From Promethearchaeota archaeon (GTDB lineage: Archaea; Asgardarchaeota; Lokiarchaeia; Sigyniarchaeales; SOKP01): a DNA stretch of 64,000 bases. The notes beneath the pieces were generated by a model. The model was not told the DNA's origin. It ran no database searches and saw only the letters and a list, made by a program, of their open reading frames with translations. The translations under genes and the position numbers were made by a program. The stretch is from assembly GCA_016926735.1 (NCBI GenBank), contig JAFGOA010000223.1, forward strand, positions 31,276 to 95,275. Direction: 5' to 3'. This document shows positions 1 to 64,000 of this stretch, piece after piece (within the stretch, counting starts at the first letter, position 1; each line of letters starts with the position of its first letter).

Positions 1-22
1 ATTTCTCCAAGACCCAAATAAA

Positions 23-556
23 ATGTTCCAATCAAAAGAATTTCAACATATGTTTAAAAAAGTATATGAAAAATTAATGGAAAATCTCCCTCCTGAATTT
101 AAAAATATTTCTCCAGAAAATTTTCAAAAAGAATTTATGAAAAATAAAGGTAAGTTTAAGCGTGGACCTTTTATGTATGGATTCAATGTTAATTTTGATG
201 CTGAGGGTAAACCAACTTTTGATTCTTTTGGAAATATAAAACCTGAAGTTCATGGACGTCCTAAAGTAGAAGATGTAAGAGAACCTCTTATTGAAATTAC
301 AGAAGAAGATGATATGATAATCGTTATTGCAGAAATGCCAGGTGTCTTAAAAGAAGATATTGAATTAAAATCAAAAACGAAGAGCTTGACAATCTCAACA
401 AAAAATCAGAATGTTACTGGTCATAGCTACTATAAGGAAATAGATTTACCATCATCTATCAATACCGATTATGCAAAAGCAAGATATCAAAATGGTATTT
501 TAGAGATAAAATTAAAAAAAATAGATGAAAAACATACAAATATTAAAATTGAATAA
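23..556 (+). CDS. small heat-shock protein, Hsp20/alpha-crystallin family
   Basis: 177-aa ORF. The C-terminal half has the alpha-crystallin pattern (IIVIAEMPGV..EDIELK...YYKEIDLP...AKARYQNGILEIKLKK). Confidence 0.85.
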   Translation: MFQSKEFQHMFKKVYEKLMENLPPEFKNISPENFQKEFMKNKGKFKRGPFMYGFNVNFDAEGKPTFDSFGNIKPEVHGRPKVEDVREPLIEITEEDDMIIVIAEMPGVLKEDIELKSKTKSLTISTKNQNVTGHSYYKEIDLPSSINTDYAKARYQNGILEIKLKKIDEKHTNIKIE

Positions 557-574
557 CTGAATTACTTATTACTT

Positions 575-997
575 TTACCTATATAAATCTTTACTGCGAT
601 CCTCAGTAGATTTTTGGTTTTTCTCAATATTTTCTAATATTTTTGCTCCCTGATCCGATTTTCTTAAGACTATTTTAGCTAGTGCATTTTGACGTTCTCT
701 TATCTCAGCTAAAGAGTTAGCTATATGATTCATTACTTGAAATTGGAGATCACACATTAAAATTTTCTCTTCTTCTCCACATTCATCACAGTGTTCAGAA
801 CAATTCCTCCAATCTTCAAAAAGAAAGTCAATATTAACATCATGAGGATTAATCATACTCTTCTCACATTCCTCACAATTTTTTTCTGCTCGGATATTTA
901 AATCTTCTATAATCTTATAGAGTGATTTTACATAACTCCATTTGCTTGATTCTTTTAAAGTTTCAAATTCTTTTTCGGTTAAAAATTTTTGACTCAT
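575..997 (-). CDS. hypothetical Cys-rich protein (CxxC pairs, possible metal binding)
   Basis: 140-aa ORF with CEECEKS and CSEHCDECG motifs. No family recognised. Confidence 0.45.
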   Translation of the reverse strand: MSQKFLTEKEFETLKESSKWSYVKSLYKIIEDLNIRAEKNCEECEKSMINPHDVNIDFLFEDWRNCSEHCDECGEEEKILMCDLQFQVMNHIANSLAEIRERQNALAKIVLRKSDQGAKILENIEKNQKSTEDRSKDLYR

Positions 998-1519
998 TTT
1001 TTACTACCCTCTAAATTAAAAAATTGATTTATATCAGTTAAAATATATTTCCTTATTTAAATATGACTTTTATAAGTGAATATTATTTTAAAATCTATCT
1101 TAATTAAATAGTTGTGAACGATTTAGATAGATTCCATAAGAATAGTAGATTAGATATTCATTCATAATTAACTTTGGGTTAATGCTAATAACTCTATAAA
1201 CAGAATTTGATTTATAATAAGTCTATCCTGTTCTGTTATTTGGTCATTTGAGATAAGAATATCATTAATATAAATATCCTCTCTAGATTGATGTTCCTTT
1301 ACCATTTCTAACAAAGTAAGCTTTCACTCTTTTTGAATTCTATATTTAATAATATTAGGGTGCTTTTTAAGATTTTCATTTTTATAACTCGATAAAAATG
1401 AAAATAATTTATAAGCAAAATTTTTTTCTTTGAAAGATCTTTATTTTTTTTATATATAAAAATTAATATTAACAGAGTAAGACCTAACAAAATTTTACAG
1501 ATTTCTTCTATCTAAATTG

Positions 1520-1957
1520 CTAAAAAAGGTCTAATAATTCTTTTATCTTTTCATTTTCACTACTTTCCAGAAGTTTTTTTGAAAGTATTTTTTTATTTTC
1601 AAAATATAATTCTAGTCTTTCTGACATTGTTAAATTTGGATATAGGGTTTCTAATACGATATCTCTCTTTGAACATCCTCTACGCCTCATACAGCAATAT
1701 GAAAGAGAACCAAAACATACTAAATCTGAATTCCAATTATTTTGATTGGAAAATTCTTCCTTTATCATTATATATTTCTCTATTGATAAACAAATTTCCG
1801 CTAATCGTTCATCTCTTTTACATTTATCTCCAGATGATAGGTAATAGCCTGGTTTACAACAAAATGTTAGCGCTCTATAATCTCCTCCGATACAAATAGG
1901 AACTGGTGCATCTTTTCCCCATCCCGGGATCTCTCTTACTTTTTTATTTATAATCAT
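1520..1957 (-). CDS. hypothetical Cys-rich protein
   Basis: 145-aa ORF with many Cys (PICIGG, FCCKPG, SYCCMRRRGC). The overlapping + strand ORF 1579..1899 is low complexity and taken as a shadow. Confidence 0.5.
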   Translation of the reverse strand: MIINKKVREIPGWGKDAPVPICIGGDYRALTFCCKPGYYLSSGDKCKRDERLAEICLSIEKYIMIKEEFSNQNNWNSDLVCFGSLSYCCMRRRGCSKRDIVLETLYPNLTMSERLELYFENKKILSKKLLESSENEKIKELLDLF

Positions 1958-2055
1958 TTTTTGAAAGTTTAAGATTTTTTTTTAGGTATTTTATTCTAAT
2001 TTGATATAATTTAAAGAGGGAAAAATAGGACCCGGAGCGGGAATTGAACCCGCGT

Positions 2056-2084
2056 TTCCTCAGCATAAGAATAATCTTAAACTT
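2056..2084 (-). other. tRNA-His intron 2 (29 nt, variable loop), BHB type
   Basis: 4-bp helix CCTT/GAGG (one T.G). 3-nt bulges AGA and AAA. 9-position inner helix AGTTTAAGA/TCTTATGCT with one T.T mismatch and loop TTAT. Excision leaves a 4-nt variable loop AGAC. Confidence 0.7.
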
Positions 2085-2114
2085 CTAAGGATTCACAGTC
2101 CCCAATACTAACCA

Positions 2115-2144
2115 TTATACAAATTACAGTAGAACTGGAATTTT
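2115..2144 (-). other. tRNA-His intron 1 (30 nt, D-loop, between nt 15 and 16), BHB type
   Basis: 4-bp helix GTAT/GTAT (2 A-U plus 2 G.U). 3-nt bulges AGA and AAT. Inner hairpin AAATT-C-CAG/CTG-T-AATTT. Excision gives the canonical D-loop AGTGGTTA. Confidence 0.75.
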
Positions 2145-2488
2145 CTATACAATCCGGGTCATAAATAACAATAATATTATCTAATTTATATTTCTAAAAA
2201 AATTTTAGCTTTTAATAAGCAATTTGATCAATGATATTATGATTTTTGTTTTAAAATAATTTAAAAAGATATAAATAAGAATTTTAGAGATTTTAGAATG
2301 TATTTAAGCTCTTGAAAAAATTAAAATTAAGGATAAGAAGTCTGGAAGATTTATTTCATTCTAAATACTAAACAATATGTTTTTAAGTTAATTATTTTAA
2401 ATATTATTAAGTCAAACTAATAAATTTTTAATTTTTATTCTGATTTAATCCTAATTAGAATATAGAAGATCTTGGAAATTTGATTGAT

Positions 2489-2899
2489 ATGGCTGAAAAG
2501 AATAATCTAGATGATATCCCTGAAAGTTATCAAAGATATCTGGATGAGATATATACAATCGCAAGTAAAAAAAGAGGTGGTTGGGTGACAAATAAAGAAA
2601 TTGCTTTAAGTTTAGGTGTTGAGCCCGCTAGTGTTTCTGGTATGTTAGAAAAATTAAAAGAAAATAATTTAATTAATTGGGAGCCAAGAAAAGCAATCCG
2701 TCTTTCAAAAAAAGGAAAAGAAATTGCTATGCAACTCAATGAAAATCATCAACTATTGCTACTCTTTTTTAAGAAAGTCTTAAAATTAAAAGATAATCTT
2801 ACGATTGATGCCTTAGCTTGCCAAATTGAGCATCATATTTCACAAGATGTTAAAGAATCATTAAAGATATTTTTGGATAAATATTTAAATCAAAATTAA
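2489..2899 (+). CDS. DtxR/MntR-family metal-dependent transcriptional repressor
   Basis: N-terminal winged HTH (TNKEIALSLGVEPASVSGMLEKLKENNLI) followed by a dimerisation helix region. ATG at 2489 is preferred over the TTG at 2480 in the ORF track. Confidence 0.8.
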   Translation: MAEKNNLDDIPESYQRYLDEIYTIASKKRGGWVTNKEIALSLGVEPASVSGMLEKLKENNLINWEPRKAIRLSKKGKEIAMQLNENHQLLLLFFKKVLKLKDNLTIDALACQIEHHISQDVKESLKIFLDKYLNQN

Positions 2900-2948
2900 T
2901 TAATTGAATAAATTTTTAAAAAGAAACCATTAGAATTCTGAGAAAAAC

Positions 2949-3707
2949 ATGTCAGATAATTTAAATAAAAAAATAATGTTAATCGAGACATATTTTAAAG
3001 ATTTTTCCACTTTTATTGAATTAAAAAATTTTAGAGATTTCCTATTATTCACTCTTAACAGTCAAGCATCAGCGAATATACTTGCTCAATTAGGAATAGG
3101 TGGTTCTAAGGATATAATCAATATTCCATATAATCCTATTTCTGAAATTTATTATCAAAAAATCAGTTTGATTTCATCAGGCTCTCTAATCTTATATATA
3201 AAAAGCAAATCGTTATTTGATGAATTTGTTATTAAAAAAGAAAATCCCCAATTTAAAGAATACTTAAGTTCAAATGAGATGGAATTGGCATTCAGAGGAA
3301 AAGAGAAATTTTTAATTCCTAAAGTATGTGATTGCTCTAATTTAGAAAAAGAAAATGAATCACTTATACTAAAAATTGATGACCTCTACTACGATCTAGA
3401 AAGTTTTATGGCAGTTGTAGAACCTAACATTTTATTTGTATTAGATTCTAAAAAACAATCTGATCCTGATTTACTTTTCGCTTTTAATTTAATGCCAGAA
3501 ATGCCCGGAAGATCCGATAAAAATATTCTTAAAATAGATGTATATCTTGATCCTGAACATAAAACTAAAGATATAAACTATATTAAAAAAAAAGAAGATT
3601 TTAATCTTATTTTCTTAAAGAATATCAAAGATATAAGTCATTCAGATATTTTTAAATCAGCATTTTCATTAGTTCTGCATATTAAATCATTTGATCGTCC
3701 CTATTAA
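2949..3707 (+). CDS. hypothetical protein
   Basis: 252-aa ORF, non-repetitive, no recognisable motif. Confidence 0.45.
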   Translation: MSDNLNKKIMLIETYFKDFSTFIELKNFRDFLLFTLNSQASANILAQLGIGGSKDIINIPYNPISEIYYQKISLISSGSLILYIKSKSLFDEFVIKKENPQFKEYLSSNEMELAFRGKEKFLIPKVCDCSNLEKENESLILKIDDLYYDLESFMAVVEPNILFVLDSKKQSDPDLLFAFNLMPEMPGRSDKNILKIDVYLDPEHKTKDINYIKKKEDFNLIFLKNIKDISHSDIFKSAFSLVLHIKSFDRPY

Positions 3708-3927
3708 CTATAAATTTCTCTTACTTTCTTTTTTATAATATTTAATTAAAATAATTATTATTCTTAGAAAAAATAGAGTTATTAATTATTAAATTCTCTT
3801 TTTAAATCTACTTATTCGTCTAACATCAATGGATTAACAAATCAAAGGATTAATATCTTTGATTTAAATATAATCCGACAAAATATAATAAATATAAAGT
3901 GAATTAATTTCCTAATTGAGAGTAAGA

Positions 3928-4140
3928 ATGCAAATAATAACGATAAATTTACCTGAGAAATATTTGGAAGCCATCCAAATATTAAATGATTATAAAATCT
4001 ATCCTTCAAGAAGTGAAGCTATTAGAATTGCTTTAGAAAGATTCTTAACAAATGAACTTAAAATGGATAAGGAACTTGAAGAAGATAATTTTAAAATGCT
4101 TACAAAAGGCAGAATTAATAAAAAAAAAATAAAAAGATAA
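3928..4140 (+). CDS. ribbon-helix-helix (CopG/Arc-like) DNA-binding protein
   Basis: MQIITINLPEKYLEAIQIL...SRSEAIRIALERFL is a typical RHH beta-alpha-alpha pattern. ATG at 3928 is in the frame of ORF 3916..4140. Confidence 0.6.
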   Translation: MQIITINLPEKYLEAIQILNDYKIYPSRSEAIRIALERFLTNELKMDKELEEDNFKMLTKGRINKKKIKR

Positions 4141-4158
4141 ATATTCTGCTTCTCTTGC

Positions 4159-4170
4159 TTTTTTTTTTTT
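4159..4170 (+). terminator. oligo-T archaeal-type terminator after the RHH gene
   Basis: Run of 12 T starting 19 nt after the stop codon. Confidence 0.45.
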
Positions 4171-4277
4171 CTAAAATACAAATTAAAAAAATACATGATT
4201 TTTATTTGATTAGAAGATTTTTTTAATTTTTTTTGACACATACAATTATAAGAAGTTACTAAATTTGTGAAATTACA

Positions 4278-5327
4278 ATGAAAGTCGCAAAATACTATAA
4301 TAATAAAGATGTAAGAATAGAGCAAATTTCAAAACCTACTATTAATCCAGATGAATTTTTAGTAAAAATAAGAAAATCTGGTATTTGTGGTTCTGATATT
4401 CTTGAATATTATCGTTTTGCAAAAATGAAGAAACTTGGTGTAGATAATCTTATATTAGGGCATGAAATAGCTGGGGATATTGTAGAAATTGGAAATAACG
4501 TAAAAGAATTTAAGATTGGAGATCGAGTATTCGTATCTCATCATGTACCATGTTTTAATTGTCATTTTTGTAAACAAGGTCATCATACAGCATGTCATTT
4601 ATTGCATAATACAAACTTTGACCCTGGTGGATTCTCAGAGTATGTTAGAATTCCTTCTATTAATATTGAGAAAAAAGGTGTATATGTCTTTAATGAAAGT
4701 ATGTCGTATGAAGATGGTGTTATGTTGGAACCATTAGCTTGTGTATGCAGAGCTCAGAGACTTGCAAATATAAAAGAGGGACAGACTATTTTGATTCTAG
4801 GAAGTGGTGTATCTGGTATACTGCATCTTAAATTAGCAAAAATGAAAGGAGCAGCTAAAGTAATAATGACAGATATTAGTGAGAATCGATTAAAACAAGC
4901 TCAGAAATATGGCGCTAATGAAATAATTAATGCTAATGAAGATATATTCTCTATTATAAAAAATCTTAATGAAGATCGAATGCCCGATTCTATAATAGTA
5001 TGTACAGGAGCACTAACAGCCGCTAATCAAGCGCTTAAATGTGTCGGAGCAGGATCCACCATCTTATTTTTTGCCGTACCAAAACCGGGTATAAACCTTG
5101 ACATCCCAATTAATGATTATTGGAGAAATGAAGTGATCATTATGACCTCCTATGGTGCAGCGCCCCCAGATTTGGATGAAGCATATGAATTAATTTCAAA
5201 TAAAAAAATAAATGTCAGTGATATTATTTCACATCGTTTTCCTTTAAATAAAGTTCAAGAAGCATTTAATATGGTATGTAATGCCGATAATTCATTAAAA
5301 GTGATTATAGATTTTGATATGAAATAA
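4278..5327 (+). CDS. zinc-dependent alcohol/polyol dehydrogenase (MDR superfamily, threonine/sorbitol dehydrogenase-like)
   Basis: GICGSD, GHEIAGDIVEIG, structural-zinc Cys cluster (CFNCHFCKQGHHTAC) and Rossmann GSGVSG. Confidence 0.85.
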   Translation: MKVAKYYNNKDVRIEQISKPTINPDEFLVKIRKSGICGSDILEYYRFAKMKKLGVDNLILGHEIAGDIVEIGNNVKEFKIGDRVFVSHHVPCFNCHFCKQGHHTACHLLHNTNFDPGGFSEYVRIPSINIEKKGVYVFNESMSYEDGVMLEPLACVCRAQRLANIKEGQTILILGSGVSGILHLKLAKMKGAAKVIMTDISENRLKQAQKYGANEIINANEDIFSIIKNLNEDRMPDSIIVCTGALTAANQALKCVGAGSTILFFAVPKPGINLDIPINDYWRNEVIIMTSYGAAPPDLDEAYELISNKKINVSDIISHRFPLNKVQEAFNMVCNADNSLKVIIDFDMK

Positions 5328-5417
5328 TTGAAATTTTTATAGTTTTACCCTTTTTTATTTTTGAGAGAAATACTTCTTTTTCAAAAACTAATTAGGTTAT
5401 CAAAATTACTAAAAGTG

Positions 5418-6695
5418 TTAAGAAATACTAACCGATTCTAATAAAAATTGTTTATACGAAGTTTGGAACATGTCCCTTATTCGCACAGGCTGAAACCAGT
5501 AGCCTCTATCGGATAGATCTTGAATAAAACCATCTCCGACTACTTTTCTGAGAATATTTAACGCTCCATTTACATCAGCATTAAGAATGTAATTCGAGCC
5601 TTTAAATATTCCCCGTTTTATCCTTTTACCAACATAATGTTGATGTTTCTGTATTGGTTCTAAATCTAATGAACTACATTTTGACGTGTAGGATTCATTG
5701 ACATCATGAACTTTAATTCCTACAAGGCGAGCTTTATAAGTTATCATTTGTTTAAGCTTTTGAATGGGGATATTCAAAAAATTTTGGTTATTTCGTTTGC
5801 CCATTCGAATATTTTGTTTTATATTATCTAATTTACCCAAACAAATGTGTCCTATCTGTTTTTCCAAACAATAACCGACAATGAATTGAGCTGTTTTATG
5901 CAAATAATCCTTTACAATTGAGTTTCTCCTTATTGTAATCTTATCGAGTCTATCAGTCCACTTTAGTTCTTGTTTATCCTTAATAGAAAAAAATCTTGCT
6001 TTCTGTTTATTCCATTGCCGATTAATTGATTTTAGAATTCTCCCTGAAATAATAATTGGTTTAGTATTCATATTCTCTGCTGTAGTGATTAAATTATTCA
6101 ATCCAAAATCGATTGATAAATATCTCGTGGTATCTAATTTTGACGTTTCTATTTCTTTTTTATATATTATTTCAATTTCATAAAATCCTTTTCGTGGCAA
6201 AATCCTTATCTGTTGATACTCTCCAAAACGCTTGTTTTTATACGTAGGAATTTTAATTTCAATAGGGTTTTCAAACTCAGGAAATAGTTCTTTAAAAAGG
6301 TGAGACATTGTAAGAACGATTTTATCCTGTTTAATCTTGCTATTCTGGTTAGTAAATATCAAAATGTTGTTACAACCTTTCTTGTATTTAGGTGGTCTCG
6401 GTCTTCCATTGAATCTTTTCCTATCTTTTTTCCACTCCTTTATAGCATTGAAGAAACTTTTCCAGTTTTTATCCAAGACTTTAAGAATTTGTTGAGAGGT
6501 TTGAGCTTTTAACAATTTATATTGGCTATATTTTTTCATTATGAAATCTAAATCGTTATATCGAAGCCAATTCTCTAGATGAAAGAAATCCTGTCGAATA
6601 TACCAATTAGCTTGATTATAAAGCTTCTTAGAAATTGAACAGAGCACATCTAAATGCTCAGTTCTCAGAGTCCTGAATTTATATACTAATTTCAT
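5418..6695 (-). CDS. tnpB: TnpB / OrfB_IS605-family protein (RNA-guided nuclease family), no tnpA partner
   Basis: 425 aa. RuvC-I-like SIDFGLNN. C-terminal YTSK...NADVNGALNILRK is typical of TnpB. The expected RuvC-II Glu and the CxxC..CxxC zinc finger are not evident (see findings). Confidence 0.8.
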   Translation of the reverse strand: MKLVYKFRTLRTEHLDVLCSISKKLYNQANWYIRQDFFHLENWLRYNDLDFIMKKYSQYKLLKAQTSQQILKVLDKNWKSFFNAIKEWKKDRKRFNGRPRPPKYKKGCNNILIFTNQNSKIKQDKIVLTMSHLFKELFPEFENPIEIKIPTYKNKRFGEYQQIRILPRKGFYEIEIIYKKEIETSKLDTTRYLSIDFGLNNLITTAENMNTKPIIISGRILKSINRQWNKQKARFFSIKDKQELKWTDRLDKITIRRNSIVKDYLHKTAQFIVGYCLEKQIGHICLGKLDNIKQNIRMGKRNNQNFLNIPIQKLKQMITYKARLVGIKVHDVNESYTSKCSSLDLEPIQKHQHYVGKRIKRGIFKGSNYILNADVNGALNILRKVVGDGFIQDLSDRGYWFQPVRIRDMFQTSYKQFLLESVSIS

Positions 6696-7503
6696 CCTGA
6701 AATTCCTCTTTCTTTTTTGTTACAAACTCTTTTCTTCTCCTTGAATTAATTGACATAGCATAACAATTAAACTCTTAACAGATTTAAGACTTCATAAGCT
6801 TTCATATTATTAAATGAATAATTCTTAATAAAAAAGGTAAGTGAGTCTTATGATTTTTAATAAAAATGGGGATGATATTATCTCAACTACTTATTGGAAT
6901 TTTATAAAAATCTATAATTATTTATAATAGTTAAAAATTCATTACACTTTTGGGATTTAAATGGATATTTAGATAGAAATACTCAAGCATTTATCTTCCG
7001 TAACCCTAATTATTATACTGAAATAAAAGAAATTATGAATAGTGATTGGATACATAGATTATTCAATCAGGCTCTCGATAATTTATAACAATTTAAAAAT
7101 TCTATTTCTTTTCTAAAAACACATAGTTTTGAAAAATTATTTTTATTTCAAAATACGATATATTTATCCAATTATATATGTATAGATTAACATAACTTGA
7201 AGATACTTCAAATAATTTAATATTTTTGTTTTCTTTAGGAAAAAAAAATTTTCCCTAATATTTTAGGATGGTAAATTTTCAAACGAGCTTTTTTTTGTTT
7301 TTTACTACATCCTAAGAGTATATGATTTTATAAATACAAAATCTATAGAATAATCTCAAATAAAAAAAAAAAATTGAGAAAATAATGTAAGAAAATTGTA
7401 CTATATAATGAAGGGATTTGATATCTATACAAAATAGATTTTAATGAAAAGGAGATTAATAAGAGAAAATTTTAGGTAAAATTTTAATATAAGGTGAATA
7501 AAA

Positions 7504-8595
7504 ATGAAAAAAATACGATATCCTACTGAAAATGAAAAAGAAGGGATTACTAAGCTAGAAAATTTGATTAAAAATTATCCATTTCATTTTTTGAAGGTTT
7601 ATAACGAATTTAAACAAGATCAAGAATTCCCTATGCTTCAAATAATTATTTCTTGTAAGATGAAAGGATTTTCTATTCCCTCTTCAAATAATTATATGCG
7701 AAATATAATGCGATATAGAGGATTAAATACAGATGATATCAATCGATTTGAAAATTTAGTTATTAATCATCTAAATTCTTTAATAGAGGAAATAGGATAT
7801 ACAGAAACTAAAGAATATTTAGAAATGAATAATTCATTTAAAGAACTTAATGTGTGGATTGAAGAAATGTATAAAAGATTAAGTTATTTTGATAATGATG
7901 GTGGGTGGAATAAAGTTGGAGTGGATGACTACCAAAGAATCGAAGAAATTTTAAAAAGAGAAAAAATATATAGAGGGACAGAAAACGATGTAAAGGTTAA
8001 ATTCAAACAAATTTTTGGTTTTCAAGATTTAGTTATAAGAGAAGAAACATACAAGAATCTTACTACTTCAGAAGAATTTGATGAGATTATTTCGAATATA
8101 TTAATGTTACTCGGAAAGGGATCATATAAATGCAATGGTGGAAAGGTTAGATTAATTGGATCTTCAGTAGAAGATATCGAAGAAAGTTGCATCTATTCTT
8201 CCCTTCAAAAATATCCCAGAGTATTGAAAAATATGGATCAAGCATTGGAACATAAAATTAAGAAGAAATGGAATGAAGTAGCATTGTATTGCTGTAAAGC
8301 TATTGAATATTTTTATAAAATAATATTAGGTAATAAAAAAAAATATGAAAAATTAACACTTAGATCATTAACAGAAGCAATAAGAAGAAATCAAAATAAA
8401 TTATTAAAAATTGATGATACTGTGTGGCTGGGAGTTGATAAATTATTACAATCTTGTGTTAATTTAGTTGGGACAATAAGAAATTCCAGAGACTCAGGTC
8501 ACGGAAATGATCGAGATGTTGAAAAATGGGAAAGTCAAATGGTATACAATTATACAATCGTATTATTAAGAACTCTAATACAAATTATAAAATAA
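7504..8595 (+). CDS. Abi_C/HEPN-like C-terminal domain protein (abortive-infection-like)
   Basis: The C-terminal ~110 aa resemble the Abi_C family. They include VGTIRNSRDSGHGN, an R-x(n)-H HEPN-type motif. The N-terminal 250 aa are uncharacterised. Confidence 0.55.
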   Translation: MKKIRYPTENEKEGITKLENLIKNYPFHFLKVYNEFKQDQEFPMLQIIISCKMKGFSIPSSNNYMRNIMRYRGLNTDDINRFENLVINHLNSLIEEIGYTETKEYLEMNNSFKELNVWIEEMYKRLSYFDNDGGWNKVGVDDYQRIEEILKREKIYRGTENDVKVKFKQIFGFQDLVIREETYKNLTTSEEFDEIISNILMLLGKGSYKCNGGKVRLIGSSVEDIEESCIYSSLQKYPRVLKNMDQALEHKIKKKWNEVALYCCKAIEYFYKIILGNKKKYEKLTLRSLTEAIRRNQNKLLKIDDTVWLGVDKLLQSCVNLVGTIRNSRDSGHGNDRDVEKWESQMVYNYTIVLLRTLIQIIK

Positions 8596-8712
8596 TTGAA
8601 TTTCAACAATAAGTTTTGGAGTTTTATAAAAAATTACCAATTTTTATAAATAATTTAAAGGTTATAAATAATTACTAATCTATAATTTTTTAAATCTTTA
8701 AAAAAGATAAAA

Positions 8713-9138
8713 ATGAGCGAACAATGGAAACATGCTGATTTAGCCTCTCTTATTGGAAAATTAGCATGGATTATTGGTGTTATTTGTGGTGTGATTCAAT
8801 TAATTATTGGAATTGCATATGGATCTTTCACCTTATTAGGTACTCTCTATATTGTTCCAATAAATATATTTTGGGCGATTGGCGGTGTGATTATTATAAT
8901 AATATCCCTTTTAATTATTAAACCCCAATTTTCAGATAAATGTGCAAATAAGGAATGGGACGCACTATATGATTGGGCATTAGATCTTGGAGGAACTAAA
9001 ATATGGTGGATGTTAATTTGGATTGTTGTATTTATTATTTTTGGCTGGGGATATAGTGCTGGTCCAATTATAATAGTCTTTCTTCTTCTTTTCCTTGCTG
9101 GTCCAGAGAATACTAAATGGGACAAAAATAAAAAATAA
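8713..9138 (+). CDS. small integral membrane protein (about 4 TM helices)
   Basis: 141 aa with four hydrophobic stretches. Sits directly downstream of the Abi_C-like gene. Confidence 0.55.
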   Translation: MSEQWKHADLASLIGKLAWIIGVICGVIQLIIGIAYGSFTLLGTLYIVPINIFWAIGGVIIIIISLLIIKPQFSDKCANKEWDALYDWALDLGGTKIWWMLIWIVVFIIFGWGYSAGPIIIVFLLLFLAGPENTKWDKNKK

Positions 9139-9283
9139 TTATTTTTTTTTCTTTTTCTGCTAATCTTGAAAATATGTTAAAAATAAAAATTATTTTATTA
9201 AATTATCTAAAAGTATTACCTATGATTAAAAAAAAGCACGTATAATCATTAAAAATTAAAAAAGAAATTAAAAAAAAGAGATG

Positions 9284-9414
9284 TTATAGTCCTTTAGGGC
9301 CATTTTCATATATTTTATATGCTTCATCAACAGATGTATTATCATGAACAATTGCTCTTACAGCTTTGATCATACCAATAGGACTATCACTTTGAAAAAT
9401 ATTTCTTTCCATAT
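9284..9414 (-). pseudogene. orphan second copy of the aldolase last exon (no upstream exons)
   Basis: Gap-free alignment with 10764..10894; I count 20 mismatches over the 129 nt from ATG to stop. It encodes [42 protein letters not shown], with the conserved GRN glycine changed to Glu. Confidence 0.75.
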
Positions 9415-9430
9415 ATTCAATTACGATATT

Positions 9431-10579
9431 TTATTTTAATTCTTCAAATTTCTTTCCTTTAAGTTGCTTATGCCAATAATGTGGTTTTGGTTTTTTAATA
9501 TTCCATTTTAAACATATTTCATTAACAATCCTTGGATATACATTATATATTTCACATATTTTTTTAATTGGCATTTTCCAAACTAATTTTATCAGTTCAT
9601 CCTTTTGAATGGAGTCTTCAAAAATATTTTTAGATGCAACTCTAAAATATTTCCTCTTTCGCGATAAACTATCTGGAAAATTATCTAACATTTCATTAAA
9701 TAGTTTTCCGCCCAAACTAAAATAATAATTCCCTTTACCATCGGGATTGATTTTATGAGGAATATTAAATCTTTTTTTTATTTCTTCTAAAATTAATTTA
9801 CTACCAATATGAAATTGATTAGTCCCTTCTTTTCCATCACCATCAAAAAAACCTAGTAAAAATGCCAGATCTAATTCTCTATTATCTAAATTAGGAAATC
9901 TTGTTCTTTTTTTACTACTTTTTACATAACCTAATGTGTATAGATCACTTTGAACATTAGAATTTTTAAAAGTAATCCTTACATATGTTCTTAGTTCATT
10001 TTTAGTCATTTTTGTTCGATATTTCTTGTATTTAGGATTTAAACCTATCGCTTTACAATACCTATCTATTAAAATTTCATCATTTTTGCTTAATTCAAGT
10101 TTTAATTCTCCTCTTTCTCCTAAATAAACTTCAGCCCACAATATTCCAAGCCAATAAGCTTTATTTTTTGAATTAATTTTTTTAAAGTAATTTATATTTA
10201 AATCAAGATGATAGTTTAAAACTTTTAGACCTTTTTTTCTAGATATTGGTAATTCTTCATTTGATTCTTGGTATTTCTTAATAAATTTTAATGTATTCTT
10301 CCCACGTAAGCCAAAATAAGCTTTAATATTATTACTCCATTCGTTTAATTCATCTAAAGCAATTTTAAATTGAGGATTCACTTTAATATTTCTTATAATT
10401 CTTTTTATACGTCTTTCATAATCACATAATATAAGACTTAATTTTTTATAAGATAAACTTCCATTATGAATTATTTTAACTTTAAAACCATTAATAAATA
10501 AGGTGGATGATACAATCTTAAAAATCTCGTTTCTTAAATCTTTTATTAATTCTGATGCAGAATAAGTAAGTCTTCTCAT
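9431..10579 (-). CDS. LAGLIDADG-family homing endonuclease-like protein with C-terminal HTH
   Basis: Two LAGLIDADG-type motifs (KAYWLGILWAEVYLG and LAFLLGFFDGDGKEG). The C-terminus PIKKICEIYNVYPRIVNEICLKW is HTH-like. Confidence 0.75.
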   Translation of the reverse strand: MRRLTYSASELIKDLRNEIFKIVSSTLFINGFKVKIIHNGSLSYKKLSLILCDYERRIKRIIRNIKVNPQFKIALDELNEWSNNIKAYFGLRGKNTLKFIKKYQESNEELPISRKKGLKVLNYHLDLNINYFKKINSKNKAYWLGILWAEVYLGERGELKLELSKNDEILIDRYCKAIGLNPKYKKYRTKMTKNELRTYVRITFKNSNVQSDLYTLGYVKSSKKRTRFPNLDNRELDLAFLLGFFDGDGKEGTNQFHIGSKLILEEIKKRFNIPHKINPDGKGNYYFSLGGKLFNEMLDNFPDSLSRKRKYFRVASKNIFEDSIQKDELIKLVWKMPIKKICEIYNVYPRIVNEICLKWNIKKPKPHYWHKQLKGKKFEELK

Positions 10580-10763
10580 TCCTCAATTATTTTGTTGTGT
10601 TTATTTCTGGTCTTTTTTCTATTTTTATCTAATTGAATTACTTCTCTAGTTTAAAGAATCTTTATTGATTTATATGGTTTTTATTAATATATATTTTAAT
10701 AGAGTCTGCAGATTTTTTTAAATAAAATATTTATATTATAACAAGAAAAAAAAAATAAAAAAA

Positions 10764-11608
10764 TTAAAGTCCTTTTGGACCGTTTTCATATATGCTATAT
10801 GCTTCATCAATAGACTTATTCTCATGAACTATAGCTCTTACTGCTTTAATCATGCCAATAGGGCTGTCACTTTGGAATATATTTCTTCCCATATTTGCGC
10901 CTATAATTATAAAAAATAGTTATAGTCTACGCCGACAGCTCCTTTATCAATAGCATTCCTTGCCATAATTAAAGCATCACGCTCCTCAATCTTCTTTCCA
11001 CCAGCTATTACAACCGGTACTGGAGCGATAGAAGTGACTTCGTCGAAGTTCTCACAATAATATGTTTTTACAAAAGTGGCACCTATTTCTGCTGCCATTC
11101 TACTTGCCATACCCAAATATCTTGCATCTCTAACCATTTCCCGTCCAACTGCTGTTACTGCTAAGACTGGAATACCATAATCTTGTCCCCAATTTACAAT
11201 CTTAGTTAAATTCATTAAAGATTGTTTTTCAAATTCACCACCTACAAAGATGGAACAGGTAATTGCTGAAACATTTAATCTTATCGCATCTTCAATTGTA
11301 ACATTTATTTCTTCATTTGAAAGTTCTTTTAACATACTTGCTCCGGCAGATACTCTTAGAACGATAGGTACATCAAAATCCGGTGAAACACAATTTCGAA
11401 GCATACCTCGTGTTAACATTAAAGCATCAGCATATTCAAAAAGGGGTTCTAACTTCTTAAAAGATTTTAACATTCCTGGGATATTGCCAAAATATTCATG
11501 AGTATGTATTAATTATACATATTTTCCATGATCGACAGCAAGCATGACGCAATGCCCAGATTTAGGTTTAATTATTCGGGATAATCTATTTTGCATTCCC
11601 CAATCCAT
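10764..11608 (-). CDS. class I aldolase of the DhnA family (fructose-bisphosphate aldolase / ADH synthase type), split into three exons by two BHB mini-introns
   Basis: Exons are 11608..11525, 11494..10927 and 10894..10764. The joined product is 260 aa. It has MLAVDHG-YFGNIPG, the Schiff-base Lys context ATFVKTYY, and GAVGVDMGRNIFQ. Unspliced, it contains an in-frame TAA and a frameshift. Confidence 0.8.
10895..10926 (-). other. aldolase intron 2 (32 nt), BHB type
   Basis: Helix GCGT(10932-10929)/GCGC(10900-10897). Bulges AGA and AAA. Inner helix CTATAA/TTATAG. Excision corrects the frame and gives GAVG-VDM-GRN spacing. Confidence 0.7.
11495..11524 (-). other. aldolase intron 1 (30 nt), BHB type
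   Basis: Helix CATG(11530-11527)/CATG(11500-11497). Bulges GAA and AAT. 9-position inner helix with one A.C mismatch and loop AATTA. Excision removes the in-frame TAA and gives AVDHG|YFGNIPG. Confidence 0.7.
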
Positions 11609-11733
11609 AGTTTTATCACTTATTTCTTATAATAATTTTATTTTGATATCGTAATAAGTAATGAAATTATTATAAATTTTAAGTTTAATAGCTAAAATAA
11701 GATATTTTAAAAATTTGTATTAAATATTGTTTT

Positions 11734-11997
11734 TTATTTCAATTCTGTTGTTTTGGTTGCCAAAATAAGATCTATTTTTTCATATCCTCTAATTATACCC
11801 TTTTGATCGATAAATACAACGAATTGATGATCAGAACAGACAATCCCTGCAGGAACATGTATTTTAACACAGCCAGATTCTTTTTTTGAAAAAATTTCTG
11901 TTGGAATTTTAACTATTTTATCAATTCCGCAAGTTGGACAAGATATATTGAACTCTCTCATGATTGATTCTAATTTCTTATAATTAATATTTAACAT
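11734..11997 (-). CDS. hypothetical zinc-ribbon protein
   Basis: 87 aa; CPTCG near the N-terminus with further Cys/His downstream. Confidence 0.45.
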   Translation of the reverse strand: MLNINYKKLESIMREFNISCPTCGIDKIVKIPTEIFSKKESGCVKIHVPAGIVCSDHQFVVFIDQKGIIRGYEKIDLILATKTTELK

Positions 11998-12087
11998 TTT
12001 TTCTTACTTAGATATATTAAATACTGAGAAGTCAAATAAAAATGTTCACTTTTCCTATGAAATAAAGGAAAAAAAATTAAAAAAAAA

Positions 12088-14721
12088 TTATTCTCTTTTT
12101 AGAATTTGTGAATTTTGAGTTGTGTATACAAACAATATAATTAGTATCATTGGTATAATCCCAATAAAAATGATACTATATATTCCTTCTAAAAGGGTAC
12201 TATCAAAAACTATTGGTATAAATAGAGTACCGAAAACATTGAAACAATAGTGAATAATAATACAAGGGATCAAGCTTCTTGTCTTAAAATAGGTATAAGA
12301 TAGGGTAATACCCATAAATGAAGCATATATTATTTGTTCAACTGTTGATAAAGGAGATTCACCAATAAGTGTTAGAAAATTGATTAGATGAGATAATCCA
12401 AATAGGAGTCCACACATTATAATGGTATTAATAGTATTATATTTTTCTTTAAATATTGATGTATTTATCCCTCGGAATGCTATCTCTTCCCAAATAGCTG
12501 GAATTAACATATATAGGAAAATAAAAGCTCCAAGTCCAAAATAGACCGTATCTAAAATATGGAAAATCCTATCAAAACTAAATGTATAGTTACCAAATAT
12601 TAAACTTCCCATATATAATGAGAATACAATGATTAAAAAGGATATGATTCCAATTAAAATATTTTTTATATAGTTTTGTTTGTTAGTAATTTTGATATCC
12701 TTTAAATATTGGTTTAATTTTTTCGATCCATATGGAAGTGACAACCATTTAGGAACTATTATAATAAAAATTAATGCTAAAACGCTAAATTCTGTAATTG
12801 GACCAACTATTCTCCTTATATTATTAAAACCTATTGGATCTATTATTGGATTTATGAATAATGATATTGTTAAATAGATTAAATTCAATACAATAAAGGG
12901 TAAACACCAATATAAAAGCAAAACAGCAATAGCTCCAAAAATAGGATTTTTTCTCAATGATCCTCCTGTTATATATGATTTATATCCTTTAAAAGAAGGA
13001 AACATCTTATCGAATGCAACAAATAACACACATAAAATTATTCCACCAATAAGTAACATAGCAGATGCTAAGAACCAAACTTCCATATATATTGAAGCTA
13101 AAACCATTATTATCGTAAAATTCAAGAATACAAGTCCTAAATTCATAAGACCAATTAGAAGCCATTTTCTTATCTTCTTTTCTTTATAGATTTCTTCTGT
13201 AATATATTTATATTTCATTTTGCCAAAAAGCATTATTTTCATCATAAATGCGATAAAAAGAAATCCTAAGGATATAGGCAATGCACATAATCCTACTATC
13301 ACAACCCAAAAGCTTTGTATGATTATTGAAGCGAATATAGTAGACACAATAAATGAAATTGATTGTATTATGATCATTAGTATTAATTTTGCTTTTGCTT
13401 GATCTCTTGGAAGAATTGGTAAGGAAGAGGTAATTGCAAATCCTGATTCTTCCATATTCATCAATCCCATCACAAGCATAAGTGGATTCATAGTACTTAT
13501 TATAAGTAAACTAACCATTAAAAATGATAATAGTTGTATATTAAGATCTGATACTTCTGTTAATCCTGAAGAGAATGAAATGATCATAATAATGGTCATG
13601 ATCATTGGCATGATTAATAACATAGCTGATTGAGGATCTCTTGCAGCTGTTGTCAAATCTTTTTTAATATATGCTTTTATTGGACCATATTTTGCTACCT
13701 CAATCTTTATTTCTTCAATATTTAGATCTTCGATTTTTCTTTTATATTTCTTTTCTTTTCGCCCTCCAATAACAGCTGATAATGATTTTAATGCTTTTCT
13801 ACTCATAAGATATGTTATTCCTAAAAATAATAGAAATCCAATAGTAGAAGTCGCCCATAATGATAATGATGTATTTGTTGGAGATATAAATAATGATATG
13901 AAATAAATTGGCGCGAAAGGATATGGAATTAAACTCAATATAAGGTTCCAAATATTTGTATATGGAGATAACGAAAAATAAGCAAGAGTACCTTCTAATG
14001 TAAAAAATACTAATTGTAATGTAATATTCATTCCAATAGAAAGACCAATAATCACACTAAATACTAAAATTTTCATTCTTGTAGATTTTTTTGAAGTGGT
14101 TTCAGGATTGAATATTACTCTGCTTACTCTTTCTCCAATGAAAATTAAGAAACATAAACAAAAAATGGCATTTGGAATTGAAATTAAGAAACTTAAAAAT
14201 GTTAATACTAAATTATGGGTAAATATAAACATCATTATTGGTATAGCTAAGCATAATGAAATTAATTGGAGATCTATACTCCTAAATAAAGTCATGAAAG
14301 CATATTTTCTCAATTTTGGTTTTGATATTGGCAATGTTCTTAACCAATAGAAAGATTCACCCGACATATATGCTCCCATTGTATATAATCCAAATAAAAC
14401 TAGATATGATAAATAGGATGTCATTAGTATAGAAAAAATTATTCCATAAGTGATTACTGTTATTTCCATATTACTATTGGGAACCAATAAATCTAAAACA
14501 TTAGGACCACTTACAAGATATATTAATGGTAATAAAACTATCATAAAAGAACTAATTATTTTAAGGAGCACTACCATATTACCTATATATTTCTTATTTT
14601 TCTCACATTTTTCCAAAAAACTGGCTTGTCTTGAACCTGCTTGTTTCATTTGGGCTTCATAAAAAACCTCGTGAGAAATAAATTTCGCCATAGAATAATA
14701 TTCTATAAATTTGTTTTTCAT
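12088..14721 (-). CDS. large polytopic membrane protein: ABC-2-like permease region fused to a C-terminal CPBP (CAAX/Abi) intramembrane protease domain
   Basis: 877 aa with more than 20 hydrophobic segments. The C-terminus carries CPBP motifs WEEIAFRG, FGLSHL and HYCFN. The gene is adjacent to, and co-oriented with, an ABC ATPase. Confidence 0.7.
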   Translation of the reverse strand: MKNKFIEYYSMAKFISHEVFYEAQMKQAGSRQASFLEKCEKNKKYIGNMVVLLKIISSFMIVLLPLIYLVSGPNVLDLLVPNSNMEITVITYGIIFSILMTSYLSYLVLFGLYTMGAYMSGESFYWLRTLPISKPKLRKYAFMTLFRSIDLQLISLCLAIPIMMFIFTHNLVLTFLSFLISIPNAIFCLCFLIFIGERVSRVIFNPETTSKKSTRMKILVFSVIIGLSIGMNITLQLVFFTLEGTLAYFSLSPYTNIWNLILSLIPYPFAPIYFISLFISPTNTSLSLWATSTIGFLLFLGITYLMSRKALKSLSAVIGGRKEKKYKRKIEDLNIEEIKIEVAKYGPIKAYIKKDLTTAARDPQSAMLLIMPMIMTIIMIISFSSGLTEVSDLNIQLLSFLMVSLLIISTMNPLMLVMGLMNMEESGFAITSSLPILPRDQAKAKLILMIIIQSISFIVSTIFASIIIQSFWVVIVGLCALPISLGFLFIAFMMKIMLFGKMKYKYITEEIYKEKKIRKWLLIGLMNLGLVFLNFTIIMVLASIYMEVWFLASAMLLIGGIILCVLFVAFDKMFPSFKGYKSYITGGSLRKNPIFGAIAVLLLYWCLPFIVLNLIYLTISLFINPIIDPIGFNNIRRIVGPITEFSVLALIFIIIVPKWLSLPYGSKKLNQYLKDIKITNKQNYIKNILIGIISFLIIVFSLYMGSLIFGNYTFSFDRIFHILDTVYFGLGAFIFLYMLIPAIWEEIAFRGINTSIFKEKYNTINTIIMCGLLFGLSHLINFLTLIGESPLSTVEQIIYASFMGITLSYTYFKTRSLIPCIIIHYCFNVFGTLFIPIVFDSTLLEGIYSIIFIGIIPMILIILFVYTTQNSQILKRE

Positions 14722-14736
14722 ATAGGTTTGCCTCTG

Positions 14737-15549
14737 TTATTTATTATTAAAAGATTCTCGTAATTTTTTTATAATTTCCATTACAGAGATATCTTGATCA
14801 GTTAATCTTAAAAACACATCTTCTAAACTTGCTCCTAATTTATTTGATTGTTTGCGTAATTCATCTATAGTGCCTATTCCTACCATTTTACCTTTACTAA
14901 TGATTCCAATCCTATCACATAGTTCTTCAGCTATTTTCATAATATGGGTCGAAAATAAAACAGCTCCTCCATTCTCTATATGCATATCTAATATTTCCTT
15001 AAAGACTTTAACTGATTTTGCATCCAATCCTGCTAAAGGTTCATCTAAAATCAATATTTTTGGATTATGTATTATTGAAGCGATAATTTGCATTTTTTGC
15101 TTATTTCCATGAGATAATGTATCTAAAATTTGTTCATAATATTGAATTGCTTCAAAACTTTCTAAATATTCTCGTAACATCTTTTGTGTCTTGGAAGGAT
15201 TTAATTTTCTTATTGAGGATATAAAATTAAATAAATCCTTTGTAGTTAAAGATCTAAATATCAATGGTTCTTCAGCAACATATCCAATGTGCTCTTTTAT
15301 TTTAACATCTTCTCTTTGAGGGTTCATTCCAAAAATATTTATACTTCCTTCATTTGGTTCTAGAAGGCCTAGTAGTAATTTAATAGTTGTAGTTTTTCCT
15401 GCTCCATTTGGTCCTAATAAACCAAATATTTCTCCTTTTTTAACATTAAATGAAATACCATCAACGGCTTTAGTTTGAACATGTTGATTATTTATATTTT
15501 GTTCAAAATATTTTTTCAAATCTTGAACTTGAATTAATGTTTCTGTCAT
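14737..15549 (-). CDS. ABC transporter ATP-binding protein
   Basis: Walker A GPNGAGKTT, signature LSHGNKQK, Walker B ILILDEP. Confidence 0.9.
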   Translation of the reverse strand: MTETLIQVQDLKKYFEQNINNQHVQTKAVDGISFNVKKGEIFGLLGPNGAGKTTTIKLLLGLLEPNEGSINIFGMNPQREDVKIKEHIGYVAEEPLIFRSLTTKDLFNFISSIRKLNPSKTQKMLREYLESFEAIQYYEQILDTLSHGNKQKMQIIASIIHNPKILILDEPLAGLDAKSVKVFKEILDMHIENGGAVLFSTHIMKIAEELCDRIGIISKGKMVGIGTIDELRKQSNKLGASLEDVFLRLTDQDISVMEIIKKLRESFNNK

Positions 15550-15728
15550 TTTTTCTCAATTTAAATTAATATTAGTTAATATATGTCAATATATTACACT
15601 ATATAAATATTATTATTCGTACGTATATTACTCTTAGATGTCTTATATTATATATTTAATAATAAAATAATTGTAATAAGAAAGAAATATATTTATATAT
15701 TTTCTATTAGGGGGAATTAGAATAAAAA

Positions 15729-16670
15729 TCATTTTTCTCTAATAATCATAATTATAGAGAGTACTATAATAATCGTACCAATTAAGTGATATATTGTAAA
15801 TAATTCTCCTAAAATAATCATTGAAAAAATAGCTGTTACAATTGGGGTAGGTGCCATTATGATTGTTGCTTTAGAGACCTCTAGATAATTAAGTGATGAA
15901 TACCAGCATAAAAGATCAATTCCATAAGCTAATGCCATAGCAATGAAAATTAATTGATTATAGGGATTTAAAAACAATTTAAAATTTTCTATTGGAAAAA
16001 AGATTATATAAAGAATAATTATAAAAATTCCATTCATAAAATTTCGGAATAGAACCAATTGACTGGGTAAAATTTGAGAATTGTTTAATATTGGTTTAGT
16101 TATAGAATGAGCTAGCATCCATAACATTGATGTAATTATTATTAGAATTACTCCTAAATTAAAATTAAGAAGATTGAATTGACCTTGAGTTGTTGAAATA
16201 ATCAGCCCTGTCATTAATATAAACGAGAAAAATATTTGTTTCCGAGTCACTTTTTCTTGATTAATTAAATATCCAAATAGCAATCCAAAAAGAATAGTAG
16301 TTTTTTGAGTGAGAGCTCCATTCACAGCTCCTGCTATATCAAGCCCAGTAAAATATAGAATTTGTGAGATAGAAAAGCTTATTCCGATATATAGTAGAAA
16401 ATTAGCATTTTTCTTTTTTTTCCAACTATATAGAAGTGAATTATTCAAATGAAATTGATTTGGTTCTTTTAAAAGTTGATTTTTTAGTTTTCTTCTATGA
16501 ATTAACGTTATAGGAATAAAAAGTATTGCTTGATAGAGACACGTTATCCCTGTAAAAAAATAAGGATCTAAAGCCTCATCACGACCTAAAGCAATAATGG
16601 GTTGTAGTCCAACTAAAATCATAGCTATGAAGGCATATGATAAACCAATACTTAATTTTTTATTTTTCAC
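15729..16670 (-). CDS. EamA/DMT-superfamily transporter
   Basis: 313 aa, about 10 TM segments arranged as two similar halves. Confidence 0.6.
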   Translation of the reverse strand: MKNKKLSIGLSYAFIAMILVGLQPIIALGRDEALDPYFFTGITCLYQAILFIPITLIHRRKLKNQLLKEPNQFHLNNSLLYSWKKKKNANFLLYIGISFSISQILYFTGLDIAGAVNGALTQKTTILFGLLFGYLINQEKVTRKQIFFSFILMTGLIISTTQGQFNLLNFNLGVILIIITSMLWMLAHSITKPILNNSQILPSQLVLFRNFMNGIFIIILYIIFFPIENFKLFLNPYNQLIFIAMALAYGIDLLCWYSSLNYLEVSKATIIMAPTPIVTAIFSMIILGELFTIYHLIGTIIIVLSIIMIIREK

Positions 16671-16912
16671 GCTACAATTTGAAATCTGGCAAGGTTAATG
16701 AATTTTTAGAAATTATTCACATCGATAAAAGTAATAGTCTGTAATTATTTTTCTCTTGACGTCGATTTGTAAAAATTATCTTCGGTGATTTATTTGTTAC
16801 AGTTATCTGAAATTTATAAAAGAATATAAATATAGGATTTTTATATATAACCAAATTTTGACATAAGTGAAAAGTTTTGATATTAGGAGAATTAAGATAC
16901 AATCATCAAAAT

Positions 16913-19063
16913 ATGAAAAGAGGGTATACAAACAGAACTCTTTATATTAATCTTACCAAAAAGGAAATTAAAATAAAATCTGTCTCTGATGAAATGAAAG
17001 AGAAATTTATTGGAGGAAGGGGTTTTGATATTTGGTTAATGTGGAATAGTTTACCAAAAGATCGAATAGTCAAGTGGAATGATCCTGAAAATGAAATATG
17101 TTTGGCAACTGGGCCTCTTGGTGCATCTACGTATTATCCTGGAGGGGGAAAATCAATAGTTACTTCAATATCTCCTTTAACAGGTATAATTATCGATAGT
17201 AATGTAGGAGGTTATTTTGGGTCATATTCGAAATATTCTGGTTTCGATGCAATTGAGATTCAAGGTAAAGCAGAAAAAGAAGTTCTCATCTTTATAAATG
17301 GACAGGATCATATTATTCAATTAATAGAAGCAAATGATTTTGAAGAATTATCCGATAATTCCCATTTGCTTACCCAACAATTAACAGAAAAATTTGCAAA
17401 AGAACCCTCAGAAAAAGAAAAACAATTAGTTTCAGTTGTATCTACAGGACCAGGCGCTAAATATACAAGATGGGGATTGTTAAATTTCTCTTGGTATAAT
17501 AGGAAAAGAAAATGGGCTTCATGTAAACAAGCAGGTCGAGGAGGGATTGGAACTGTTTTTGCAGATAAAAAAATTAAAGCGCTTATATGTAGGGCTCCTA
17601 TTTATGATGTAAAAAGAAATAACCCAGCGAATCCAGAGAAATTAGCAGAGTTAGGTAAGAAACATAATAAAAATATCATAAAATTTGATCCTACAATGAA
17701 TCAAATGAGATTTGTTGGAACTGGCTATCTACCTGATATTATGAATATAACCGACCTACTTCCAACTGAGAATTATCGTTTTGGACAACATAGAGAAATT
17801 AAGGATAAAAATATTCCATACAAAAGACAAGTATGGTTTGAATTATTTGGAGAGCATACCGGAAAAGGAGCGGATGGGTGTTGGCTTGGATGTTCTGTGA
17901 GCTGTTCACATTGGATTAGTGATTATGAAGTTATGACAGGACCTTTTAAGGGTCAGAAAGTTATAGTTGATGGTCCTGAATATGAAACAATTGCAGGATG
18001 TGGTTCCAATTGGGGTGTGTGGGATCCAAAATGGGTAGTAGAAGTAAATTTTTATTGTGATACCTATGGTCTAGATACAATTGGAGTTGGTACTGGTATA
18101 GCATTTGTAATGGAATGTTATGAAGAAGGGATAGTTAATAAAGATATTACTGGGGGTCTTGAATTAAATTTTGGGAATATTGAGGCTGCTATAGAATTAA
18201 TACATCAAATGGCTCGAGGAGAAGGATTTGGTGTTGTTGTTGGTCAAGGAATAAAGAAAATGAAAAAGAAATTTGCAGAAGAATACGGAGGAGATCCTCA
18301 ATTTTTACAAGATATTGGAATGGAACATAAAGGATTAGAATTTTCAGAATATATAACAAAAGAAAGTCTTACTCAGCAAGGAGGTTATGGTTTAACAAAT
18401 AAAGGACCTCAACATGATGAAGCGTGGTTAATTTTTGAAGATATTGTACGACACTCAATACCTACTTTTGAAGATAAGGCAAAAGCACTCTATTGGTTTC
18501 CCCTTTGGAGAACATGGTTTGGGTTATGTGGACTATGTAAATTACCTTGGAATGATGTTCCTCCTCCATCTAATTTTGAATTACCTATTAAAATGGCCGG
18601 TGAATTACTCCAAGCTAAAATCCCACAACATGTTCAATGGTATGCTGATTATTTTTCAGCAGTAACAGGAATTCATACAGAACCAGATGATTTGATACAA
18701 ATGTCTGAGAGAGTATATAATCTTCAGAGAATTTTTAATATAAGACAAGGTAAAGGACTAAAGGAGCATGATTCAAATTTACCATATCGAGCAATGGGAC
18801 CGGTAACAAAAATGGAATATGAAAGTCGACAAGAAAGATATGATAATCAATTAAAAGAACTTGAAATAGATGTGAAAGACCTATCAACTGAGGAGAAAAT
18901 GAAGATTCTAAGAAAAAATAGAGAAATTCAATATTTTAAACTTCAAGAAGCAGTATACGAGAAAAGAGGATGGAATGCTTTTGGTTGCCCAACTATCGAT
19001 CTTTTAAAAAGATTGGAAATAAATTATGAAGATCTTATCCATGTAATTAAACCATATCAGTAA
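16913..19063 (+). CDS. aldehyde:ferredoxin oxidoreductase family (tungstopterin enzyme)
   Basis: N-terminus MKRGYTNRTLYINLTK...GGRG and central EYETIAGCGSN, GLDTIG and CKL motifs are typical of the AOR family. ATG at 16913 is in frame with the track ORF that starts at 16877. Confidence 0.9.
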   Translation: MKRGYTNRTLYINLTKKEIKIKSVSDEMKEKFIGGRGFDIWLMWNSLPKDRIVKWNDPENEICLATGPLGASTYYPGGGKSIVTSISPLTGIIIDSNVGGYFGSYSKYSGFDAIEIQGKAEKEVLIFINGQDHIIQLIEANDFEELSDNSHLLTQQLTEKFAKEPSEKEKQLVSVVSTGPGAKYTRWGLLNFSWYNRKRKWASCKQAGRGGIGTVFADKKIKALICRAPIYDVKRNNPANPEKLAELGKKHNKNIIKFDPTMNQMRFVGTGYLPDIMNITDLLPTENYRFGQHREIKDKNIPYKRQVWFELFGEHTGKGADGCWLGCSVSCSHWISDYEVMTGPFKGQKVIVDGPEYETIAGCGSNWGVWDPKWVVEVNFYCDTYGLDTIGVGTGIAFVMECYEEGIVNKDITGGLELNFGNIEAAIELIHQMARGEGFGVVVGQGIKKMKKKFAEEYGGDPQFLQDIGMEHKGLEFSEYITKESLTQQGGYGLTNKGPQHDEAWLIFEDIVRHSIPTFEDKAKALYWFPLWRTWFGLCGLCKLPWNDVPPPSNFELPIKMAGELLQAKIPQHVQWYADYFSAVTGIHTEPDDLIQMSERVYNLQRIFNIRQGKGLKEHDSNLPYRAMGPVTKMEYESRQERYDNQLKELEIDVKDLSTEEKMKILRKNREIQYFKLQEAVYEKRGWNAFGCPTIDLLKRLEINYEDLIHVIKPYQ

Positions 19064-19100
19064 AAATTGGGTTATAAAAATTTTAAATTTTCTTTTTCTT

Positions 19101-21236
19101 TTAAAAATTTACAATAAGGAAATAGCCCCAATTAACAATAGATCCAATTATAATTGCTATAGTTATTTCAAGTAGTGAAATTTGAAGTGCATATTTCCAA
19201 TTGGTCTGTTTTGCAATTATAATAATAGTTGCAAAACAAGGAATATATAACATCGTTACCAGACTAAAAACGAACATCTGAATTGGACTTAACAATAACG
19301 AAACCGAACCAACCCCAATTGAGACAGCTAAAACTTCAAGTAATGCAAAAGTTAGCTCTTTCCTTAGTATACCGTAAATTAAAAATATGCCTGTTACTGC
19401 TGGGAGTCCCAAACAAAAGACAGTTATTGGAGTAAGTATAATATTTACAGACTCTAATACGCTGAAGATATACATCACTTCTAATAAAATACCGATGAGT
19501 ATAATTATCGGTAAAGATCTAAAAACAAATTCTCTTGTGCGTACCCATGTTTGTTTTATTATAACTCTTGTATTTGGTTTTCGATATTCATGCATCTCCA
19601 TGATTAATTCTGTACATTCACCCGGCATTGTCTTATTTAGTATCCGTCCAACAAAAATAATAACTATAAAATTAATTAGAAATAATAGTCCTACGAATCC
19701 TATTCCAAGATATTCTCCAACTAATCCCATTACAACTACCATAGTTGCTGCACATGGAATTAATGAAGTTAAAGCAATAGAAATCTTTTTTTCTCTCTCT
19801 GTCTCCATAATCCTACATCCAGCACATGCAGGAACATTACATCCGAAACCTAATATCATAGTGATAATTGTTTTACCATGTACACCTAAAACATGCATAA
19901 ATTTATCTAATAAAAAAGCAGCTCTAGGTAAATACCCTGAATCCTGTAAAATTTCAATCAATAAAAAGAAAGGAATAACATATACTAATACTCCGCCTAC
20001 TGCCCCAAAAAATCCTCCTACAGCACCTTCCCACAATATTTTTCCCGCAACTGTACTAGTATCTATATCTGTACTTAGATAAGTATATAATTGATCCACC
20101 AGTCCTCCCAGAAAATCCCCAATTATAAATGTAAAATAATATATTCCAATCAATACCAATGCTAATATTACATATCCCAAAATTGAATGTGTAGTTAGAT
20201 GATCTATAATATCCGTAATAGATTGTTTCTTTGTTTCTTTTCTTGTGTCTATTATTAGAATACTATCAATTATTTTGTTGATATTTTGATATATCTCTGA
20301 AGATATAATAGTAGAGATCTCTTCTCCATGGTATTCTTCCAAATTTTTTCTATAATCCTTTGAAGTTTTAATAATTTCTGAATTATGAATATCTTTTGAT
20401 ATTAATTTTTCTATTTCTCTATCATTTTCTAAAAGTTTTAAAGCTATAAACCGAGAAGGATAATGATATTTTTCAGTATCTCCTATATTTTGCTCAATAT
20501 TATCTTCTAGCAATTGGATTTTCTCTTCAACTTCCTTACCAAATGAAAGTAAAGGTGATAAATCTGGAAATTGAAATAATTCTCTGGATGATGTATTTAA
20601 TTCTAATTTTGGATACATATGTTTGATTTTAAAATGATGGTGATGAGTTCTTCTTTTTTTTCTATGTTCTTTTTTATGTGGGTTAAATTTATGCTCATAT
20701 ATTAATTCTATAGCTTCTTCAAGCAATTGATATACTCCAACTCCATGAACAGCAACTACTGGAATAACAGGAACTTTAAATATTTGTTCAAACATTTCGA
20801 AATTAATGTCTTTATTTCTTTTTCTAAGTATATCCATTTGATTTACTGCGATTACAATTGGAATTTTTAATTCAAGTAATTGAAATGTAAAAAATAAATT
20901 TCTTTCTAAATTGGTTGCGTCTATTACATTAATTATTAGATCTACCTCATCTGAGGCGATATATTCTCGACTTACAATTTCCTCTAAAGAATATGCTGAT
21001 AATGAGTATATTCCAGGTAAATCAACAATATTGATATTATGCCCCAAGAAATTAAGATGTCCTTCCATTTTTTCTACTGTCTTTCCTGGCCAATTTCCAA
21101 TTGTCTGAGAAAGCCCTGTAAGTTGATTAAATATAACACTTTTCCCCACATTTGGATTTCCAGCTAAAGCAATATTGATTTTATTTCCTATAAATTGATT
21201 TTTCTTTCTTTCTTTATGAGAACAACAATCTTTCAT
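19101..21236 (-). CDS. feoB: ferrous iron transporter FeoB
   Basis: N-terminal G-domain (GNPNVGKS, DLPG, NQMD) followed by a polytopic permease. Contains a His-rich insert (RRTHHHHFKIKH). Confidence 0.95.
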   Translation of the reverse strand: MKDCCSHKERKKNQFIGNKINIALAGNPNVGKSVIFNQLTGLSQTIGNWPGKTVEKMEGHLNFLGHNINIVDLPGIYSLSAYSLEEIVSREYIASDEVDLIINVIDATNLERNLFFTFQLLELKIPIVIAVNQMDILRKRNKDINFEMFEQIFKVPVIPVVAVHGVGVYQLLEEAIELIYEHKFNPHKKEHRKKRRTHHHHFKIKHMYPKLELNTSSRELFQFPDLSPLLSFGKEVEEKIQLLEDNIEQNIGDTEKYHYPSRFIALKLLENDREIEKLISKDIHNSEIIKTSKDYRKNLEEYHGEEISTIISSEIYQNINKIIDSILIIDTRKETKKQSITDIIDHLTTHSILGYVILALVLIGIYYFTFIIGDFLGGLVDQLYTYLSTDIDTSTVAGKILWEGAVGGFFGAVGGVLVYVIPFFLLIEILQDSGYLPRAAFLLDKFMHVLGVHGKTIITMILGFGCNVPACAGCRIMETEREKKISIALTSLIPCAATMVVVMGLVGEYLGIGFVGLLFLINFIVIIFVGRILNKTMPGECTELIMEMHEYRKPNTRVIIKQTWVRTREFVFRSLPIIILIGILLEVMYIFSVLESVNIILTPITVFCLGLPAVTGIFLIYGILRKELTFALLEVLAVSIGVGSVSLLLSPIQMFVFSLVTMLYIPCFATIIIIAKQTNWKYALQISLLEITIAIIIGSIVNWGYFLIVNF

Positions 21237-21361
21237 AAATATCAGATTTTTTTTAGTTTAATTAAGCTCTTTTTTTTAAAAATTTTAAGATTAAAAATAT
21301 TTTGGAAGTGTTTTTAATGCAAAATCTTACTTTCCATCTATATATAAAAAATTTGTATTTT

Positions 21362-21661
21362 TTAAATATTACATTCTTTATTACAATTTACTAATATTTT
21401 CGAAGCAATTCCTCTTCCAATGACAATTTTTGATCCTTTAACTTCGATCTCCAATGGTCCTCTAAGTGGTGCTTCTTTTTTTTTCTTAATTATTGATCCA
21501 GGAACAATTCCTAAATTAGCTAAATGATTTTTTGCTTTCATACCTGAGTTAACAGATAAAACTATAACATCCTCATTTTTCTGACATAATGTTAAGCATT
21601 TAATCAATGTTTTTCCTATCTTAGATATTTGATCTGAATCATTGAATTTAATTTCATTCAT
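21362..21661 (-). CDS. feoA: FeoA-family protein
   Basis: 99 aa SH3-like FeoA pattern (LANLGIVPGSII...GPLEIEVKGSKIVIGRGIASKILV). Confidence 0.85.
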   Translation of the reverse strand: MNEIKFNDSDQISKIGKTLIKCLTLCQKNEDVIVLSVNSGMKAKNHLANLGIVPGSIIKKKKEAPLRGPLEIEVKGSKIVIGRGIASKILVNCNKECNI

Positions 21662-21717
21662 AACTAAACAGTTTTTTATTCTATAATATAAAAATAGTTT
21701 TTATTATATTTAAACTT

Positions 21718-21731
21718 TTAGGCATGCCTAA
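21718..21731. promoter_or_regulatory. perfect 14-bp palindrome TTAGGCATGCCTAA upstream of feoA; candidate metalloregulator operator
   Basis: The only GC-containing palindrome in the AT-rich feoA-feoA spacer, 57-70 nt upstream of the feoA start at 21661. It has TTAGG/CCTAA arms like DtxR-type boxes. Confidence 0.45.
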
Positions 21732-21914
21732 TAAACAATATAAAATATCTTAATTTAAGATATTTAAATAATTAAGAAATACTATTCTTATCAATAATAT
21801 AAATATCTAATAAAATATTCACGGAAATCAAAAATTAATCGTATATTTTCCTAATTTCTCTTCTTTATTGTATTTAATAAAAAATAGTTTTTGTTTATAT
21901 AATTAATAATATCA

Positions 21915-22211
21915 TTAACCCATACAAATATTATTACAGCTTACAATAATTTTTGCTACCAAACCTCGTCCTAATACAATCTTAGTACCTTTGACAATTA
22001 TTTCGACAGGACCATTAAATGGTGCTGATTTACTTTTTATAATCTTTACACCCGGAACAATTCCTAATGTTGCTAATCTTTGAGTTGCTGTACCTCCAGC
22101 ATCCACTTTTATTACTTCTAGTTCATCACCAATCTCACATTCACCTAAACATTTAATTAATGAACTGCCCCTTTCTTTATTTAATATTGATTTTCTGTTT
22201 TGAATATCCAT
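21915..22211 (-). CDS. feoA: FeoA-family protein (second copy)
   Basis: 98 aa, paralogous to 21362..21661 (LATLGIVPGVKI...GPVEIIVKGTKIVLGRGLVAKIIV). Confidence 0.85.
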   Translation of the reverse strand: MDIQNRKSILNKERGSSLIKCLGECEIGDELEVIKVDAGGTATQRLATLGIVPGVKIIKSKSAPFNGPVEIIVKGTKIVLGRGLVAKIIVSCNNICMG

Positions 22212-22456
22212 TTTATTCTTATATAGAAAAAGTTTTTTCTTCTCTATGTATTGTTAATCATACTTGGTATTTAAATTATTAGTGTTTCCTAAATATAATA
22301 TATTAATTCTTTTCCTTATAAAAGATAAACTGAAATAAATAAATATATTTGATTTTTAAAAAGAAATAATAAAAATCTTAAGAATAATATTGTTATTTTA
22401 TTTAATTTGATAATATTTTGAATAATTATTTAAAAATTACTCCTTTTTTTCTCTTA

Positions 22457-22470
22457 TGAATAATTATTCA
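22457..22470. promoter_or_regulatory. palindromic box TGAATAATTATTCA (member of the ATGAATA-N-TATTCAT set)
   Basis: Perfect 14-bp palindrome in the feoA/DUF5320 divergent spacer. Confidence 0.45.
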
Positions 22471-22638
22471 GAAAAATAAAATAATAATGTTCATAATCTT
22501 GGATTATTAAATTTATTAATTTTAACACATAAAACTAGCAATAGCTATAAATAATTCTTAAATGATAAATTCAACATTGTATTCTTATCAATTTAATATC
22601 CGTATGAGGATATTTCATATTTTGAATTCTTTTTTATT

Positions 22639-22654
22639 ATGAATATATATTCAT
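22639..22654. promoter_or_regulatory. palindromic box ATGAATATATATTCAT
   Basis: Perfect 16-bp palindrome, 61-76 nt upstream of the DUF5320 start (22715). Confidence 0.5.
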
Positions 22655-22714
22655 AAAACTTAAATATCATTATATCTATTAATAACATAATAAATAAAAA
22701 AAGTGATTATAAAA

Positions 22715-23080
22715 ATGCCAAGTGGAGATGGAACTGGTCCAAATGGTTTTGGACCAAGAACTGGAAGGGCGTTAGGATATTGTGCCGGATATAATGTACC
22801 TGGATATCTTAGGGGTCCTGGAAGAGGAGGTTTTAATAGAGGATTAGGCTTTGGAAGAAACTTTTATGGAAGGCGATTTGATTATCCCTTTCATAGAGGA
22901 GATCTATTAACTCCTATAAATCCAATTAATAATATAGGACTTAATTCAGAGATCACTCCTGAATCTAAAATAGCTATTTTAAATAGAGAAAAAGAATATT
23001 TGGAGTCAGAAATGGAAAATCTTAAGACAATTATTGGTAATATTGAAAAAAATATCACTCAAATTAAAAAACAAGAATAA
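22715..23080 (+). CDS. DUF5320-family protein
   Basis: MPSGDGTGPNGFGPRTGRALGYCAGY... is a Gly/Arg-rich N-terminus, followed by a C-terminal coiled coil, as in DUF5320. ATG at 22715. Confidence 0.65.
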   Translation: MPSGDGTGPNGFGPRTGRALGYCAGYNVPGYLRGPGRGGFNRGLGFGRNFYGRRFDYPFHRGDLLTPINPINNIGLNSEITPESKIAILNREKEYLESEMENLKTIIGNIEKNITQIKKQE

Positions 23081-23109
23081 TTTATTTTATTTTTTATTTA
23101 ATTTTAAAA

Positions 23110-23565
23110 TTAAAGAGAATTTACTTTAGATATATTTTTTTTATATTTTTTTATTGTATCTTTTAGAGCGTTTATAGCTAATTCTGCACAATGTTTATGA
23201 TCTTTTGGTAAGCCTTTAAGTGATTGATCGATATGTATAGTTTTTAATGATTCTATATCTTCTAGTGGTTTTCCTCGAGCCATAATGGTTGTTTGACTTC
23301 CTGCTGCAACTAATGCACCACATCCATCTGTAATAAAAGTTATGTCTTTAATTATGTTTTCTTCTATTTTTATAAAATATTTTATTGATTCTCCGCATTT
23401 TCCTTTATAATTATTTTTTACACTTAAATTATGCTCCTCCAATTTTCCCCAATTCTTGGGATTATGAAATAATTCTACGATATATTCATTAAATTCTTCA
23501 ATTTCTTTTGCAATTATTTCTTTCTGAAGCTCCTCTATAAATCTATCAAATTCTTTATTTGACAT
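23110..23565 (-). CDS. IscU/NifU N-terminal-like Fe-S scaffold protein
   Basis: Three conserved Cys contexts (GKCGESI, TDGCGALVAAGS, HCAELA). Confidence 0.8.
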   Translation of the reverse strand: MSNKEFDRFIEELQKEIIAKEIEEFNEYIVELFHNPKNWGKLEEHNLSVKNNYKGKCGESIKYFIKIEENIIKDITFITDGCGALVAAGSQTTIMARGKPLEDIESLKTIHIDQSLKGLPKDHKHCAELAINALKDTIKKYKKNISKVNSL

Positions 23566-23593
23566 TTTATAAACTCTAAAGTGTTCTTAATAA

Positions 23594-24466
23594 CTACTTT
23601 TCCAATAAATTTTGAATTTTATCTACTATTTGTTTAAATGATGTTGCACTTTCATTATCTGTGTTATTAATTACAAAAGGTAAGCCTTGATCTCCTTGAA
23701 GACTTACTTCAACCTCGAAAGGTATTTTCCCTAAAAGAGGTATATTAAAATCCTTAGCTGCCTTTTCCGCACCACCTGGAGGATAAAGATTAATATATTC
23801 ATTACAATGTGGACATTGAAATCCGGACATATTTTCAATAATTCCTAAAACATGTCTCTTCATAATCTGAGCCATCTTAATGGTTTTTCGAGCATCCATC
23901 AAAGCAACTTCTTGAGGTGTTGTAACAATAATCACATTTTCATCCGGAATAAGTTGTAATATATCCAATGTTTCATCAGATGTACCTGGGGGTAGATCAC
24001 ATATAAGAAAGTCTAATTCTCCCCATAAAGCATCTCCTAGAAATTGTCTTACAGCCCCCATTTTCATAGGACCTCTCCAAATTACTGGTGAATCAGAATT
24101 ATCTATAAGAAAAGCCATACTCATTACTTTGGTATTAAGTGGACCATCTATAGGATAAAATTTTTTTAATTCTTCATTTATTCTTGGTTTTTTACTAGAA
24201 TCAATTCCTAGCATTTTATTTACATTCGGACCAGTTATATCTACATCTAATAGTCCTACTCGAAGGCCTATACTTGCGAGACTCATTGCTAAATTTACGG
24301 ATACTGTTGTTTTACCGACCCCTCCCTTACCTGAAATAACAACGATTTTATGTTTTATCTTTGCCATGTTATTTTTTATATTATCTGTCGTTTCATCCAT
24401 TTTTTCTTTTTTAGCTTGTTTTATAGTATCTTTAAGATTAATATCTTCGATTTTTTCATCTTTCAT
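23594..24466 (-). CDS. Mrp/NBP35/ApbC-family Fe-S cluster carrier ATPase
   Basis: Deviant Walker A ISGKGGVGKTT, DLPPGTSD, and the CPHC motif. Confidence 0.9.
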   Translation of the reverse strand: MKDEKIEDINLKDTIKQAKKEKMDETTDNIKNNMAKIKHKIVVISGKGGVGKTTVSVNLAMSLASIGLRVGLLDVDITGPNVNKMLGIDSSKKPRINEELKKFYPIDGPLNTKVMSMAFLIDNSDSPVIWRGPMKMGAVRQFLGDALWGELDFLICDLPPGTSDETLDILQLIPDENVIIVTTPQEVALMDARKTIKMAQIMKRHVLGIIENMSGFQCPHCNEYINLYPPGGAEKAAKDFNIPLLGKIPFEVEVSLQGDQGLPFVINNTDNESATSFKQIVDKIQNLLEK

Positions 24467-24557
24467 ATGGTTTCACTTTAATTCTAATTTTTTTCCTTTT
24501 TCAATCTTTTTTTTTATTATTTAGATTAAATTTAAATATTTTAATAAGTTTATTATT

Positions 24558-24573
24558 ATGAATAAATATTCAT
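24558..24573. promoter_or_regulatory. palindromic box ATGAATAAATATTCAT (one mismatch)
   Basis: Lies in the divergent spacer between mrp (start 24466, minus) and the NifX-like gene (start 24618, plus). Confidence 0.5.
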
Positions 24574-24617
24574 AAAAAAGAATAAAAAAAATACAAATAA
24601 AAATAGTTGATTAAGAA

Positions 24618-25025
24618 ATGGTTATTATAGCAATACCTTCGATGAATGATGGTGGATTAAATGATTTTCTAAATCCACGATTTGGGAGATGTCCTTGTTT
24701 TACATTTATTGAACTAGAAAATAAAGAAGTTACAGCGGTGAAGATTATAAATAATGTTGCTACTAATTCAATGGGGGGCGCAGGAATACAAGCGGCACAA
24801 ATTGTTGGAGAAAATAAAGCGGATACAGTTATTATAAATTTCTTGGGTCCTAATGCAATCCAAGCACTTAAATCTTTTAATATTAAAATCTTTGAGCTTA
24901 GAAACGATAAAATTTCCATAAAAGATGTTCTAGATCTATATAATAAGGGGGAATTAGCAGAGATAAATGCTTCAAATGTTAATTCTCATTTTGGAACTAA
25001 TAAAAATATAACTAATCCGAATTAA
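24618..25025 (+). CDS. NifX/NifB-C-terminal-like (dinitrogenase FeMo-cofactor-binding fold) protein
   Basis: IAIPS...L...FGRCPCFTFIE...GGAG...ADTVI...GPNA is the pattern of the DUF269/NifX-like family. Confidence 0.8.
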   Translation: MVIIAIPSMNDGGLNDFLNPRFGRCPCFTFIELENKEVTAVKIINNVATNSMGGAGIQAAQIVGENKADTVIINFLGPNAIQALKSFNIKIFELRNDKISIKDVLDLYNKGELAEINASNVNSHFGTNKNITNPN

Positions 25026-25071
25026 ATTATTAAAAAATTAATTTTATACATATTTTAATAAAAGCTTTAAA

Positions 25072-25986
25072 ATGTCAAAAAATCTTAAAATTATTTGTGT
25101 AACTGGAGGAAAAGGTGGTACTGGAAAAACTTTAGTCGCCGTTAATTTAGCAGTGATGTTAAAAAATCAAGGTAATAAAATACTGCTTATTGATGGAGAT
25201 GTTGAAAATCCTAACACTCACTTATTATTAAATAGGGAATTATTAAATGATAAACCCGTATATATGTTCAAACCAAAAATTTCAGAACATTTATGCTATA
25301 AATGTGGAACATGTGCTGAAAATTGCTCTGCTCATGCATTATTATACATAACAAATTCTGTTCCTATTCCAATGCTTACTGTGTGCTCTGGATGTAAATT
25401 ATGTTATAAAATTTGTCCTTCAAATGCTATTGAGGAAGATTATAAAATAATTGGATGGACTTATTACTCCACCAAGGATAATCTTTCTCTTATGGTTGGT
25501 GAATTAAAACCATCTGAGGCTCGTTCTGCTGCAATCATTGAAGCATTATTTAAACGAATGGAAGATATTCAACAAAACAATATAGAAGATTTTGATTTTA
25601 TTATTTTTGATAGTGCTCCTGGAGCTCATTGTGATGTTGAATTATTAATAAATAAAGCCGATATCATCATTCCAGTTACTGAACCAACGAAATTCGGTGA
25701 ATTAGATTTAATGCGAATAATAGAATTAATTAATCTTTTGGAAAAAGAATACCAAATCATAATTAATCGATCAACTTTACCTGGGTATAAAGATGTATTT
25801 TTAAAGAAATTAAATGACAAAAATATTAACATTCTTGGTGAAATACCTTTCGATGAAGATATTGTACTATCTTATTGTCAAGGTATCCCTCTAATGAGTG
25901 AAGAAAGCATATTTAATACAAAAAATGAAGGATATTTATCATTTCAAACAATATTTAAAAATTTATTAAGTTGGATAAATAGTTAA
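25072..25986 (+). CDS. MinD/ParA-superfamily P-loop ATPase with inserted 2x[4Fe-4S] ferredoxin domain
   Basis: TGGKGGTGKT deviant Walker A. CYKCGTCAENC and CSGCKLCYKICP ferredoxin motifs. DSAPGAHC. Confidence 0.85.
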   Translation: MSKNLKIICVTGGKGGTGKTLVAVNLAVMLKNQGNKILLIDGDVENPNTHLLLNRELLNDKPVYMFKPKISEHLCYKCGTCAENCSAHALLYITNSVPIPMLTVCSGCKLCYKICPSNAIEEDYKIIGWTYYSTKDNLSLMVGELKPSEARSAAIIEALFKRMEDIQQNNIEDFDFIIFDSAPGAHCDVELLINKADIIIPVTEPTKFGELDLMRIIELINLLEKEYQIIINRSTLPGYKDVFLKKLNDKNINILGEIPFDEDIVLSYCQGIPLMSEESIFNTKNEGYLSFQTIFKNLLSWINS

Positions 25987-25999
25987 CTGGGAATGAATA

Positions 26000-26926
26000 A
26001 TGAAAAACAAGAAAGTTGGAGTTATTTCTGGTAAGGGAGGGGTCGGTAAAACCTCACTTGTAGCTTCATTAGCATATTTGACTGAGAATGATAGAGATAT
26101 CAATTCTATTGTTATTGATTGTGATGTCGATGCACCTAATTTAGCTCTGATTTTATCACCAAGTCCAAATAATAATCTAAAAAGAAAAGATGTATATTCA
26201 ACCTTAAAGGCTTCATTTCAAAAAGAAAAATGCACACAATGTAAACGCTGTATTGATGATCATTTTTGTGAATTTAATGCTTTAAGTTGGGATTTTGATA
26301 ACAACATCCCATTGATTGATTATCTTTCATGTGAAGGATGTGGTGCCTGCAAATTATTGTGTCAAGGATATGCTTTTGAAATAAATCCTGTTAAAAGTGG
26401 TGAAATTATTTACTATATTTCAGATATTGGTATACCTATTGTTTATGGTAAAACAAGATTAGGAAGTACAACCTCTGGAAAACTAGTTACAGAATGTAAA
26501 TCTTACATTGAAAAATTAGATGGTTTAGAAAAAATAAATCTAATTATAATTGATGGTCCTCCTGGAATTGGCTGTCCTGTTATTGCAACTATATCAGGAT
26601 TAGATTATCTAATTATTGTCACTGAACCAACACCCTCAGGATTACACGACCTTAAGAGAACTATCGAACTAGTTCAAAATTTTAAAATTCCTTTTGGAAT
26701 TGTGATAAATAAATTTAATATTGATACTCCTTTTCAAGTTGAGTTTAAAAAATATTTTAATGAAACAGGTTTTGATATTATTGGTAAAATTCCTTTTGAT
26801 TTAACAATACCTGAAGCTATGTCATATGCAAAACCAGTTATTGAATTTAATCATGAATCTGAAGCAAGTAAAGCTATTAAAAATATATATACACAAATAA
26901 AGAATATTTTATGGAACGGAAAATAA
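26000..26926 (+). CDS. MinD/ParA-superfamily P-loop ATPase with inserted ferredoxin domain (paralog)
   Basis: SGKGGVGKTS, CTQCKRCIDDHFC, CEGCGACKLLC, DGPPGIGC. Confidence 0.85.
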   Translation: MKNKKVGVISGKGGVGKTSLVASLAYLTENDRDINSIVIDCDVDAPNLALILSPSPNNNLKRKDVYSTLKASFQKEKCTQCKRCIDDHFCEFNALSWDFDNNIPLIDYLSCEGCGACKLLCQGYAFEINPVKSGEIIYYISDIGIPIVYGKTRLGSTTSGKLVTECKSYIEKLDGLEKINLIIIDGPPGIGCPVIATISGLDYLIIVTEPTPSGLHDLKRTIELVQNFKIPFGIVINKFNIDTPFQVEFKKYFNETGFDIIGKIPFDLTIPEAMSYAKPVIEFNHESEASKAIKNIYTQIKNILWNGK

Positions 26927-26962
26927 TTAATTTATTTATTTTAAAAATCTCTATCTTTAAAA

Positions 26963-27382
26963 TTAAATTTGTTCTCTAACAAAGAAATATACATTTTTTG
27001 AATTGCAATTCACACAATTAATTTTCTTATCTTTTGAAGCAGAAACATCTTCCCATTCATGATTACAATCAATACAACCATAACCAATGAATTTTACTTT
27101 ATAGTCGAAAGTACCTCCAAAAATTTTTATATTTTTTCCTTCAATGAGAGCTTGGGTTGTTTTCTGATGAGCACTTTCGAGAATACGTGAGAAGGTTGGT
27201 TGACTAATACCCATCTCGTCAGCAGCTGTTTTTTGATCTAAATTTAAATAATGTTTTAATCTCATAGATTCGAATTCTGAGATTGTCAAAATAATAGATT
27301 CTTCAAAAGAGGGATCTTCACTTGCAAAATAGAAATTATTGGGTGTTTCTCTTACCCATCTTCTTCTTTTTCTTCTCCCCAT
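26963..27382 (-). CDS. DUF134 (UPF0251) predicted DNA-binding protein with C-terminal zinc ribbon
   Basis: GRRKRRRWV..., sigma-70-region-4-like HTH (LDQKTAADEMGISQPTFSRILESA), and C-terminal CIDC..CVNC. Confidence 0.75.
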   Translation of the reverse strand: MGRRKRRRWVRETPNNFYFASEDPSFEESIILTISEFESMRLKHYLNLDQKTAADEMGISQPTFSRILESAHQKTTQALIEGKNIKIFGGTFDYKVKFIGYGCIDCNHEWEDVSASKDKKINCVNCNSKNVYFFVREQI

Positions 27383-27405
27383 ATTTAATCAATTGAAATC
27401 TTGAT

Positions 27406-27415
27406 GAATTAATTC
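27406..27415. promoter_or_regulatory. short-spacer variant palindrome GAATTAATTC upstream of the DUF134 gene
   Basis: Occurs in the context TGATGAATTAATTCTT, 24-33 nt upstream of the start at 27382. It shares the TGAAT/ATTC half-sites. Confidence 0.3.
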
Positions 27416-27496
27416 TTTTAAAAAAACTAATTATCTTTTAATTATTAAAACTAATTATAACAATAAATTTATTCCTATTTTTCTGATATCATAATT

Positions 27497-27856
27497 TTAG
27501 TGATGACAACTTGGTCCTTCTAATTTGTCCAATTTATCACTAAGAAGTAACTCTATATTTTCTTTTACAGTTTTCTCAGATATTCCTTGATAAAGATTAA
27601 TTCCTACTTGAATAAATCCCATATAAGGTCTACCTCCAATCCCTCCAATAATCATATCAGTTACATCTCTATCTTTCATATTCAAAACAGGTTCCATACA
27701 ACTTGAATGACCTTTATTTTGTAGTAAAAATGCAATCTCACCAATGTGATTATCATTGGTGTTGATCCCAATAAAAAAATTACAATGACCAAAATGATCA
27801 GACATAACATCATCTATTTTTGAACCATCTGAAGGAATAGCTATTATTCTTTTCAT
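27497..27856 (-). CDS. NifX/NifB-C-terminal-like protein
   Basis: IAIPSDG...HFGHCNFFIGI...GGIGGRP; same family as 24618..25025. Confidence 0.8.
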   Translation of the reverse strand: MKRIIAIPSDGSKIDDVMSDHFGHCNFFIGINTNDNHIGEIAFLLQNKGHSSCMEPVLNMKDRDVTDMIIGGIGGRPYMGFIQVGINLYQGISEKTVKENIELLLSDKLDKLEGPSCHH

Positions 27857-27877
27857 TTTTACCTTACCTTTTTATTT

Positions 27878-27893
27878 ATGAATAATTATTCAT
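27878..27893. promoter_or_regulatory. palindromic box ATGAATAATTATTCAT
   Basis: Perfect 16-bp palindrome, 22-37 nt upstream of the NifX-like start at 27856 (minus). Confidence 0.5.
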
Positions 27894-27970
27894 TTTATAT
27901 AAATTTACATATATACAAATCTTCCTGGTTAGAAAAATATATAATATTTAAAAAAAATTACATCATTATA

Positions 27971-28234
27971 ATGGATTTTTTACATGCTTTATTATTTTTA
28001 TTTATAATTTTGTATTTTTCTTATGTTATAAAAGCTAACTACTTTTACCTTGTTTTTATAGCAGTTGTTTTCTTATTTTTTTTTATTTCTCTATTATTTT
28101 TAGAGCCAATGCAATTTATAAATGCTATAGTAAATCAGATAATTTTAACACCTTGGGGATTGATTATCTTAATTATTTTGGGTATTTTGTTGATATTCAC
28201 TTCAAAACTAAAAAAAAAAGTTGAATATAAGTAA
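27971..28234 (+). CDS. possible small membrane protein
   Basis: 87 aa counted from the internal ATG, with three hydrophobic stretches. The 5' part of track ORF 27878..28234 overlaps the operator palindrome and is probably not coding. Confidence 0.35.
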   Translation: MDFLHALLFLFIILYFSYVIKANYFYLVFIAVVFLFFFISLLFLEPMQFINAIVNQIILTPWGLIILIILGILLIFTSKLKKKVEYK

Positions 28235-28259
28235 AATAATTAATTTATAAGAATAATTT

Positions 28260-29939
28260 TCAATAAAATCTATTTATTTTTCTTAATCCAAAAAATAATA
28301 GGAAAATAGTAGGGAATATAAGAAGAATCTGATGCAACAGAAAAATTAACTCAAGTAGATCAAGATTTATAGCAGAATTTGGCAAAAAATAAAGTATAAT
28401 ATTTAAAGAAATAAATAAGCAAATAAGTTGTAGTATTATAATATAGTATGTATTAATAAACACTATTTTTTTCTCGTATTTAAATAATGGATTATAGCAT
28501 TGTAGTCCTACTCCCAAAAATAATAAAGTAATATTATTTGATAAAATAAGCAAAAAGAGAAATAAAATAAGCAAAATATCAAATAAGAATATTAACGAAA
28601 TTAAACAGGTAATTAAAATATCTACTATCAATATAATTAAGAATTGAGAATAAATATATGAAATTATAAGAGACTTCAAACCTCTTGGAGATTTTCGAAA
28701 ATGAAAGATAAGTTCTTTTGAATCTAAAAATGAAGATGTACTATTAAAAATACTATAGAAAAATGAACCTGTCCATGTAATTAAGAAAATAACTAAAAAT
28801 TTATATTGATCAAAATTAATAGTAATTTCTATAGTTTCATTAAAAGGAGAATCTTCAAGAAATTGAATTAGATTTGGATAAGAAAAAAAGAATACGATTC
28901 CAGATAAAATTAATATTGCTACTGTAAAAAACAATTTCGCAATATTTTCTTTTTCTCGAAAGAATTCTTTTAATTGTGTTATTACTAAAATTTTCCATTT
29001 ATTGAGAATTAACTTACTAAATATTTTAAAAATTTGATTATTATATGTAAGAAACTTTGATTTAGAGTTTTGATAAGTATTTTCTGAAATTATTGAACTA
29101 TTGACACTTTTATAATATATAAATAAGGTAATAATTGGTAATAAAACAGATAAAATTATTGTTATCCATAATATTGTTTCAGATATAGTCAAGAAAGTAG
29201 GATCAATAACATAAGCAATTATATTTGAATACCAAAATGGAGGTAAGAAATTAAGATATATTTTATAATCTTGCGAAACTGAAAGAAAAAGCACAAGAAA
29301 TTGAAGGCTGTATACTATTATTTTTATCAAAAGAGTGAAAGTATAAATAAAATAGACTCGATTTCTCTGTAATTTATAAATTCTAAATGCATTATATTTA
29401 ATGATATTCATTATTATCATTCCAAGAAGGAGGCTAAAAATAAGTAATAAAAACAAATTGAGATATATAAAAAAAAAATCGATTATTTGAATCTCTTTTA
29501 TTAAACCTAAAATAGATATGAAAAAAGGACCAACAATTAACACAATCATTAAATAAAAGGGAATTCTCCATAAGAAATCTGCCATAACTACATCTCTAAT
29601 CTTTATTGGTGATGATAAATAGATTTCTCTCATATCTATTTCTGCTTTTCTATTAAAATCGTAAATTGGAACTAAAAAATTAACTAAAAAAATTATAAAA
29701 AAGAAACTCCCTAAAATATTAAGGAAATAATCTCTTATATACTCAGAACCGAATACCTTAAAAATTGAAGGAATAATTGAATTCAAGACAATAGGTCCAA
29801 AATATATCCCCCAAAATATAAGAAAGCCTATAATAAAAATTAAGAATCTTTTTCTATTTTTTTGAAATCGAAATGTAAAAATACGAAATTCTTTTTTTGC
29901 TATTGTTAGCCAAATTCTTATATTTTTTTTTTCAAGCAT
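28260..29939 (-). CDS. polytopic membrane protein, probable ABC-2-type permease partner
   Basis: 559 aa, very hydrophobic. Divergently paired with the ABC ATPase at 30163. Confidence 0.5.
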   Translation of the reverse strand: MLEKKNIRIWLTIAKKEFRIFTFRFQKNRKRFLIFIIGFLIFWGIYFGPIVLNSIIPSIFKVFGSEYIRDYFLNILGSFFFIIFLVNFLVPIYDFNRKAEIDMREIYLSSPIKIRDVVMADFLWRIPFYLMIVLIVGPFFISILGLIKEIQIIDFFFIYLNLFLLLIFSLLLGMIIMNIIKYNAFRIYKLQRNRVYFIYTFTLLIKIIVYSLQFLVLFLSVSQDYKIYLNFLPPFWYSNIIAYVIDPTFLTISETILWITIILSVLLPIITLFIYYKSVNSSIISENTYQNSKSKFLTYNNQIFKIFSKLILNKWKILVITQLKEFFREKENIAKLFFTVAILILSGIVFFFSYPNLIQFLEDSPFNETIEITINFDQYKFLVIFLITWTGSFFYSIFNSTSSFLDSKELIFHFRKSPRGLKSLIISYIYSQFLIILIVDILITCLISLIFLFDILLILFLFLLILSNNITLLFLGVGLQCYNPLFKYEKKIVFINTYYIIILQLICLFISLNIILYFLPNSAINLDLLELIFLLHQILLIFPTIFLLFFGLRKINRFY

Positions 29940-30162
29940 CTGAAGCAGGCTAAATTAGAATATGTATCATTTCCCAATTTATTTAATAATATAGTATACA
30001 AAATACCTTTGGAGTTTTAAATTTATTTAGAAGATTTTTAAATATATTTTAAGAGAGATAAATTATTAAAATTTTAGCTATTCTATATTCTATTAACCTA
30101 ATTTCATTTAAAATTTAATTATTTTATTAATATATATATTTATATCAGTTAAAAAAGAGATC

Positions 30163-30930
30163 ATGGAAAATAATTTTGCAATTAACACAGAAAATTTATC
30201 TAAATCTTATAATAACAAAATAGCTGTTTCTAATCTAAGTCTAAAAGTTAATTATGGTAAGATTTATGGGTTATTAGGCCCAAATGGAGCTGGAAAGACA
30301 ACAACTATCCAAATTTTAAATTGTATAATAAAACCTGATTCAGGTAAAGCTCAAATTCATGGATTTGATATTATGAGCCAAAGTGATAATGTGAAAAAAA
30401 ATACAGGATATCTACCAGAAACCCCTGCTTTATATGAAAAATTAACTCCAGAAGAATATCTTGAATTTATAGGAGAATTATATTTTATTCCAAAAATTGT
30501 ATTAAAAAAGCGTATAATTGATTTATTGGAACTTTTTGATTTAGACAATAGAAAAGATGATTTAATCGGGAATTATTCAAAAGGAATGAAACAAAAAGTT
30601 AACATATGTGCTGCATTAATTCCAGATCCTCCAATTATTTTTTTAGATGAACCAACCTCGAATTTAGATCCTGCTTCGGCAAAGATTATTAAAGATTTGT
30701 TTAAATCATTGATTTTAAATGCTCAAAAAACCATTTTTCTCTGTACTCACCTTCTTGATGTTGCTAAAGAACTATGTGATAGAATTGGTATTATTAATAA
30801 CGGTTGTTTATTAATTGAAGGAACTCCTAAAGAAATTGTAGATTCTGGAAATTATCTAAATTTAGAAGATGCTTATCTGAATATTTTAGATATTTCTCAT
30901 AATAAAGATCTATTAAAATGGAGAAGTTAA
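30163..30930 (+). CDS. ABC transporter ATP-binding protein
   Basis: GPNGAGKTT, YSKGMKQK, IIFLDEPTSNLD. Confidence 0.9.
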   Translation: MENNFAINTENLSKSYNNKIAVSNLSLKVNYGKIYGLLGPNGAGKTTTIQILNCIIKPDSGKAQIHGFDIMSQSDNVKKNTGYLPETPALYEKLTPEEYLEFIGELYFIPKIVLKKRIIDLLELFDLDNRKDDLIGNYSKGMKQKVNICAALIPDPPIIFLDEPTSNLDPASAKIIKDLFKSLILNAQKTIFLCTHLLDVAKELCDRIGIINNGCLLIEGTPKEIVDSGNYLNLEDAYLNILDISHNKDLLKWRS

Positions 30931-31119
30931 AAAAGATATTATATAAAAATAACAACCTATTGGGAGTATACATTTTATTTTCGAAAGCTATTTAAATATA
31001 TTTTTTATGAAATAACATTATGATTTAAAAAAATATAATATTTAAAATAAGTCTAAAGATACTTAGCATAAGCCTAATTAAAGTTTAACTTTTAAATATA
31101 TTGAATAATTTATAAAAGT

Positions 31120-33123
31120 ATGAGTAAAAATAAATACGAATTTAAAGCAGAAATTAAAAAACTATTAGATATCTTGAGTAAATCCCTTTATCAACATAAA
31201 GAAGTTTTCCTCAGAGAATTGATTAGTAATTCTGTAGATGCACTTAAAAAAATTCATTTTTTATCATTAACAGATAAAAATATAGAAGATATTGAAGATA
31301 ATCTTAAAATTGAAATTATCATTGATTCTGATTCTAAAACAATTACTGTTAAAGATACAGGAATTGGAATGAATAAAGAGGAGCTTATTAATAATTTAGG
31401 AACTATTGCTGGAAGTGGTTCTCAAAAGTTTCTAGAACAACTTAATAATACCCAAAAAATAGATAATAAAAATGTGGATTTAGATGTTATAGGTCAATTT
31501 GGTGTTGGGTTTTATTCGATTTTCATGGTTGCTGATAAAGTTAAAGTAATTTCGAAATCATATATTAAAGAAGAGAACGCTTATGAATGGGAATCAGATG
31601 GAACTGGAGAATTTATTGTAAATAATAATGATAAATCTACAAGAGGAACAGATGTAATATTATTTCTTAAAGAAGATGAGAAAGAATACCTTGATAAATT
31701 TAGGATTGAATCAATAATAAAAAAATATTCTAATTATGTCTCTTTTCCAATTTACGTTTCTGAAATAAAAAAAGAAGCAGAAGAGGAAAAAGAGAAAAAA
31801 GTTGAGGAAGTGGAAGATAAAAAAAAACCTGAACCTATTAATGAATTAACTCCTTTATGGAAAAAAAATTCAAAAGATATTACTGAAGAGGAATATAAAA
31901 GCTTTTACCATTTTATTTCCAATAGATATGATAATTATTCACATGTTATTAATTATAGTATAGATGGCACTGTTCAATTTCGTTCTATACTTTTCATACC
32001 TGAATCTGATATCAATCAATTTATAAGACCTGATGATGAATATGGCTTAACTCTTTATTCTAAAAATGTAATGATTATGAAAAATTGCAGTGATTTAATT
32101 CCAAAATGGATGAGATTTATAAAAGGAGTTGTTGATTCAAATGATATTCCATTAAATATCAGTAGAGATACCATTCAAACTAATCGGGTAATGATGAAGA
32201 TAGAAAAATTACTAATTAAAAAAATATTAAGAGAACTTGATAATATCGCTGAAAATGAACCAGAGAAATATAAGAAATTATGGGAAAGTTTTTCTCCATA
32301 TATAAAAGAGGGTATTCTTTCTGACGCTTTTAGAACAGATAAACTTCTTACTTATCTTCGCTTTAATAGCTCAAAATCAAAAGAGGGCGAATATAGAAGT
32401 ATTGAAGATTATATAAAAGATATGCCTGAAACTCAAAAAGAACTATATTATTTAATTGGCGAAAATCTAAATACTTTGAAGTTATCACCTCATTTAGGAT
32501 ATTATAATGAAAATAATATGGAAGTTATATTATTAGATGAACCTATTGATAATTTCTTAATGATGAATGTACGTGAATATAAAAAAACAATACTGGAAGG
32601 TGAAAATGAAGAAATTAAATCATACACCTTTACTCCCATAGATGTAACAGAACCTACTAAGGAAGATAAAGAAGCATCAGAGGATGAGGGTAAAAAAGAT
32701 AAAACTGAAGAACTTATTCCTGAGAATATAAAGAAATTCTTTGAATATGTAAAATCTACTCTTGGAGAAAAGATTCTTGAGGTTAAACTGTCTGATCGTC
32801 TCTATCAAAATGTATGTAGATTGGCAAATCCTGCTGGTGGTATGACTTCAAGTATGCAAAGAGCTATGAGATATTGGACAAAAACAGAATATGGAAAAGA
32901 TTTTGAAATTCCGAGGAAAATTTTAGAGTTTAATAAGGATCATCCTATTTTTAATAAATTAATTGAACTTTATGAAAATGATCCAAAAGATGATAAAGTC
33001 ACATTAATTATAACTCAACTTTTTGAAAATTGCCTTTTAGCTGAAGGTGATCTACCAAATCCATCTCTTATGGTTCCAAGAATAAATCAATTAATTGAGT
33101 TATTATTAGTTGAAAAAAAATAG
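31120..33123 (+). CDS. htpG: Hsp90-family chaperone HtpG
   Basis: GHKL ATPase motifs (FLRELISNSVDALKK, DTGIGM, GQFGVGFYS), middle-domain NISRD, 667 aa. Confidence 0.9.
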   Translation: MSKNKYEFKAEIKKLLDILSKSLYQHKEVFLRELISNSVDALKKIHFLSLTDKNIEDIEDNLKIEIIIDSDSKTITVKDTGIGMNKEELINNLGTIAGSGSQKFLEQLNNTQKIDNKNVDLDVIGQFGVGFYSIFMVADKVKVISKSYIKEENAYEWESDGTGEFIVNNNDKSTRGTDVILFLKEDEKEYLDKFRIESIIKKYSNYVSFPIYVSEIKKEAEEEKEKKVEEVEDKKKPEPINELTPLWKKNSKDITEEEYKSFYHFISNRYDNYSHVINYSIDGTVQFRSILFIPESDINQFIRPDDEYGLTLYSKNVMIMKNCSDLIPKWMRFIKGVVDSNDIPLNISRDTIQTNRVMMKIEKLLIKKILRELDNIAENEPEKYKKLWESFSPYIKEGILSDAFRTDKLLTYLRFNSSKSKEGEYRSIEDYIKDMPETQKELYYLIGENLNTLKLSPHLGYYNENNMEVILLDEPIDNFLMMNVREYKKTILEGENEEIKSYTFTPIDVTEPTKEDKEASEDEGKKDKTEELIPENIKKFFEYVKSTLGEKILEVKLSDRLYQNVCRLANPAGGMTSSMQRAMRYWTKTEYGKDFEIPRKILEFNKDHPIFNKLIELYENDPKDDKVTLIITQLFENCLLAEGDLPNPSLMVPRINQLIELLLVEKK

Positions 33124-33177
33124 TTTAAAAAAGAACGAATAAGATCTTATTTTTCCTTTTCTTTTTTATAGTTTTTT

Positions 33178-34533
33178 TTAGTCTAAATCATCAAAGATAT
33201 TATAGATTTCATCGATTATATTATCAAATTCAACTATTTTTTGTTCTTCAGTTACCATATTCTTTATCGTGATTCTATTTTGTTCCATTTCTTTTGGTCC
33301 TAATATTAAAGAAACTCTAACACCAAGTTCACTTGCTTTTTTAAGTTGATTTCCTAAATTTTCAAATCTATAATCAATTATGCATGGAAATTCTTCATAT
33401 CTTAATTCTCTTGCTATTTTGTGAGCATATTGAGATTGTTTTATATTTATTGAAGCAATATAAATAACATCAGAATAATCGCTATTCATAATTTCCTCTG
33501 GAATTAGATTATATGTTTCAAGAAAAAGTTTTAACATTAATAATCCCATTCCAAATCCAATTCCTGATAATTCTTCATTTGAGAATAAAGATAATAAATT
33601 ATCATATCTTCCTCCACCAAAAATCGCTCGTCTATTTTCTTTACCAGTATCAAAAACCTCAAAAACAGTACCAGTATAATAATCTAGACCTCTGACAACA
33701 TTTGATGCAAATGAGCAATATTCTGTGATATCTAAGTCTTGTATAAGATTTTCTATTTCAGATAATTCTTTATAACCTTGACTCTCAAGAAATTGATCTG
33801 GGATATTATTAAATTTATTAAGAACTTCTTGTATACTTTTTGCATCCTTTAGGATTAAAATACCTTGTTTTATTATTTCTTCTTTGAAATTATCATTAAT
33901 GGTCTCTAAAAATTCCTTTTCTTCTAATTTATTGGATTTATCTAAAAGATTATATATCAATGATATTTTATTCTTTGGAACCTTTAAAATAAAATCACAA
34001 ATTGCATCAATAAATCGTCTATTATTGTAATATATTTGAAATTGTTCTGAAGTTGCCCCAAAACTCGTTAAAATATCTATAATTATATTCAAGATTTCTA
34101 ATTCTGCATAAAGACTGTTTTCACCTAAGATATCAACATTGAATTGAATAAATTCTCTTCTTCTTCCTCGTTGTGTATCTTCATATCTATAGCAAGTTGG
34201 AACAGAATACCATCTAATTGGTTTTTTAAATTCTTGACTTTTTCTTGCAATCATTCTTGCAAGTGTGGGGGTGATTTCAGGTCTTAAAATAAGTTTTTTA
34301 TTTCTTTTATCTTTAATCCAATATGCTTGTTCTTGGACTAATTCTTCAGATGATTTTGCTGCAAAAATTTCAATTGGTTCTAATAAAGGACCAGAATATT
34401 CTTCATAACAATAAACCTCAATGATATCTCTAATTTGGTCTATTATCCAATTGTCCAATCTTAAATTTGAAGGATATGAATCCTCCATACCTTTAAGAGG
34501 TTGTGTCGAAAATCTTTTGTTTTCTTCTTCCAT
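33178..34533 (-). CDS. hisS: histidyl-tRNA synthetase
   Basis: Class II motifs (LRPEITPTLARM, YRYEDTQRGRRREFIQFNVDILG, GGGRYDNL) and a C-terminal anticodon-binding domain. Confidence 0.9.
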   Translation of the reverse strand: MEEENKRFSTQPLKGMEDSYPSNLRLDNWIIDQIRDIIEVYCYEEYSGPLLEPIEIFAAKSSEELVQEQAYWIKDKRNKKLILRPEITPTLARMIARKSQEFKKPIRWYSVPTCYRYEDTQRGRRREFIQFNVDILGENSLYAELEILNIIIDILTSFGATSEQFQIYYNNRRFIDAICDFILKVPKNKISLIYNLLDKSNKLEEKEFLETINDNFKEEIIKQGILILKDAKSIQEVLNKFNNIPDQFLESQGYKELSEIENLIQDLDITEYCSFASNVVRGLDYYTGTVFEVFDTGKENRRAIFGGGRYDNLLSLFSNEELSGIGFGMGLLMLKLFLETYNLIPEEIMNSDYSDVIYIASINIKQSQYAHKIARELRYEEFPCIIDYRFENLGNQLKKASELGVRVSLILGPKEMEQNRITIKNMVTEEQKIVEFDNIIDEIYNIFDDLD

Positions 34534-34609
34534 TAATTATAAATAAAGAAGGTTCTAAATTAAATATTCCATATACAATAATTTTTAAAATTAAAATAAA
34601 AATTTAATG

Positions 34610-34622
34610 TGACCGACGGTCA
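34610..34622. promoter_or_regulatory. palindrome TGACCGACGGTCA, candidate TetR operator
   Basis: Perfect 13-bp palindrome about 100 nt upstream of the TetR-family gene. Confidence 0.5.
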
Positions 34623-34669
34623 ATAAGTGACCAAAAGTTTAAATAAAAAAATAGATTCTATAATATTAA

Positions 34670-34682
34670 TGACCCTTGGTCA
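34670..34682. promoter_or_regulatory. palindrome TGACCCTTGGTCA, candidate TetR operator
   Basis: Same TGACC-N3-GGTCA arms, 36-48 nt upstream of the start at 34718. There is an extra half-site GTGACC at 34628. Confidence 0.5.
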
Positions 34683-34717
34683 ACTATTGAATAATAGTCA
34701 AAAGAAAAATATTTAGT

Positions 34718-35401
34718 ATGAATTCTTCAAATAAAGAAAAATTAAGCAGAACAAGATTAAGAAGAGAAAAAGAACGAGAGCAAAAACGGTTAAAAATTAT
34801 TGCAGTTGCTGAAAAATTATTTTTTTCGCAAAGTTTTGATAATACAACTATGGAACAAATAGCATATGAATCAGAATTTAGTAAGGGTACTTTATATAAT
34901 TATTTTAGATCAAAAGATGAATTATATATAGCTATTGGAGTAAAAGCTTATGAATTAATTATACAATATACTATAGATTTTACAAAAAAACATGATCTTG
35001 GATTAAGACAACTTATGGCAATCGGATATGCCTATTATGAATTTACTAAAGATTATCCTAATTTTGCTTCTATTTTTCATGATATTTCATTAAAAGTACC
35101 TAATATTATCTCAAAGTCAAAGAATGAAATATCTGAAATTGAAGATCAATATCTTAAATTAGGGAATTCATATTGGGAGATCATGTTTAGTATATTAGAT
35201 AATGCAATAAAAAATAAGAAAATAAGAGCAGATAAAGACCCTTCCATGATCGCTTATGTGCTAGCAACTCTTACAAAAGGATTAATTGAAGATTTAATGC
35301 AAACTCCTGAAATAATAAAAAGAGAATTTAAAATGGAACCAGATAAAATAATAGATTTTACCTTTGAATTATTAGGAGATGGATTAAAACCAAGGGAATA
35401 G
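34718..35401 (+). CDS. TetR/AcrR-family transcriptional regulator
   Basis: N-terminal HTH (FDNTTMEQIAYESEFSKGTLYNYFRSKDELY). Confidence 0.85.
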   Translation: MNSSNKEKLSRTRLRREKEREQKRLKIIAVAEKLFFSQSFDNTTMEQIAYESEFSKGTLYNYFRSKDELYIAIGVKAYELIIQYTIDFTKKHDLGLRQLMAIGYAYYEFTKDYPNFASIFHDISLKVPNIISKSKNEISEIEDQYLKLGNSYWEIMFSILDNAIKNKKIRADKDPSMIAYVLATLTKGLIEDLMQTPEIIKREFKMEPDKIIDFTFELLGDGLKPRE

Positions 35402-35424
35402 ATACTAAAGGAGGATAATAAATA

Positions 35425-35916
35425 ATGTCAAATATTTTAATTGTATATTTTTCTCTTACGGGAAATACAAAAACAATAGCAGAAAAAATAGCCACAATTT
35501 GTAATGCGGATATTTTAGAATTAAAACTTAAAAAAGAATTAAAACCTGATAAAGGAATGACATATTTCTGGGGAGGATTTCAAGCTACTATGAAAAGAAA
35601 ACCTAAATTAGTAGAATTCGATATAAATCCTTTTGATTATGAATTAATCATTATAGGCACTCCTGTATGGGCTTGGACCTTTTCTCCACCAATTCGATCT
35701 TTCATATCAAAATTTAAATTAAATGGTAAAAATGTTATTCTATTTGTTTCTTGTGATGGAAATGGTGAAAAAGCTATGAAAAGGTTTAAAGAAGCTTTAA
35801 AAGAAACTAATATCATTAGTGATTCTATTTTTCAAAATCATAAACAAGAGGGAATTGATGAAAAAAAAGAGAAAGCTATAGAATGGGCAAAGAAAATCTC
35901 TGAAAATTACATCTAA
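35425..35916 (+). CDS. flavodoxin-like protein
   Basis: ILIVYFSLTGNTK FMN-phosphate loop, 163 aa. AGGAGG lies upstream, and the gene is apparently co-transcribed with TetR. Confidence 0.75.
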   Translation: MSNILIVYFSLTGNTKTIAEKIATICNADILELKLKKELKPDKGMTYFWGGFQATMKRKPKLVEFDINPFDYELIIIGTPVWAWTFSPPIRSFISKFKLNGKNVILFVSCDGNGEKAMKRFKEALKETNIISDSIFQNHKQEGIDEKKEKAIEWAKKISENYI

Positions 35917-36178
35917 CAAATATCTTAAAATGTAATCATCCAGATGTAATTTATCTTTATTCCTTTGTGTATTACATTTTTCTTTTTTTGTTTTAATCTA
36001 AATTGATTCAAATAAAAAACAAATTACAATTAGAAATCAAATCAAAATTTTAAATTTTGGAATTTTATAGAAATTACACTATCTTTATAGAATTTACCAA
36101 TATTTTATAAATAATTTAAAGGTTATCTTATGAACTATAAACATCATATTTAATTCTTGTTTGATTAAATGATTATAT

Positions 36179-36712
36179 ATGGAAAAAAAAATCAGCAAAA
36201 CCTTAATAATGGGATTAAGAAATAGTGGTAAATCATCCATCTTGGAATATTTTCAAGGGATACGTAACCTAGTTTTATTCGGAAATATAAAACCAACAGT
36301 CCATATCGACAGAGTAATTTATCAAGCAGTTGATTATGAACATCTTATTTGGGATTTTGGAGGTCAAATCGATTATTTAAGTGATTACTTAGAACAATTC
36401 TATGAATATGCTTATGAAGCAGATGAGATAATATATGTGATTGATATTCAAGATCAAGAGAAATATAATCCTTCTATCAATTTTTTAAAAAAAATTATTA
36501 AACTTTTAGTTGATAAAGAACTATATATAGATATTAAAGTGTTTTTGCATAAATTTGACCCGGATTTGGATCATACACATCCAGAGATAAATGAAGAAGT
36601 AATTATTAATCTTCTAAAAGATGTTAAAAATATTTTTTCTGATAATATTAGCTACAGTATTTTTAAAACATCTCTTTATGTTGATTTTAAAAAATATCAA
36701 ATAATAGGATGA
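36179..36712 (+). CDS. small GTPase, Rag/Gtr-like (Ras superfamily), single G domain
   Basis: G1 GLRNSGKSS, G3 WDFGGQ, G4 HKFD (the HKxD variant typical of Rag/Gtr), G5 FKTSLY (compare the FRTSIW context of Rag). Confidence 0.7.
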   Translation: MEKKISKTLIMGLRNSGKSSILEYFQGIRNLVLFGNIKPTVHIDRVIYQAVDYEHLIWDFGGQIDYLSDYLEQFYEYAYEADEIIYVIDIQDQEKYNPSINFLKKIIKLLVDKELYIDIKVFLHKFDPDLDHTHPEINEEVIINLLKDVKNIFSDNISYSIFKTSLYVDFKKYQIIG

Positions 36713-36924
36713 AATATTTCTTTAAAATTCATCCTGAATTTGCTTTAAATTTATTTAAGATTGAATTTTCTTGAAGAAGTAGGTCCTCTCTATACAGTAA
36801 TTTTTTGACAATAGAATGCTCTTTTTCCGTTAATATAAACATTTACTTTATCCTCTTCTTTCTGGATCATAATTTACTCGTTGATCTCAAATTCCTGCAT
36901 ATTTTGTTTTATTTACACTTTATT

Positions 36925-37695
36925 TTATAATACATATGACCTTTTTCCTTCATTTATATTTATTCTATATTGAAGCTTTTCATCATCATAATAGGGATAC
37001 ACATCTTTAGTATTATGTTTTATAAAGAACTCTAATACATCTTCTGGTGTAGAAAATAAAGGTGCGTTATAATACTCCCCATCATCTCTAAATGTACTTA
37101 CTCCAACCTGAACATAATTCTTTTCACGATTAGACTTGCCTCCATCGTGATGAAAGGCATCAAATAAGTTTCTGGTAATTTCTTTATAATTAACAGATCC
37201 TAATTCAAAATTCTCTGAGTATTGTTCTGGAATATTCTCAATGAATTCAACAGCAGATCTTTCTCCATAAACTGTTATAAAAGGCAGAGGACATGTGAAA
37301 TACCATTCAATAACGGATTTTAACTTTCTATATGCTAATGTTCTTTTAATTAATGCCATTTTTTTGTCATAATTCTCCTGTTTTTTTCTTACTTCGTCCT
37401 CAGTTAATCGAAATTTTGCAAGATTTTTTTCATTCCAGGTATTTTTTATCAATCTTAATTCCTTTGTCTCATAGTTATAAATAACAGCACCATGAGACCA
37501 TGAATCTCTCAGATAATACCAATCATTAAATTCCTCTATGGGAACCATTGGAGTATTAGAAAAACAATCCATCGGAAATAATTGAAAATATCTTAGAACT
37601 TGAATTTGATTAAATCCCATCTTTTTCTCTAAAGCTTCTGCACATCCTTCAATAATTTTATTAATATCATGCTTAAATCCCGTATCTTGAGTCAA
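36925..37695 (-). CDS. hypothetical protein
   Basis: 256-aa ORF with normal composition; no motif recognised. Confidence 0.45.
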   Translation of the reverse strand: MTQDTGFKHDINKIIEGCAEALEKKMGFNQIQVLRYFQLFPMDCFSNTPMVPIEEFNDWYYLRDSWSHGAVIYNYETKELRLIKNTWNEKNLAKFRLTEDEVRKKQENYDKKMALIKRTLAYRKLKSVIEWYFTCPLPFITVYGERSAVEFIENIPEQYSENFELGSVNYKEITRNLFDAFHHDGGKSNREKNYVQVGVSTFRDDGEYYNAPLFSTPEDVLEFFIKHNTKDVYPYYDDEKLQYRININEGKRSYVL

Positions 37696-38179
37696 TTTTA
37701 CCCCTTCTTAATTTTTTCTTTAATTCTATTTTTATTTATTAATTCTAGTCTTAACCTATATTGAATACAACAGAAATATATCTTTTATTGTAAAATTTCT
37801 TAGGATTAACATCATATTTATAAAATATATTAATATTGATATCTTTTTTTAACTTCTGTTGAAATAATGGTACTAAATTCAGTTCTCTTATCCTCGCTTT
37901 AATCCTATAAGGTCTAATAATACAAATAAAGCTTCTCGCTTTAGAAATAATTAAATTTCGAATTATTTGTGAAATTTAGTCTTTGGGAATTGTAAATAAC
38001 TTTAATTTTTGATAAAATTTACTAAGAATCTTACTAATATTATATTTTTAGACAAAAAGTTTTAAAATATCATAAAACAACTATAAATCAAAAAAATACA
38101 ATATTAAAATGAATTTCTCAAAAATTTTTGTTAATTTTTAAAAATTAACGTTATTTACAAAGAAATTAGCAGATTTATC

Positions 38180-39109
38180 ATGTCTTTTATAAGCAATCTT
38201 ATAACAGTAATAAAAGAAAAGAAAAGTGTTGTATGTATGGGACTTGATCCCCAACTCGAAGGAGTTAATAGAATCCCTGAATGTTTAATAGAACAATATA
38301 ATAACCCAAATGATATTATATTAAATTTTAACAAAGAGTTAATTGAAAAAACTTATGATTTGATTCCAATAATAAAACCTCAAATTGCATTTTATGAAAA
38401 ATATGATGCTTTAAATGCTTTAAAGGAAACAATTAAATTTGCTCATAAAAAAGATTTATTAGTTCTTTTAGATTCTAAAAGAAATGATATAGGTGCTACT
38501 TCAGAAGCATACGCTTTTTCTAATTATGAAGTTTTTAATGCTGATGCATGTACTATCAATGCCTATTTAGGTTATGATTGTATCAAACCTTTTCTTCAAT
38601 ATGAAAATAAAGGTAAATTCATTTTAGTTAAGACTTCTAATCCAAGTAGTAAAGATTTTCAAGATTTATTTAGTTTAAATTTAGAAAATATTTCAAATGA
38701 GGAATATGAAATAGCTATTGATAAATTGAATCCAGATTTAAAACTAAAACGAAATTACATCCAAATGGCTGAGCTTATTCAAAAATGGGGAGTGAATTTA
38801 GAAAGATATAACGATTATCATAATTTAGGGATTGTTGCAGGTGCAACATTTCCAGAAGAATTAAAAATTCTGAGAAAAATAGTTAAAAATTCTTTTATTC
38901 TAATTCCGGGATTTGGAGCACAAGGCGCTACTGCAAAAGATGTAAAATATGGATTTAATCAAGAAGGATTAGGAGCAATTGTTAATTCTTCAAGAGGAAT
39001 TACCTATGCATATGTGAATAATAAGTTTAAACCTGAGAAATTTGCTGATGCAGCAAAAAATGAAATCAAGAGAATGAATTTAGAAATAAAAAAAGAAATT
39101 AATCTATAA
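38180..39109 (+). CDS. pyrF: orotidine 5'-phosphate decarboxylase, type 2
   Basis: VCMGLDP, KPQIAFYE, LDSKRNDIGATSEAYA, PGFGAQG. Confidence 0.85.
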   Translation: MSFISNLITVIKEKKSVVCMGLDPQLEGVNRIPECLIEQYNNPNDIILNFNKELIEKTYDLIPIIKPQIAFYEKYDALNALKETIKFAHKKDLLVLLDSKRNDIGATSEAYAFSNYEVFNADACTINAYLGYDCIKPFLQYENKGKFILVKTSNPSSKDFQDLFSLNLENISNEEYEIAIDKLNPDLKLKRNYIQMAELIQKWGVNLERYNDYHNLGIVAGATFPEELKILRKIVKNSFILIPGFGAQGATAKDVKYGFNQEGLGAIVNSSRGITYAYVNNKFKPEKFADAAKNEIKRMNLEIKKEINL

Positions 39110-39227
39110 CTATTTTTTTATCATATATTGATATTATTTGATTTATATTCTATTTTGAATATAATATTTGTTTCATGAAAAAATGAAAATATTGTATTAT
39201 CAGGAAAATTAAAAAAGAAATTAATTG

Positions 39228-39698
39228 TTATTCTTGGTCTTTTGATTCATTAAAATTTCTTCCCAAATGAGCAATTTCAAAATATTCTTTATATTTTTCA
39301 ATTTCGTCATGAACTTCTTTCAATTCTTTAGTTTCTAACATTTGATCTAAAGTTTTTTTGGTTGATATATAAATTTCAGGAATGAAAGTGTTGACTTGAG
39401 AAAGTTGATAAGCTAAATCTTTAATGGAAGATAAATCTAATCTTAAATCAATTTCTTTTTGTTTAATTTGTTCAATAATTTTCTTTTCAAGTTTTCTTCT
39501 TGATATATTACTCCAAGTTATTTCATATGCGAAATAATTCACACTTTGAACTGCTTCCGTTAAAAGAGCAGTTCCAGTTGCAATTGCAATACTTCCTGTA
39601 ATTATATATGCTGTCAAAGTACCTAAAACTAAAGTAAGTGCTCGATAAATTAAACTTTTAACAAGTGTTTGCTTCCATTCTATTTTTCGTGATTTCAT
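39228..39698 (-). CDS. membrane protein with DUF2061-like N-terminus and coiled-coil tail
   Basis: KSLIYRALTLVLGTLTAYIITGS and a second TM helix. Confidence 0.45.
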   Translation of the reverse strand: MKSRKIEWKQTLVKSLIYRALTLVLGTLTAYIITGSIAIATGTALLTEAVQSVNYFAYEITWSNISRRKLEKKIIEQIKQKEIDLRLDLSSIKDLAYQLSQVNTFIPEIYISTKKTLDQMLETKELKEVHDEIEKYKEYFEIAHLGRNFNESKDQE

Positions 39699-39865
39699 TT
39701 AAAATACCATTCTCATTCATTTATAATAGTTGTATTCTGAGATATTAACTATATTAAAATCACCATTATTAAATCTTATTTGAAAATATCTTAACGACTT
39801 ACTAAAAATGAGTATATTTCATCTTATTTAATTCAAGAATAAGACCTAGCGTTCAAAAAATGTAT

Positions 39866-40264
39866 TTAAGGAGATAATATCTGAACTAATGACCATATTT
39901 CCATAAACATAAAGAAACCAAGAGGAATCATAAAAACCAAGAAAATGAATATAGATTTTCCAATTCCCACTTCATACAAAATATTTACTAGATTAATATT
40001 TATAAAAATCGCTAAAAATAATACTGGAAACATCTCTGGAGGAGGACCCTCATCATTAAATGCTCCAGAAAATCCTGCTAATATTATTGGAATTGAACAT
40101 AACATTACTACACCAACTTGCAGTCCAATACTTATTAGAATCCATTTTATATCTGTTCTTTTTTCTGCTTTAGTTATTTTCAAACATATCTTTAAAACAA
40201 TAATTCCTAAAATTACAAATAAAATTGGTGCTACGCTTGCTATTATAATTGGTTCTTCATCCAT
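39866..40264 (-). CDS. small integral membrane protein
   Basis: 132 aa with four hydrophobic helices. Preferred over the overlapping + strand ORF 39945..40286. Confidence 0.45.
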   Translation of the reverse strand: MDEEPIIIASVAPILFVILGIIVLKICLKITKAEKRTDIKWILISIGLQVGVVMLCSIPIILAGFSGAFNDEGPPPEMFPVLFLAIFININLVNILYEVGIGKSIFIFLVFMIPLGFFMFMEIWSLVQILSP

Positions 40265-40448
40265 AATTTATCTCAATTATTTTTAAATTACTTTCTTATA
40301 AAACTAATAAAAAAGATTTTTGATTTAAATTTATTTTTTATTTATAGAGATGATGTTTTAAATAATATAAAATATTTTGAATTAGTAAATAATAATATCA
40401 GAATTATTTGGAGGTTACCAATAAAAAATAAATAAAGATTGATATGCA

Positions 40449-42410
40449 ATGGAAAAAAAAGAAAACAAAGATATACGGAGTTTTGTTGTTGTCTGTCGAT
40501 GTGGTATTAACATTTCAGAAATAATCGATTGTCCTTCCCTAGTTGAATTCTCTAAAAAATTACCTACTGTTGTTGATGCTGATGAATATATTAGTATTTG
40601 TACTGAACCAGGTGCAGAATTTATAAAAAAAAAAATGACAGAAGCTAATGCCAATAGATTGATTGTTGTTGCTTGTACCCCTAAAACTCATGAACCTGTG
40701 TTTAAAACTGTTCTTGAGTCGATGAATTTAGATCCTTCTTATCTTGAATTTGCAAATATAAGAGAACATAGTAGTTTTGTTCATAGAAATGATATTGAAG
40801 GTGCTCAAAAAGTAGCTAAAGATATAGTTAAATCTGCTGTTGCAAGAGCATCCTTGTTAGAACCTATTAAAATAAAAGAAGTAGATATCACCAAAGAAGT
40901 TTTAATACTTGGTGGAGGTGTTTCAGGGTTAACTTGTGCAATAGATCTAGCTGAAGAAGGGTATATAGTACATCTAGTTGAAAAATCTCCTACAATTGGA
41001 GGTAAGATGGCTCAATTAGATAGAACGTTTCCAACTGATGATTGTTCAATCTGAATTTTAGGACCAGTAATGTTACAAGCAGCGAGAACCAAAGGACTAA
41101 ATATATACACATATAGTGAATTAGAGAACGCTAATGGATTTGTCGGGAATTTTGATGTAAAAATCAGAAAAAGAGCAAGATTTGTAACAAATGATTGTAA
41201 TGGATGTGGTGCTTGTGAACCTGTTTGCCCTGCAATTAGTTCAAATGAATTTAATGAAGGATTAAATCCAAGATCAGCAATTTATACAGCATTTGCTCAA
41301 GCAGTACCCTCTATCGCACAAATTGATATGACAAAATGTATAAAATGTGGTCTATGTCAAAAAGCATGTGAACTAAATGCTATAGATTTTGATCAAAAAG
41401 ATGAAATTCAAGAGATAAAAGTAGGAGCAATTGTCGTAGCTACTGGTTGGGATGAATATATACCTCCTATTGGAATGTTAGGATTTAATATATATCCTAA
41501 TGTTATTACTCAAATGAAATTAGAGAGAATTCTTGCCCCAAATGGTCCTACAATCGGACATTTAGCAAGACCTTCTGATGGAAAAACACCAAAAAAAATC
41601 TTATTCATTCAGTGTGTTGGTTCACGAGATTTAAATAAAAATACTTATTGTAGCTCAGGAGTATGTTGTATGATTTCAATAAAAAATACAAAGCTTATTA
41701 AACAACATTATCCTGATTGCGAAATAACCGTAGCATATATGGATATTCGTGCAGCAGGAAAAGATTATGAAGAGTATTTTACAGCATCTAGAAAGGAAGG
41801 GATAAGATATATCAGAACTAATATTAGTAAGATAGAAGAAAATCTTGAAAATCACAATTTAATCATTAAAATGCAAAATACTCTCAGAGATTCTAAGAAA
41901 TTTCAGGAAAATGAATTTGAAATGGTTGTACTTTCTTGTGCTATGACTCCCCCTAGAGGAATAAAAAAAATACAAACCTTACTAAAATTAGAGACAAGCA
42001 GAGATGGCTTTTTCAAAGAATTTCATGCAAGATTGAATCCAATTGATACAAAAATACCTGGAATTATTCTTGCAGGGGTTAGTCAAGGTCCTAAATCTAT
42101 AGCTGAATCGATATCTCAAGGAAGAGCCGCAGCCTCATCCGCAGCTCGATTAATGAGTAAGGATAAATTTAGAATTGCTCTAATTAGAGCAAAAGTAGAT
42201 AAAGAAAAATGTGCTAAATGCGGTTTATGTGAATTTAATTGCCCTTATAATGCTATTACTTTGAAAGATGATGGCGCAGATGTTGATGAAATTTTATGTA
42301 GAGGATGTGGTTCATGTTTAGCTAATTGTCCATCAGAAGCAATAAGTTTAAGATATTATAAAGAGAATCAGTATGAAAAACAAATAGATGCGATTCTTGA
42401 GAATACATAG
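40449..42410 (+). CDS. hdrA: heterodisulfide reductase subunit A (HdrA) selenoprotein; in-frame TGA = Sec
   Basis: Track ORFs 40449..41054 and 41070..42410 are in one frame, separated only by TGA 41052-41054. That TGA sits at FPTDDCSI-U-ILGP, where HdrA homologs have Cys or Sec. FAD motif GGGVSG and four ferredoxin-type Cys clusters. 653 codons. Confidence 0.85.
41052..41054 (+). other. UGA selenocysteine codon in hdrA
   Basis: Aligns with the conserved Cys of the DCSxC motif. Confidence 0.75.
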
Positions 42411-42418
42411 AGAGGTTG

Positions 42419-42895
42419 ATGATTATTACAAAATCAGATTTAAAAATTATTAGCTTTATGTGTTGGAAATGAGGATATGGTGCTGGAGATATGGCAGGAA
42501 CAATTCGTGCTCAATATCCCGCTACAATCAGACCTATTCGAATTAATTGTACTGGAAGAGTCACTCCAAGTTTAATGATGCGTACATTAGGAAAAGGTGC
42601 TGATGGAATTATAGTAGCTGGATGATATCCTGGAGAATGTGATTTTGAAACAGGTAATCTTGTTGCTGAAAAAAATGTTCAATATGTAAGAGAAATTTTG
42701 AAAACAATTGGACTCTCCGAAGAACGAGTACACATGTTTAATTGTAGTGCAGCAGAAGGACAGAGATTTCAAGAGGAGATTACTAGAATTTCTGAAATAA
42801 TTGAGACACTTGGCAACAACCCTTTTAAAGAATCTAATACATTAAAAAAAGTATCTGATTCTAAAGAAGGAAAAAAAATAAACCGAATTGAATGA
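42419..42895 (+). CDS. vhuD: MvhD/VhuD-like hydrogenase delta subunit with two in-frame TGA (Sec) codons
   Basis: Reads FMCWK-U-GYGAGDMAG...RINCTGRV...GADGIIVAG-U-YPGECDF..GN...NCSAAEG. Both TGAs (42470, 42623) fall on conserved Cys positions of MvhD. Starts 9 nt after the hdrA stop, with GAGAGG upstream. Confidence 0.8.
42470..42472 (+). other. UGA selenocysteine codon 1 in vhuD
   Basis: Occupies the position of the second Cys of the CxxC-type N-terminal motif. Confidence 0.7.
42623..42625 (+). other. UGA selenocysteine codon 2 in vhuD
   Basis: Occupies the Cys position in the G-C-x-P-G-x-C motif. Confidence 0.7.
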
Positions 42896-43088
42896 TTTTT
42901 ATGAAGAAAATTTGGTCATAAAATGACAACCTTGTGATGGTTTATTCGGTATTTTCAATTTATAACCTAATTTTTAACTAAAAAAATTATTTAGATAATT
43001 TATTATCAACTCAAATTAGAATAAAAGAAAAATTTAATTTAAATGAAGAAAAATAAAAAATAATCTAATAAGAATAATTCAAACTATT

Positions 43089-44399
43089 ATGTCAAATGTT
43101 CAGAAAGACAAAATCGAAAAATTATATGAAAAAGCAGAGCAACTTTATAAGGCAATTCAATATAAAAAGGCAGGTAAGACTTATTATCGCGTGGGAGAAA
43201 GCTTTTATGAAATAAAAGAATTTAAAATTGCTCAAGAAGCTTACTTTAAAGCAGCAGATTCTTTTATACAAAAAGAAGATCATGAAAAAGTCATAAAATC
43301 TCTAAGAAAATCTATAGATTCTTATTTAGAATTAGATGATATTGAAAATGCTCTTAAATTGTTGGAAAAATCAATTGATTATATAGAGAAATTAAATAAT
43401 CAAGATCTTAGAGAATCTTCTTATATCTTATTCTCATTCCTATCTTATTTATGTTATTATGCATTAGGTGTTCCAGATAAGGGGCTCAACGTTGTTAAAA
43501 GAGCTCAAAAGAGAGTAGATAAAGAATATTTCAAACAAAATTCTACAATCCACCTTATAACTAATTTTACTATCGCTTTAAGAGATAAAAAGAAAAAAAA
43601 AATTGATAAACTAACTGAAGATCTGCATCATATACAATTATATAATGGTGAGCTAAAATTAGTTAAAAATATTCTCTTAATTGCAACAATTAATGTTGAT
43701 AATACGCCTGAAATTAAATTAGATAAAGAAGATTACATAACAAATGAAATTATCCAAATGAATATGGATATTAATATTCAATCTATGTTAGAGACCGCAA
43801 AAAAAGATTTCTTTGATTTTAGAATAGATGAAATTACGATTAAAGGAATTAAAATAAATCTTACTGACAATTTATCAATTCAAACAAAACCTAGATTACC
43901 TTTAATTCTTGACTTGGAAAGTAATTTTAACTTTAATTTTTCTATAAAACCACAATTTATTACAGAGATGAGTACAATAGGTCCTATTAAAATTGAATTT
44001 TTGATAAATAATCTATACTCATTTTATATTGAAAATAGAAATGAATTTCCAATAAATCTTTCAGCTCCTCCAACTTCTCTTGAGATCTCCTTAAAAAGTT
44101 TGAAAACTCCTTTGATTGATAAGACTTTTCCACTAGAAATATTGATAGAAAATAAAAGTGAGGGAGATGCTTCTGATTTGAATATAAATATTAAATTTCC
44201 CGAACAAATTAGAGTTATTAGAGGTACAATTGAAAAACAGATATATTCTCTAAGATCTAATGAAACAATTAAATGGGAAATCAGCTCAAGACCTCTTGAA
44301 GCAGGAGATTTTGAGATTCAAATTGATTTTAGCTTTAAAGATCCTGATAATAATAATATAGAAGAAAAAATAACATTTCCATTAGCAATAAAATTGTAA
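43089..44399 (+). CDS. hypothetical protein, TPR-like helical N-terminus plus beta-rich (CARDB/DUF11-like) C-terminus
   Basis: 436 aa. Repeated helical hairpins (YKKAGKTYYRVGESFYE...AQEAYFKAADSF) are followed by a beta-sandwich-like tail. Confidence 0.45.
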   Translation: MSNVQKDKIEKLYEKAEQLYKAIQYKKAGKTYYRVGESFYEIKEFKIAQEAYFKAADSFIQKEDHEKVIKSLRKSIDSYLELDDIENALKLLEKSIDYIEKLNNQDLRESSYILFSFLSYLCYYALGVPDKGLNVVKRAQKRVDKEYFKQNSTIHLITNFTIALRDKKKKKIDKLTEDLHHIQLYNGELKLVKNILLIATINVDNTPEIKLDKEDYITNEIIQMNMDINIQSMLETAKKDFFDFRIDEITIKGIKINLTDNLSIQTKPRLPLILDLESNFNFNFSIKPQFITEMSTIGPIKIEFLINNLYSFYIENRNEFPINLSAPPTSLEISLKSLKTPLIDKTFPLEILIENKSEGDASDLNINIKFPEQIRVIRGTIEKQIYSLRSNETIKWEISSRPLEAGDFEIQIDFSFKDPDNNNIEEKITFPLAIKL

Positions 44400-44544
44400 G
44401 AATTCGTTTATTAGGAAATAAATTCCTAATATATTATATTTTAAATTATTAGTTAAAAATAAAGAACTATTTTTATAAAAGGATCAATTTAATAGTATGT
44501 TCTAAGCTTATTATTATACAACATAATGTAAAAAAAATGATAGT

Positions 44545-46113
44545 ATGAGATTAATAGTAAAAAAAATAAATTTTGAAACTGGTAATATGAAAGACGTTGT
44601 GCTTAACCATAATGATGCTGAAAAAATAGGACAAAAAGTTGGAGAACGTGTTATTATTCAAAATATAAATACTAAAAACTTAAGTGAAAAATATTGGGTT
44701 GCTATATTAAAAATTTCATATTCAGATTCTATAGTAGCTCCAGGAGAAATAGGAATTTTTGCTGACACATTTAAAGATATAAAAAATTTAAAAGAAAATT
44801 CCAAAGTCTCAGTTTTAGCTGCTGAAGCACCTACATCATATAAAAATATCCAAAAAAAAATTAAAGGTTTTAAACTTAATTCTGATGAAATTCATAGTAT
44901 TATAAAGGATGCAGTATCTGGGAAATTGTCACAAATAGAAATTGCATCATTTATTACTGGTATTTCTATTAATAATATGGATTCTGATGAAATGACAGCA
45001 TTAACATTAGCAGAAGGTAACAGTGGAAGAAAATTTGATTTTGGTCCGGAAGTCTATGACAAACATAGTACATAAAATTGCACTCTGTAATTTTAGCTAA
45101 AAGGTGGAGTTCCGGGTAATAAAGTAACACTTATAATCGTTCCAATAATTGCAGCTGCAGGATTAATTATTCCGAAAACAAGTACTCGTGCTATAACATC
45201 TCCTTCAGGTACAGCCGATTCAATGGAGGTTCTAGCGCCAATCTCTTTTAATTCAGAAGAAGTAAAAGAATTTATCTCAAAAAGAGGAGCATGTATTATT
45301 TGGGGAGGTGCTTTAGATATAGCACCTGCAGATAATGTTTTTATAGAAGTTGAACGTCCACTTCATTTTGATCCTATGGGTTTAATGATACCTTCAATTT
45401 TAGCTAAAAAACTTAGTATGGGTGTAAAAAACCTAGTATTAGATGTACCTATTGGTAAAGGAACAAAATTTCCTACACTTAAAGATGGACAAAATTTTGC
45501 TCTCATATTCAATCAAATTGCCAAAAATATTGGTATTCATAGTGAGTGTGCTTTAACCTTAGCTCATCAACCTGTGGGTCACTGTGTTGGACCGGCAATT
45601 GAAGCTCAAGAAGCAATTTCTCTTCTGAGGGACTATAAAGTAGGACCTAATTCTTTAATAGAAAAATCAACTTCATTAGCAGGTATTCTTTTAGAGATGG
45701 CAGGAAAAGCTAAAAATGGAGAAGGACAATTATTAGCTAAAGATATCTTAAAATCAGGGAAAGCTTATACAAAAATGAAAGAAATTATTGAAATGCAAGG
45801 TGGTAATCCTAATATTTTGCCAGAAGATATAGAATTAGGTCCATATAAACTTGATATCTATGCTCAAAAATCAGGTCATATCACTCAAGTGGATAATGCT
45901 TTAATTAATCAAATTGCAAAAGCAGCAGGCTGCCCCTATTCTAAAACTTCAGGAGTTAGAATTTATAAAAAACAAGGTGCTAAAATAAATAAAGGTGATA
46001 TTATTTTTACAATCTATTCTAATACTGAAAATAAGTTAAAAAGAGCTGAAAAATTATACAATAGTTCTGGAGGGCCTATTATATTAGGAGGAATGCTCAT
46101 AGAACGTATTTAA
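44545..46113 (+). CDS. AMP phosphorylase (archaeal DeoA-type, thymidine phosphorylase family) interrupted by one 30-nt BHB intron
   Basis: Exons 44545..45071 and 45102..46113 give 512 aa. The spliced product has [49 protein letters not shown]. The N-terminal extension is typical of AMP phosphorylase. Confidence 0.85.
45072..45101 (+). other. AMP phosphorylase intron (30 nt), BHB type
   Basis: Helix TAGT/GCTA, bulges ACA and AAA, inner 7-bp helix TAAAATT/AATTTTA. The insert carries three in-frame stop codons. Confidence 0.75.
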
Positions 46114-46134
46114 TAAGTATTTTTTTTAATTTTT

Positions 46135-47892
46135 CTATTGTGTTTTGTATAATTGGATGATTTCATTTACAGTAGTAATATCTTTTACTGATTTATCTGG
46201 TCTGAATCGTTGAAATACAGGAAACCTCATTGAATATCCTAATGTAGAGAATTTTTCACTTATTGTAATTTCATCTCCAATTATTTCTATTACAATTTCA
46301 GGAGAAAACCAAATATCTGGTTTTTCTTCACATATTATGTTTTTGAGTTTATTTTGAGTTTTATATTCTTTCATTTGATTTGTTAAATCTTCAAGTTGTT
46401 CATCTGTTAATCCTGAAGCAAACCTAGTGAAAGCTATAAATTGATCTTTTTCAGTATCATAAACCGCTCCTATATATGTACCATAAACTCCACTCCTTCG
46501 GCCTCTTCCAAAATATGCTCCAATGAGGACAATATCAATTGAATCTTTAAGTTTTCCCCCTTCTAACGCCTTCAATTTTATCCAAGAAAACCCTCTATTA
46601 CCTGCTTGATAGAATGAATCTTCTTTAATAGATTTAGCAATTATTCCTTCAGTACCATTCTTTCTTGCTTCATTAAAGAAATCTTTTAATTGTTCAGTAG
46701 AACTAATTGTTCTTGCCTTCACTAATTTTAGTTCATCCTTAACTATTACTATCTTTTCTAATTGTTTCCGTCGCTCTGGTAATGTCTTATAAATATAATC
46801 TTCTTCTTCATGTTTTAATATATCAAATAAAAATAAACAAACTGGGACTTCTTTTTTTATATCTTCTATATCATATTTTCGTCTTCTTTTACTTAATACT
46901 TGGAATGGAAGCATTTTTTCATAGAAAGCATCCATTGCTACTACTTCTCCTTCCAAAATAACATTATTTGATTTTATATTATCGATAATAACCTTACATA
47001 CATCAGGATATTGATCTGATACATTTAGTAATCTTCTAGAGAATAATTTTACAATATCAGATTGTTTGTGAATTTGTAGTCTTTCTCCATCTAATTTATA
47101 CTCTGCTGTAAATGGAATTCCTAATTTTTCAATTATTTCTAAGAAGGGTACGCGAGAAGCTAACATAACTCTTATTGGAATTCCATATGAAATTTTTATA
47201 TCCTTTAGTTTTTTAATTCCATTTTTTACCAAATCAATACTTATTTCACCTAAATCGGGATGGAGATTATAAGTGTGCTCAATAATATCTCGATTTTCTT
47301 TTTTATCTGTAATCCCAATAGCTAAACCGTCTATGATTGTTTGAGTTGAAACACCTATACGTAAAGTTGACGTTATAATACGAAGTAAATATTTCGTTTC
47401 TAAAGGAGTTAATTTTCTGAATAAACCTCGTAAAATTCCTAATTTTGTATCATGAGAACCACTTCCTTCTGTTATTGCAATTTTGCTAAGTTCTGAATAT
47501 AATTCTGAAATTTCTATTGAGGGTTGGTTTTTTTCATTATTTTTATCAAAGTCCATTAAAGATTTTTGTTTTTTCTTTTGAGAAAGCAAAATTTCTGCTG
47601 TTAATCCTATATCTCCCTTTTTAATTAGAATTTCTCTAATTTTATTTTTATTCATTCCTGAATGAAGAGATAAAGCTTCAATAAGCATCTTTTCTGCGAT
47701 TCCCATTTTTTTAGATTGTTGGATGTTTGAAACCAGTTGTCCATGCAAAAGATATATGATTTTATCAAGATCATTGAAATTTTTACTAATCTTAATTTCT
47801 CTGAAAAAATTTGATAATATATCTATCATTTCAAGTCTTTTAGATGTATTTTCTAGAGTAGAAAATAACTCAGCTAATATTTTGAACTTCAT
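46135..47892 (-). CDS. lig: ATP-dependent DNA ligase
   Basis: Adenylation motif EYKLDGERLQIH, 585 aa, archaeal/eukaryotic Lig1-like layout. Confidence 0.95.
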   Translation of the reverse strand: MKFKILAELFSTLENTSKRLEMIDILSNFFREIKISKNFNDLDKIIYLLHGQLVSNIQQSKKMGIAEKMLIEALSLHSGMNKNKIREILIKKGDIGLTAEILLSQKKKQKSLMDFDKNNEKNQPSIEISELYSELSKIAITEGSGSHDTKLGILRGLFRKLTPLETKYLLRIITSTLRIGVSTQTIIDGLAIGITDKKENRDIIEHTYNLHPDLGEISIDLVKNGIKKLKDIKISYGIPIRVMLASRVPFLEIIEKLGIPFTAEYKLDGERLQIHKQSDIVKLFSRRLLNVSDQYPDVCKVIIDNIKSNNVILEGEVVAMDAFYEKMLPFQVLSKRRRKYDIEDIKKEVPVCLFLFDILKHEEEDYIYKTLPERRKQLEKIVIVKDELKLVKARTISSTEQLKDFFNEARKNGTEGIIAKSIKEDSFYQAGNRGFSWIKLKALEGGKLKDSIDIVLIGAYFGRGRRSGVYGTYIGAVYDTEKDQFIAFTRFASGLTDEQLEDLTNQMKEYKTQNKLKNIICEEKPDIWFSPEIVIEIIGDEITISEKFSTLGYSMRFPVFQRFRPDKSVKDITTVNEIIQLYKTQ

Positions 47893-47959
47893 TACGCATA
47901 TTGAAATAATTAATGAAAATAAAAATGTATTGTTATTTTAAAAAAAAAAGAATAAAAAA

Positions 47960-48793
47960 TTATTTTAAAAGTTTGTTTAAATCCACAAATTTCTTTTGAA
48001 TTGCATTTTTAATATTAGTTGATATTCCTGAGAAAGAATTTGAACTAAATTTTATTCTATCTTCCGTAATGGAGAAACTACAGATTGGACCATCCATCAT
48101 TTCTACAGAATAAGATCCATCATCTTTCTTACTTATCCATATATCAGAATAATGATCTAATATCGATATTATTACAAAAGAAACTTTTGCTTTTATAGAA
48201 TCATCTTCACTAATAGATGGAGTTGCTGTTTTTTTTGCTTCTTCTATAGGTCCTGGGTGTACTACTGGTTTAGGAAGCGATTTTTTAATTAGTTCAGGTG
48301 ACGCTTGAGACATTATTTCAGGTTTTAAATTTATTTTTGGTTCAGGTTTAGCTGCCGGTTTTGGCTCTTTTTTAGTACTTGATGCTGTGATCGGCTTGGT
48401 TACGGAAGTTCCCCCTGATAAATCAAAATTAACTATAAAATTATCTAACTTCTTATGTTTTTTTTCTAATACTTGCTGTAATTCATCATTTAACTCCGTA
48501 TCTAAAGGAACTCTTTTTACTTTCCGAGCATCTATCTCTTTAAGTTCTTTAATGTCTCTTCCGATAATACTTTTTCCAATTGTATAACCATGCCCTTTTA
48601 ATGATTCTGCTTGCCTAAGCGCAGTCCTTCTAGCAACCAAACCTTGTTTTGCTCCATGCCAGAGATATAAAGACATTTGAGATTCATCTAAAACTATAAT
48701 AGATCGATCTGGTTGAAATTGATCCTTACTCCAATCAATAGGGTCTATAACTCCTCCTTCTAAAACATTAAACATTATTCCAAATTGTACCAT
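47960..48793 (-). CDS. gelsolin/villin-homology-domain-like protein with a Pro/Lys-rich linker and C-terminal domain
   Basis: The N-terminal ~100 aa (RSIIVLDESQMSLYLWHGAKQGLVARRTALRQAESLKG) match the gelsolin-repeat pattern. The assignment is from memory of the motif only. Confidence 0.45.
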   Translation of the reverse strand: MVQFGIMFNVLEGGVIDPIDWSKDQFQPDRSIIVLDESQMSLYLWHGAKQGLVARRTALRQAESLKGHGYTIGKSIIGRDIKELKEIDARKVKRVPLDTELNDELQQVLEKKHKKLDNFIVNFDLSGGTSVTKPITASSTKKEPKPAAKPEPKINLKPEIMSQASPELIKKSLPKPVVHPGPIEEAKKTATPSISEDDSIKAKVSFVIISILDHYSDIWISKKDDGSYSVEMMDGPICSFSITEDRIKFSSNSFSGISTNIKNAIQKKFVDLNKLLK

Positions 48794-48952
48794 TTTCCAA
48801 CAATATCTTCTTTTCTTTGATTATAAGATAATTTAATAAATACAATATATATCTCAATTATTTATTTTTTTTTAAAAAGTATATTTTTTTATGAATATAA
48901 CCAATACTAAAATTATTCTGAAAATATAGAAATTGTATAAAAAGAAAAAAAA

Positions 48953-51900
48953 TTAAGAGACATAATTAGAGGCAACTAATAATGAATCGACTATATCAAT
49001 AGAATTATCATTATTGACATCAGCAAGCTCTGGATATTTCATTCCAGAAGGATTTAATCCAACATAATATTGAGCAATTAAAAGTGCATCAATTATATCT
49101 ACGATAGAATCTCCATTTACATCACCCATTTTGAGATCTCCATCTGAATATGTTATTTTATTGAGCATAAGATTATCTGTTGTATCTGAACTTCCAGTAA
49201 CAAATACAACTCCAAAATTATCAACATAGATACTTTCTCCCACCAGATTATCTGTAATAATTACTGAGGACATATAAATAGAAGTTACAATATTTGATTG
49301 ATCATGGTTCTCAACAATATAGTTCCAAACAAAGTTGCCTGATGATCTAAATTTCAAGATCACGATTCCTGTATAAGAAGGAGGGGCTCCAATATTTCCA
49401 ACTATATAAACATTCTCAAATAAATCTAATGCAATATCCCTTCCTTCTTGCCATCCTTCATCACCATATGTAACTGCCCACTTGAATTCTCCCTCTAAAC
49501 CTAATTTTAAGAGAAAAATATCAGAAGATCCTTTACCATAACTTAGTGTTGAACCTGTGATATAAATACATTTAGAAGAGTGTGCTAAAACAATACTTTC
49601 TCCTAAATCCTTCTTATTCCCTCCCCATAACATACTCCAAAGGTGATTTGCTTCTGAAGAATATTTCAACACACAAATATCAGCATTTGCTGTACCTGTA
49701 ATATAAATATTATCTAAATTATCAATAACAATATCATTCCCTTTATCATCTCCATCTGTCCCCCATGTAATGTTCCATTCTATAAATCCCTCCGGATTTA
49801 TCTTCAACAAACATATTTCCGTAGAAATCAAACCATAACTATTTGTAGAGCCAACAACATAAATATTATTATTAGAATCTATTGCTACGCTGTTTCCCTC
49901 GTCATTATTATCTCCGCTCCATATAAATTCCCATATAAATTCTCCTTTTGAATTATATTTTAGCAGAAAGATATTATTATCTCCTAAAGTATTAATTGTA
50001 GTACCTGTAACATATACATTTCCGTTTGAATCAAGAGCAACCCCTGTTGCGAATTCATAGCTTCCAGAATTCCAAATACATTCGAAAATAAGTGTTCCTA
50101 CTATATTAAATTTTAGTAAATATACATCTGATTCACCTGTATTGAGATCAGTTACCATTCCTACAACATAAAGATTTCCAATATTATCAACATGTATGTC
50201 CATTCCAATATCATATTGTAAAAATGGTTCTAATATCGTGTTTACAAATGGAATATTTGGATGCTCAATCGGTATATTTTCCTCTGGAGGAGTAATCTTT
50301 ATTTGAATGGCTTCACAATTTGATAATGACGACTTATAGATAGCATTTTCAGCTACAATTGCATAGTAAAATCTTCCATCTGTAGTAAGTTCATCGATAA
50401 AAGATGTTTCTAATTGTGTTGTTAAAAGAATAACATTATTATCTATCTGTGTTATTGGAGATGTAGATCTATATAATAGGTATTTTTCTGCTTCTGAAAT
50501 ATGATTCCAAGATAAATAGACTTTTCCATTAGTTGAAGGAAAAGGGACTATTGGATCTAATTTTGGCGCTTTTAAACCCAAGAATATTATTTCTATTGCT
50601 TGACAGTTTGATAGAAGAATACCATTTTCATTTGAGGTTGCTATTACATAATAATATGTTCCATCTTCAGAGATGTGATCAACAAATTCTAAATTCTTTA
50701 TTGTAGATACTAATATTGTTTTTTCATTTATTTCTGTAATTGGAGAAGTATAACGATAAATTGTATAATTATTTGTATTTAAAGCTTTTGTCCACTCTAA
50801 ATGAATATTATTTGTTAGATTATTATATTGTATATTTTTAAGATAAGTTTTTCCTGGAGGAATGGGAATATCAATTTTAATAGTTTGTATTCCTATTTCA
50901 AAGACTACAAACAGATAATCTCCTTTAATTTCAAGTTCTATAACACTTCCAGATGTCTCATATTTTCCCTTTAATTTAGGATTTTTAAGATCATTAATAT
51001 CAAGATGAACCACACCATCTGCTAATTCTGCTATGTATAAATCATCACCGTCCACTTCTATGGAGACGCCTAAAAATATTGTATTATAATGACTAACAAT
51101 ATTAGGATCTATAGGATTTTTTATATCTAAAATATAAAGCTCTCGAGAATTTGTTGTAACAAAAGCATAATCATCTTTAATTGTAATATATTCAATATAA
51201 CCTAGACTTTCAAAATTACCAAGAAAATCAATATTTAAAGGGTCGCTTATATTGAAAATTAATAAATTTAAATTATCAAGAACAAAGAGAATATTATCAT
51301 AAATTTCAACATATCGAGCAACAGATCCGATATTGTGCTTTCCTATAATATACGGATTATAAACATTACTAACATTTACTACAATTATTCCTGAAATATC
51401 GCAAGCAATATATGCGATGTTATCCTTTAATTTTAAATTCATTGCATATCCAGGTATTGTAAGATTCCCTACTAAAACAGGATCGTAAGGATTACTAATA
51501 TTCACACATTCTAATCCATTATTTCCACATGCAAGAAATGCTATGTCCTCATTTAATACAATACTTCTTGAAGATGTAGTAGATTTGTATACTCCTATTT
51601 TTACCAGATTCAAAGGATTTTTGATATCAAATATCGAGAGACCATAATCAGCTATATATGCTTTATCTTCTCGAATAACTATATCATATCCTCTGTTTTG
51701 AAGTCGACCAAAACCTTGAATCATGGATGGTTGAACATTAGTGATATCCACACATTCAATTCCAAATACATGAGCTGTACTAGCATAACATATTTCTTTA
51801 CTAATTGCTATCTCATAAATATTATTATCCTCTAATTTACAGGATCCAATACATATAGGATTTAATCTATCTGATATATTATAAAATCCGATTCCTCCAC

Positions 51901-52741
51901 CAACATTTCCTAAATAGGCTATTTCATCTTGGATTTTAATATCGTCAATTCTTTCTGATAGTTCTATTTTATTGATTTCATTTGGATTATACGGATCACT
52001 TATATTAAAAATTAAAATCTCATGATAAGAACATAGATATGCTATATCATCTTTAATATCCATGTTCCAAGTTCCGAATATATAAGAACTCCCTATAATC
52101 TCTGGTTTCCGTGGATTAGACACATTTATGCAATATATGCCCTCTCTTCCTGTAATATATACAATATTACCTTTTACTATCACATCTTTTACATTTGGAA
52201 TATTTAATTGACTTAAAAATGTTGGATTATATAGATCAGAAATATTTACAATTGAAAATGCCTTACTTGATCCACAATAAGCATAATTTCCATAGGCGAC
52301 TACATTGCGTGTTTCATTAGGAATATAAACACGTCCTATTTCAATAGGATTCTCTAAATCGTTAAAATCAACAATTGCCATATCTCTAGCATCAGATACA
52401 AAAATAATGTTATTAACAGCAAAAACATCGTAACAACTCCATTTTGTTGGAAAAAAATCTATTATGGTAGGATTAGTCGGATCAACAACATCAATATAAT
52501 AGATACCAGGAGTTGTAGCTACATATATTATATTATTAGAATATGTGATCCCATATCCACTTTCACTTAGATTGAGTCTACCTATATTTCTATTAGATAA
52601 TGCAAGAGATTTTATTTCCTCTTTTACAGGGATATTATCTTTATCTTCTGAGAAATTATTATTATTAACCAATAAAAAAAGAAAAGAAGAACTTATCAAA
52701 AAAAAAAAAAGTAATATTCTTTCCATATCCTTTATTTTCAT
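48953..52741 (-). CDS. secreted giant beta-propeller protein: LVIVD-type repeats, Fn3-like modules, SBBP-type repeats, C-terminal dockerin
   Basis: N-terminal signal/anchor. About 14 repeats of the ...A(Y/F)VA...GL.I.DISNP..P type. YVTG/YITG...D..LLK(Y/F) repeats. C-terminal duplicated Ca-binding segment GDVNGDSIVDIIDALLIAQYY...ADVNNDNSIDIVDSLLVASNY. Confidence 0.75.
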   Translation of the reverse strand: MKIKDMERILLFFFLISSSFLFLLVNNNNFSEDKDNIPVKEEIKSLALSNRNIGRLNLSESGYGITYSNNIIYVATTPGIYYIDVVDPTNPTIIDFFPTKWSCYDVFAVNNIIFVSDARDMAIVDFNDLENPIEIGRVYIPNETRNVVAYGNYAYCGSSKAFSIVNISDLYNPTFLSQLNIPNVKDVIVKGNIVYITGREGIYCINVSNPRKPEIIGSSYIFGTWNMDIKDDIAYLCSYHEILIFNISDPYNPNEINKIELSERIDDIKIQDEIAYLGNVGGGIGFYNISDRLNPICIGSCKLEDNNIYEIAISKEICYASTAHVFGIECVDITNVQPSMIQGFGRLQNRGYDIVIREDKAYIADYGLSIFDIKNPLNLVKIGVYKSTTSSRSIVLNEDIAFLACGNNGLECVNISNPYDPVLVGNLTIPGYAMNLKLKDNIAYIACDISGIIVVNVSNVYNPYIIGKHNIGSVARYVEIYDNILFVLDNLNLLIFNISDPLNIDFLGNFESLGYIEYITIKDDYAFVTTNSRELYILDIKNPIDPNIVSHYNTIFLGVSIEVDGDDLYIAELADGVVHLDINDLKNPKLKGKYETSGSVIELEIKGDYLFVVFEIGIQTIKIDIPIPPGKTYLKNIQYNNLTNNIHLEWTKALNTNNYTIYRYTSPITEINEKTILVSTIKNLEFVDHISEDGTYYYVIATSNENGILLSNCQAIEIIFLGLKAPKLDPIVPFPSTNGKVYLSWNHISEAEKYLLYRSTSPITQIDNNVILLTTQLETSFIDELTTDGRFYYAIVAENAIYKSSLSNCEAIQIKITPPEENIPIEHPNIPFVNTILEPFLQYDIGMDIHVDNIGNLYVVGMVTDLNTGESDVYLLKFNIVGTLIFECIWNSGSYEFATGVALDSNGNVYVTGTTINTLGDNNIFLLKYNSKGEFIWEFIWSGDNNDEGNSVAIDSNNNIYVVGSTNSYGLISTEICLLKINPEGFIEWNITWGTDGDDKGNDIVIDNLDNIYITGTANADICVLKYSSEANHLWSMLWGGNKKDLGESIVLAHSSKCIYITGSTLSYGKGSSDIFLLKLGLEGEFKWAVTYGDEGWQEGRDIALDLFENVYIVGNIGAPPSYTGIVILKFRSSGNFVWNYIVENHDQSNIVTSIYMSSVIITDNLVGESIYVDNFGVVFVTGSSDTTDNLMLNKITYSDGDLKMGDVNGDSIVDIIDALLIAQYYVGLNPSGMKYPELADVNNDNSIDIVDSLLVASNYVS

Positions 52742-52887
52742 GATATTATCATTTTCTGAAAATTAAAATCATCTTTTAAAAAGATCTAGTACAATATTGA
52801 AAGAAAAATCGAATATCAAAAATATAATAAATTTCATAATTGCTAATGAATTAATTTAATTGAAATATAAAAAAGGAATAACTCAAA

Positions 52888-53874
52888 ATGGAAAAAAAAC
52901 AATTAAAATTAACAATTCCAAAAGGAAGTCTTCAAGAAGTGGTTACTTCATTTTTCAAACGTGCAGGATTATATTTACAATTTTCTTCAAGTAGAGATTA
53001 TCGTCCAAGTGTTAATGATTCTGAATTATATATTAAGTTGTTAAGACCACAAGAAATTCCTAATTATTTAATTGGAGAAGATGAGTTTGATTTGGGTATT
53101 TCTGGTATAGATTGGGTAAAAGAAACAAATGCAGATGTCGAAAATATTTTAGATTTAGAGATCGGTGGTGTAAAAATAGTCTTTTGTGTTCCTAATAATT
53201 GGGAAGATATTACATCTCTTGATGATGTTCTTAAAAAATTCAATAATGATGGTAAAACTTTAAGGATTTCAACAGAATATTTAACATTATCTTTAAATTA
53301 TCTAAAAAATAATGCGACATATAAACAACTTTATGGTGATAAAGCCCCTATTGTAATAACTCCTTGGAGGAAATGGGGTGAAAATGAATTAATAAAAATA
53401 TTCCTTTCTTTTGGCGCTACAGAAGCTAAACCGCCAGAAGAGGTTGATGTAATTATTGATAATACACAAACGGGTTCAACATTAAGAGCTAATAATCTTA
53501 AAATTATTGAAGTTCTTGATACATCTACTGCTGTTCTAATTGCTAATAAAAATGCATTAAAAGATGCATGGAAACATGAGAAAATAAAAGATTTAAAAGT
53601 TCTCCTTATGGGAGTAATTGAAGCATCTAAAAAACTTCATATATTTATGAATGTTAAAAAAGAAAATCTGAATATAGTTTTATCTAACCTTCCTGCATTA
53701 AAAAGACCCACTATCTCAAAATTAGCAGGTGATGATACAGAAGAATGGTGTGCAATTAATACTATTATTAAAAAGGATGAATTTATTAATTTAATTCCTG
53801 TTTTAAGAAAATACGCCCAAGGACTTGTTGTTCATGAACCAAGACAAATTTTACCTTTTGAGAAAATTAAATAA
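52888..53874 (+). CDS. hisG: ATP phosphoribosyltransferase
   Basis: LTIPKGSL...RPQEIP.YL..G..DLGISG.D and the DNTQTGSTLRAN motif. Confidence 0.9.
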   Translation: MEKKQLKLTIPKGSLQEVVTSFFKRAGLYLQFSSSRDYRPSVNDSELYIKLLRPQEIPNYLIGEDEFDLGISGIDWVKETNADVENILDLEIGGVKIVFCVPNNWEDITSLDDVLKKFNNDGKTLRISTEYLTLSLNYLKNNATYKQLYGDKAPIVITPWRKWGENELIKIFLSFGATEAKPPEEVDVIIDNTQTGSTLRANNLKIIEVLDTSTAVLIANKNALKDAWKHEKIKDLKVLLMGVIEASKKLHIFMNVKKENLNIVLSNLPALKRPTISKLAGDDTEEWCAINTIIKKDEFINLIPVLRKYAQGLVVHEPRQILPFEKIK

Positions 53875-53891
53875 TTTTGAGGTAATGTGAT

Positions 53892-55193
53892 TTGGAGGAC
53901 TTAAGAGTTTTTAATTCAAAAGAAATTAATCGTAATTCACTAAAAGATCTTAAATCTCTATATGAAGTACAATTTGAGAATATTGAAAATGATATAAAAA
54001 AAATTATTTTTGATGTCAAAAATGAAGGAGATAAAGCTTTAATACGGTATACAAAGAAATTTGATAATGTAAAATTAGATTTGGCGGATCTTAAAGTAAA
54101 AAAATCAGAAATTGATGATGCCTATAGTTCTATTGATGAAAAACTATTAAAAGCGATTCAATTTAGTAAAAGAAATCTGATTAAATTTCATACTGCTCAA
54201 TTAAAAAAAGAATGGAATATAAATATTATTGAAGGAGTAAATGCTGGTCAAATTTATCGTTCTATAGATTCGGTTGGAATTTATGTTCCTGGAGGAAAAG
54301 CTATTTATCCTAGTACTGTGTTAATGGCTTGTGCACCAGCATCTGTCGTTGGAGTTGATAAAATAACAATATGCTCTCCTCCCCAAAAAAATGGAAGCAT
54401 TGCTCCTGAAATTCTTGTAGCTGCTAATGAATTCAATATAGAAAATATATGTAAAATAGGTGGAGCTCAAGCTATTGCTGCGATGGCTTACGGCACTGAA
54501 ACAATTCTTCCTGTCCAAAAAGTTATTGGACCTGGTAATAAATGGGTAAATACAGCAAAACAATTATTATCTAAAATTATTGCTATAGATAATCCTGCTG
54601 GTCCTTCAGATATTTTAATAATTGCAGATAAGTATGCTAATTATGAATATGTAATTTTAGATTTTATATCTCAAATAGAACATGATCCTGATAATATCGG
54701 AATAATTGTTAGCGATTCTAATGAATTAATCAAATCTATAACCAGCAATATAAATTCTTTTATTGAAAAAGCTAAGAGAAAAGATATTATTAAAAAAGCT
54801 CTTAAAAATAGTTTTATAGTGAAAGCAGATAATCTTGATGATTGTATAAGAATCTCTAATTTAATAGCTCCAGAACATTTGGAAATTCAAACTAAAAATC
54901 CAAGAGAAATATTAGCAGAAATTTATAATGCAGGAGCAATATTTTTAGGTCAATACACTCCAGTTCCTCTTGGAGATTATTCAGCAGGAACAAATCATAT
55001 ATTACCGACTGGAGGTTATGCTAAAACATATTCAGGGCTAAACATATATGATTTCATAAAAATTATTGATGTACTCGAATGCACAGAACAAGGATTATAT
55101 GAATTAAGTGATTCTGCTATTACATTTTCTAAATTCGAGAACCTTAATTCTCATGGGGATGCTATTAAAGGAAGATTAAAAGATAAAAAATAA
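53892..55193 (+). CDS. hisD: histidinol dehydrogenase
   Basis: GIYVPGGKA.YPSTVLM, GGAQAIAAMAYGTE, GPGNKWV, PEHLEI, GDY.AGTNHILPT. TTG start. Confidence 0.95.
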   Translation: MEDLRVFNSKEINRNSLKDLKSLYEVQFENIENDIKKIIFDVKNEGDKALIRYTKKFDNVKLDLADLKVKKSEIDDAYSSIDEKLLKAIQFSKRNLIKFHTAQLKKEWNINIIEGVNAGQIYRSIDSVGIYVPGGKAIYPSTVLMACAPASVVGVDKITICSPPQKNGSIAPEILVAANEFNIENICKIGGAQAIAAMAYGTETILPVQKVIGPGNKWVNTAKQLLSKIIAIDNPAGPSDILIIADKYANYEYVILDFISQIEHDPDNIGIIVSDSNELIKSITSNINSFIEKAKRKDIIKKALKNSFIVKADNLDDCIRISNLIAPEHLEIQTKNPREILAEIYNAGAIFLGQYTPVPLGDYSAGTNHILPTGGYAKTYSGLNIYDFIKIIDVLECTEQGLYELSDSAITFSKFENLNSHGDAIKGRLKDKK

Positions 55194-55278
55194 AATGAAT
55201 GTAAATTTTATTTTATTGATATTTCAACTAATTGAAACATGTAACTTTAAAATTCAAAATTAATATTTTTGATAAATA

Positions 55279-56364
55279 ATGAATGTAAATCAGTTAATTC
55301 GGGCACACTTAAGAAAATTTGCCGAATATATTCCTGGGGAACAACCTATAGAAAATGATTGGATAAAATTGAATGCAAATGAAAATCCTTATCCACCACT
55401 CCCAGAAATTATAAATGATATTAAAAAAAAAACAAATGAAAGACTTCGTCTCTACCCAGATCCATTGGCAAAGGAATTAAAAACTAAAATAATAAATAAA
55501 CTCCTTAAAAAACATAATCCACCTCAATCTATAGATTCTTATTTTGTTGGAAATGGAACTGATGAAGTATTAGAAGTTATATATAAGGTCTTTATAGACA
55601 TAGGGGATGATATAATTTATTTAGATCCCTCATATGGTATGTATAAAACCCTTTCAGATTTATTTGGAGCAAATTCGATTGAAATAAAACTTAATAAAGA
55701 TTTTTCACTCCCAGAATCATTATTTGAAGCAAAAGGAAAATTACTGATTATTTGCTCCCCGAATAATCCTACTGCCAAATCATTTGATAATCATCTTATA
55801 TCAAAAATTTGTGAGACTTTTCCTGGTATAGTAATTGTTGATGAGACCTATTCCGATTTTACAAATAAAACATCTATACCACTACTAAACAGAACAAAAA
55901 ATTTAATCATTACCAGAACTTTCTCTAAAAGCTTTTCACTAGCTTCATTAAGAGTCGGATTTGCTATCTCAAATCCAGATATAATCAAAGTCATGAATCA
56001 AGTAAAATTACCATACAATCTTAATTACTTGTCACAAGTTGCAGCTATATCTTGTATAGATAATATGGAAAAAATATTTGAGAGAAATAAAATAATTATC
56101 TCTGAAAGAGAAAAAATCACTGAAATATTAAATAACTATGAAAATGTAGAAGTAATACCCTCAGATGCTAATTTTATTTTAGTTAGATTAAAAAATAAAT
56201 CTCAAGCTATGTATATCTTTAATGAAATGAAAAAAAATAAGATCCTCATTCGATATTTTCCAAAACCAAGTTTAGAAAATTATCTTAGAATATCAATTGG
56301 TACTGAAGAAGAAAATAAACAATTATTGAAAGTTTTCAATGATATTGCTAATAATTTTCTTTAA
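55279..56364 (+). CDS. hisC: histidinol-phosphate aminotransferase
   Basis: LNANENPYP, NPNNPT and RTFSKSFSLASLRVG (PLP lysine context). Confidence 0.9.
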   Translation: MNVNQLIRAHLRKFAEYIPGEQPIENDWIKLNANENPYPPLPEIINDIKKKTNERLRLYPDPLAKELKTKIINKLLKKHNPPQSIDSYFVGNGTDEVLEVIYKVFIDIGDDIIYLDPSYGMYKTLSDLFGANSIEIKLNKDFSLPESLFEAKGKLLIICSPNNPTAKSFDNHLISKICETFPGIVIVDETYSDFTNKTSIPLLNRTKNLIITRTFSKSFSLASLRVGFAISNPDIIKVMNQVKLPYNLNYLSQVAAISCIDNMEKIFERNKIIISEREKITEILNNYENVEVIPSDANFILVRLKNKSQAMYIFNEMKKNKILIRYFPKPSLENYLRISIGTEEENKQLLKVFNDIANNFL

Positions 56365-56434
56365 TCAAATAACTTAAAATATATATTAGTTCGAATCTTA
56401 ATTTAAAAATAAAAATTCAAAAAATAGAGTTGTA

Positions 56435-57588
56435 TTGGAATTTCAATTTTTTATTCTGATAATACCATAAAGTGTCAAAATTGTGGATATAGTATAACAA
56501 AACCATATCCTAAAGAACATTTTTGTCCACGATGTGGAAAATATGTTCCTGAACTTACTGATAAATTAAATTTAATTAAAGATTCAAAAAAACCACAAGA
56601 ATTTAAGACACAAAAAACTCAAATTCCTTCAAAATTAAAAGGAAAAGTAAAAATTAAAGAATCTACTCCAAAATTATCTACAAATGGGAATATAATAGAA
56701 TTAAAAAAAGGAGAATTTGTAAAGTTAATTGGAATAACTTCTGTTAATCGAACTCCACTATTTTGTAGTAATGATAATTACTCTTATCTATTGGAATTAA
56801 CAAATAATCTTGATTATATAGCAACCAGTATTTTGGGAGGAGTTCTAGATAAAATGCTCCTTATTTCTCAAGAGACATATACTAAAGAAAAATGTCAATT
56901 CCTTGAAAAAGATGGGATAATATATCTTGTATATGGATTATTTCCAGATAAAAAGGGTAAGTGGTTATTAGAACAAATAGCAAAATACTATATAGAACTT
57001 TTAGAAAATAAAAATGCTGATAAATTAGATAAATTGGAACAATACGAAATAAATAATAAATTCAAAAGAATAATAAATTTTATTCTTCAAGAATATTTTA
57101 AACTTCAAGATGTTTTTTCTGATCAAGAAATACCTTCTGTTGAAGATAATCTTAGAGTCGATTATTTAGGTCTATCTTCTAAATCAATAGGAGTAATTTC
57201 TCTTTTAATTGGAAATGAATTAAATATAGATATTCCAGGTCAATTTGATGATCCTGCTGAAATGAAAGAGATGAAAGAATCTCTTCTTACAGCAAAGATT
57301 GAAGCTATTGCTGCGAATACCCTTGGTAATACTGGAGCAGTCCCTAGATGGATTTCTGTAAAATTGGGATTTCAAAGTTATAGATTTTTAACCTTTCGAA
57401 AATATCCAAACGACTTTTATCTCTCTCTTCTTTTGGATGGTAATCTTAAGAAATTAGATTCTGTAGAAAATGAATTAAAACCATCTCTTTTGAGAGTTAC
57501 TGAACAACAATTCACAGGGGATCTGAAAAAATATAACCTGCTTAAACCCGATTTGATAAGTTTATTTAAAAGAAAAAGAAATTTTTAA
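56435..57588 (+). CDS. zinc-ribbon protein with uncharacterised alpha/beta C-terminal domain; 5' end unresolved
   Basis: The frame is open from 56428 and encodes CQNCG..17 aa..CPRCG 100 codons upstream of the first canonical start (TTG 56791). There is no in-frame ATG/GTG/TTG before that. A TTG at 56435 joins the frame if a 17-nt BHL-type element (56443..56459) is removed. Confidence 0.45.
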
Positions 57589-58019
57589 AAATGTATCATT
57601 TCTAATTCTTCTTTATTTCTTCCTTTACCAGATATTAAGCAATTTTCAACTGATAAATTCTCAAAATTTAGAATTGAATTATTTATAATTATGCAATTGT
57701 TTAATTTAAATAAATTTCCAATGATAACATTATCAAAAATAATAGAATTTGAAGCTTCACTGAATTCTCCAATTTTACAATTATCCCCTATAAAAACATT
57801 AGGTCCTAATAAAACATCATCACCAATTTCAACATTTTTACCAAGTACGACTGGTTCTATAAAGGAGGGGTAATCACCAATGTAGCTATTAATGTTATGT
57901 TTTTGTTTCACGAATTTTATCATGAATTCTTCTAAATAGCTATTAAATTCTTCTGAATCTCCTCTTTCTTTAATTATAAAAATATCTTTTAATTCTTTTC
58001 TTATATTCATATTAATCAT
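57585..58019 (-). CDS. left-handed beta-helix (hexapeptide-repeat) protein
   Basis: Tandem hexapeptide pattern VVLGKNVEIGDDVLLGPNVFIGDNCKIGE... There is no nucleotidyltransferase N-domain. Confidence 0.55.
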   Translation of the reverse strand: MINMNIRKELKDIFIIKERGDSEEFNSYLEEFMIKFVKQKHNINSYIGDYPSFIEPVVLGKNVEIGDDVLLGPNVFIGDNCKIGEFSEASNSIIFDNVIIGNLFKLNNCIIINNSILNFENLSVENCLISGKGRNKEELEMIHF

Positions 58020-58040
58020 AATTTTTAATTTAATTATTGA

Positions 58041-58748
58041 TTAAAGGTTCAATTCTTTAACGATTTCTTCTATTCCCTCATTATTTTTAGCGCTTGTTAG
58101 AATCACTTTAATATTTGGATTTATCTCTTTAGCATCATTGACCATTTTATCTAGATCTGTTCCTAATCTTTCTTTCAGATCGATTTTATTTATGATTGCT
58201 ATCTCTGACATTCTAAATAATAACGGATGTTTTTCTATAACCCATTCACCTTCAGTAGTGGAAACTATAATAATTCGTTTATCCATTCCCAATTGAAATT
58301 CAGCTGGGCAAATTAGATTTCCTACATTTTCTATAAAAATAAGATTGTATTTTTTTAGGTCGATATTTTTCACAATCTTAAGAATATAATATGCATTTAG
58401 AGCACATTCTCTTCCTGTATTTATTTGAATAGTGTCAACATTTTTTTTTTGAATACGATCAGCATCCACTCGAGTTGTTATATCTCCACATATAACCAAA
58501 ATTTTATATTTCTGAGAAAGTATATCTGTTATTTTTTCTAAAATTGCTGTTTTTCCAGCACCGATTGCTCCAACAATATCAAATGATTTTATATTGTGTT
58601 CATGAAGCTTATTATTGATTAATTCCGCAATAGAATCATTATTTTTTTCCACTTCTTTTTGTGTTTGAATGATAATTTGACGATTGTGTTCTTGTGCTAA
58701 TTTTCTACTTTCTAATTCCATGACTCTTTCGTATTCTTGATCTTTCAT
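58041..58748 (-). CDS. hypB: hydrogenase nickel-incorporation GTPase HypB
   Basis: GAIGAGKT, ENVGNLICPA, NKIDL. Confidence 0.9.
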   Translation of the reverse strand: MKDQEYERVMELESRKLAQEHNRQIIIQTQKEVEKNNDSIAELINNKLHEHNIKSFDIVGAIGAGKTAILEKITDILSQKYKILVICGDITTRVDADRIQKKNVDTIQINTGRECALNAYYILKIVKNIDLKKYNLIFIENVGNLICPAEFQLGMDKRIIIVSTTEGEWVIEKHPLLFRMSEIAIINKIDLKERLGTDLDKMVNDAKEINPNIKVILTSAKNNEGIEEIVKELNL

Positions 58749-58964
58749 CTGAGCATTCTTTTTTTTTCTTTTTTCAAATCTCTAGTTTAATTAATATAAA
58801 TCAATAAATTAAATTTTGGATTAAATAATTGATTCCATTTAGATTAAAAAGGATTTTAATATTCTTAATTTTTAAAATCTATCAAAGATTTAAATATCTA
58901 ATTAACAAATATTGATTTGACACAATCTAATTATAAAAATTCATAAATTAATTTAAAAATAACA

Positions 58965-59720
58965 ATGTCCTCATCTCAATTACCAAAGGATACATTTTGG
59001 ATATATCAATTTATAGAAAAATTTTCTCATTTTTTTATAAAGATTTATTTTAAAAATGAAGATATAAATATAGAAGATATAAAATTTAATTTTAAAATCA
59101 AATTGGAGGGTTTTAATGGAATTCTGTTTTATATCTACAAAAGTGATGCTAATAAGATCACATTTGATTTGTTAAATCATCCAATGGATCAGATGCATAC
59201 TATAAGTGATTTAGTATACTCTCCTAAAGATAACTCAAGTATGAATTTAGATTTTTTTCTAATTCCTTTTGGTAGATTTAAAAATGATAATCAAATTTCT
59301 CTGATAATTACATCAGCAGATTTTCAAGTCAAATTCAAATTCTATATTTGGACACCTTCATTGCTATTTAAAAATATTAAATCAATCATTAAAATAAACA
59401 ATCAATATGCAGAATTAGAACCTATCTATAAAGGACATAATAATTTTTATCAAATTGAAAACTGGTTTAAAGCAAATGAAAATAGTACCATTTTTCAAAT
59501 GATTAATTTGCTAACTGAAGTTGATGAATATTGTGGAATTGATAATATTAAAAATTTAATTTCTAAATCTAATGCACTAGTTTTTAAAAAACCTAAAGAG
59601 CATATAAAAAGTCTTATTGATGATTTAAATGAACTTAAAAATAAAGCAATAGATATGTCAAAAGAAGATATTATTAATTCTTTAAAAGATGTTATCTCTT
59701 TCTATTCAAATGAAGAATAA
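58965..59720 (+). CDS. hypothetical protein
   Basis: 251-aa ORF; no motif recognised. Confidence 0.4.
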   Translation: MSSSQLPKDTFWIYQFIEKFSHFFIKIYFKNEDINIEDIKFNFKIKLEGFNGILFYIYKSDANKITFDLLNHPMDQMHTISDLVYSPKDNSSMNLDFFLIPFGRFKNDNQISLIITSADFQVKFKFYIWTPSLLFKNIKSIIKINNQYAELEPIYKGHNNFYQIENWFKANENSTIFQMINLLTEVDEYCGIDNIKNLISKSNALVFKKPKEHIKSLIDDLNELKNKAIDMSKEDIINSLKDVISFYSNEE

Positions 59721-60040
59721 CCTAGAGAATTTTCCCAATGAAGGTAATTTTCTTAATGTCTTATAATAATTAAGCTTCACCACCTCTCATTAAATAAATC
59801 TTATAAAAGTATAACTCCTAAATGTCTAAATGTGATTGATAATCCCAACATTCATGAATGGGGTCTATTTTACCAAATTCTCAGAGAGTATCTTATTTTT
59901 TATCTATAAGGATTGATAGGGATGAATTAATGGTTAATATCCAAAAAAGGCTATAATCATGAAGAAAATAATTAAAGCTATATAAAATTTTATATGAAAA
60001 GTAGTCTTTTTACAATTATTACGAAAATCTAATGTAAAAA

Positions 60041-62446
60041 ATGTTAGTTATGAAACAAAACAGTAAAATTAAATATACATTATTTTTACTTGGCATGCTG
60101 TTGATAACAATCCCTAACTTTACACCTCTGTTATCAGCAAATTATGGAATAGATTCGTCTAAAACAGATGAATTAGAAAAAATTACATTTAACCCCGCTT
60201 ATACTAATGATGATGATAAAAAATACATCTTTCTCTATGATGCAGATTATAATCAAATCTATGTTACAGCTTTTAGAAAAGTATCTTCTTTTACGATATT
60301 AAATACTCAAGTCCCTTGGAATCTTGAACATCTTGATTATATAATTATAGTTAATACAGATTCTTCAAATGATGGTGATGCTGATGATTGGAAGTTAAAA
60401 TCTGTGAAAATATATGATAAATATCGGGGTATCGTTATACCAACAGGTCCGGGTCAAGTTTACCAACACAATCCTACACTAAGTTATAATAATAATGTGG
60501 AATTTGGTGAATATTGGGATCAAAAAGATGGAGATACTGCAATATTAACGCTGAAGGTAACTTCGACATCAATGAAATCTGATTCAAATAAAAATAATCT
60601 ACTTTTTAATTCTGATGGATTTATTTCTCTCTATAAATATGATGATGTAGAAGCATTTAAAAAATCTATACAACAAACATTATTCAATATAAAGGCTCAA
60701 ATTTATAAAGAACAAATCCCATCGGATATTCCAACTATTCGAAGAGGATTATGTGTTGTTACCGATTTCTATGATTTCAAGTTAGAGCAACTTGATACAT
60801 CAATTAATTCTATTGGAGAAATTCGAACTCTTCTTGATACGAGTAAAGCACAATGGGAGCAGATGTCCCAACGAAAAGAATCCACCGTATGGGATATAAT
60901 CCGTATGCGATTACCTCAAAAATTGACTCAAAATGCATTTGAACATCCAACGTTTTATCGAGAATGGGTTATAAATACGCTTCAACAGCAATTAGGTAAA
61001 TTACTAACAAATTGTAATCTAATTTATATTATTCCCTCAGCACCAGTAAATCGCTATTCTTTTGATATTATTCTTGATGGATTATCTATAGATGGCGGTT
61101 TTAAGAATTTTATTCTTAATTTGGCTAGCTCTAGGACTATTCCTGAATTTATAAATTATAAATGGGGTTATGCTTTAGATCAAATCTATTTAGGAAATTA
61201 TGACGAAACCTTACAAGAATTTTCTTTAATGTCAGGAAAATTTGGTGTAAGTTCTACAAACATTATGTTTTCTGCATTCGAAAAAATAAAACTAGGATGG
61301 GTTAATCCTCAAATCATTACTAAATCAACAAATGATATTGAGTTACGTCCTGCAGAACAATATTTAGAGGTTGTTAAAATATCGGTATCACCAACAGAAT
61401 ATTTTCTAGTAGAATATCGTCAAAAACCTGATTTATCTAATAGTTTTGAATTTGATGGGTTAGTCGTTTATTATATTAATGAATCTGTATTACCCTCTGA
61501 TTCTGGTAGAATATTTATACGCCCTGATGTTCATATTCAAACAGTTTCTGCAAGAGATTACCCTGAAGCAGTAGAACCCATAGATGTATGGTATCCGGAT
61601 AATCCTGAAAGTCCTGGAATGTTAGATGTTTATTTTATGCATAATGCATATATTTCTGGTTTTCGAATGGAAAACCTTACTTGGTCAGAGGAGGGTATTC
61701 TTTTTGATATAAAGATTACATTGAACGAAGATTATGAACCCCCTCTCACACCTGAAAATCCGAATCCGAATCCAGAAGCTGAAAAAATAGCTGTATTTCT
61801 CTGGGATTCTAGTGTTGATCAAAGGGAACACATGGAAACTTATGAATCTATGTTAAGAACGAGGGGATATAGTGTTTTTATTTATATGGAAGATTGTCCA
61901 GATTTTGATGCATTTTTCAGTGAAATTGATGAGCGAGAGGGACCAGAAGATACTATCTTTATCTATATGCATGGTCATGGTTCTTATACTTGGAATGAAG
62001 ACAATCATCAATATGATTCTCGGGTGGGTGTATCTAATCATCCTTTATATTCAAGTAATTTAAGAACATATTTTGACCAATTTGAGGCTGAAAATAAAGC
62101 ATTTTTTACCGCAGCATGTCATTCAGGGGGATTTGTAGAGGACTTTAAAGGAAGTGATGTATTTGCAATGTCATCATCTTGTATTTCTGAAATGAGCACA
62201 GCTAATAGACTTCATCCAAAAGGTGAAAATGTTATTTTCGGTCATTTTGTCCGTGTTTTAGAAAGAAAAAGATTTGATGGCTCCTTTAGAAAATCTGGTG
62301 TAACTGCATTTAACTGGGCAAAACAATTTGGTCAAGGTTGGGGAATTGGTCTATGTTTTTACCCTAGTGGTATATTTTGTTATCCAATGATGCCAAGTTA
62401 TCCTCAAATGTATTGTGGAAATGATTATTATCAAAATAATTTTTAA
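60041..62446 (+). CDS. secreted multidomain protein with C-terminal clan-CD (legumain/gingipain-like) cysteine peptidase domain
   Basis: Signal-like N-terminus. The central region resembles M6/InhA-type peptidase accessory regions, but no HExxH was seen. The C-terminus has IFIYMHGHGS ... AFFTAACHSGGF, a His-Gly / Ala-Cys catalytic dyad following hydrophobic strands. Confidence 0.55.
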   Translation: MLVMKQNSKIKYTLFLLGMLLITIPNFTPLLSANYGIDSSKTDELEKITFNPAYTNDDDKKYIFLYDADYNQIYVTAFRKVSSFTILNTQVPWNLEHLDYIIIVNTDSSNDGDADDWKLKSVKIYDKYRGIVIPTGPGQVYQHNPTLSYNNNVEFGEYWDQKDGDTAILTLKVTSTSMKSDSNKNNLLFNSDGFISLYKYDDVEAFKKSIQQTLFNIKAQIYKEQIPSDIPTIRRGLCVVTDFYDFKLEQLDTSINSIGEIRTLLDTSKAQWEQMSQRKESTVWDIIRMRLPQKLTQNAFEHPTFYREWVINTLQQQLGKLLTNCNLIYIIPSAPVNRYSFDIILDGLSIDGGFKNFILNLASSRTIPEFINYKWGYALDQIYLGNYDETLQEFSLMSGKFGVSSTNIMFSAFEKIKLGWVNPQIITKSTNDIELRPAEQYLEVVKISVSPTEYFLVEYRQKPDLSNSFEFDGLVVYYINESVLPSDSGRIFIRPDVHIQTVSARDYPEAVEPIDVWYPDNPESPGMLDVYFMHNAYISGFRMENLTWSEEGILFDIKITLNEDYEPPLTPENPNPNPEAEKIAVFLWDSSVDQREHMETYESMLRTRGYSVFIYMEDCPDFDAFFSEIDEREGPEDTIFIYMHGHGSYTWNEDNHQYDSRVGVSNHPLYSSNLRTYFDQFEAENKAFFTAACHSGGFVEDFKGSDVFAMSSSCISEMSTANRLHPKGENVIFGHFVRVLERKRFDGSFRKSGVTAFNWAKQFGQGWGIGLCFYPSGIFCYPMMPSYPQMYCGNDYYQNNF

Positions 62447-62607
62447 TTCTTTTTTTATTTTTATCTTTCTATATTATAAAACGTAGAAAGTCCTATATAA
62501 AACAAAAAGTGACAATTATAAATGTTTAATATGAAAAGATAATGAATATTGGGAAAAATTTTTTAAATTACTCCGAAAAGATGTTAATCTAAAAAAAATA
62601 AAAAGAA

Positions 62608-63711
62608 TTAATTTTTTACTTTTGATGCTTTTTTTTGTTCTAAAAATGTATTTTCTAAAACTGTTAGATATTCAGATAAAACTTTATCAGCTTTTGACTT
62701 TTGTACATATTCTCTTTTTATAATATTCAATATATATTTAGGAAATAGCTTGTTTACATAGAAATCTGATAATAATGCATAATATTCATTGTTATCCTTA
62801 TCTTGAAATACTTGAATCATTTGATTATTCCATAATTTTTTAAGTACATCACTAACATTTTCTACTCCTTTTTTTTTGAGTTTTTCTAACTCACTCCTTG
62901 TTACAACTGCTGTACGTAATAATCTAATTGTTTCATAAACCTCAGGATCACTTAGAATATTAATAATACTTAAATTATCTTCTTCTGAAGGTCTATAATT
63001 CTGGAAGAATTTTCGACATTCAACAATAAAATCTTCTGATAATTGAGCTGGTAAGCCTTTTTCCGTAGGATTATTAATTAATTCTTCTGGTGGGATTCGC
63101 ATCATAAATATATCATTCGTAAGAAATATTAATTCAGAGGGCATACCTTTAACAGATGCTTCCTTAATAATTTCTTGTTTTATAAGCTCGATTACTATAC
63201 CCTCTAAATCAACAAAACCATGCTTATATTGATCTTTCAACCAAATACTTAATTCCGATTTTGAAATAACACCTTCTTCTCTTAATCGTTTAATAATCAT
63301 ACGTTTTATTTCTTCTCCATATGTAATTGCCAGTTTTTGTTCTTCTCTATATGTAGGATATACAGATAATCTACGGAATAAAGTTGGTACCATATTTAGA
63401 TACACATCTTCATCTATGTTCAAAAGAACCGTCCTCGCAACATCGGTTAACCCTCCCTCATATGCATCAGGATCTTCATCAATATTTAGTAATAGAATCA
63501 AATAATACCCTGTATTTGGTCCTGTATAGTATGAAGCAATATTTAATGATCCAATCATTAAACTTATCATTCCCGATTCTCCTCCATATTCATGAGTTGA
63601 ATAGATCTGCATAAGCGTTTTATCATTTACAGAAATTTCAGGAGGGAATTTAGCTAGAATTTCTGTACCTATTCTTTCATCCCATCTCATGATCACAATA
63701 CCAACTGGCAT
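62608..63711 (-). CDS. hypothetical protein (N-terminal alpha/beta domain, C-terminal winged-helix-like repeats?)
   Basis: 367 aa. GGAGGTG lies just upstream of the ATG, which overlaps the upstream gene's stop (ATAATG). Confidence 0.5.
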   Translation of the reverse strand: MPVGIVIMRWDERIGTEILAKFPPEISVNDKTLMQIYSTHEYGGESGMISLMIGSLNIASYYTGPNTGYYLILLLNIDEDPDAYEGGLTDVARTVLLNIDEDVYLNMVPTLFRRLSVYPTYREEQKLAITYGEEIKRMIIKRLREEGVISKSELSIWLKDQYKHGFVDLEGIVIELIKQEIIKEASVKGMPSELIFLTNDIFMMRIPPEELINNPTEKGLPAQLSEDFIVECRKFFQNYRPSEEDNLSIINILSDPEVYETIRLLRTAVVTRSELEKLKKKGVENVSDVLKKLWNNQMIQVFQDKDNNEYYALLSDFYVNKLFPKYILNIIKREYVQKSKADKVLSEYLTVLENTFLEQKKASKVKN

Positions 63712-63998
63712 TATTTAACACCTCCAGATTTTTTTTCTTCATATTTTTTCATTTTTTTTCCCTCAAGCCTTAAAGTATCTTCTAAAGATAATCCAAGTTT
63801 TTTCCATTTATCTCCAAGAATTTTTGCAATAAAAAATTCTTTAGAGGGATATAGAGTAGAATCAGAAATTGTTTTATTTGAATTAATTTCTTTCTTTAAT
63901 TTTCTCGATTTCTTAATAAACTCTGGGATTCTTGCTATTTGTATATATCTATATCCTACTAAACTCCCAGTTATTGCACCAATACCTATAACTATCAT
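63711..63998 (-). CDS. small N-terminally membrane-anchored protein, possibly truncated by the window edge
   Basis: 95-aa ORF with one TM helix (IVIGIGAITGSLVGY). Translationally coupled to 62608..63711. Confidence 0.4.
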   Translation of the reverse strand: MIVIGIGAITGSLVGYRYIQIARIPEFIKKSRKLKKEINSNKTISDSTLYPSKEFFIAKILGDKWKKLGLSLEDTLRLEGKKMKKYEEKKSGGVK

Positions 63999-64000
63999 TA

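Follow-up and report, generated by a model that had tools for sequence, protein, structure and literature searches.

The locus at 2029..2160 of a 64-kb stretch of Lokiarchaeal DNA (the window, taken at its full length) raises the question of whether a segment in which a standard tRNA finder detects nothing can be a working gene for tRNA-His, interrupted twice at unusual positions. The answer reached here is that it is very probably a functional Lokiarchaeote tRNA-His(GUG) gene, split by two protein-spliced introns of the bulge-helix-bulge (BHB) type. An earlier note, made from the sequence alone, had described such a gene in an interval that proves exact to the base but is given in plus-strand coordinates with the strand left unstated; the gene lies on the minus strand.

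The candidate tRNA-His gene and its detection

Read on the minus strand from 2160 to 2029, the pre-tRNA-His(GUG) consists of exon 1 (16 nt, GACCCGGATTGTATAG), intron 1 (30 nt, AAAATTCCAGTTCTACTGTAATTTGTATAA), exon 2 (30 nt, TGGTTAGTATTGGGGACTGTGAATCCTTAG), intron 2 (29 nt, AAGTTTAAGATTATTCTTATGCTGAGGAA) and exon 3 (27 nt, ACGCGGGTTCAATTCCCGCTCCGGGTC). The features of the locus and its flanks are as follows.

2191..2206, minus strand: conserved motif AAAATTTTTTTAGAAA, lying 31-46 nt upstream of G-1
2029..2160, minus strand: complete pre-tRNA-His(GUG), from G-1 (2160) to the discriminator C73 (2029); ARAGORN call on the spliced form
2145..2160, minus strand: exon 1, with G-1, the acceptor 5′ strand A1-A7, U8, U9, the D-stem 5′ strand G10-U13, A14 and G15
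2115..2144, minus strand: intron 1, 30 nt, at position 15/16
2085..2114, minus strand: exon 2, with U16, G18, G19, the D-stem 3′ strand, the anticodon arm, A44 and G45
2056..2084, minus strand: intron 2, 29 nt, within the variable loop (position 45/46)
2029..2055, minus strand: exon 3, with A46, C48, the T-arm GCGGG-TTCAATT-CCCGC, the acceptor 3′ strand and C73
2021..2027, minus strand: T-rich tract TATTTTT, directly 3′ of the gene

Removal of both inserts yields a 73-nt product that adopts a canonical cloverleaf with all of the invariant nucleotides (by eye: U8, A14, G18G19, A21, U33, G53, T54-Psi55-C56, A58 and C61), a 7-bp acceptor stem, a G15:C48 Levitt pair, and G-1 (2160) opposite C73 (2029). 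Its identity as tRNA-His is given by the GUG anticodon together with the encoded G-1:C73, a combination found in the window and in all orthologues. The anticodon GTG (2096..2094, minus strand) lies within exon 2 in an unbroken loop, CTGTGAA (RNA CUGUGAA), and the window gene has no insert at 37/38. CCA is not encoded after C73, the sequence CTA being present instead. The upstream motif recurs at every orthologous locus despite diverged flanks, with the core TTTTTTTA[A]GA and usually as AAAWTTTTTTTAGAA, and is probably a BRE/TATA promoter element; T-rich tracts follow the gene in all orthologues, and that of the window is probably an archaeal oligo-T terminator. Judged from their sequences, the two flanking elements would fit an expressed tRNA-His gene.

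Given the raw 64-kb window or the raw locus, ARAGORN finds no tRNA. After deletion of both inserts, and only then, it calls a 73-nt tRNA-His(gtg), in agreement with the product and the encoded G-1:C73 that the earlier note had expected from the removal of 30 and 29 nt; after deletion of one insert, the no-intron mode returns nothing and the intron mode makes a spurious call of Tyr or Asn. The Rfam tRNA model gives one borderline partial match in the window (29.4 bits, 2120..2037, model positions 10-63), in which the second insert is accommodated as an insertion in the variable loop and the 3′ end of the first (GUAU, 2120..2117) is used as D-stem. A sensitive Rfam scan of the window (E<=1) gives no further tRNA and no match to an intron family. 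Because ARAGORN misses the gene and the Rfam match is partial, genomes of the Loki lineage would seem to lack tRNA-His or would be wrongly annotated, and the practical value of the finding is the correction of an annotation missed by standard tools.

Orthologous loci and the placement of the introns

Orthologous loci were recovered by an exact-pattern scan (anticodon arm plus T-arm, with 6-36 nt between) and by synteny. The scan matched five species-representative genomes and two metagenome contigs, all named organisms being Promethearchaeota (Loki). The genomic slot is conserved: the tRNA-His gene is flanked on one side by a DtxR-like repressor gene and on the other by a small, Cys-rich gene of the 'methanogenesis marker 9-like' kind, and further loci were fetched through homologues of the latter as a synteny anchor, the homology searches covering the best 120-150 matches. 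In the window, the anchor encodes a 145-aa Cys-rich 'methanogenesis marker 9 domain-containing' protein (1520..1957, minus strand), which lies directly 3′ of the tRNA-His gene at most recovered Loki loci and has no Pfam match; an exact-protein look-up of the DtxR-like ORF with a TTG start gave no match. L018 and L022 are truncated at contig ends, and no tRNA-His is found upstream of the anchor gene in L011. The ADH of the window has an identical Logan contig, which adds no diversity; a metagenome (SRR13394437) is the one other source of the sequence. The intron content of the loci is as follows.

No introns: L004, L005 and L016 (Rfam tRNA 55-58 bits, full-length; ARAGORN tRNA-His)
Intron at 15/16 only: L003, L007
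Introns at 15/16 and 32/33: L009, L010, L013
Intron at 32/33 alone: L017
Intron at 22/23: L002
Two introns, at 45/46 and 58/59: L012
Four introns, at 22/23, 32/33, 45/46 and 58/59: L019 and L020 (both ~905..1130), L021 (upstream of the gene at 1201)
Both introns of the window, in near-identical loci: L006, L008 (intron changes only at unpaired positions)

The tRNA-His genes of Lokiarchaeia thus carry introns at 15/16, 22/23, 32/33, 45/46 and 58/59, with zero to four per gene, and none of the genes recovered has an intron at 37/38; the placement at 15/16 and in the variable loop, with nothing at 37/38, had been read correctly from the window, the spliced product and the orthologues being in accord. 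The introns are mostly 29-30 nt long (range 26-39), and most of them begin with A and end with AA. All spliced orthologue versions are called as tRNA-His(gtg), and the spliced window product is identical to the spliced or intron-less orthologues at 62-70 of the 73 positions. This syntenic series, with zero to four introns at five sites, records how introns come and go naturally in the archaeal group nearest to eukaryotes.

The junctions predicted for the window occur in relatives that lack the corresponding intron, and the boundaries 2115..2144 and 2056..2084 of the earlier note hold accordingly. For intron 1, the junction GTATAG-TGGTTAG is present in the intron-less L004 and L005, and L007 is L004 with a 29-nt insert exactly at 15/16 and is otherwise identical. 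For intron 2, L003 carries only intron 1, has exons identical to the spliced window product at 70 of 73 positions (three differences, none of them in exon 1), and shows the predicted junction TAGACGCGGG (CTAG-ACGCGGG). Inserts homologous to intron 1 are found at 15/16 in L003, L007, L009, L010 and L013, and 30-nt introns homologous to intron 2 are found at 45/46 in L012, L019 and L021, so that intron-less alleles with the predicted junctions are accompanied by diverged copies in which the structure is kept. At the level of sequence, the intron boundaries are set by comparison, not by folding. The sole remaining ambiguity is a shift of intron 2 by one base (2083..2055), which gives an identical spliced product; helix-bulge geometry favours 2084..2056. 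Exon content, exact boundaries, motif geometry, and the conservation and turnover of the introns in relatives are established here.

The same comparison bears on the alternative readings of the locus. A dead tRNA-His pseudogene with two insertions that are never removed, the functional gene lying elsewhere, would be in keeping with the failure of standard finders on the locus, but it is very improbable given undamaged exons that match L003 at 70 of 73 positions, and inserts that sit in a conserved syntenic slot with a splice-motif geometry kept across lineages, including a compensatory change. Moreover, in many Loki genomes the slot was seen to hold no tRNA-His other than an interrupted allele, with one to four inserts, and the exact-pattern scan finds a single copy per genome, including the closest genome representative, L006, which has the interrupted copy only.

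There is likewise very little probability that the boundaries of intron 1 lie elsewhere, with the TTGTATA copy at the end of the insert serving as the D-stem 5′ strand up to A15 and the intron falling between positions 7 and 10. Such a shift is formally allowed by the direct repeat TTGTATAG/TTGTATAA, and the Rfam covariance model places GUAU 2120..2117 in the D-stem; this placement is contradicted by G15, which is found in all orthologues sharing this D-arm (GTATAG-TGG or GTACAG-TGG), intron-less or not, and which forms the Levitt pair with C48. (The divergent D-arm of L016 has A at position 15.) The boundaries adopted here are also the best helix-bulge solution, and the intron of L007 ends in ATAC without a GTAT repeat, from which the 'repeat' in the window is explained as G.U symmetry of the central helix. 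A mobile-element target-site duplication was rejected on the same ATAC end.

The remaining alternative, in which insert 2 is kept as the long variable arm of a class-II-like tRNA-His, has a minimal probability: the Rfam model does fit this insert as a variable-region insertion, but the orthologues examined that lack the 45/46 insert have variable loops of 4-5 nt, the 3′ end of the insert pairs with the anticodon stem and would unwind it, and close relatives either have or lack this same structured 30-nt element, as they do the other introns. Assignment as a class II tRNA was rejected on the same 4-5-nt loops. Group I and group II introns have a catalytic RNA core of hundreds of nucleotides, and self-splicing introns of these types were rejected on the basis of insert lengths of 29-30 nt and the lack of an Rfam intron-family match at E<=1. 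A nucleomorph or other eukaryotic origin, raised by the 26% G+C (25-31% in 4-kb windows, about 27% overall), was rejected because the window proteins are Lokiarchaeal and the gene organisation is prokaryotic; the window histidyl-tRNA synthetase (HisRS) matches a protein from a 'Candidatus Lokiarchaeota archaeon' MAG at 100% identity, which places the source among the Asgard archaea.

With the two-intron reading, an observation on annotation may be added. ARAGORN reports a 'tRNA-His' in L003 (3498..3570) and in L007 (3240..3313) whose 5′ end falls inside the 15/16 intron, with a false acceptor stem and D-arm built from intron sequence, which is a route to mis-annotation of such genes.

Intron folds, splicing pathway and known systems

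Both introns can be drawn with a 4-bp central helix, two opposite 3-nt bulges and a strong inner helix h′, as the earlier note had it, and explicit scoring of the geometry bears this description out, including the weak outer helix. In intron 1, the 3′ GUAU pairs with the D-stem strand G10-U13 to form the central helix GUAU:GUAU (G.U, U-A, A-U, U.G), with bulges AG|A and AA|U, an inner hairpin AAAUU-C-CAG(U)/(A)CUG-U-AAUUU (5 bp, one mismatch, 4 bp), and an outer helix of only U.G, U.G, A-U and G.U; this arrangement is the best-scoring helix-bulge candidate in the precursor. In intron 2, the 3′ GAGG pairs with the anticodon-stem strand C40-U43 to form the central helix CCUU:GAGG, with bulges AG|A and AA|A and a 9-bp inner hairpin with one mismatch, and a contiguous outer helix is absent. 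The weak (intron 1) or absent (intron 2) outer helix places both in the relaxed HBh′ class.

The fold alone is no better than chance in this A+T-rich DNA. Motifs of the grade of intron 2 occur at ~80 per kb per strand (~1,600 per 20 kb per strand, versus ~1,480 in shuffled sequence), and those of the grade of intron 1 at ~0.3 per kb (6-7 per 20 kb, versus 5-8 in shuffled sequence). Since the motif has no discriminating power here, the case for the introns must rest on the exons and on comparison, and exon reconstitution together with the comparative evidence is far beyond chance. The locus had been put forward as an internal positive control for fold rules applied to protein genes, and it does show the machinery and the local style of intron, but with the motif equally frequent in shuffled DNA it carries no information on specificity. 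Nor is minimum-free-energy (MFE) folding a useful test for a bulged motif in A+U-rich RNA: the unconstrained MFE structure of the precursor prefers continuous helices and does not produce the bulged motif. The central helix of intron 1, with two A-U and two G.U pairs, is thermodynamically marginal, and hard-constraint folding did not enforce so weak a helix, for which reason the geometry was scored explicitly instead. No further copies of either intron were found in the window.

Conservation of pairing was assessed on families of only 5-6 distinct sequences; MAFFT aligned the upper hairpin parts inconsistently, so the count covers the central helix plus the first 3-4 pairs of the inner hairpin. 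In the 45/46 family (five distinct sequences), 95% of cells are paired, versus at most 60% with slid partners, and the central helix is paired in 100% of cells. It is CCCU:GGGG in L012, L019 and L021, giving one compensatory pair, C-G in these three loci and U-A in the window lineage. In the 15/16 family (six sequences), 92.9% of cells are paired, versus 18-60% with slid partners. Here double changes are impossible in the central helix because the exon strand is the invariant D-stem; the helix is fully Watson-Crick in L007 (GUAU:AUAC), where the window has G.U and U.G, and in three of the six orthologues a G/A mismatch replaces its first pair, the 15/16 motif being genuinely relaxed. The upper pairs of the inner hairpin differ in sequence between clades, with pairing kept. 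Introns at different sites also resemble each other: the 45/46 intron of the window and the 58/59 intron of L021 are alike beyond chance (score 21, versus 10.7 +/- 2.2 for shuffled sequences, 0/300), and the 45/46 and 58/59 introns of L012 share AAGAATAYTCTT, which suggests intron duplication or transposition between sites.

In established archaeal tRNA-splicing biochemistry, EndA cleaves each bulge behind its second nucleotide and the exons are ligated by RtcB; on this basis, from which splicing itself, the chemistry of cleavage, the enzymes and the sequence of events are inferred, a pathway may be proposed as follows. Transcription from the conserved A/T-rich promoter element would give a precursor of ~132 nt, not counting leader and trailer. 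The four bases that precede the final two of each intron would imitate the usual partner of a strand in an exon stem, GUAU of intron 1 replacing the D-stem 3′ strand and GAGG of intron 2 replacing the anticodon-stem 5′ strand; such mimicry by the intron 3′ end is also seen at 22/23, 32/33 and 58/59 in relatives. Together with the intron-internal hairpin, the mimic would create a relaxed BHB (HBh′) with a 4-bp helix between two 3-nt bulges, in which EndA, expected to be of the (alpha-beta)2 form with an L1 loop, would cleave on both sides behind nucleotide 2 of the bulge (AG|A ... AA|N). The exons would then be joined by an RtcB-type ligase, RNase P would leave the encoded G-1, and CCA would be added afterwards.

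Non-canonical relaxed motifs require an EndA of the (alpha-beta)2 or epsilon2 type with a specificity loop. The host is accordingly expected to have a broad-specificity EndA, a prediction that agrees with the Asgard literature, in which the enzyme has the (alpha-beta)2 form with an L1 loop throughout the group (Kaneta et al. 2018, PMC5829648), and two K01170 genes have been reported for Atabeyarchaeia. The 64-kb window contains no EndA homologue (phmmer, with an M. jannaschii EndA seed validated against 1A79) and no RtcB gene.

The closest known parallel is within the same superphylum. Introns interrupt 92-95% of the tRNA genes of Atabeyarchaeia and Freyarchaeia, a single gene having as many as four (Valentin-Alvarado et al. 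2024, PMC11291895), and Asgard tRNA introns are mostly at non-canonical positions, many of them missed by tRNAscan or ARAGORN (PMC11291895). Several short non-canonical introns per tRNA gene, overlooked by the tools, are thus common to these groups and the window, and the tRNA-His of Atabeyarchaeia also has an intron starting ~13 nt from the 5′ end (PMC11291895). The window differs in belonging to the class Lokiarchaeia and in its much lower G+C. A literature search found no published description of this particular tRNA-His gene, but the two-intron tRNA-His is a further instance of a type already documented in Asgard archaea; the remark in the earlier note that multiple non-canonical introns characterize a few archaeal lineages was right, yet for Asgard archaea the feature is already published and common. 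Also in Lokiarchaeota, tRNA-Sec has a 31-nt intron in the T-loop (Mariotti et al. 2016, PMC4989117), which shares the phylum and the ~30-nt size, and lies at a site comparable to 58/59 of L012, L019 and L021, but is the single intron of a different tRNA.

Outside the Asgard archaea, Thermoproteales have multiple non-canonical BHB introns with transposition (Sugahara 2008, Fujishima 2010; reviewed in PMC4033280 and PMC4090602), and 45/46 is a listed non-canonical intron site (PMC4090602). Like the Loki tRNA-His genes, they display relaxed HBh′/hBH motifs, sites that include 22/23 and 45/46, rapid gain and loss, and similar intron sequences at different sites (in Loki, 45/46 and 58/59). Unlike them, Thermoproteales are TACK hyperthermophiles with G+C-rich RNAs, and the maximum number of introns per gene is three in the reviews of that group (PMC4033280, PMC4090602), compared with four in Loki tRNA-His. 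Ectopic and multiple tRNA introns are also known from cryptophyte and chlorarachniophyte nucleomorphs and from Cyanidioschyzon merolae (PMC4090602), which resemble the window in having A+T-rich genomes and introns in the D-arm of tRNAs, and which also have them in the T-arm.

A candidate mRNA intron and other genes of the window

When the window was scanned for helix-bulge candidates that, once removed, join two long open reading frames into one, a single candidate stood out, in the following gene.

44545..46113, plus strand: AMP phosphorylase (deoA-like) gene, with a 30-nt insert at 45072..45101

The insert contains three in-frame stops and splits the conserved motif DKHST|GGVPGNK. Its removal creates a junction that encodes DKHSTGGVPGNK and gives a protein of 512 aa with a gapless alignment to the Thermococcus AMP phosphorylase 4GA5 (441 bits); among the matches listed, the full-length Asgard homologues are nearly all uninterrupted and about 504-514 aa long (most 509-512), and two entries, P0345 and P0347, have the look of split genes. 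The unconstrained MFE structure of the insert region is exactly HBh′, with the central helix UAGU:GCUA, the bulge AC|A and a 10-bp inner helix. Another Loki MAG (L022, 1..110) has a different 30-nt insert at the same AMP phosphorylase site, which is also HBh′ by MFE and has the central helix CAGC:GCUG, a compensatory U-A to C-G change relative to the window that synonymous exon substitutions make possible. The insert is probably an mRNA intron spliced by EndA, and it is well supported, more interesting than the tRNA-His locus and deserving of follow-up. It also resembles intron 1 of tRNA-His (AAAATT...CTGTAATTT), a score that 2 of 500 shuffles reach and that is not significant after correction for 32 comparisons.

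The precedent for such an intron is the BHB intron of the cbf5 pre-mRNA in Crenarchaeota, the only experimentally confirmed EndA-spliced protein-coding transcript (PMC2738675), in another gene and another phylum; among the papers searched, none was found that describes EndA-type mRNA introns in Asgard archaea. If the AMP phosphorylase insert is spliced, archaeal mRNA splicing would extend beyond cbf5 of Crenarchaeota to Asgard archaea. The local 'style' of EndA substrates, as documented by the tRNA-His locus, is shared by the insert. With some hesitation, it may be suggested that the tRNA-His introns belong to a fast-turnover population of ~30-nt BHB introns in Lokiarchaeia, which occupies five sites in tRNA-His, shows sequence similarity between 45/46 and 58/59, and has possibly also colonised at least one protein gene, that of AMP phosphorylase. 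Members of this proposed population may typically begin with A, finish in AA, imitate the displaced stem strand with their 3′ end, and lack an outer helix. If true, EndA/RtcB-type mRNA splicing would be present in the archaeal lineage closest to eukaryotes, with tRNA-His as an in-genome reference substrate.

Several other genes of the window merit mention. Two neighbouring HdrA-like ORFs in the same frame (40449..42410, plus strand) correspond to an FAD-binding N-terminal and a 4Fe-4S-rich C-terminal portion, and nothing but an in-frame TGA lies between them (41052..41054, in the context DDCSI-TGA-ILGP); this TGA is probably a selenocysteine codon because Lokiarchaeota encode Sec machinery. 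The gene for HisRS (33178..34533, minus strand) and a hisG-hisD-hisC-like cluster (52888..56364, plus strand) share the window with tRNA-His, probably by coincidence. A 425-aa TnpB/OrfB_IS605-type protein with OrfB_IS605 and Cas12f1-like TNB domains (5418..6695, minus strand) is encoded ~3.3 kb from the tRNA gene. The window further encodes an Hsp90/HtpG homologue (31120..33123, plus strand) and a small GTPase of the Gtr1/RagA/Arf family (36179..36712, plus strand), a family of eukaryote-signature-type proteins typical of Asgard genomes.

What the first reader, a model, noticed from the sequence alone, without database searches (positions are those of the whole stretch)
2056..45101. All five mini-introns share one architecture, and the tRNA-His D-loop intron resembles the AMP phosphorylase intron in sequence
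Sizes are 30, 29, 32, 30 and 30 nt. Every element has a 4-bp central helix and two 3-nt purine-rich bulges: AGA/AAT, AGA/AAA, AGA/AAA, GAA/AAT and ACA/AAA. Each also has an inner hairpin of 6-9 positions. In four of the five, the central-helix pair next to the inner hairpin is a T.G wobble. tRNA intron 1 (AAAATT-CCAGTTCTA-CTGTAATTT) and the AMP phosphorylase intron (AAAATT-GCACT-CTGTAATTTT) share both hairpin arms, 15 identical nt by my reading. This suggests a family of related, possibly mobile, mini-introns moving between tRNA and protein-coding genes. With three protein-gene introns in about 35 kb, the genome may hold many more, including in-frame stop-free ones that ORF calling cannot see.
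Basis: inference. Interest (0 to 1): 0.85.

Follow-up and report, generated by a model that had tools for sequence, protein, structure and literature searches.

The report
Tiny tRNA-type introns inside Asgard genes
Five inserts of about 30 bases in a Lokiarchaeon's tRNA-His gene and two enzyme genes look like real introns of the kind removed by the archaeal tRNA-splicing enzyme; related genomes differ in which ones they carry, and one sits next to a homing-endonuclease gene, which is notable because such introns are known almost only from tRNA and rRNA genes.

Summary
All five elements (30, 29, 32, 30 and 30 nt) exist with the stated helices and bulges. Cutting after the 2nd base of each 3-nt bulge gives a canonical tRNA-His, a full-length AMP phosphorylase and a full-length LsrF-type aldolase. 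Both proteins align without a gap at any splice junction to solved homologues.

The window comes from a Lokiarchaeota/Promethearchaeota MAG. Related MAGs carry the same introns with compensatory base changes. They are present or absent in a patchwork, and every exon shows dN/dS of about 0.03-0.15. One relative has a third LsrF intron that is in frame and free of stop codons.

The shared architecture is what the splicing endonuclease requires, and it occurs equally often in shuffled sequence. It therefore does not show common descent. The tRNA-His and AMP phosphorylase introns do resemble each other beyond chance (15 of 16 arm bases; none of 2415 background pairs exceeds 14).

New here: LsrF intron B marks the left edge of a 1.5-kb cassette made of the intron, a replacement last exon, a LAGLIDADG homing endonuclease gene and the displaced original exon. 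The cassette recurs in other Loki lineages. No RNA evidence was available. I judge this a new variant of a known kind.

The parts
2029..2160 (-). tRNA-His(GTG) gene with an encoded G-1, interrupted by two introns
   Evidence: Rfam tRNA scores 29.4 bits and covers only part of the gene. ARAGORN finds nothing unspliced. After both introns are removed it finds a 73-nt tRNA-His(gtg).
2115..2144 (-). tRNA-His intron 1, 30 nt, in the D-loop (position 15/16)
   Evidence: GTAT aga AAATTCCAGTTCTACTGTAATTT GTAT aat, with a 4-bp outer helix. An identical copy is in L017. A diverged copy sits at the same site in L016.
2056..2084 (-). tRNA-His intron 2, 29 nt, in the variable region (position 45/46)
   Evidence: CCTT aga AGTTTAAGATTATTCTTATGCT GAGG aaa. 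Present in L017 with 2 substitutions and absent in L016.
10764..11608 (-). LsrF-type (DhnA/DeoC-fold) aldolase/thiolase gene in three exons: 11525..11608, 10927..11494 and 10764..10894
   Evidence: The spliced product is 260 aa. It scores 387 bits against NCBIfam NF006081 (cutoff 297). It aligns to E. coli LsrF (PDB 3gkf) with no gap at either junction; one 1-residue gap lies two residues after junction A. It is 87% identical to uninterrupted 260-aa Promethearchaeota homologues. dN/dS is 0.03-0.15 in every exon.
11495..11524 (-). LsrF intron A, 30 nt, in frame, with a TAA stop at its 4th codon
   Evidence: CATG gaa AATATGTATAATTAATACATACT CATG aat. Excision gives ...LAVDHG|YFGNIPG. Orthologues are in L012 and L020-L023. 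4 of 13 pairs show compensatory changes (3 of 500 shuffles do as well).
10895..10926 (-). LsrF intron B, 32 nt, frameshifting; left edge of the homing-endonuclease cassette
   Evidence: GCGT aga CTATAACTATTTTTTATAATTATAG GCGC aaa. Excision gives ...GAVGVD|MGRNIFQ. Orthologues are in L014, L015, L018, L019, L020 and L024. 7 of 13 pairs are compensatory, including one exon-intron pair of the central helix (0 of 500 shuffles; slid controls give at most 1).
9431..10579 (-). LAGLIDADG homing endonuclease gene (382 aa), free-standing, 184 nt downstream of the LsrF stop codon
   Evidence: Identical to the NCBI protein JXA99_16690 of a Ca. Lokiarchaeota MAG. Full-length homologues carry PF14528. The window protein itself is below threshold for PF14528 (E 0.011). 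The AF2 model has pLDDT 89.7. It matches I-Tsp061I, I-SceI, I-DmoI and the bI3 maturase with probability 1.0. Homologues of 53-63% identity lie next to LsrF intron B in L018, L019 and L020.
9284..9412 (-). Displaced second copy of LsrF exon 3 (42 codons, intact)
   Evidence: Homology to exon 3 starts at the 3' splice junction. The two copies are 84% identical over 87 compared bases, with dN 0.06 and dS 1.03. There is no splice motif in front of it (read from the sequence). Equivalent copies are in L018, L020 and L024.
44545..46113 (+). AMP phosphorylase gene in two exons: 44545..45071 and 45102..46113
   Evidence: The spliced product is 512 aa. It scores 578.6 bits against TIGR03327 (cutoff 535). 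It aligns gaplessly across [12 protein letters not shown] to T. kodakarensis AMP phosphorylase 4ga5. dN/dS is about 0.05-0.11 in both exons against the intron-bearing orthologues.
45072..45101 (+). AMP phosphorylase intron, 30 nt, in frame, with a TAA stop immediately after the 5' splice site
   Evidence: TAGT aca TAAAATTGCACTCTGTAATTTTA GCTA aaa, with a 10-bp inner stem. The minimum-energy fold is exactly this structure. Orthologues are in L001-L003, with one compensatory and three one-sided changes. The intron is absent in L004-L006.

Best explanation
**What they are.** The five elements are archaeal endonuclease-type introns of the relaxed bulge-helix-bulge (HBh') kind, in a Lokiarchaeota/Promethearchaeota (Asgard) genome.

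**How they are removed (inferred).**
- In the primary transcript, the last 4 exon bases before the 5' splice site pair with 4 bases near the 3' end of the intron.
- An 8-10-bp intron hairpin stacks on this helix.
- Each splice site lies after the 2nd base of a purine-rich 3-nt stretch.
- The host tRNA-splicing endonuclease cuts both sites. In Asgard archaea the literature reports the broad-specificity (alpha-beta)2 type.
- An RtcB-type ligase joins the exons.
- The products are a canonical tRNA-His and translatable mRNAs for AMP phosphorylase and an LsrF-type aldolase. Unspliced mRNAs stop within 0-5 codons.

**How they evolve.** The introns are gained and lost at the DNA level among related lineages.

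**A proposed mobility route for LsrF intron B (hypothesis).**
- Intron B is the left end of a cassette: intron, replacement exon 3, LAGLIDADG homing endonuclease gene, then the displaced resident exon 3.
- The endonuclease cuts intron-less alleles at the exon 2/3 junction.
- Repair copies the cassette in.
- The mini-intron splits the target site and so protects the carrier.
- Recombination between the two exon-3 copies can later delete the endonuclease gene and leave a solo mini-intron.

**Shown versus inferred.**
- Shown: the anatomy, exact restoration of the products, covariation, purifying selection, presence/absence polymorphism, the LAGLIDADG fold, and the linkage between the endonuclease gene and the intron.
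- Inferred: cleavage by the splicing endonuclease, ligation, and the endonuclease's target and the immunity logic.
For: **Exact restoration of products.**
- The cut-after-2nd-bulge-base rule is the one verified for crenarchaeal cbf5 introns (PMC2738675).
- It yields an ARAGORN-detectable tRNA-His only when both introns are removed.
- It yields proteins with no gap at any of the three junctions against PDB 4ga5 and 3gkf. Both pass the NCBIfam equivalog cut-offs.

**Structure is under selection.**
- Intron B has 7 of 13 pairs with compensatory changes (0 of 500 shuffles).
- Intron A has 4 of 13 (3 of 500 shuffles).
- Slid-register controls give at most 2.

**The genes are functional.** dN/dS is 0.03-0.15 on both sides of every intron.

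**Independent assemblies carry them.** The same introns appear in MAGs and metagenomes from NCBI, ENA, JGI and Logan.

**Patchy presence.**

**Suitable enzyme.** Asgard archaea are reported to have (alpha-beta)2 EndA with the L1 loop that confers broad specificity (PMC5829648).

**The cassette.**
- The endonuclease fold is supported.
- 4 of 4 close homologues examined lie beside LsrF intron B.
- The duplicated exon starts at the splice junction.
- The two exon copies differ with dN/dS 0.06 in the window and 0.11 in L024. They therefore diverged while both were in working genes, which points to horizontal arrival of the cassette.
- L015 carries intron B alone, as expected after loss of the endonuclease gene.
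Against: - There is no RNA evidence: no junction reads and no circular introns.
- Neither the splicing endonuclease nor RtcB is encoded in this window.
- Four of the five lack an outer helix, so a permissive endonuclease must be assumed.
- Single-sequence fold energies are unremarkable, with z from -0.5 to -2.3.
- The bare motif is not enriched over shuffles.
- For the cassette model, the element-borne exon copies (3A) of different genomes do not cluster together over the 87 comparable bases.
- In L020 both exon copies resemble the single exon of its relative L022 (92-95%). That fits local duplication or gene conversion as well as import.
- L024 carries a PIN/MazE toxin-antitoxin pair instead of an endonuclease gene between the repeats.
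- L019 has the endonuclease gene on the opposite strand and no second exon copy.
- The endonuclease's cleavage site is unknown.
- Two more distant homologues (L025, L026) show no such cassette.
Confidence: 0.85

Rival explanations
1. One mobile family. The five introns descend from a single element that transposes between tRNA and protein-coding genes, so their likeness is homology.
For: - The tRNA-His intron 1 and the AMP phosphorylase intron share 15 of 16 anchored arm bases, against a maximum of 14 in 2415 background pairs.
- That is as close as the AMP phosphorylase orthologues are to each other (13-15).
- Intron transposition between tRNA genes is documented in Thermoproteales (PMC4090602).
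- The introns are polymorphic.
Against: - Only one of the ten pairs is similar.
- The more distant tRNA-His orthologue in L016 scores only 9-11 against the AMP phosphorylase introns.
- Both introns are old enough to be shared by diverged genomes, yet they are no more diverged from each other than orthologues are. That fits convergence or chance as well as recent copying.
- The shared arms are AT-only and short.
- The 4-base 'guide' strands differ (GTAT against GCTA).
- The architecture itself is dictated by the enzyme and is common in shuffles.
Confidence: 0.3
2. Independent origins. Each intron arose or arrived separately, and the common look reflects only endonuclease constraints plus 26% G+C.
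For: - Motif density equals that of shuffles.
- Nine of ten intron pairs are unremarkable.
- Hairpin sequences drift freely while pairing is kept.
- Only intron B is linked to an endonuclease gene.
Against: The tRNA-His/AMP phosphorylase similarity exceeds every background pair. All five have nearly the same length (29-32 nt) and purine-rich bulges. The enzyme is not known to require either feature (my recollection, not checked here).
Confidence: 0.5
3. Programmed translational bypassing. Ribosomes hop over the ~30-nt inserts, as in phage T4 gene 60 or the mitochondrial 'byp' elements, and no RNA is spliced.
For: The inserts are of similar size to byp elements and have a hairpin. In the AMP phosphorylase gene a TAA follows the last exon codon directly. 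(What I know of bypassing comes from memory, not from a paper read here.)
Against: - None of the three sites has a matching take-off and landing codon (read).
- The intron B junction lies inside a codon and shifts the frame by 2.
- The same architecture interrupts a tRNA, where bypassing is meaningless.
- Covariation includes an exon-intron central-helix pair specific to the endonuclease motif.
Confidence: 0.02
4. Pseudogenes, assembly artefacts or chance hairpins. The inserts are junk in dead genes.
For: The source is a MAG. BHB-like hairpins are common by chance. Gene callers split or truncate these genes.
Against: - The same inserts appear in independent assemblies from four sources.
- dN/dS is 0.03-0.15 in all exons.
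- There are compensatory changes.
- There are no other defects in either gene.
- The register is exact in five of five cases.
Confidence: 0.02

Closest known systems
BHB intron in the cbf5 (pseudouridine synthase) pre-mRNA of Crenarchaeota (Watanabe 2002; Yoshinari 2006; Yokobori 2009, PMC2738675)
   Same: A protein-coding gene is interrupted by a short intron with an unconventional or relaxed BHB motif. Cleavage falls between the 2nd and 3rd bulge residues. The intron has been gained and lost among relatives. Removal is attributed to a hetero-oligomeric, broad-specificity splicing endonuclease.
   Different: Here the host is an Asgard archaeon. The genes are metabolic (AMP phosphorylase, LsrF-type aldolase). 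Up to three intron positions occur in one gene family. One intron is tied to a homing-endonuclease cassette. No splicing has been demonstrated experimentally here.
Non-canonical and multiple tRNA introns with hBH/HBh' motifs, and tRNA intron transposition in Thermoproteales (Marck & Grosjean 2003; Sugahara 2008; Fujishima 2010; reviewed in PMC4090602)
   Same: There are two introns at non-canonical positions of one tRNA, with relaxed motifs. Similar intron sequences occur at different sites, suggesting DNA-level transposition by an unknown mechanism.
   Different: The possible paralogue pair here links a tRNA gene and a protein-coding gene. Only one such pair was seen.
Archaeal rRNA BHB introns that encode LAGLIDADG homing endonucleases (for example I-DmoI and I-Tsp061I, PDB 2dch)
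   Same: A BHB intron is associated with a LAGLIDADG enzyme. The predicted structure matches these proteins. The general description is in PMC8598171.
   Different: The endonuclease gene is not inside the intron. It stands free behind an element-borne copy of the last exon. The intron is only 32 nt. The host gene encodes a protein.
Free-standing homing endonuclease genes that target an intron insertion site ('collaborative homing', cyanophage psbA), and endonuclease ORFs that bring a replacement 3' gene end and displace the resident one (Allomyces atp6). Both are recalled from memory; no paper was read here.
   Same: The endonuclease gene lies outside the intron, the intron or insert protects the carrier allele, and a duplicated and displaced gene terminus flanks the endonuclease gene.
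   Different: Those cases involve group I introns or no intron, in phage or mitochondrial genomes. A protein-spliced BHB mini-intron in this role has not, to my knowledge, been described.
IRE1/RtcB unconventional splicing of HAC1/XBP1 mRNA in eukaryotes (mentioned in PMC13149111)
   Same: An mRNA is spliced by a protein endonuclease at small stem-loop sites plus a tRNA-type ligase, without a spliceosome, and this changes the reading frame.
   Different: The nuclease and the motif are different, and that system is regulatory. Nothing here suggests regulation.

Membership tests
Archaeal endonuclease-spliced (BHB) intron | 4-bp central helix between the 5' exon end and the 3' part of the intron | tested here: met
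   All five have it, with 0-2 G.U pairs. It is kept in orthologues, including a C-G to U-A double change across the exon-intron pair. L024 intron B has one mismatch.
Archaeal endonuclease-spliced (BHB) intron | Two 3-nt bulges, each flanked by helices on both sides (strict hBHBh') | tested here: not met
   The 5' bulge lies between the central helix and the inner hairpin in all five. The 3' bulge has an outer helix only in tRNA intron 1 (4 bp) and 0-1 bp in the others. These are therefore the relaxed HBh' type, which is known for crenarchaeal non-canonical introns (PMC4090602).
Archaeal endonuclease-spliced (BHB) intron | Cleavage after the 2nd residue of each bulge reproduces the functional product | tested here: met
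   tRNA-His is found by ARAGORN only after excision. No gap falls at any of the three protein junctions. The same holds for orthologues and for intron C.
Archaeal endonuclease-spliced (BHB) intron | Host encodes a splicing endonuclease able to cut relaxed motifs, and an RtcB ligase | not testable with these tools
   Neither gene is in the 64-kb window. The literature reports (alpha-beta)2 EndA with the L1 loop in Asgard genomes (PMC5829648).
Archaeal endonuclease-spliced (BHB) intron | Spliced RNA and released intron observed | not testable with these tools
   No transcript data were available.
LAGLIDADG homing endonuclease (window 9431..10579) | Two LAGLIDADG motifs with acidic residues, in the double alpha-beta-beta-alpha-beta-beta-alpha fold | tested here: met
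   The motifs are ...YWLGILWAEV... and ...LLGFFDGDGK.... G243, D246, G247, D248 and G249 are invariant in 39 homologues. Foldseek probability is 1.0 to I-Tsp061I, I-SceI and I-DmoI. Pfam PF14528 is below threshold in the window protein (16.4 bits against 22.5) but above it in homologues.
LAGLIDADG homing endonuclease (window 9431..10579) | Cleaves the element-free allele at the insertion site and is copied in by repair (homing) | not testable with these tools
   The evidence is indirect only. The cassette lies at the same site in the window, L018, L020 and L024, and in L019 without a second exon copy. The exon-copy divergence has dN/dS of 0.06-0.11.
Transposing tRNA-intron family (Thermoproteales type) | Near-identical intron sequences at non-orthologous sites in one genome | tested here: inconclusive
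   One pair (tRNA-His intron 1 and the AMP phosphorylase intron) scores 15 of 16 against a background maximum of 14. The other nine pairs score 6-12. Only 64 kb of the genome was available.

The most novel reading that the evidence does not exclude
In Loki-type Asgard archaea, tRNA-endonuclease mini-introns invade protein-coding genes as part of homing-endonuclease cassettes. The ~30-nt intron splits the endonuclease's target, which gives immunity. An element-borne replacement exon keeps the gene working. Recombination between the exon repeats later removes the endonuclease gene and leaves solo mini-introns such as LsrF intron A and the AMP phosphorylase intron. This would supply the missing mechanism for archaeal intron transposition. 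It would also imply that many Asgard genes now annotated as fragments or pseudogenes are spliced.
Probability: 0.3. Interest if true: 0.85.

Novelty: new variant of a known kind. Interest (0 to 1): 0.72.

Why it matters
**Scope of endonuclease-spliced introns.** In the papers I could search, introns of this type in protein-coding genes are documented only for cbf5 in Crenarchaeota. Here a 64-kb stretch of an Asgard genome has three, in two ordinary metabolic genes. A relative has a fourth that gene callers silently translate. If this density holds genome-wide, tRNA-type mRNA splicing is a routine part of gene expression in the closest known archaeal relatives of eukaryotes.

**Annotation.** Many MAG annotations would then be wrong. 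Public databases already hold truncated LsrF fragments produced by these introns.

**Mechanism of mobility.** The cassette at intron B offers a concrete, testable DNA-level route for mobility of BHB introns. The reviewed literature describes that mechanism as unknown (PMC4090602).

**Limits.** These are not spliceosomal introns and say nothing direct about their origin. They do show Asgard mRNAs that must be processed before they can be translated correctly.

Tried and rejected
- **Generic descriptors.** A generic BHB descriptor gave 2365 loose hits. A stricter one gave 91 hits against 74.6 in shuffles. It is useless as a stand-alone detector. Adding the purine-bulge rule gives 6 against 1.3, but that rule was derived from the five elements themselves.
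- **Covariance model across all sites.** MAFFT could not align the non-orthologous introns in structural register, and custom alignments cannot be supplied. No model was built.
- **HdrA and MvhD ORF breaks** (TGA codons at 41052..41054, 42470..42472, 42623..42625). I considered these as introns and rejected them. They are single in-frame TGA codons at conserved Cys positions, and Pfam FlpD aligns 1-123/123 across them.
- **23011..23040 in the DUF5320 gene** (GAA/AAT, 30 nt, in frame). It has a weak 4-bp hairpin and two G.U pairs, and the ORF is not disrupted. The true GAA/AAT intron is 11495..11524.
- **In-frame, stop-free candidates inside window ORFs**. The candidates I checked against known family motifs (17212..17241 in aldehyde:ferredoxin oxidoreductase, 4355..4381 in alcohol dehydrogenase) encode conserved protein motifs. 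None of the others looked convincing.
- **A larger intron ending at the second exon-3 copy.** There is no complementary strand or bulge in front of 9412 (read).
- **A target-site-duplication model for the CATG...CATG and GTAT...GTAT repeats.** It gives the wrong protein or tRNA sequence. The repeats follow from near-palindromic central helices.
- **Other homing-endonuclease copies** near the AMP phosphorylase gene, tRNA-His or intron-A-only loci. None were found.
- **Distant endonuclease homologues L025 and L026.** They have no flanking gene-end repeats.
- **Hidden tRNAs.** A T-arm motif search found only tRNA-His.
- **Literature.** Eight searches found no report of BHB introns in Asgard protein-coding genes. 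The library holds open-access papers only.

Full report
**Source and context.** The window has 23-31% G+C. Its 382-aa ORF at 9431..10579 is identical to a protein of a Candidatus Lokiarchaeota MAG (locus tag JXA99_16690, 99-kb contig). The closest AMP phosphorylase and LsrF loci all come from Promethearchaeota/Lokiarchaeota MAGs. The rest of the gene content is ordinary: FeoAB, aldehyde:ferredoxin oxidoreductase, HisRS, Hsp90, DNA ligase, his-operon genes and a Gtr1/RagA-like GTPase. No splicing endonuclease or RtcB gene lies in the window.

**Checking the observation.**
- tRNA-His intron 1: 2115..2144 (-).
- tRNA-His intron 2: 2056..2084 (-).
- LsrF intron B: 10895..10926 (-).
- LsrF intron A: 11495..11524 (-).
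- AMP phosphorylase intron: 45072..45101 (+).

The sizes (30, 29, 32, 30, 30), the bulges (AGA/AAT, AGA/AAA, AGA/AAA, GAA/AAT, ACA/AAA), the 4-bp central helices and the T.G pair in four of five are as stated. The inner hairpins have 8-10 pairs with at most one mismatch. Only tRNA intron 1 has an outer helix closing the 3' bulge. The motif is therefore the relaxed HBh' form described for crenarchaeal non-canonical introns (PMC4090602). Two of the three protein-gene introns sit in the same gene.

**Are they introns?** I applied the rule that the endonuclease cuts between the 2nd and 3rd bulge residues. That rule was verified for cbf5 (PMC2738675).
- ARAGORN finds no tRNA in the raw sequence, or with either intron removed alone. 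With both removed it finds a 73-nt tRNA-His(gtg) with an encoded G-1.
- The spliced AMP phosphorylase is 512 aa. It scores 578.6 bits against TIGR03327 (cutoff 535) and aligns gaplessly across [12 protein letters not shown] to T. kodakarensis AMP phosphorylase.
- The spliced aldolase is 260 aa. It scores 387 bits against the LsrF equivalog (cutoff 297).
- It aligns to E. coli LsrF with no gap at DHG|YF or GVD|MGRNIFQ; a single 1-residue gap lies two residues after the first junction. It has the same length as uninterrupted Promethearchaeota homologues of 87% identity.
- Unspliced, the three mRNAs hit a stop within 0-5 codons.

**Statistics.**
- The bare architecture is not special in this AT-rich DNA. 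There are 91 hits against 74.6 +/- 9.9 in dinucleotide shuffles. Single-sequence folding z-scores run from -0.5 to -2.3.
- What is special is the position. Every interruption of a conserved product carries the motif in the exact register. An ORF-joining scan of the window yields only these three protein-gene sites as convincing introns.

**Evidence from relatives: AMP phosphorylase.**
- The intron sits at the same site in L001, L002 and L003 (95, 85 and 80% protein identity).
- It is absent in L004-L006 (70-74% identity).
- Its stem keeps pairing through one double change and three single changes.

**Evidence from relatives: LsrF.**
- Most homologues are uninterrupted.
- Truncated gene calls revealed intron A only (L012, L021-L023), intron B only (L014, L015, L018, L019, L024) or both (window, L020).
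- Intron B has 7 of 13 pairs with compensatory changes, including a C-G to U-A change across the exon-intron central helix (0 of 500 shuffles; slid registers give at most 1).
- Intron A has 4 of 13 (3 of 500 shuffles).
- dN/dS is 0.03-0.15 in every exon of both genes, so these are working genes.
- L024 carries a third LsrF intron, C (3588..3617, 30 nt). It is in frame and stop-free, and gene callers translate it as NIDLKAKFIP.
- Intron C's minimum-energy fold is exactly helix-bulge-hairpin, and its excision restores VIAGGKKIP.

**Evidence from relatives: tRNA-His.** A near-identical contig, L017, has both introns. The more distant L016 has intron 1 with a different hairpin and lacks intron 2.

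**Are the five one family?**
- The tRNA-His D-loop intron and the AMP phosphorylase intron share 15 of 16 anchored arm bases. None of 2415 pairs of chance BHB-like hairpins from the same window exceeds 14.
- The similarity extends to the AMP phosphorylase orthologues (12-15). It is weaker for the L016 tRNA orthologue (9-11).
- All other pairs are unremarkable (6-12).
- I regard common origin of this one pair as plausible but unproven. 'One family' for all five is not supported.

**The cassette at intron B.**
- Directly downstream of LsrF lies a 382-aa ORF. Full-length homologues of this ORF carry Pfam LAGLIDADG_3.
- Its AlphaFold model (pLDDT 89.7) matches I-Tsp061I, I-SceI, I-DmoI and the bI3 maturase.
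- Behind it is a second, intact copy of LsrF exon 3 (9284..9412). Its homology begins at the 3' splice junction.
- The inserted block is about 1.5 kb. It consists of the intron, a replacement exon 3 with its stop codon, a spacer and the endonuclease gene, and it sits exactly at the exon 2/3 boundary.
- Homologues of the endonuclease with 53-63% identity lie next to LsrF with intron B in L018, L019 and L020. A partial second exon copy is present in L018 and L020.
- L024 has the same repeat structure, but with a PIN/MazE pair as cargo.
- L015 has intron B alone. The intron-A-only loci L012 and L021-L023 have neither cargo nor repeat.
- The two exon copies differ with dN 0.06 and dS 1.03 in the window, and dN 0.15 and dS 1.38 in L024. 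They therefore diverged under purifying selection, as expected if one copy arrived with the element from another lineage.
- Against a simple picture, the element-borne copies do not cluster across genomes over the 87 comparable bases. In L020 both copies resemble the exon of its relative L022.
- My working model is in the Best explanation section: cleavage of intron-less alleles, immunity through the intron, and loss of the endonuclease gene by repeat recombination. It is a hypothesis. I give it roughly even odds that the endonuclease targets this junction.

**Comparison with what is known.**
- The elements work like the crenarchaeal cbf5 mRNA intron and like non-canonical tRNA introns.
- They meet the central-helix and cleavage-register criteria. 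They fail the strict two-flanked-bulge criterion, which places them in the relaxed class.
- The relaxed class needs a permissive endonuclease, and Asgard archaea are reported to have one (PMC5829648).
- Association of BHB introns with LAGLIDADG enzymes is known for rRNA introns (PMC8598171). There the endonuclease gene lies inside the intron.
- A free-standing endonuclease gene combined with a mini-intron and a replacement exon resembles 'collaborative homing' and the Allomyces atp6 case. I recall both from memory and did not check them.
- Eight full-text searches found no report of such introns in Asgard protein-coding genes. The library holds open-access papers only, so prior description cannot be excluded.

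**Verdict.** This is a new variant of a known kind, of clear interest for Asgard gene expression, MAG annotation and the mechanism of archaeal intron mobility. The decisive missing piece is RNA evidence.

Noticed in passing
window 9284..10926 (-): A 1.5-kb cassette sits at the LsrF exon 2/3 junction. It consists of the 32-nt intron B, a replacement exon 3, a free-standing LAGLIDADG homing endonuclease gene (9431..10579) and the displaced original exon 3 (9284..9412). The same arrangement is in L018 and L020. In L019 the endonuclease gene lies beside intron B on the opposite strand, with no second exon copy.
   Followed up: yes
L024 3588..3617: A third LsrF intron (C): 30 nt, in frame, without a stop codon. 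Gene callers translate it as a 10-residue insertion (NIDLKAKFIP). It has a perfect 4-bp central helix and a 9-bp hairpin. Excision restores GGKKIP.
   Followed up: yes
L024 3720..4996: Between the two copies of LsrF exon 3, this genome carries a PIN-domain/MazE-type toxin-antitoxin pair instead of a homing endonuclease gene. The cargo between the exon repeats is therefore variable.
   Followed up: partly
window 41052..41054, 42470..42472, 42623..42625: In-frame TGA codons lie at conserved cysteine positions of an HdrA-like protein (40449..42410) and an MvhD/FlpD protein (about 42419..42895). Pfam FlpD aligns end to end across both MvhD codons. They are probably selenocysteine codons. No SECIS search was done.
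   Followed up: partly
window 5418..7503: A TnpB/IS605 OrfB-type gene (5418..6695, -) is followed by about 800 bases (6696..7503) with no ORF of 80 aa or more. This could hold its guide RNA or another non-coding feature.
   Followed up: no
window 21676..21709 (-): This is the sixth hit of the strict descriptor: GTTT aaa, a 27-nt hairpin, GAAT aaa. It lies in the spacer between two FeoA genes, 15 nt upstream of the start of 21362..21661. It disrupts nothing. It could be chance, a terminator, or a UTR processing site.
   Followed up: no
L004 1790..1826 (-): A 29-nt near copy of the AMP phosphorylase intron, including its 3' GCTAAAA, matches about 24 of 30 bases of the L003 intron. It lies antisense inside a TetR-like ORF, 1.2 kb upstream of the intron-less AMP phosphorylase gene. 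It has no central helix partner, so it is not a functional splice motif. It may be a chance match in AT-rich coding sequence, or a relic.
   Followed up: partly
window 10764..11608 (-): The archaeal gene is a close, full-length match to bacterial LsrF, the autoinducer-2 pathway thiolase (E. coli 3gkf, E 3e-87; NCBIfam equivalog above cutoff). It is widespread in Promethearchaeota. Its role in an archaeon, and a possible bacterial origin, were not examined.
   Followed up: no
window 2029..2160 (-): tRNA-His is invisible to ARAGORN and only borderline in Rfam (29.4 bits against a gathering score of 29) because of its two introns. Standard tRNA counts for such MAGs will be too low.
   Followed up: partly
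window 10995..11018 (-): The exon sequence at the site where L024 carries intron C (…VVIAGG|KK…) can itself form a small helix-bulge-hairpin (TCCA gta CCGGTTGTAATAGCTGG TGGA aag). This may be coincidence, or a property of sites that accept introns.
   Followed up: no

Follow-up and report, generated by a model that had tools for sequence, protein, structure and literature searches.

Results

Organization of the locus

The window, i.e. the whole stretch of 64,000 nucleotides that was analysed, carries on its minus strand an aldolase/thiolase gene interrupted by two predicted BHB mini-introns, a free-standing LAGLIDADG endonuclease gene and a second copy of the last aldolase exon (Table 1). Loci used for comparison are referred to by L numbers.

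Table 1. Features of the aldolase-endonuclease locus (positions in the window)
Feature	Position	Strand	Description and basis
Exon 1 of the LsrF-like (DeoC/LacD family) aldolase/thiolase gene	11525..11608	-	28 codons, last residues ...VDHG; ORF list
Intron 1	11495..11524	-	30-nt canonical BHB mini-intron; fold and sequence reading
Exon 2 of the aldolase gene	10927..11494	-	568 nt, 3' end ...GGC GUA G
Intron 2	10895..10926	-	32-nt relaxed BHB mini-intron, exactly at the duplication breakpoint
Proximal exon 3	10764..10894	-	Functional, 42 codons and stop; alignment, recount
Spacer	10580..10763	-	184 nt; terminator-like poly-T tract (10763..10740) immediately 3' of the stop codon of the aldolase gene
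Free-standing double-motif LAGLIDADG homing endonuclease gene	9431..10579	-	382 aa; identical to GenBank JXA99_16690
Junction, endonuclease stop codon to displaced exon	9415..9430	-	16 nt
Distal exon 3	9284..9414	-	Full length; G2E in the invariant GRN motif
Convergent 141-aa gene, native downstream neighbour	8713..9138	+	Membrane protein-like by eye; no Pfam match

In the present annotation the genes of the locus appear as a DeoC ORF that is truncated, an orphan of 42 aa and a 'hypothetical protein'. The spliced 260-aa aldolase product matched NCBIfam NF006081 (LsrF-type thiolase) from end to end with 387 bits (cut-off 297). The lengths of the spacer and of the endonuclease ORF are as given in the first-pass annotation, made from the letters of this DNA. 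A terminator-like site with an adjoining T run lies at 10781..10768, and the spacer ends with GAGG, 4 nt upstream of the endonuclease ATG. A scan for sigma-70-type promoters, whose consensus is not applicable to archaea, gave fewer matches than shuffled sequences. In the cassette-free allele L015 the aldolase is immediately followed by a gene to which the 141-aa neighbour has 78% amino acid identity; this neighbour marks the right-hand synteny border of the insertion. Pfam and NCBIfam searches with the endonuclease and the neighbouring ORFs returned nothing significant; ARAGORN and Rfam (gathering threshold) returned one borderline tRNA in the window and nothing at the locus. Neither the endonuclease nor intron 2 has a further copy in the window.

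The mini-introns of the aldolase gene

Intron 1 fully fits the BHB rule: it has a 4-bp central helix (CAUG/CAUG), two 3-nt bulges (GA^A and AA^U, ^ marking the cut or, in spliced sequences, the joint) and an inner hairpin UAUGUAU/AUACAUA. Its removal yields DHG^YFGN, the sequence found in the uninterrupted alleles. It was found only in the window, L015 and L004, thus it has no link to the endonuclease.

Intron 2 has a central helix GCGU/GCGC, a 5' bulge AG^A and an inner hairpin CUAUAA.../...UUAUAG, and its 3' cut is at the canonical distance, 2 nt beyond the central helix. In the fold its 3' bulge is poorly formed, and because the outer helix is weak, we class it as a relaxed BHB. Asgard archaea have an (alpha-beta)2 EndA with an L1 loop, an enzyme type that is reported to accept relaxed BHB motifs (PMC5829648). 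The predicted structure of intron 2 is supported by covariation: over 12 alleles 96.8% of the cells can pair, as opposed to 28-44% with slid partners, 5 of the 13 pairs are altered on both sides, and none of 500 shuffles reached the observed score.

Removal of intron 2 gives GAVGVDMGRNIFQ without an indel in each of the 12 alleles. The predicted spliced junction of exons 2 and 3 is GUAG^AUAUGG, i.e. GUAG^AUAUGGGAAG, and the uninterrupted junction in L156 reads ...GGCGCTGTCGGTGTAGACATGGGGAGAAATATCTTCCAA.... The predicted spliced product of L003 equals that of an uninterrupted gene (100% over 260 aa), while the nucleotides differ by 12%. It was the one match in an exact look-up of six spliced proteins, and was dropped as transcript evidence, since the matching sequence comes from an uninterrupted allele in genomic DNA, not from a cDNA. 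A reading of the mini-introns as spliceosomal-type GT-AG introns was also rejected: intron 1 has no AG, and for intron 2 such a reading disrupts the frame. Among the alleles, the aldolase gene carries up to three introns.

All 12 endonuclease-bearing alleles contain intron 2, compared with one of 11 alleles without the endonuclease (Fisher p = 1e-5, phylogeny ignored). This association, and the location of the intron exactly at the duplication breakpoint, strengthen the connection between intron mobility and exon replacement that had been suggested from the sequence of the window. The exon sequence around intron 2 is the same in carriers and in uninterrupted alleles, thus the intron is the sole interruption of that stretch.

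Duplication of the last exon

The two copies of exon 3 align without gaps and have 20 mismatches over 129 nt in our recount; counted over 131 nt, the number is also 20. Twenty-four codons are identical, 13 carry only synonymous changes and five are replaced (G2E, E24D, K26T, I28V and S33K). These values agree exactly with the first-pass annotation, which also placed the start of homology near the 3' splice site of intron 2 and its end at the stop codon. In the gapless alignment of 10960..10740 with 9480..9260 (both minus strand) the identity extends from A.ATATGG to the stop codon and a T-rich tail. A repeat search of the window reported the pair as family D1 (two copies, 1480 nt spacing), and the tblastn E-values (1e-22 to 1e-25) exclude chance similarity. 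The Gly-to-Glu replacement in the GRN motif of the distal copy was confirmed, and this Gly does not vary among the functional alleles examined; 'catalytic', the label earlier attached to this motif, names at most a putative role, and the wording was corrected.

By the Nei-Gojobori method the copies in the window differ with pS 0.56 and pN 0.059, i.e. a dN/dS of 0.06, and in the four aldolase loci compared (the window, L001, L004 and L094) dN/dS was 0.06-0.10. Such low values contradict a local tandem duplication, as do those found between the duplicated segments of two other host genes (pN 0.13, pS 0.82-0.93).

The distal copy of the window begins at the first base of the exon, has an intact ORF and adjoins the native downstream flank: positions 9412..8629, which begin at the exon's first base and include the 141-aa gene, are colinear with L015 5753-6575 (76%). 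The 16-nt junction preceding the distal copy does not resemble intron 2 and, in alignment and fold, can form no BHB; the six nucleotides directly 5' of the exon (UUGAAU) cannot pair with the 5' splice site's GCGU. That the distal copy serves as an alternative exon, which had been named as a possibility that would speak against exon displacement, is therefore unlikely; the other loci have only 5'-truncated remnants. The distal exon 3 of the window is probably the displaced resident, a presumed dead copy.

Empty alleles and the origin of the two copies

The first-pass annotation assumed that the cassette brings its own 3' exon and displaces the resident one. Cassette-free alleles do exist in relatives: L006-L013, L155 and L156-L161 are uninterrupted and endonuclease-less, and L015, which is syntenic on both sides and colinear with both copies of the window, is endonuclease-less but has kept intron 2.

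The closest filled/empty pair is L162 (filled) and L156 (empty), with 93.8% identity in exon 2. The two are ~93% identical through the upstream gene and exons 1-2, and from exactly the intron site the identity drops to ~82%. When each exon 3 of L162 is compared with that of L156, the distal copy is 94.6% and the proximal copy 82.9% identical; the distal copy is thus at background level and native, whereas the diverged proximal copy was imported. Native homology resumes in L162 at GGGGAG, 2-4 nt into exon 3. This pair, together with the cassette-free alleles, supports the displacement of a resident exon, and all the in silico checks suggested with the first-pass annotation were favourable to its reading. 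In the sequence comparisons both breakpoints are at the intron site, within a few nucleotides.

In the window the two copies are equally far from L015 (pS 0.45 and 0.46) and 0.56 from each other, a three-way tie, therefore the foreign copy was assigned there by position and by analogy with L162. By this analogy the proximal exon 3 of the window is probably the imported one. Choosing the native copy by a distance matrix of the 126-nt exon was tried and abandoned as too noisy.

The LAGLIDADG endonuclease

In the 382-aa protein the LAGLIDADG core is preceded by an N-terminal domain and followed by a helical C-terminal domain that resembles a helix-turn-helix. Its two LAGLIDADG motifs are YWLGILWAEVY and LLGFFDGDG. 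In 22 aligned sequences E150 of YWLGxLWAEVY is at least 90% conserved, D246 and G249 of LLGFFDG(D/E)G are invariant, and position 248 is D or E in 22/22. The match of PF14528 to the window protein was weak (E 0.011, 16.4 bits, under the 22.5 cut-off), and for many of its homologues a precomputed match to this family is on record. The AF2 model had a mean pLDDT of 87, and its top Foldseek matches in the PDB were all LAGLIDADG proteins: the bI3 maturase (best), I-Tsp061I, PI-SceI, I-SceI and I-OnuI (E 1e-5 to 1e-3, TM-scores 0.28-0.52 normalised to the target). WhiA was also among the Foldseek matches. On the strength of motifs and model the ORF is a predicted double-motif LAGLIDADG endonuclease with intact catalytic residues.

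Recurrence in other loci and other host genes

With the exception of L089, where an aldolase fragment alone remains, all endonuclease homologues of at least 52% identity with flanking sequence lie at the 3' end of the same LsrF-like aldolase gene, in either orientation. The aldolase-linked set comprises the window, L001-5, L086-88, L091-98 and L162, the others also from Lokiarchaeia. Seven alleles in this identity range have a displaced copy of exon 3 or a remnant of it, in the order core, inserted C-terminus, endonuclease, native C-terminus (the window, L001, L004, L094, L096, L098 and L162). Four carriers have at most a faint remnant: none was seen in L086, L091 and L095, and L092 gave one weak match. 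In most loci the distal copies are 5'-truncated. Some cassettes contain cargo, e.g. PARIS.

The arrangement is not restricted to the aldolase. The last 55-88 codons are duplicated in a MaoC-like gene (L100 and L102) and in a P-type ATPase gene (L103), and these duplications flank a member of the endonuclease family with 34-37% identity. The endonuclease ORF is on the opposite strand in L100, L102 and L103, as it is in the aldolase-linked L088. No intron is present at the boundary of the MaoC-like and ATPase cassettes, thus immunity does not generally require an intron in this endonuclease family.

Carriers and empty alleles are interspersed on a neighbour-joining tree of the hosts, calculated without support values. 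The distance matrices of host, endonuclease and intron correlate weakly (Spearman 0.39-0.52), the synonymous sites of the hosts being near saturation, and the tree evidence for horizontal movement is weak. A search of viral contigs for a possible vector found no viral vector; the LAGLIDADG relatives that it returned were all distant (35% identity or less over the core).

Discussion

A probable mobile cassette and its probable partner intron

The locus is likely to be a selfish, mobile homing-endonuclease cassette of the mitochondrial 'mobile ORF with C-terminal duplication' type, residing in an archaeal chromosome. The cassette probably works together with the BHB intron that splits its target. 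In the mechanism that we propose, the cassette would consist of the 32-nt intron 2, the donor exon 3 with its terminator of ~35 nt and the endonuclease gene, sometimes with cargo. The endonuclease would cut uninterrupted, endonuclease-less aldolase alleles at the exon 2/exon 3 junction or a few nucleotides from it; the junction sequence GGYGTAGAYATGGGRAGRAAYAT, encoding GVDMGRNIF, is almost invariant. The left end of the break would invade the exon 2 of the donor, and repair synthesis would copy the intron, the donor exon 3 and the endonuclease gene. The right end, i.e. the exon 3 of the recipient, would be left downstream as a promoterless pseudo-exon starting at the break. The chimaeric gene, made of native exons 1-2 and an imported exon 3, would still be functional because the splicing endonuclease EndA would excise the mini-intron, and the carrier would be protected since the intron splits the target in the DNA ('collaborative homing'). 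The displaced exon could later serve as a portable right-hand homology arm or be eroded from its 5' side, and recombination between the displaced and the proximal exon would delete the endonuclease, giving an intron-only allele such as L015.

We infer cleavage at the junction, the immunity conferred by the intron, the role of the distal copy as a homology arm and the pathway of loss; the position of the target is deduced from the breakpoints only. We put forward more tentatively, as a possibility, the complete version of the scheme, in which the 32-nt intron is a co-mobile part of the cassette that enters uninterrupted alleles by means of the site-cutting endonuclease and shields the carrier in return, and the displaced exon is a portable homology arm. 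If true, this would be the first case of 'collaborative homing' of a protein-spliced archaeal intron, it would offer ORF-less BHB introns a concrete route, at the level of DNA, into Asgard protein-coding genes, and the displaced-exon arm would free the element from downstream synteny, permitting cargo such as PARIS.

Alternative explanations

The strongest competing explanation accepts that the endonuclease homes, but places its target away from the intron site, either within exon 3 or between the genes; in that case intron 2 would be a neutral passenger that is co-converted only because the endonuclease gene is 130 nt away, and immunity would have another source. The cut made by a free-standing phage endonuclease may be some distance from the endonuclease gene. 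There is precedent in phage free-standing endonucleases which cleave one flanking conserved gene (PMC6083498), the MaoC-like and ATPase cassettes have no intron at their boundary, and there are many synonymous differences between the proximal exon and native copies. We nevertheless think this explanation unlikely, because in two independent loci (the window and L162) both junctions are within a few nucleotides of the intron site, a coincidence with a chance of ~1% per locus in a 783-nt gene, and because every one of the 12 carriers has intron 2. Furthermore, carriers and empty alleles hardly differ over the first 16 nt of exon 3, so that synonymous immunity has little scope there.

It is very improbable that the last exon was duplicated in tandem a single time in an ancestor and inherited vertically, with the endonuclease inserted between the copies and nothing imported. 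Such a history would suit L004 and L094, in each of which the two copies are closest to one another (89-92% nt), and the partial match between endonuclease groups and host groups. Neutral drift of one copy would, however, give a dN/dS of ~0.5 and not the observed 0.06-0.10, and carriers would not be expected to be interspersed with empty alleles on the host tree. The comparison of L162 with its close empty relative L156, where the distal copy is at background level and the proximal one 17% diverged, largely refutes tandem duplication; the first-pass annotation had named local tandem duplication with no cassette-free allele as a finding that would overturn its own reading.

Least probable of all is a domesticated LAGLIDADG protein, acting as a maturase-like factor for intron 2 or as a WhiA-like DNA-binding regulator, with the distal copy as an alternative 3' exon: the structural matches to the bI3 maturase (the best) and WhiA, the strict association with intron 2 and the intact ORF of the window's distal copy would fit it, but both catalytic acidic positions are conserved (E150 and D/E248), L015 has intron 2 without the protein, EndA and ligase are all that BHB splicing requires, the same endonuclease family and the same duplication occur on unrelated host genes, most loci have 5'-truncated distal copies, and the distal junction in the window is unable to form a BHB.

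Comparison with known mobile elements

Returning to the mobile cassette, its closest counterparts are the mobile ORFs (mORFs) with carboxy-terminal duplication of fungal mitochondrial genes, known from atp6 of Allomyces macrogynus, atp6, atp9, cox2 and nad3 of Glomus sp., atp9 of Rhizopus and cox2 of Mortierella (PMC3630166). In both cases the gene core is followed by an imported C-terminal segment, a LAGLIDADG ORF (in mORFs also GIY-YIG) and the displaced native C-terminus; the native copy is close to that of relatives, and the inserted one has diverged in nucleotide sequence yet is conserved as protein (here L162 compared with L156); and ORF-less alleles occur in relatives. The differences are that our element is in an archaeal chromosome and not in an organelle, that its endonuclease is a separate gene with its own GAGG-ATG behind a terminator-like poly-T, on either strand and without in-frame fusion, that a BHB mini-intron lies at the breakpoint, and that cargo such as PARIS may be present. 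We found no earlier report of an mORF-type arrangement in archaea in the open-access literature, nor, for Asgard archaea, one of mRNA BHB introns or of free-standing LAGLIDADG cassettes; although such an absence is no proof, we regard the mitochondrial 'mobile ORF'-type cassette as new to archaea. Exon replacement driven by homing endonucleases would thus not be limited to organelles, where it gives rise to chimaeric genes and short-range horizontal transfer.

The collaborative homing system of F-CphI (PMC6083498) is similar in having a free-standing endonuclease beside a gene with an ORF-less intron at the presumed cut site, and in the co-inheritance of intron and endonuclease. That system consists of a self-splicing group I intron and an enzyme with an Endo VII motif, and has no exon duplication, whereas here a 32-nt protein-spliced BHB intron is combined with a LAGLIDADG enzyme and the exon is duplicated. 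For F-CphI it has been demonstrated that the enzyme cleaves at the intron site and that the intron is protective, whereas we infer both for the aldolase cassette.

In the intronless homing of T4-like phages (Seg and Mob endonucleases; PMC2790892, PMC2988022) an optional free-standing gene also lies between conserved genes. The neighbouring conserved gene is cut in genomes not carrying the endonuclease, which spreads with co-conversion of the flanks (PMC2790892, PMC2988022). Remnant-free alleles such as L086 resemble this type of homing. The Seg and Mob enzymes are, however, of the GIY-YIG or HNH families, reside in phage genomes and leave no displaced copy of a gene end.

An archaeal LAGLIDADG endonuclease located within an rRNA BHB intron is I-DmoI. 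The archaeal LAGLIDADG enzymes encoded in rRNA BHB introns (I-Tsp061I, PDB 2dch), inteins and group I introns (PMC6125680) share the fold and the domain of life with the endonuclease described here, and those of rRNA introns also the association with a BHB intron. In the aldolase locus, by contrast, the ORF is outside the intron, which is far too small to hold it, and the context is a protein-coding gene.

In the aldolase alleles the BHB intron, the imported exon and the free-standing endonuclease appear to move together, and the empty, filled and intron-only alleles make up a natural set for studying the spread of ORF-less BHB introns and their rarity in archaeal protein-coding genes. To our knowledge, the crenarchaeal cbf5 gene is the sole well-studied case of an mRNA BHB intron. 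The introns of the aldolase gene share with those of cbf5 (PMC2738675) their short length, BHB geometry and gain or loss among relatives, and differ from them in occurring in Lokiarchaeia, up to three in one metabolic gene, with one of them strictly linked to an endonuclease.

Results

The exon-3 repeat lies where the first-pass annotation had placed it. In the window, which comes from a Lokiarchaeota metagenome-assembled genome (G+C about 27%), the last aldolase exon (10894..10764) has a second, ungapped copy at 9414..9284, also on the minus strand and 1480 nt further downstream, and a recount returned the same 20 mismatches over 129 nt, with 13 codons carrying only synonymous changes and five replacements. 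Equally correct were the 184-nt spacer and the 382-aa ORF described between the copies, and the limits of the repeat; similarity was seen from AUAUGG to the stop codon and a T-rich tail. The G2E replacement in the distal copy was also confirmed, at an otherwise invariant MGRN; the Gly is the same in all functional alleles examined, and the description of the motif as catalytic was not retained. The spliced 260-aa product matches NCBIfam NF006081 (LsrF-type) end to end (387 bits, cut-off 297) and also Pfam DeoC/LacD, thus "aldolase" is acceptable as a family label, the LsrF thiolase type being the best match.

Alleles without the endonuclease gene, which the cassette reading of the first-pass annotation called for, do exist. 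Scanning species-representative genomes, together with exact look-ups, gave uninterrupted (intron-free), endonuclease-free alleles in loci L006-L013, L155 and L156-161, all with a common upstream neighbour, from other Promethearchaeota. Among syntenic relatives L015 is closest to the window (877-aa, 87-aa and 141-aa neighbours 59-73%, 68% and 78% identical, respectively); it lacks the endonuclease gene and has introns 1 and 2 and a third mini-intron. It is colinear with window 11749..10730 and with 9412..8629, thus the window corresponds to an L015-like locus with a 1480-bp insert.

The two exon copies of the window are equidistant from L015, so these distances do not tell which one is native. 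The deciding pair was L162, a filled allele, and L156, its close empty relative. They are about 93% identical across the upstream gene and exons 1-2, the intron site is exactly where identity falls, to about 82%, and native similarity restarts in L162 at GGGGAG, 2-4 nt into exon 3, and goes on through the downstream flank. Exon 3 of L156 is 94.6% identical to the distal and 82.9% to the proximal copy of L162. Judged from these sequences, the distal copy of L162 is the native one and the proximal copy imported, as the earlier reading of a resident exon displaced by an incoming one had it. In Allomyces and Glomus mitochondria, the identical signature established that a C-terminus had come in from a foreign source (PMC3630166). 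Local duplication followed by drift of one copy would be expected to give a dN/dS of about 0.5; the values between the copies in four aldolase loci (0.06-0.10) argue against it and agree with foreign import, and they bear out the view that both copies evolved in functional genes.

The predicted fold of intron 1, present in only 3 of 23 alleles, is a textbook bulge-helix-bulge (BHB), and a cut past the second bulge base yields DHG↓YFGN, matching the uninterrupted alleles. In intron 2 the 3' cut is two bases past the central helix and no convincing outer helix was found in the fold, thus it is predicted to be a relaxed BHB form. Its length is the same in 12 of 12 distinct alleles; in these the pairing holds in 96.8% of cells, vs. 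28-44% with the partners slid, both sides have changed in 5 of 13 pairs, and none of 500 shuffles matched the observed covariation. Predicted excision at GUAG↓...AA↓AUAUGG regenerates GAVGVDMGRNIFQ in all 12, and the predicted spliced product of L003, a carrier, equals the uninterrupted gene of another contig over 260/260 residues, the nucleotides being 12% different. The Asgard splicing endonuclease is reportedly (alpha-beta)2 with an L1 loop and accepts relaxed motifs (PMC5829648). With the third mini-intron of L015, one Lokiarchaeal metabolic gene would bear up to three BHB-like introns. The layout of that mini-intron is the same as that of the other aldolase mini-introns.

A tRNA gene at window 2037..2120 (-), barely over the Rfam threshold (29.4 bits) and missed by ARAGORN, has 30 nt inserted at the position of the variable loop, and its acceptor stem is unmatched. 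It probably contains at least one intron at a non-canonical position, consistent with the intron-rich tRNAs reported in Asgard archaea (PMC11291895).

Coordinates and extents of the features; arrows mark predicted cuts, L-numbers denote other loci
Feature	Location	Strand	Description
Aldolase gene, spliced	11608..11525 + 11494..10927 + 10894..10764	-	260-aa product
Intron 1		-	30 nt; BHB fold: central helix CAUG/CAUG, bulges GA↓A and AA↓U, inner and outer helices
Intron 2	10926..10895	-	32 nt; 4-bp central helix GCGU/GCGC, 3-nt 5' bulge AG↓A, inner hairpin
Third mini-intron	L015:5612-5648		about 37 nt, aldolase gene, between IAGG and KK; 4-bp helix, 3-nt bulge, hairpin
Distal copy	window		full length
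Distal copy	L162		full length, minus at most first 2-4 nt
Distal copy	L098		codons 3-42
Distal copy	L001		codons 5-42
Distal copy	L096		about codons 10-41
Distal copy	L004		codons 12-42
Distal copy	L094		codons 17-42
Distal copy	L092		single weak translated match
Gene end / endonuclease / displaced gene end	L100:536-2830; L102:3290-5833		MaoC-like hydratase gene
Gene end / endonuclease / displaced gene end	L103:2432-7247		P-type ATPase gene

The 382-aa ORF is 100% identical to GenBank JXA99_16690. Its LAGLIDADG_3 match in Pfam is sub-threshold only; PF14528 is recorded for many of its more than 120 homologues, and all source-named ones are Asgard archaeal. In an alignment of 22 homologues the motifs YWLGxLWAEVY and LLGFFDG(D/E)G retain both acidic positions. 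The AF2 model (mean pLDDT 87) has helical domains N-terminal and C-terminal of the LAGLIDADG core, and its best PDB matches are bI3 maturase, I-Tsp061I (an archaeal intron enzyme), PI-SceI, I-SceI and I-OnuI. Three proteins of one subfamily, P0012 (L088:527-2398), P0013 (L089:4001-5842) and P0022 (L103:2774-5143), carry an N-terminal extension of 230-400 aa, which opens with a zinc-ribbon-like CxxC...CxxC motif and then has a conserved helical region. Two distant family members (L129:779-1952, L143:451-1273), matched in two overlapping pieces and apparently frameshifted, may be decaying copies, in agreement with the prediction of the homing-endonuclease life cycle.

Counting only homologues with flanking DNA on their contigs, those with at least 52% identity lie next to exon 3 of the same aldolase gene, L089 excepted. 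The endonuclease gene is found beyond exon 3 in L001/2, L003, L004/5, L086/7, L091-L097 and L162, and in L088 the two genes converge, the endonuclease gene being on the opposite strand. The L098 contig is cut upstream and keeps an exon-3 remnant downstream; L089 has no upstream aldolase gene, its sole aldolase C-terminal fragment being 2.4 kb downstream. No distal copy was detectable in L086, L091 and L095; L003, whose contig ends too early, was outside this comparison.

Between the endonuclease gene and the exon-3 remnant, L098 (1199-3390) and L089 (6122-8313) contain a two-gene module resembling the PARIS defence module (AriA ATPase, E 1e-27 to 1e-29; AriB, E 2e-25 and 5e-21). The cassette interior apparently gathers cargo. 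Two ORFs (168 and 134 aa) lie in the same interval at L162:5769-6721, and a membrane-protein-like 142-aa ORF on the opposite strand at L001:5165-5593; no Pfam match is on record for these.

All 12 distinct endonuclease-bearing alleles contain intron 2, vs. 1 of 11 endonuclease-free Lokiarchaeal alleles (Fisher p about 1e-5, alleles counted regardless of shared ancestry); intron 1 showed no association. Both the left junction, where native sequence switches to foreign, and the right junction, where the displaced exon starts, are at the intron site. With intron 2 exactly at the breakpoint and found in every carrier allele, the suggested link between intron mobility and exon replacement was strengthened.

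Discussion

The exon bases flanking intron 2 are nearly alike in carriers and empty alleles, thus a recognition site spanning the junction would be broken in carriers by the intron alone. Such site cleavage and intron protection would fit the pattern of collaborative homing, defined for the cyanophage enzyme F-CphI (PMC6083498), here with a protein-spliced BHB intron. We propose that the free-standing endonuclease gene, about 35 nt past the aldolase terminator, encodes an enzyme cutting uninterrupted alleles at the GVDMGRNIF-coding junction, and that donor-templated repair would copy the intron, the donor exon 3 and the endonuclease gene and leave the resident exon 3 of the recipient downstream. 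Once in a donor, the displaced exon could serve as right-hand homology regardless of the sequence beyond; it would be made anew from the recipient in each event, which would account for its gene-like substitution pattern. If the two copies recombined, the endonuclease would be removed and an intron-only, presumably immune allele, such as L015, would be left. Remnant-free alleles could have arisen by ordinary intronless homing with co-conversion of exon 3, or the remnant could have been lost later.

It must be noted that the evidence is all comparative, the loci are mostly on metagenomic contigs, the exon is short and the host trees are without support values; DNA cleavage and splicing at the aldolase locus are predictions from sequence.

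Elements of the same kind are known in fungal mitochondria, and co-operation of a free-standing endonuclease with an intron is known in a cyanophage. The present cassette differs from both in being on an Asgard archaeal chromosome, in having the endonuclease as an independent gene on either strand, in the BHB mini-intron at the breakpoint, and in the cargo within it. We found no description of such a cassette in archaea in the open-access literature.

Members of the family only 34-37% identical are associated with other host genes. In L100 and L102 the duplication comprises the final 85-88 codons of a MaoC-like gene, in L103 the final 55-60 codons of a P-type ATPase gene. The endonuclease gene between the copies is convergent with the host gene, similarity starts at a discrete point within that gene and ends with the stop codon, and pN is 0.13 vs. 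pS 0.82-0.93. At the repeat boundary of the functional copies there is no intron, thus the intron is not universally required in this endonuclease family.

Two genes from the window cassette, a 363-aa ORF without Pfam match (7504..8595, +) has relatives, 44-46% identical, at L137:4200-4679 and L138:4137-4721. On both of these contigs, distant members of the endonuclease family lie about 3 kb away; either chance or co-travelling could account for this.

Follow-up and report, generated by a model that had tools for sequence, protein, structure and literature searches.

How can a lokiarchaeal aldolase gene yield a complete enzyme if its reading frame is closed by a TAA shortly after the start codon? 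The gene (LsrF-type, DhnA/DeoC family) lies on the minus strand at 11608..10764 of the window, by which we mean the whole 64-kb stretch of DNA that was analyzed. A preliminary description had started the gene at ATG 11608 and followed the frame into KYV*LIHTHE, and it had attributed the stop codon to a 30-nt BHB intron that interrupts the DHG-YFG motif. Re-reading the sequence gave the same start and the same frame, and we suggest here that the insert is very probably a pre-mRNA BHB intron, excised by EndA with the exons joined by RtcB.

The interrupted gene and its predicted product

Without splicing, the ORFs are 11513..11608 (31 aa) and 10907..11473 (188 aa, with an ATG start), and the gene appears in gene-caller output as fragments of 31, 188 and 42 aa. 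The proposed gene has three exons on the minus strand. Exon 1 (11525..11608) comprises 28 codons from ATG 11608 and ends with AVDHG; exon 2 (10927..11494) runs from YFGNIPG to GAVGV plus the G of an Asp codon; and exon 3 (10764..10894) contains MGRNIFQSD and ends with the stop codon TAA. The exons would be separated by intron 1 (11495..11524, minus strand), a 30-nt BHB mini-intron with the in-frame TAA, and by intron 2 (10895..10926, minus strand), a 32-nt BHB mini-intron that brings a frameshift and stops.

Splicing in silico produced a 260-aa protein that matched the NCBIfam model NF006081 over residues 1-255 with 387.2 bits (cutoff 297), a full-length family match, and also matched PF01791 (1.5e-18). 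The earlier assignment to the DhnA-type aldolases was thus right as to family and can be made more precise, since the NF006081 match identifies an LsrF-type member. The spliced protein aligned with E. coli LsrF (PDB 3gkf) at 3e-87 without a gap at either junction, both where intron 1 is removed (MLAFDHGYF vs MLAVDHGYF) and where intron 2 is removed (GVD|MGRNIFQ). More than 100 uninterrupted orthologs from Promethearchaeota/Lokiarchaeota were 85-88% identical to it over 98-100% of the length, and of 10 orthologous loci without the interruption that we inspected, 7 read the junction GATCATGGATATTTTGG exactly; the comparison with intron-less orthologs that had been proposed as a check came out in favor of the intron. 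Contiguous DHG and GRNIFQ segments, as in LsrF and the DhnA-type class I aldolases (DeoC/LacD family), were found in the spliced product only. The Asp of the DHG segment is presumably the catalytic residue.

Geometry of the intron 1 element and its chance expectation

The center of the element is a 4-bp helix formed by CATG on the exon strand (11527..11530) and CATG on the intron strand (11497..11500). It separates two 3-nt bulges on opposite strands, bulge 1, GAA (11524..11526), and bulge 2, AAT (11494..11496). The inner hairpin (11501..11523) consists of AATATGTAT (11523-15), the loop AATTA (11514-10) and ATACATACT (11509-01), with 8 of 9 positions paired and one A.C mismatch. The central helix, both bulges, the mismatched 9-position helix and the loop had all been described before, and all were recovered. 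Beyond the central helix, GAT (11531..11533) can pair with ATT (11493-11491) through G.U, A-U and U-A to form a weak outer helix. The order of the elements on the minus strand (exon-side helix, bulge, inner helix, intron-side strand, bulge) is the correct BHB topology. Of the two flanking helices of the strict hBHBh' form, the inner one is strong (8/9) and the outer one has just 3 bp including a G.U pair, which would fit a relaxed BHB motif.

In BHB cleavage, the cut follows the second base of each bulge. The predicted 5' cut therefore lies between 11525 and 11524 and the predicted 3' cut between 11495 and 11494, and cutting there yields CAT GGA|TAT TTT GG, or, with longer flanks, GATCATGGA|TATTTTGG. 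Removal of the 30 nt at 11495..11524 gave CAT GGA TAT TTT GGC, as anticipated, and the junction of this in silico product is that of the intronless orthologs in both DNA and protein. The predicted exon-exon junction 30-mer is GCTGTCGATCATGGATATTTTGGCAATATC, and the predicted junction of a circular intron is ...ACTCATGAA|AAATATGTA....

Thermodynamic folding said little about the element. In the minimum free energy (MFE) fold of intron 1 the CAUG helix is longer by one pair on each side, which does not leave clean 3-nt bulges, and the stability was not exceptional (z = -1.2); z-scores across the folds tested ranged from -0.6 to -1.6 and were uninformative. With up to 3 mismatches allowed, no other copy of the intron 1 sequence was found in the 64-kb window, and a dispersed repeat was rejected on this basis. 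No Rfam intron family matched in the window; a group I or group II self-splicing intron was rejected on this ground and because the insert has 30 nt, against a ribozyme core of hundreds of nucleotides.

How often would such an element arise by chance? Loose BHB-like shapes are abundant in this DNA of 26% G+C, at about 3,600-4,000 per strand. A BHB of the quality of intron 1 at one fixed position and length occurs at only 4.5e-4 of sites, and at 1.5e-4 of sites if the inner helix is to have at least 8 pairs; at intron 1, homology leaves just two registers, equivalent to each other, in which the excision could lie. A BHB in the required register was found again at intron 2, at an intron in an AMP phosphorylase gene (see below) and at the three inserts of a related allele, L011. 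A scan of the whole window for BHB elements whose removal bridges ORFs returned 53 candidates (16 strict), compared with 47-57 (12-17 strict) in frame-shifted controls. BHB structure and open frames thus fail to discriminate in AT-rich DNA, so that homology is needed for an intron call. About 50 ORFs of the window were also scanned against Pfam, and no further split domain came to light. A candidate intron at 58046..58023, which would join a HypB-like ORF to a hexapeptide ORF, was dropped because each ORF holds a complete domain. Introns were likewise rejected in HdrA, where the in-frame TGA at 41052-54 aligns to Cys, and in a VhuD/MvhD-like gene, where the TGA codons at 42470-72 and 42623-25 do the same; both were assigned as selenoproteins.

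Related elements in the window and in other alleles

Intron 2 has the central helix GCGT (10932-29) with GCGC (10900-897), the bulges AGA (10928-26) and AAA (10896-94) and the inner helix CTATAA/TTATAG, all on the minus strand, and its predicted splice junction is GGCGTAG|ATATGGGAAG. Its MFE fold is exactly the proposed BHB structure. Changes on both sides were seen at 2 pairs, and in L011 a compensatory change from C-G to U-A is coupled to a synonymous change in the exon.

The second interrupted protein gene, for AMP phosphorylase (44545..46113, plus strand), carries a 30-nt BHB intron at 45072..45101 with the central helix TAGT/GCTA, the bulges ACA/AAA and a 10-bp inner helix; the predicted splice junction is AACATAGTAC|AGGTGGAGTT. 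When spliced, the protein matched TIGR03327 with 578.6 bits (cutoff 535) and aligned with PDB 4ga5 without a gap across DKHS|TGGVPGNK. In the alleles L101 and L103, differences from this intron are confined to the loop or to the replacement of a G.U pair by A-U. GenBank splits the interrupted gene into MBN1217093.1 and MBN1217094.1, each annotated as a 'hypothetical protein'.

The window also contains a tRNA-His(GTG) gene (2028..2159, minus strand) with two BHB introns, at 2144..2115 (30 nt) and 2084..2056 (29 nt). Rfam matched the tRNA with a 30-nt insert, and ARAGORN detected the tRNA only once both BHB segments had been removed. The bulges of these introns (AGA, AAT and AAA) are purine-rich, much like GAA and AAT of aldolase intron 1.

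A 30-nt insert at the intron 1 site was present in five diverged alleles from independent assemblies (the window, L011, L082, L085 and L086), the carriers being grouped as L011, L082/L088, L085 and L086/L087; further samples add L092-L100, and at least six samples yielded alleles of the L086 type. The in-frame TAA occurs within the insert in all four further alleles, and L085 has two. The window and L082 differ at 7 of the 30 aligned positions. Across the five alleles, 96% of the pairing cells of intron 1 were paired, compared with 22-55% in slid controls, and the pair changes included T-A to C-G and A.C to G.U or A-U. The outer helix was invariant, and the central helix was 100% paired, with T-A changed to T.G in two alleles. 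Changes on both sides were found at two pairs of the inner helix; in these five sequences covariation was not above the shuffle control (68/500). Structure thus appears conserved over sequence, in a small sample for which the shuffle control was not significant. The kept insert and pairing, together with the gapless alignment to LsrF, support the earlier reading of the insert as a probable intron.

Exon 1 had a dN/dS of 0 to 0.16 at a dS of 0.2 to 2 among the intron-bearing alleles, and the whole gene a dN/dS of about 0.03-0.08 at saturated dS. These ratios point to strong purifying selection on exon 1 in the intron-bearing alleles. Intron 1 was present in all five lineages compared, intron 2 only in the subclade of the window and L011, and a third aldolase intron of 36 nt in L011 only. 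A relative at 98% identity lacked intron 1, with sequence divergence confined to the intron flanks. L085 and L089 show a mosaic, which may reflect recombination.

Predicted splicing, alternative explanations and implications

In the proposed mechanism, transcription would run through the insert (11524..11495), the exon CAUG (11530-27) would pair with a second CAUG at the intron's 3' end, and the 9-position hairpin would stack on this helix, so that the bulges GAA and AAU would be exposed on opposite strands, 4 bp apart. EndA, of the broad-specificity (alpha-beta)2 type in Asgard archaea, would cleave after the second base of each bulge, and RtcB would ligate the exons and probably circularize the intron. 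The ligated mRNA, ...GAU CAU GGA|UAU UUU GG..., would encode the contiguous DHG-YFG active-site segment of a 260-aa enzyme. We infer that the aldolase transcript is a substrate of EndA and RtcB and that ribosomes translate it in its spliced form. Asgard archaea encode an (alpha-beta)2 EndA to which the L1 loop gives broad specificity, and relaxed BHB motifs need an (alpha-beta)2 or epsilon2 EndA (PMC5829648). Pfam assigned neither an EndA nor an RtcB domain to any of the about 50 window ORFs scanned, so the presence of the two enzymes in the host genome rests on the literature for the clade. A further point speaks against splicing: a ribosome coupled to the unspliced transcript would read 31 codons and then halt at the TAA, and the model does not account for how the transcript would escape such coupled translation. 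An exact look-up of the in silico spliced proteins (the aldolase as five alleles with two alternative starts each, and the AMP phosphorylase) in a collection of 15 billion proteins found none of them.

Would the locus make sense without splicing? Gene callers do report both unspliced ORFs, and translation could end at the TAA after a 31-aa peptide and re-initiate at Met 11473. The resulting truncated enzyme, however, would be missing the DHG segment, which in LsrF runs directly into YFG, and it would be cut again at insert 2, with the loss of the C-terminal GRNIFQ segment. The dN/dS of exon 1 argues against such an enzyme, the case that the preliminary description had named as a refutation of its own reading, since in each of the five lineages with the intron the selection on exon 1 was as strong as elsewhere in the gene, which is unexpected for a 31-aa leftover. 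The BHB kept in exact register would also be left unexplained, and we consider this explanation improbable. An inactivated gene, in which small insertions resemble BHB elements by coincidence, might be suspected from two disruptions (a stop and a frameshift) in one aldolase gene in AT-rich DNA that is rich in BHB-like shapes. Yet the gene has no other lesions, its overall dN/dS is low even at saturated dS, and the insert has kept its length of 30 nt in lineages whose dS exceeds 1; the exact register, at a probability of about 4.5e-4 per insert, would have to recur at six inserts. A pseudogene is thus very improbable in our judgment.

A further alternative is an assembly or sequencing artefact, or a MITE-like mobile DNA insertion unrelated to RNA processing. 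The data are metagenome assemblies, and CATG at both ends can be read as a short direct repeat; nevertheless, identical inserts were found in independent NCBI, JGI, ENA and Logan assemblies, and the window holds just one copy of the insert when up to 3 mismatches are allowed. The ends of intron 2 are complementary rather than repeated (GTGT/ACAC in L011), which argues that the conserved feature is base pairing and not a target-site duplication; we regard artefact or insertion as highly unlikely. Could the ribosome instead cope with the stop codon by readthrough, by a 30-nt hop comparable to the bypass in phage T4 gene 60, or by reassignment of TAA? Insert 1 is in frame, starts directly after a GGA codon and has a hairpin downstream as in gene 60. 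There is, however, no matching landing codon (GGA, then downstream ...CAT GAA TAT), L085 has two in-frame TAA codons, and neither intron 2 nor the AMP phosphorylase insert keeps the frame. The aldolase gene ends at an ordinary TAA of its own, and the recoded codon of the window is TGA (Sec, in HdrA and the VhuD-like gene). Readthrough would add 10 aa to the DHG-YFG segment, an insertion without counterpart in any homolog. Selenocysteine or stop-codon recoding at intron 1 was rejected because the stop is a TAA and not a TGA that aligns to Cys, and because the 10-codon stretch is absent from homologs. Recoding of any of these kinds is extremely unlikely.

The predicted aldolase intron has precedents. 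HAC1 and XBP1 mRNAs of eukaryotes are spliced through cleavage by IRE1 and joining by tRNA ligase or RtcB. They resemble the predicted case in the protein-only, spliceosome-independent excision of a short coding-region intron with joining by a tRNA ligase and a changed frame or product, but the endonuclease is IRE1 and not EndA/TSEN, the motif is a pair of twin stem-loops, and the splicing is stress-regulated. The BHB intron in the cbf5 pre-mRNA of Crenarchaeota is an established case of coding-region splicing, and the sole one among archaeal BHB introns in the literature searched (Watanabe 2002; Yoshinari 2006; Yokobori 2009, PMC2738675). Intron 1 resembles it as a short coding-region BHB intron that is patchy among relatives. 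The hosts of the cbf5 intron have a hetero-oligomeric EndA, and it is the tRNA-splicing endonuclease that removes the intron; for the aldolase intron, such removal is predicted. The host gene here is a metabolic LsrF-type aldolase of Lokiarchaeia (Asgard) and not an RNA-modification enzyme, the introns number two to three per gene, and another gene with an intron is found at a distance of 34 kb. In Haloferax volcanii, EndA acts in vivo and in vitro on a BHB intron in the 5' UTR of the HVO_1309 mRNA (PMC7714728). This substrate is also an mRNA, but the intron lies in an untranslated leader and, unlike aldolase intron 1, interrupts no reading frame. That 2020 study still listed cbf5, together with its own 5'-UTR case (PMC7714728). 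We found no literature report of BHB introns in Asgard protein-coding genes; most subscription journals were outside the search, and an earlier description is possible.

In the Asgard Atabeyarchaeia and Freyarchaeia, 92-95% of tRNA genes are interrupted (PMC11291895). Aldolase intron 1 shares architecture and size class with the BHB introns at non-canonical tRNA positions in Thermoproteales and in these Asgard lineages, and presumably the same enzymes act on both. It differs in that the substrate is an mRNA, without a tRNA body to aid recognition, and in that the exon part is codon-constrained, the central helix using the His-Gly codons CAU GG.

Extrapolated from the window, where 3 introns fall in 2 of roughly 55 protein genes, the number of introns in a genome would be of the order of one hundred. 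We put forward, as a tentative possibility, that lokiarchaeal genomes have a population of EndA-type mini-introns of 29-36 nt, common to tRNA and protein genes, that turn over rapidly through gain, loss and exchange. If this is true, the archaea most closely related to eukaryotes would routinely express genes by way of protein-only mRNA splicing. Because intron-bearing genes are annotated as fragments, intact genes may be under-counted in metabolic reconstructions from Asgard MAGs. The loci described here place candidate cbf5-like BHB introns in ordinary metabolic genes of an Asgard archaeon, several per gene and variable among close relatives, and the intron-bearing and intronless alleles offer a natural system for the study of intron gain and loss. 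They may also bear on eukaryotic origins, in that interrupted mRNAs, and their splicing by proteins alone (EndA/TSEN plus RtcB), would occur in the archaeal lineage nearest eukaryotes.

Geometry of predicted intron 1 and the aldolase spliced in silico

Read on the minus strand, the aldolase gene starts with an ATG at 11608 and runs for 28 residues into KYV*LIHTHE, after which the frame stays open. Translation bore out this reading of the preliminary description, and every coordinate it gave for the elements of intron 1 proved correct when read from the sequence. A central 4-bp helix is formed by CATG (11530-27) and CATG (11500-497). Between its strands lie the bulge GAA (11526-24) and an inner helix of nine positions with one A.C mismatch (AATATGTAT, 11523-15, and ATACATACT, 11509-01) that closes the loop AATTA (11514-10); the second bulge is AAT (11496-94), and a weak 3-bp outer helix, including one G.U, pairs GAT (11533-31) with ATT (11493-91). 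Exon-side 4-bp strand, 3-nt bulge, inner hairpin, intron-side 4-bp strand and 3-nt bulge follow one another as in the archaeal bulge-helix-bulge (BHB) motif of pre-tRNAs. As had been proposed, cuts past the second base of each bulge take out the 30 nt of 11524..11495 (minus strand) and join GAT CAT GGA to TAT TTT GGC.

The gene is broken a second time at 10926..10895 (minus strand), where a 32-nt insert (intron 2) brings a frameshift and stops. Within the 10932..10894 region, GCGT (10932-29) and GCGC (10900-897) form its central helix, with bulges AGA and AAA and an inner helix CTATAA/TTATAG, and its minimum-free-energy fold is exactly this BHB structure. Removal of both inserts in silico by the same cutting rule yields a 783-nt ORF of 260 aa. 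The product scores 387 bits against NCBIfam NF006081 (3-hydroxy-5-phosphonooxypentane-2,4-dione thiolase, LsrF; cutoff 297) and 1.5e-18 against the Pfam DeoC/LacD aldolase family, and it aligns with E. coli LsrF crystal structures (3e-87) without gaps at either junction, the intron 1 junction reading MLAVDHGYF against MLAFDHGYF in LsrF. The name first given to it, a DhnA-type aldolase, was correct at the family level, and the NF006081 and LsrF structure matches make the precise assignment LsrF-type.

Shapes resembling a BHB are common in DNA as AT-rich as this. A loose BHB scan of the window (G+C about 26%) returned 3,600-4,000 matches per strand, and bridging of open frames by excision, taken window-wide as the sole criterion, did no better than frame-shifted controls, so that a BHB structure by itself is not evidence. 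We asked instead how often a BHB of intron 1 quality falls by chance in the register demanded by homology, where a repeated A makes two registers equivalent. With position and length fixed, such a BHB occurs in the window at a frequency of 4.5e-4, or 1.5e-4 when the inner helix must have at least 8 pairs. The same exact-register coincidence occurs independently in intron 2, in an AMP phosphorylase insert of the window and in three inserts of a related aldolase allele, L011.

Aldolase alleles with and without the predicted introns

More than 100 uninterrupted proteins match the spliced aldolase at 85-88% identity over 98-100% of its length, the named sources being Promethearchaeota/Lokiarchaeota MAGs. 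Neighbouring ORFs of the window have exact matches in a GenBank MAG labelled 'Candidatus Lokiarchaeota archaeon' (locus tags JXA99_*), and the locus is also present on a Logan contig (run SRR13394437). Comparison with intronless orthologs, which the preliminary description had suggested as a check, was made at the DNA level on 10 uninterrupted reference-genome loci, nine of them from Asgard archaea and one from Methanomassiliicoccales. Their consensus at the site is GAT/C CAT/C GGA/G TAT TTT/C GG, and 7 of the 10 read exactly GATCATGGATATTTTGG, the predicted spliced junction.

A scan of species-representative genomes gave one intron-bearing relative, L011 (JAGXOA010000101.1), whose aldolase is 92.7% identical to the window protein after in-silico splicing and whose gene spans 875 nt (L011:3001-3875) against about 777 nt expected. 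It holds three inserts: 30 nt at the intron 1 site, 32 nt at the intron 2 site and an additional 36 nt after VIAGG (about 3612-3647), the last a BHB in exact register with central helix AGGT/GCCT and bulges AAT/AAA. When metagenome contigs were pattern-searched for both exon flanks at 15-45 nt spacing, five further loci were found, representing three distinct alleles (L082=L088, L085 and L086=L087). In every one of them the intron 1 site holds a 30-nt insert with an in-frame TAA (two in L085), and intron 2 is absent from all three. More copies of the L086 and L011 types recur in independent NCBI, JGI, ENA and Logan assemblies, which excludes an assembly artefact.

Standard pairs occupy 96% of the intron 1 pairing cells across the five distinct alleles, against 22-55% when the 3' partners are slid. 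Pairs change among alleles from T-A to C-G and from G-C to G.U or A-U, and the A.C mismatch of the window is G.U or A-U elsewhere; with five sequences the covariation score is not significant, being reached by 68 of 500 shuffles. A central-helix pair of intron 2 is C-G in the window and U-A in L011, the exon-side change being synonymous (GGC to GGT), which shows that what is kept is complementarity and not a direct repeat. Exon 1 (27 codons) evolves like the rest of the gene among the intron-bearing alleles, its dN lying between 0 and 0.075 and its dS between 0.2 and 2.1. Between the window and L082 the introns differ at 7 of 30 aligned positions, below the synonymous-site expectation for that span.

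By protein identity the alleles fall into ((window, L011), L086) and (L082, L085). All five have intron 1, only the window and L011 have intron 2, and L011 alone of the five has the 36-nt intron; this last is also seen in the L011-type contigs L098-L100 and is absent from the window and all other alleles, a distribution that suggests recent gain. The protein of an intronless relative (P0027, locus L089) is 98% identical to that of L085. The two DNAs change their relation about 120 nt 3' of the intron site: over the 2.6 kb downstream they differ by just 4 mismatches, and from that point to the 5' contig end of L085 they are about 10% diverged. Such a mosaic may reflect recombination or co-conversion of the intron-bearing segment, or else a strain chimera from assembly.

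Other interrupted genes and neighbours

The AMP phosphorylase gene (44545..46113, plus strand) contains a 30-nt BHB intron at 45072..45101, with central helix TAGT/GCTA, bulges ACA/AAA and a 10-bp inner helix, and is split in GenBank into two hypothetical proteins (MBN1217093.1 and MBN1217094.1). Without the insert the frame reads DKHS|TGGVPGNK, and the resulting protein reaches 578.6 bits against TIGR03327 (cutoff 535) and aligns without gaps over the junction with the T. kodakarensis enzyme (PDB 4ga5). In two other alleles the intron differs only in the loop or by G.U to A-U. The tRNA-His(GTG) gene (2159..2028, minus strand) has two BHB introns at non-canonical positions, 30 nt in the D-arm region (2144..2115, bulges AGA/AAT) and 29 nt in the variable region (2084..2056, bulges AGA/AAA). 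Rfam matched the interrupted gene only in part, and ARAGORN missed it until both segments were removed, which left a canonical 73-nt tRNA. In size and shape the mRNA inserts thus fall into one class with genuine tRNA introns of this genome.

Among about 50 more window ORFs scanned against Pfam, no further split gene was seen. Two candidates were rejected as introns. In an HdrA-like gene (40449..42410, plus strand) the break into two ORFs is an in-frame TGA (41052..41054, TDDCSI-TGA-ILGP) where homologs have Cys, and it most likely encodes selenocysteine. A VhuD/MvhD-like (FlpD) gene (c. 42419..42895, plus strand) has in-frame TGA codons at the Cys positions 42470..42472 and 42623..42625 (FMCWK-U-GYGAGD, IIVAG-U-YPGECDF) and is probably a two-Sec selenoprotein; an AUGA...UGAU segment 3' of it (about 42900-42960) could be a SECIS element.

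Directly downstream of the aldolase, a 382-aa ORF (9431..10579, minus strand) with LAGLIDADG-like motifs WLGILWAEVYLGE and LLGFFDGDGKEG has only a sub-threshold Pfam match (LAGLIDADG_3, E = 0.011) and may be a free-standing homing-endonuclease-like gene. A TnpB-like gene (5418..6695, minus strand) carrying OrfB_IS605 and Cas12f1-like TNB domains shows that the window holds an IS200/IS605-family element. A small GTPase of Gtr1/RagA-Arf type (36179..36712, plus strand; Pfam 6e-18) is a eukaryote-like signature protein and fits an Asgard origin. In the L011-type genome the aldolase adjoins a gene for Thg1, tRNA-His guanylyltransferase (L098:992-1750, also L099 and L100), with a single in-frame TAG (YFIWR*KDWERNS) that is the same in three assemblies. 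Homologs have Gln there; the TAG may reflect recoding or a pseudogene.

Probable splicing of the aldolase transcript

The original interpretation of intron 1 as a BHB intron is supported by its geometry and register, by an insert and pairing that are conserved among alleles, by selection on the exons and by tRNA introns of the same type in the same window. In the best-supported model the pre-mRNA would be spliced by the tRNA-splicing endonuclease EndA and the ligase RtcB, and we hold EndA-type splicing to be highly likely. The rivals are production of pieces from an internal Met, a pseudogene, a ribosome that bypasses the insert or reads through it or a reassigned TAA, and an assembly artefact or MITE-like DNA insertion. 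Each is contradicted by specific results. Even taken together they are improbable, and the doubt that is left concerns something not considered. A dead exon 1 with translation starting at Met 11473, which the preliminary description named as one finding that would overturn its reading, is ruled out by the dN/dS of exon 1 and by the conserved insert and pairing. The alleles, their pairing, exon 1 selection and intron divergence together likewise rule out a decaying pseudogene.

BHB splicing of cbf5 pre-mRNA is established and tied to hetero-oligomeric EndA (PMC2738675; Yoshinari 2006). Asgard archaea encode an (alpha-beta)2 endonuclease with an L1 loop, which broadens its specificity to relaxed BHB motifs (PMC5829648). 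Within the literature searched, no BHB intron of an archaeal coding region is established other than that in cbf5 of Crenarchaeota; introns in other genes had been predicted but not confirmed, as Yokobori et al. note (PMC2738675), and the BHB intron of Haloferax HVO_1309 lies in the 5' UTR (PMC7714728). The Asgard Atabeyarchaeia and Freyarchaeia are reported to have intron-rich tRNA genes, protein-coding introns not being mentioned (PMC11291895), and our full-text search, whose incomplete coverage makes this absence of evidence only, turned up no Asgard protein-coding gene described as carrying a BHB intron. Intron 1 is most probably a passenger, whether neutral or selfish. The finding goes beyond another cbf5 case in its lineage, in the type of gene interrupted, in having several introns per gene and in their apparent turnover.
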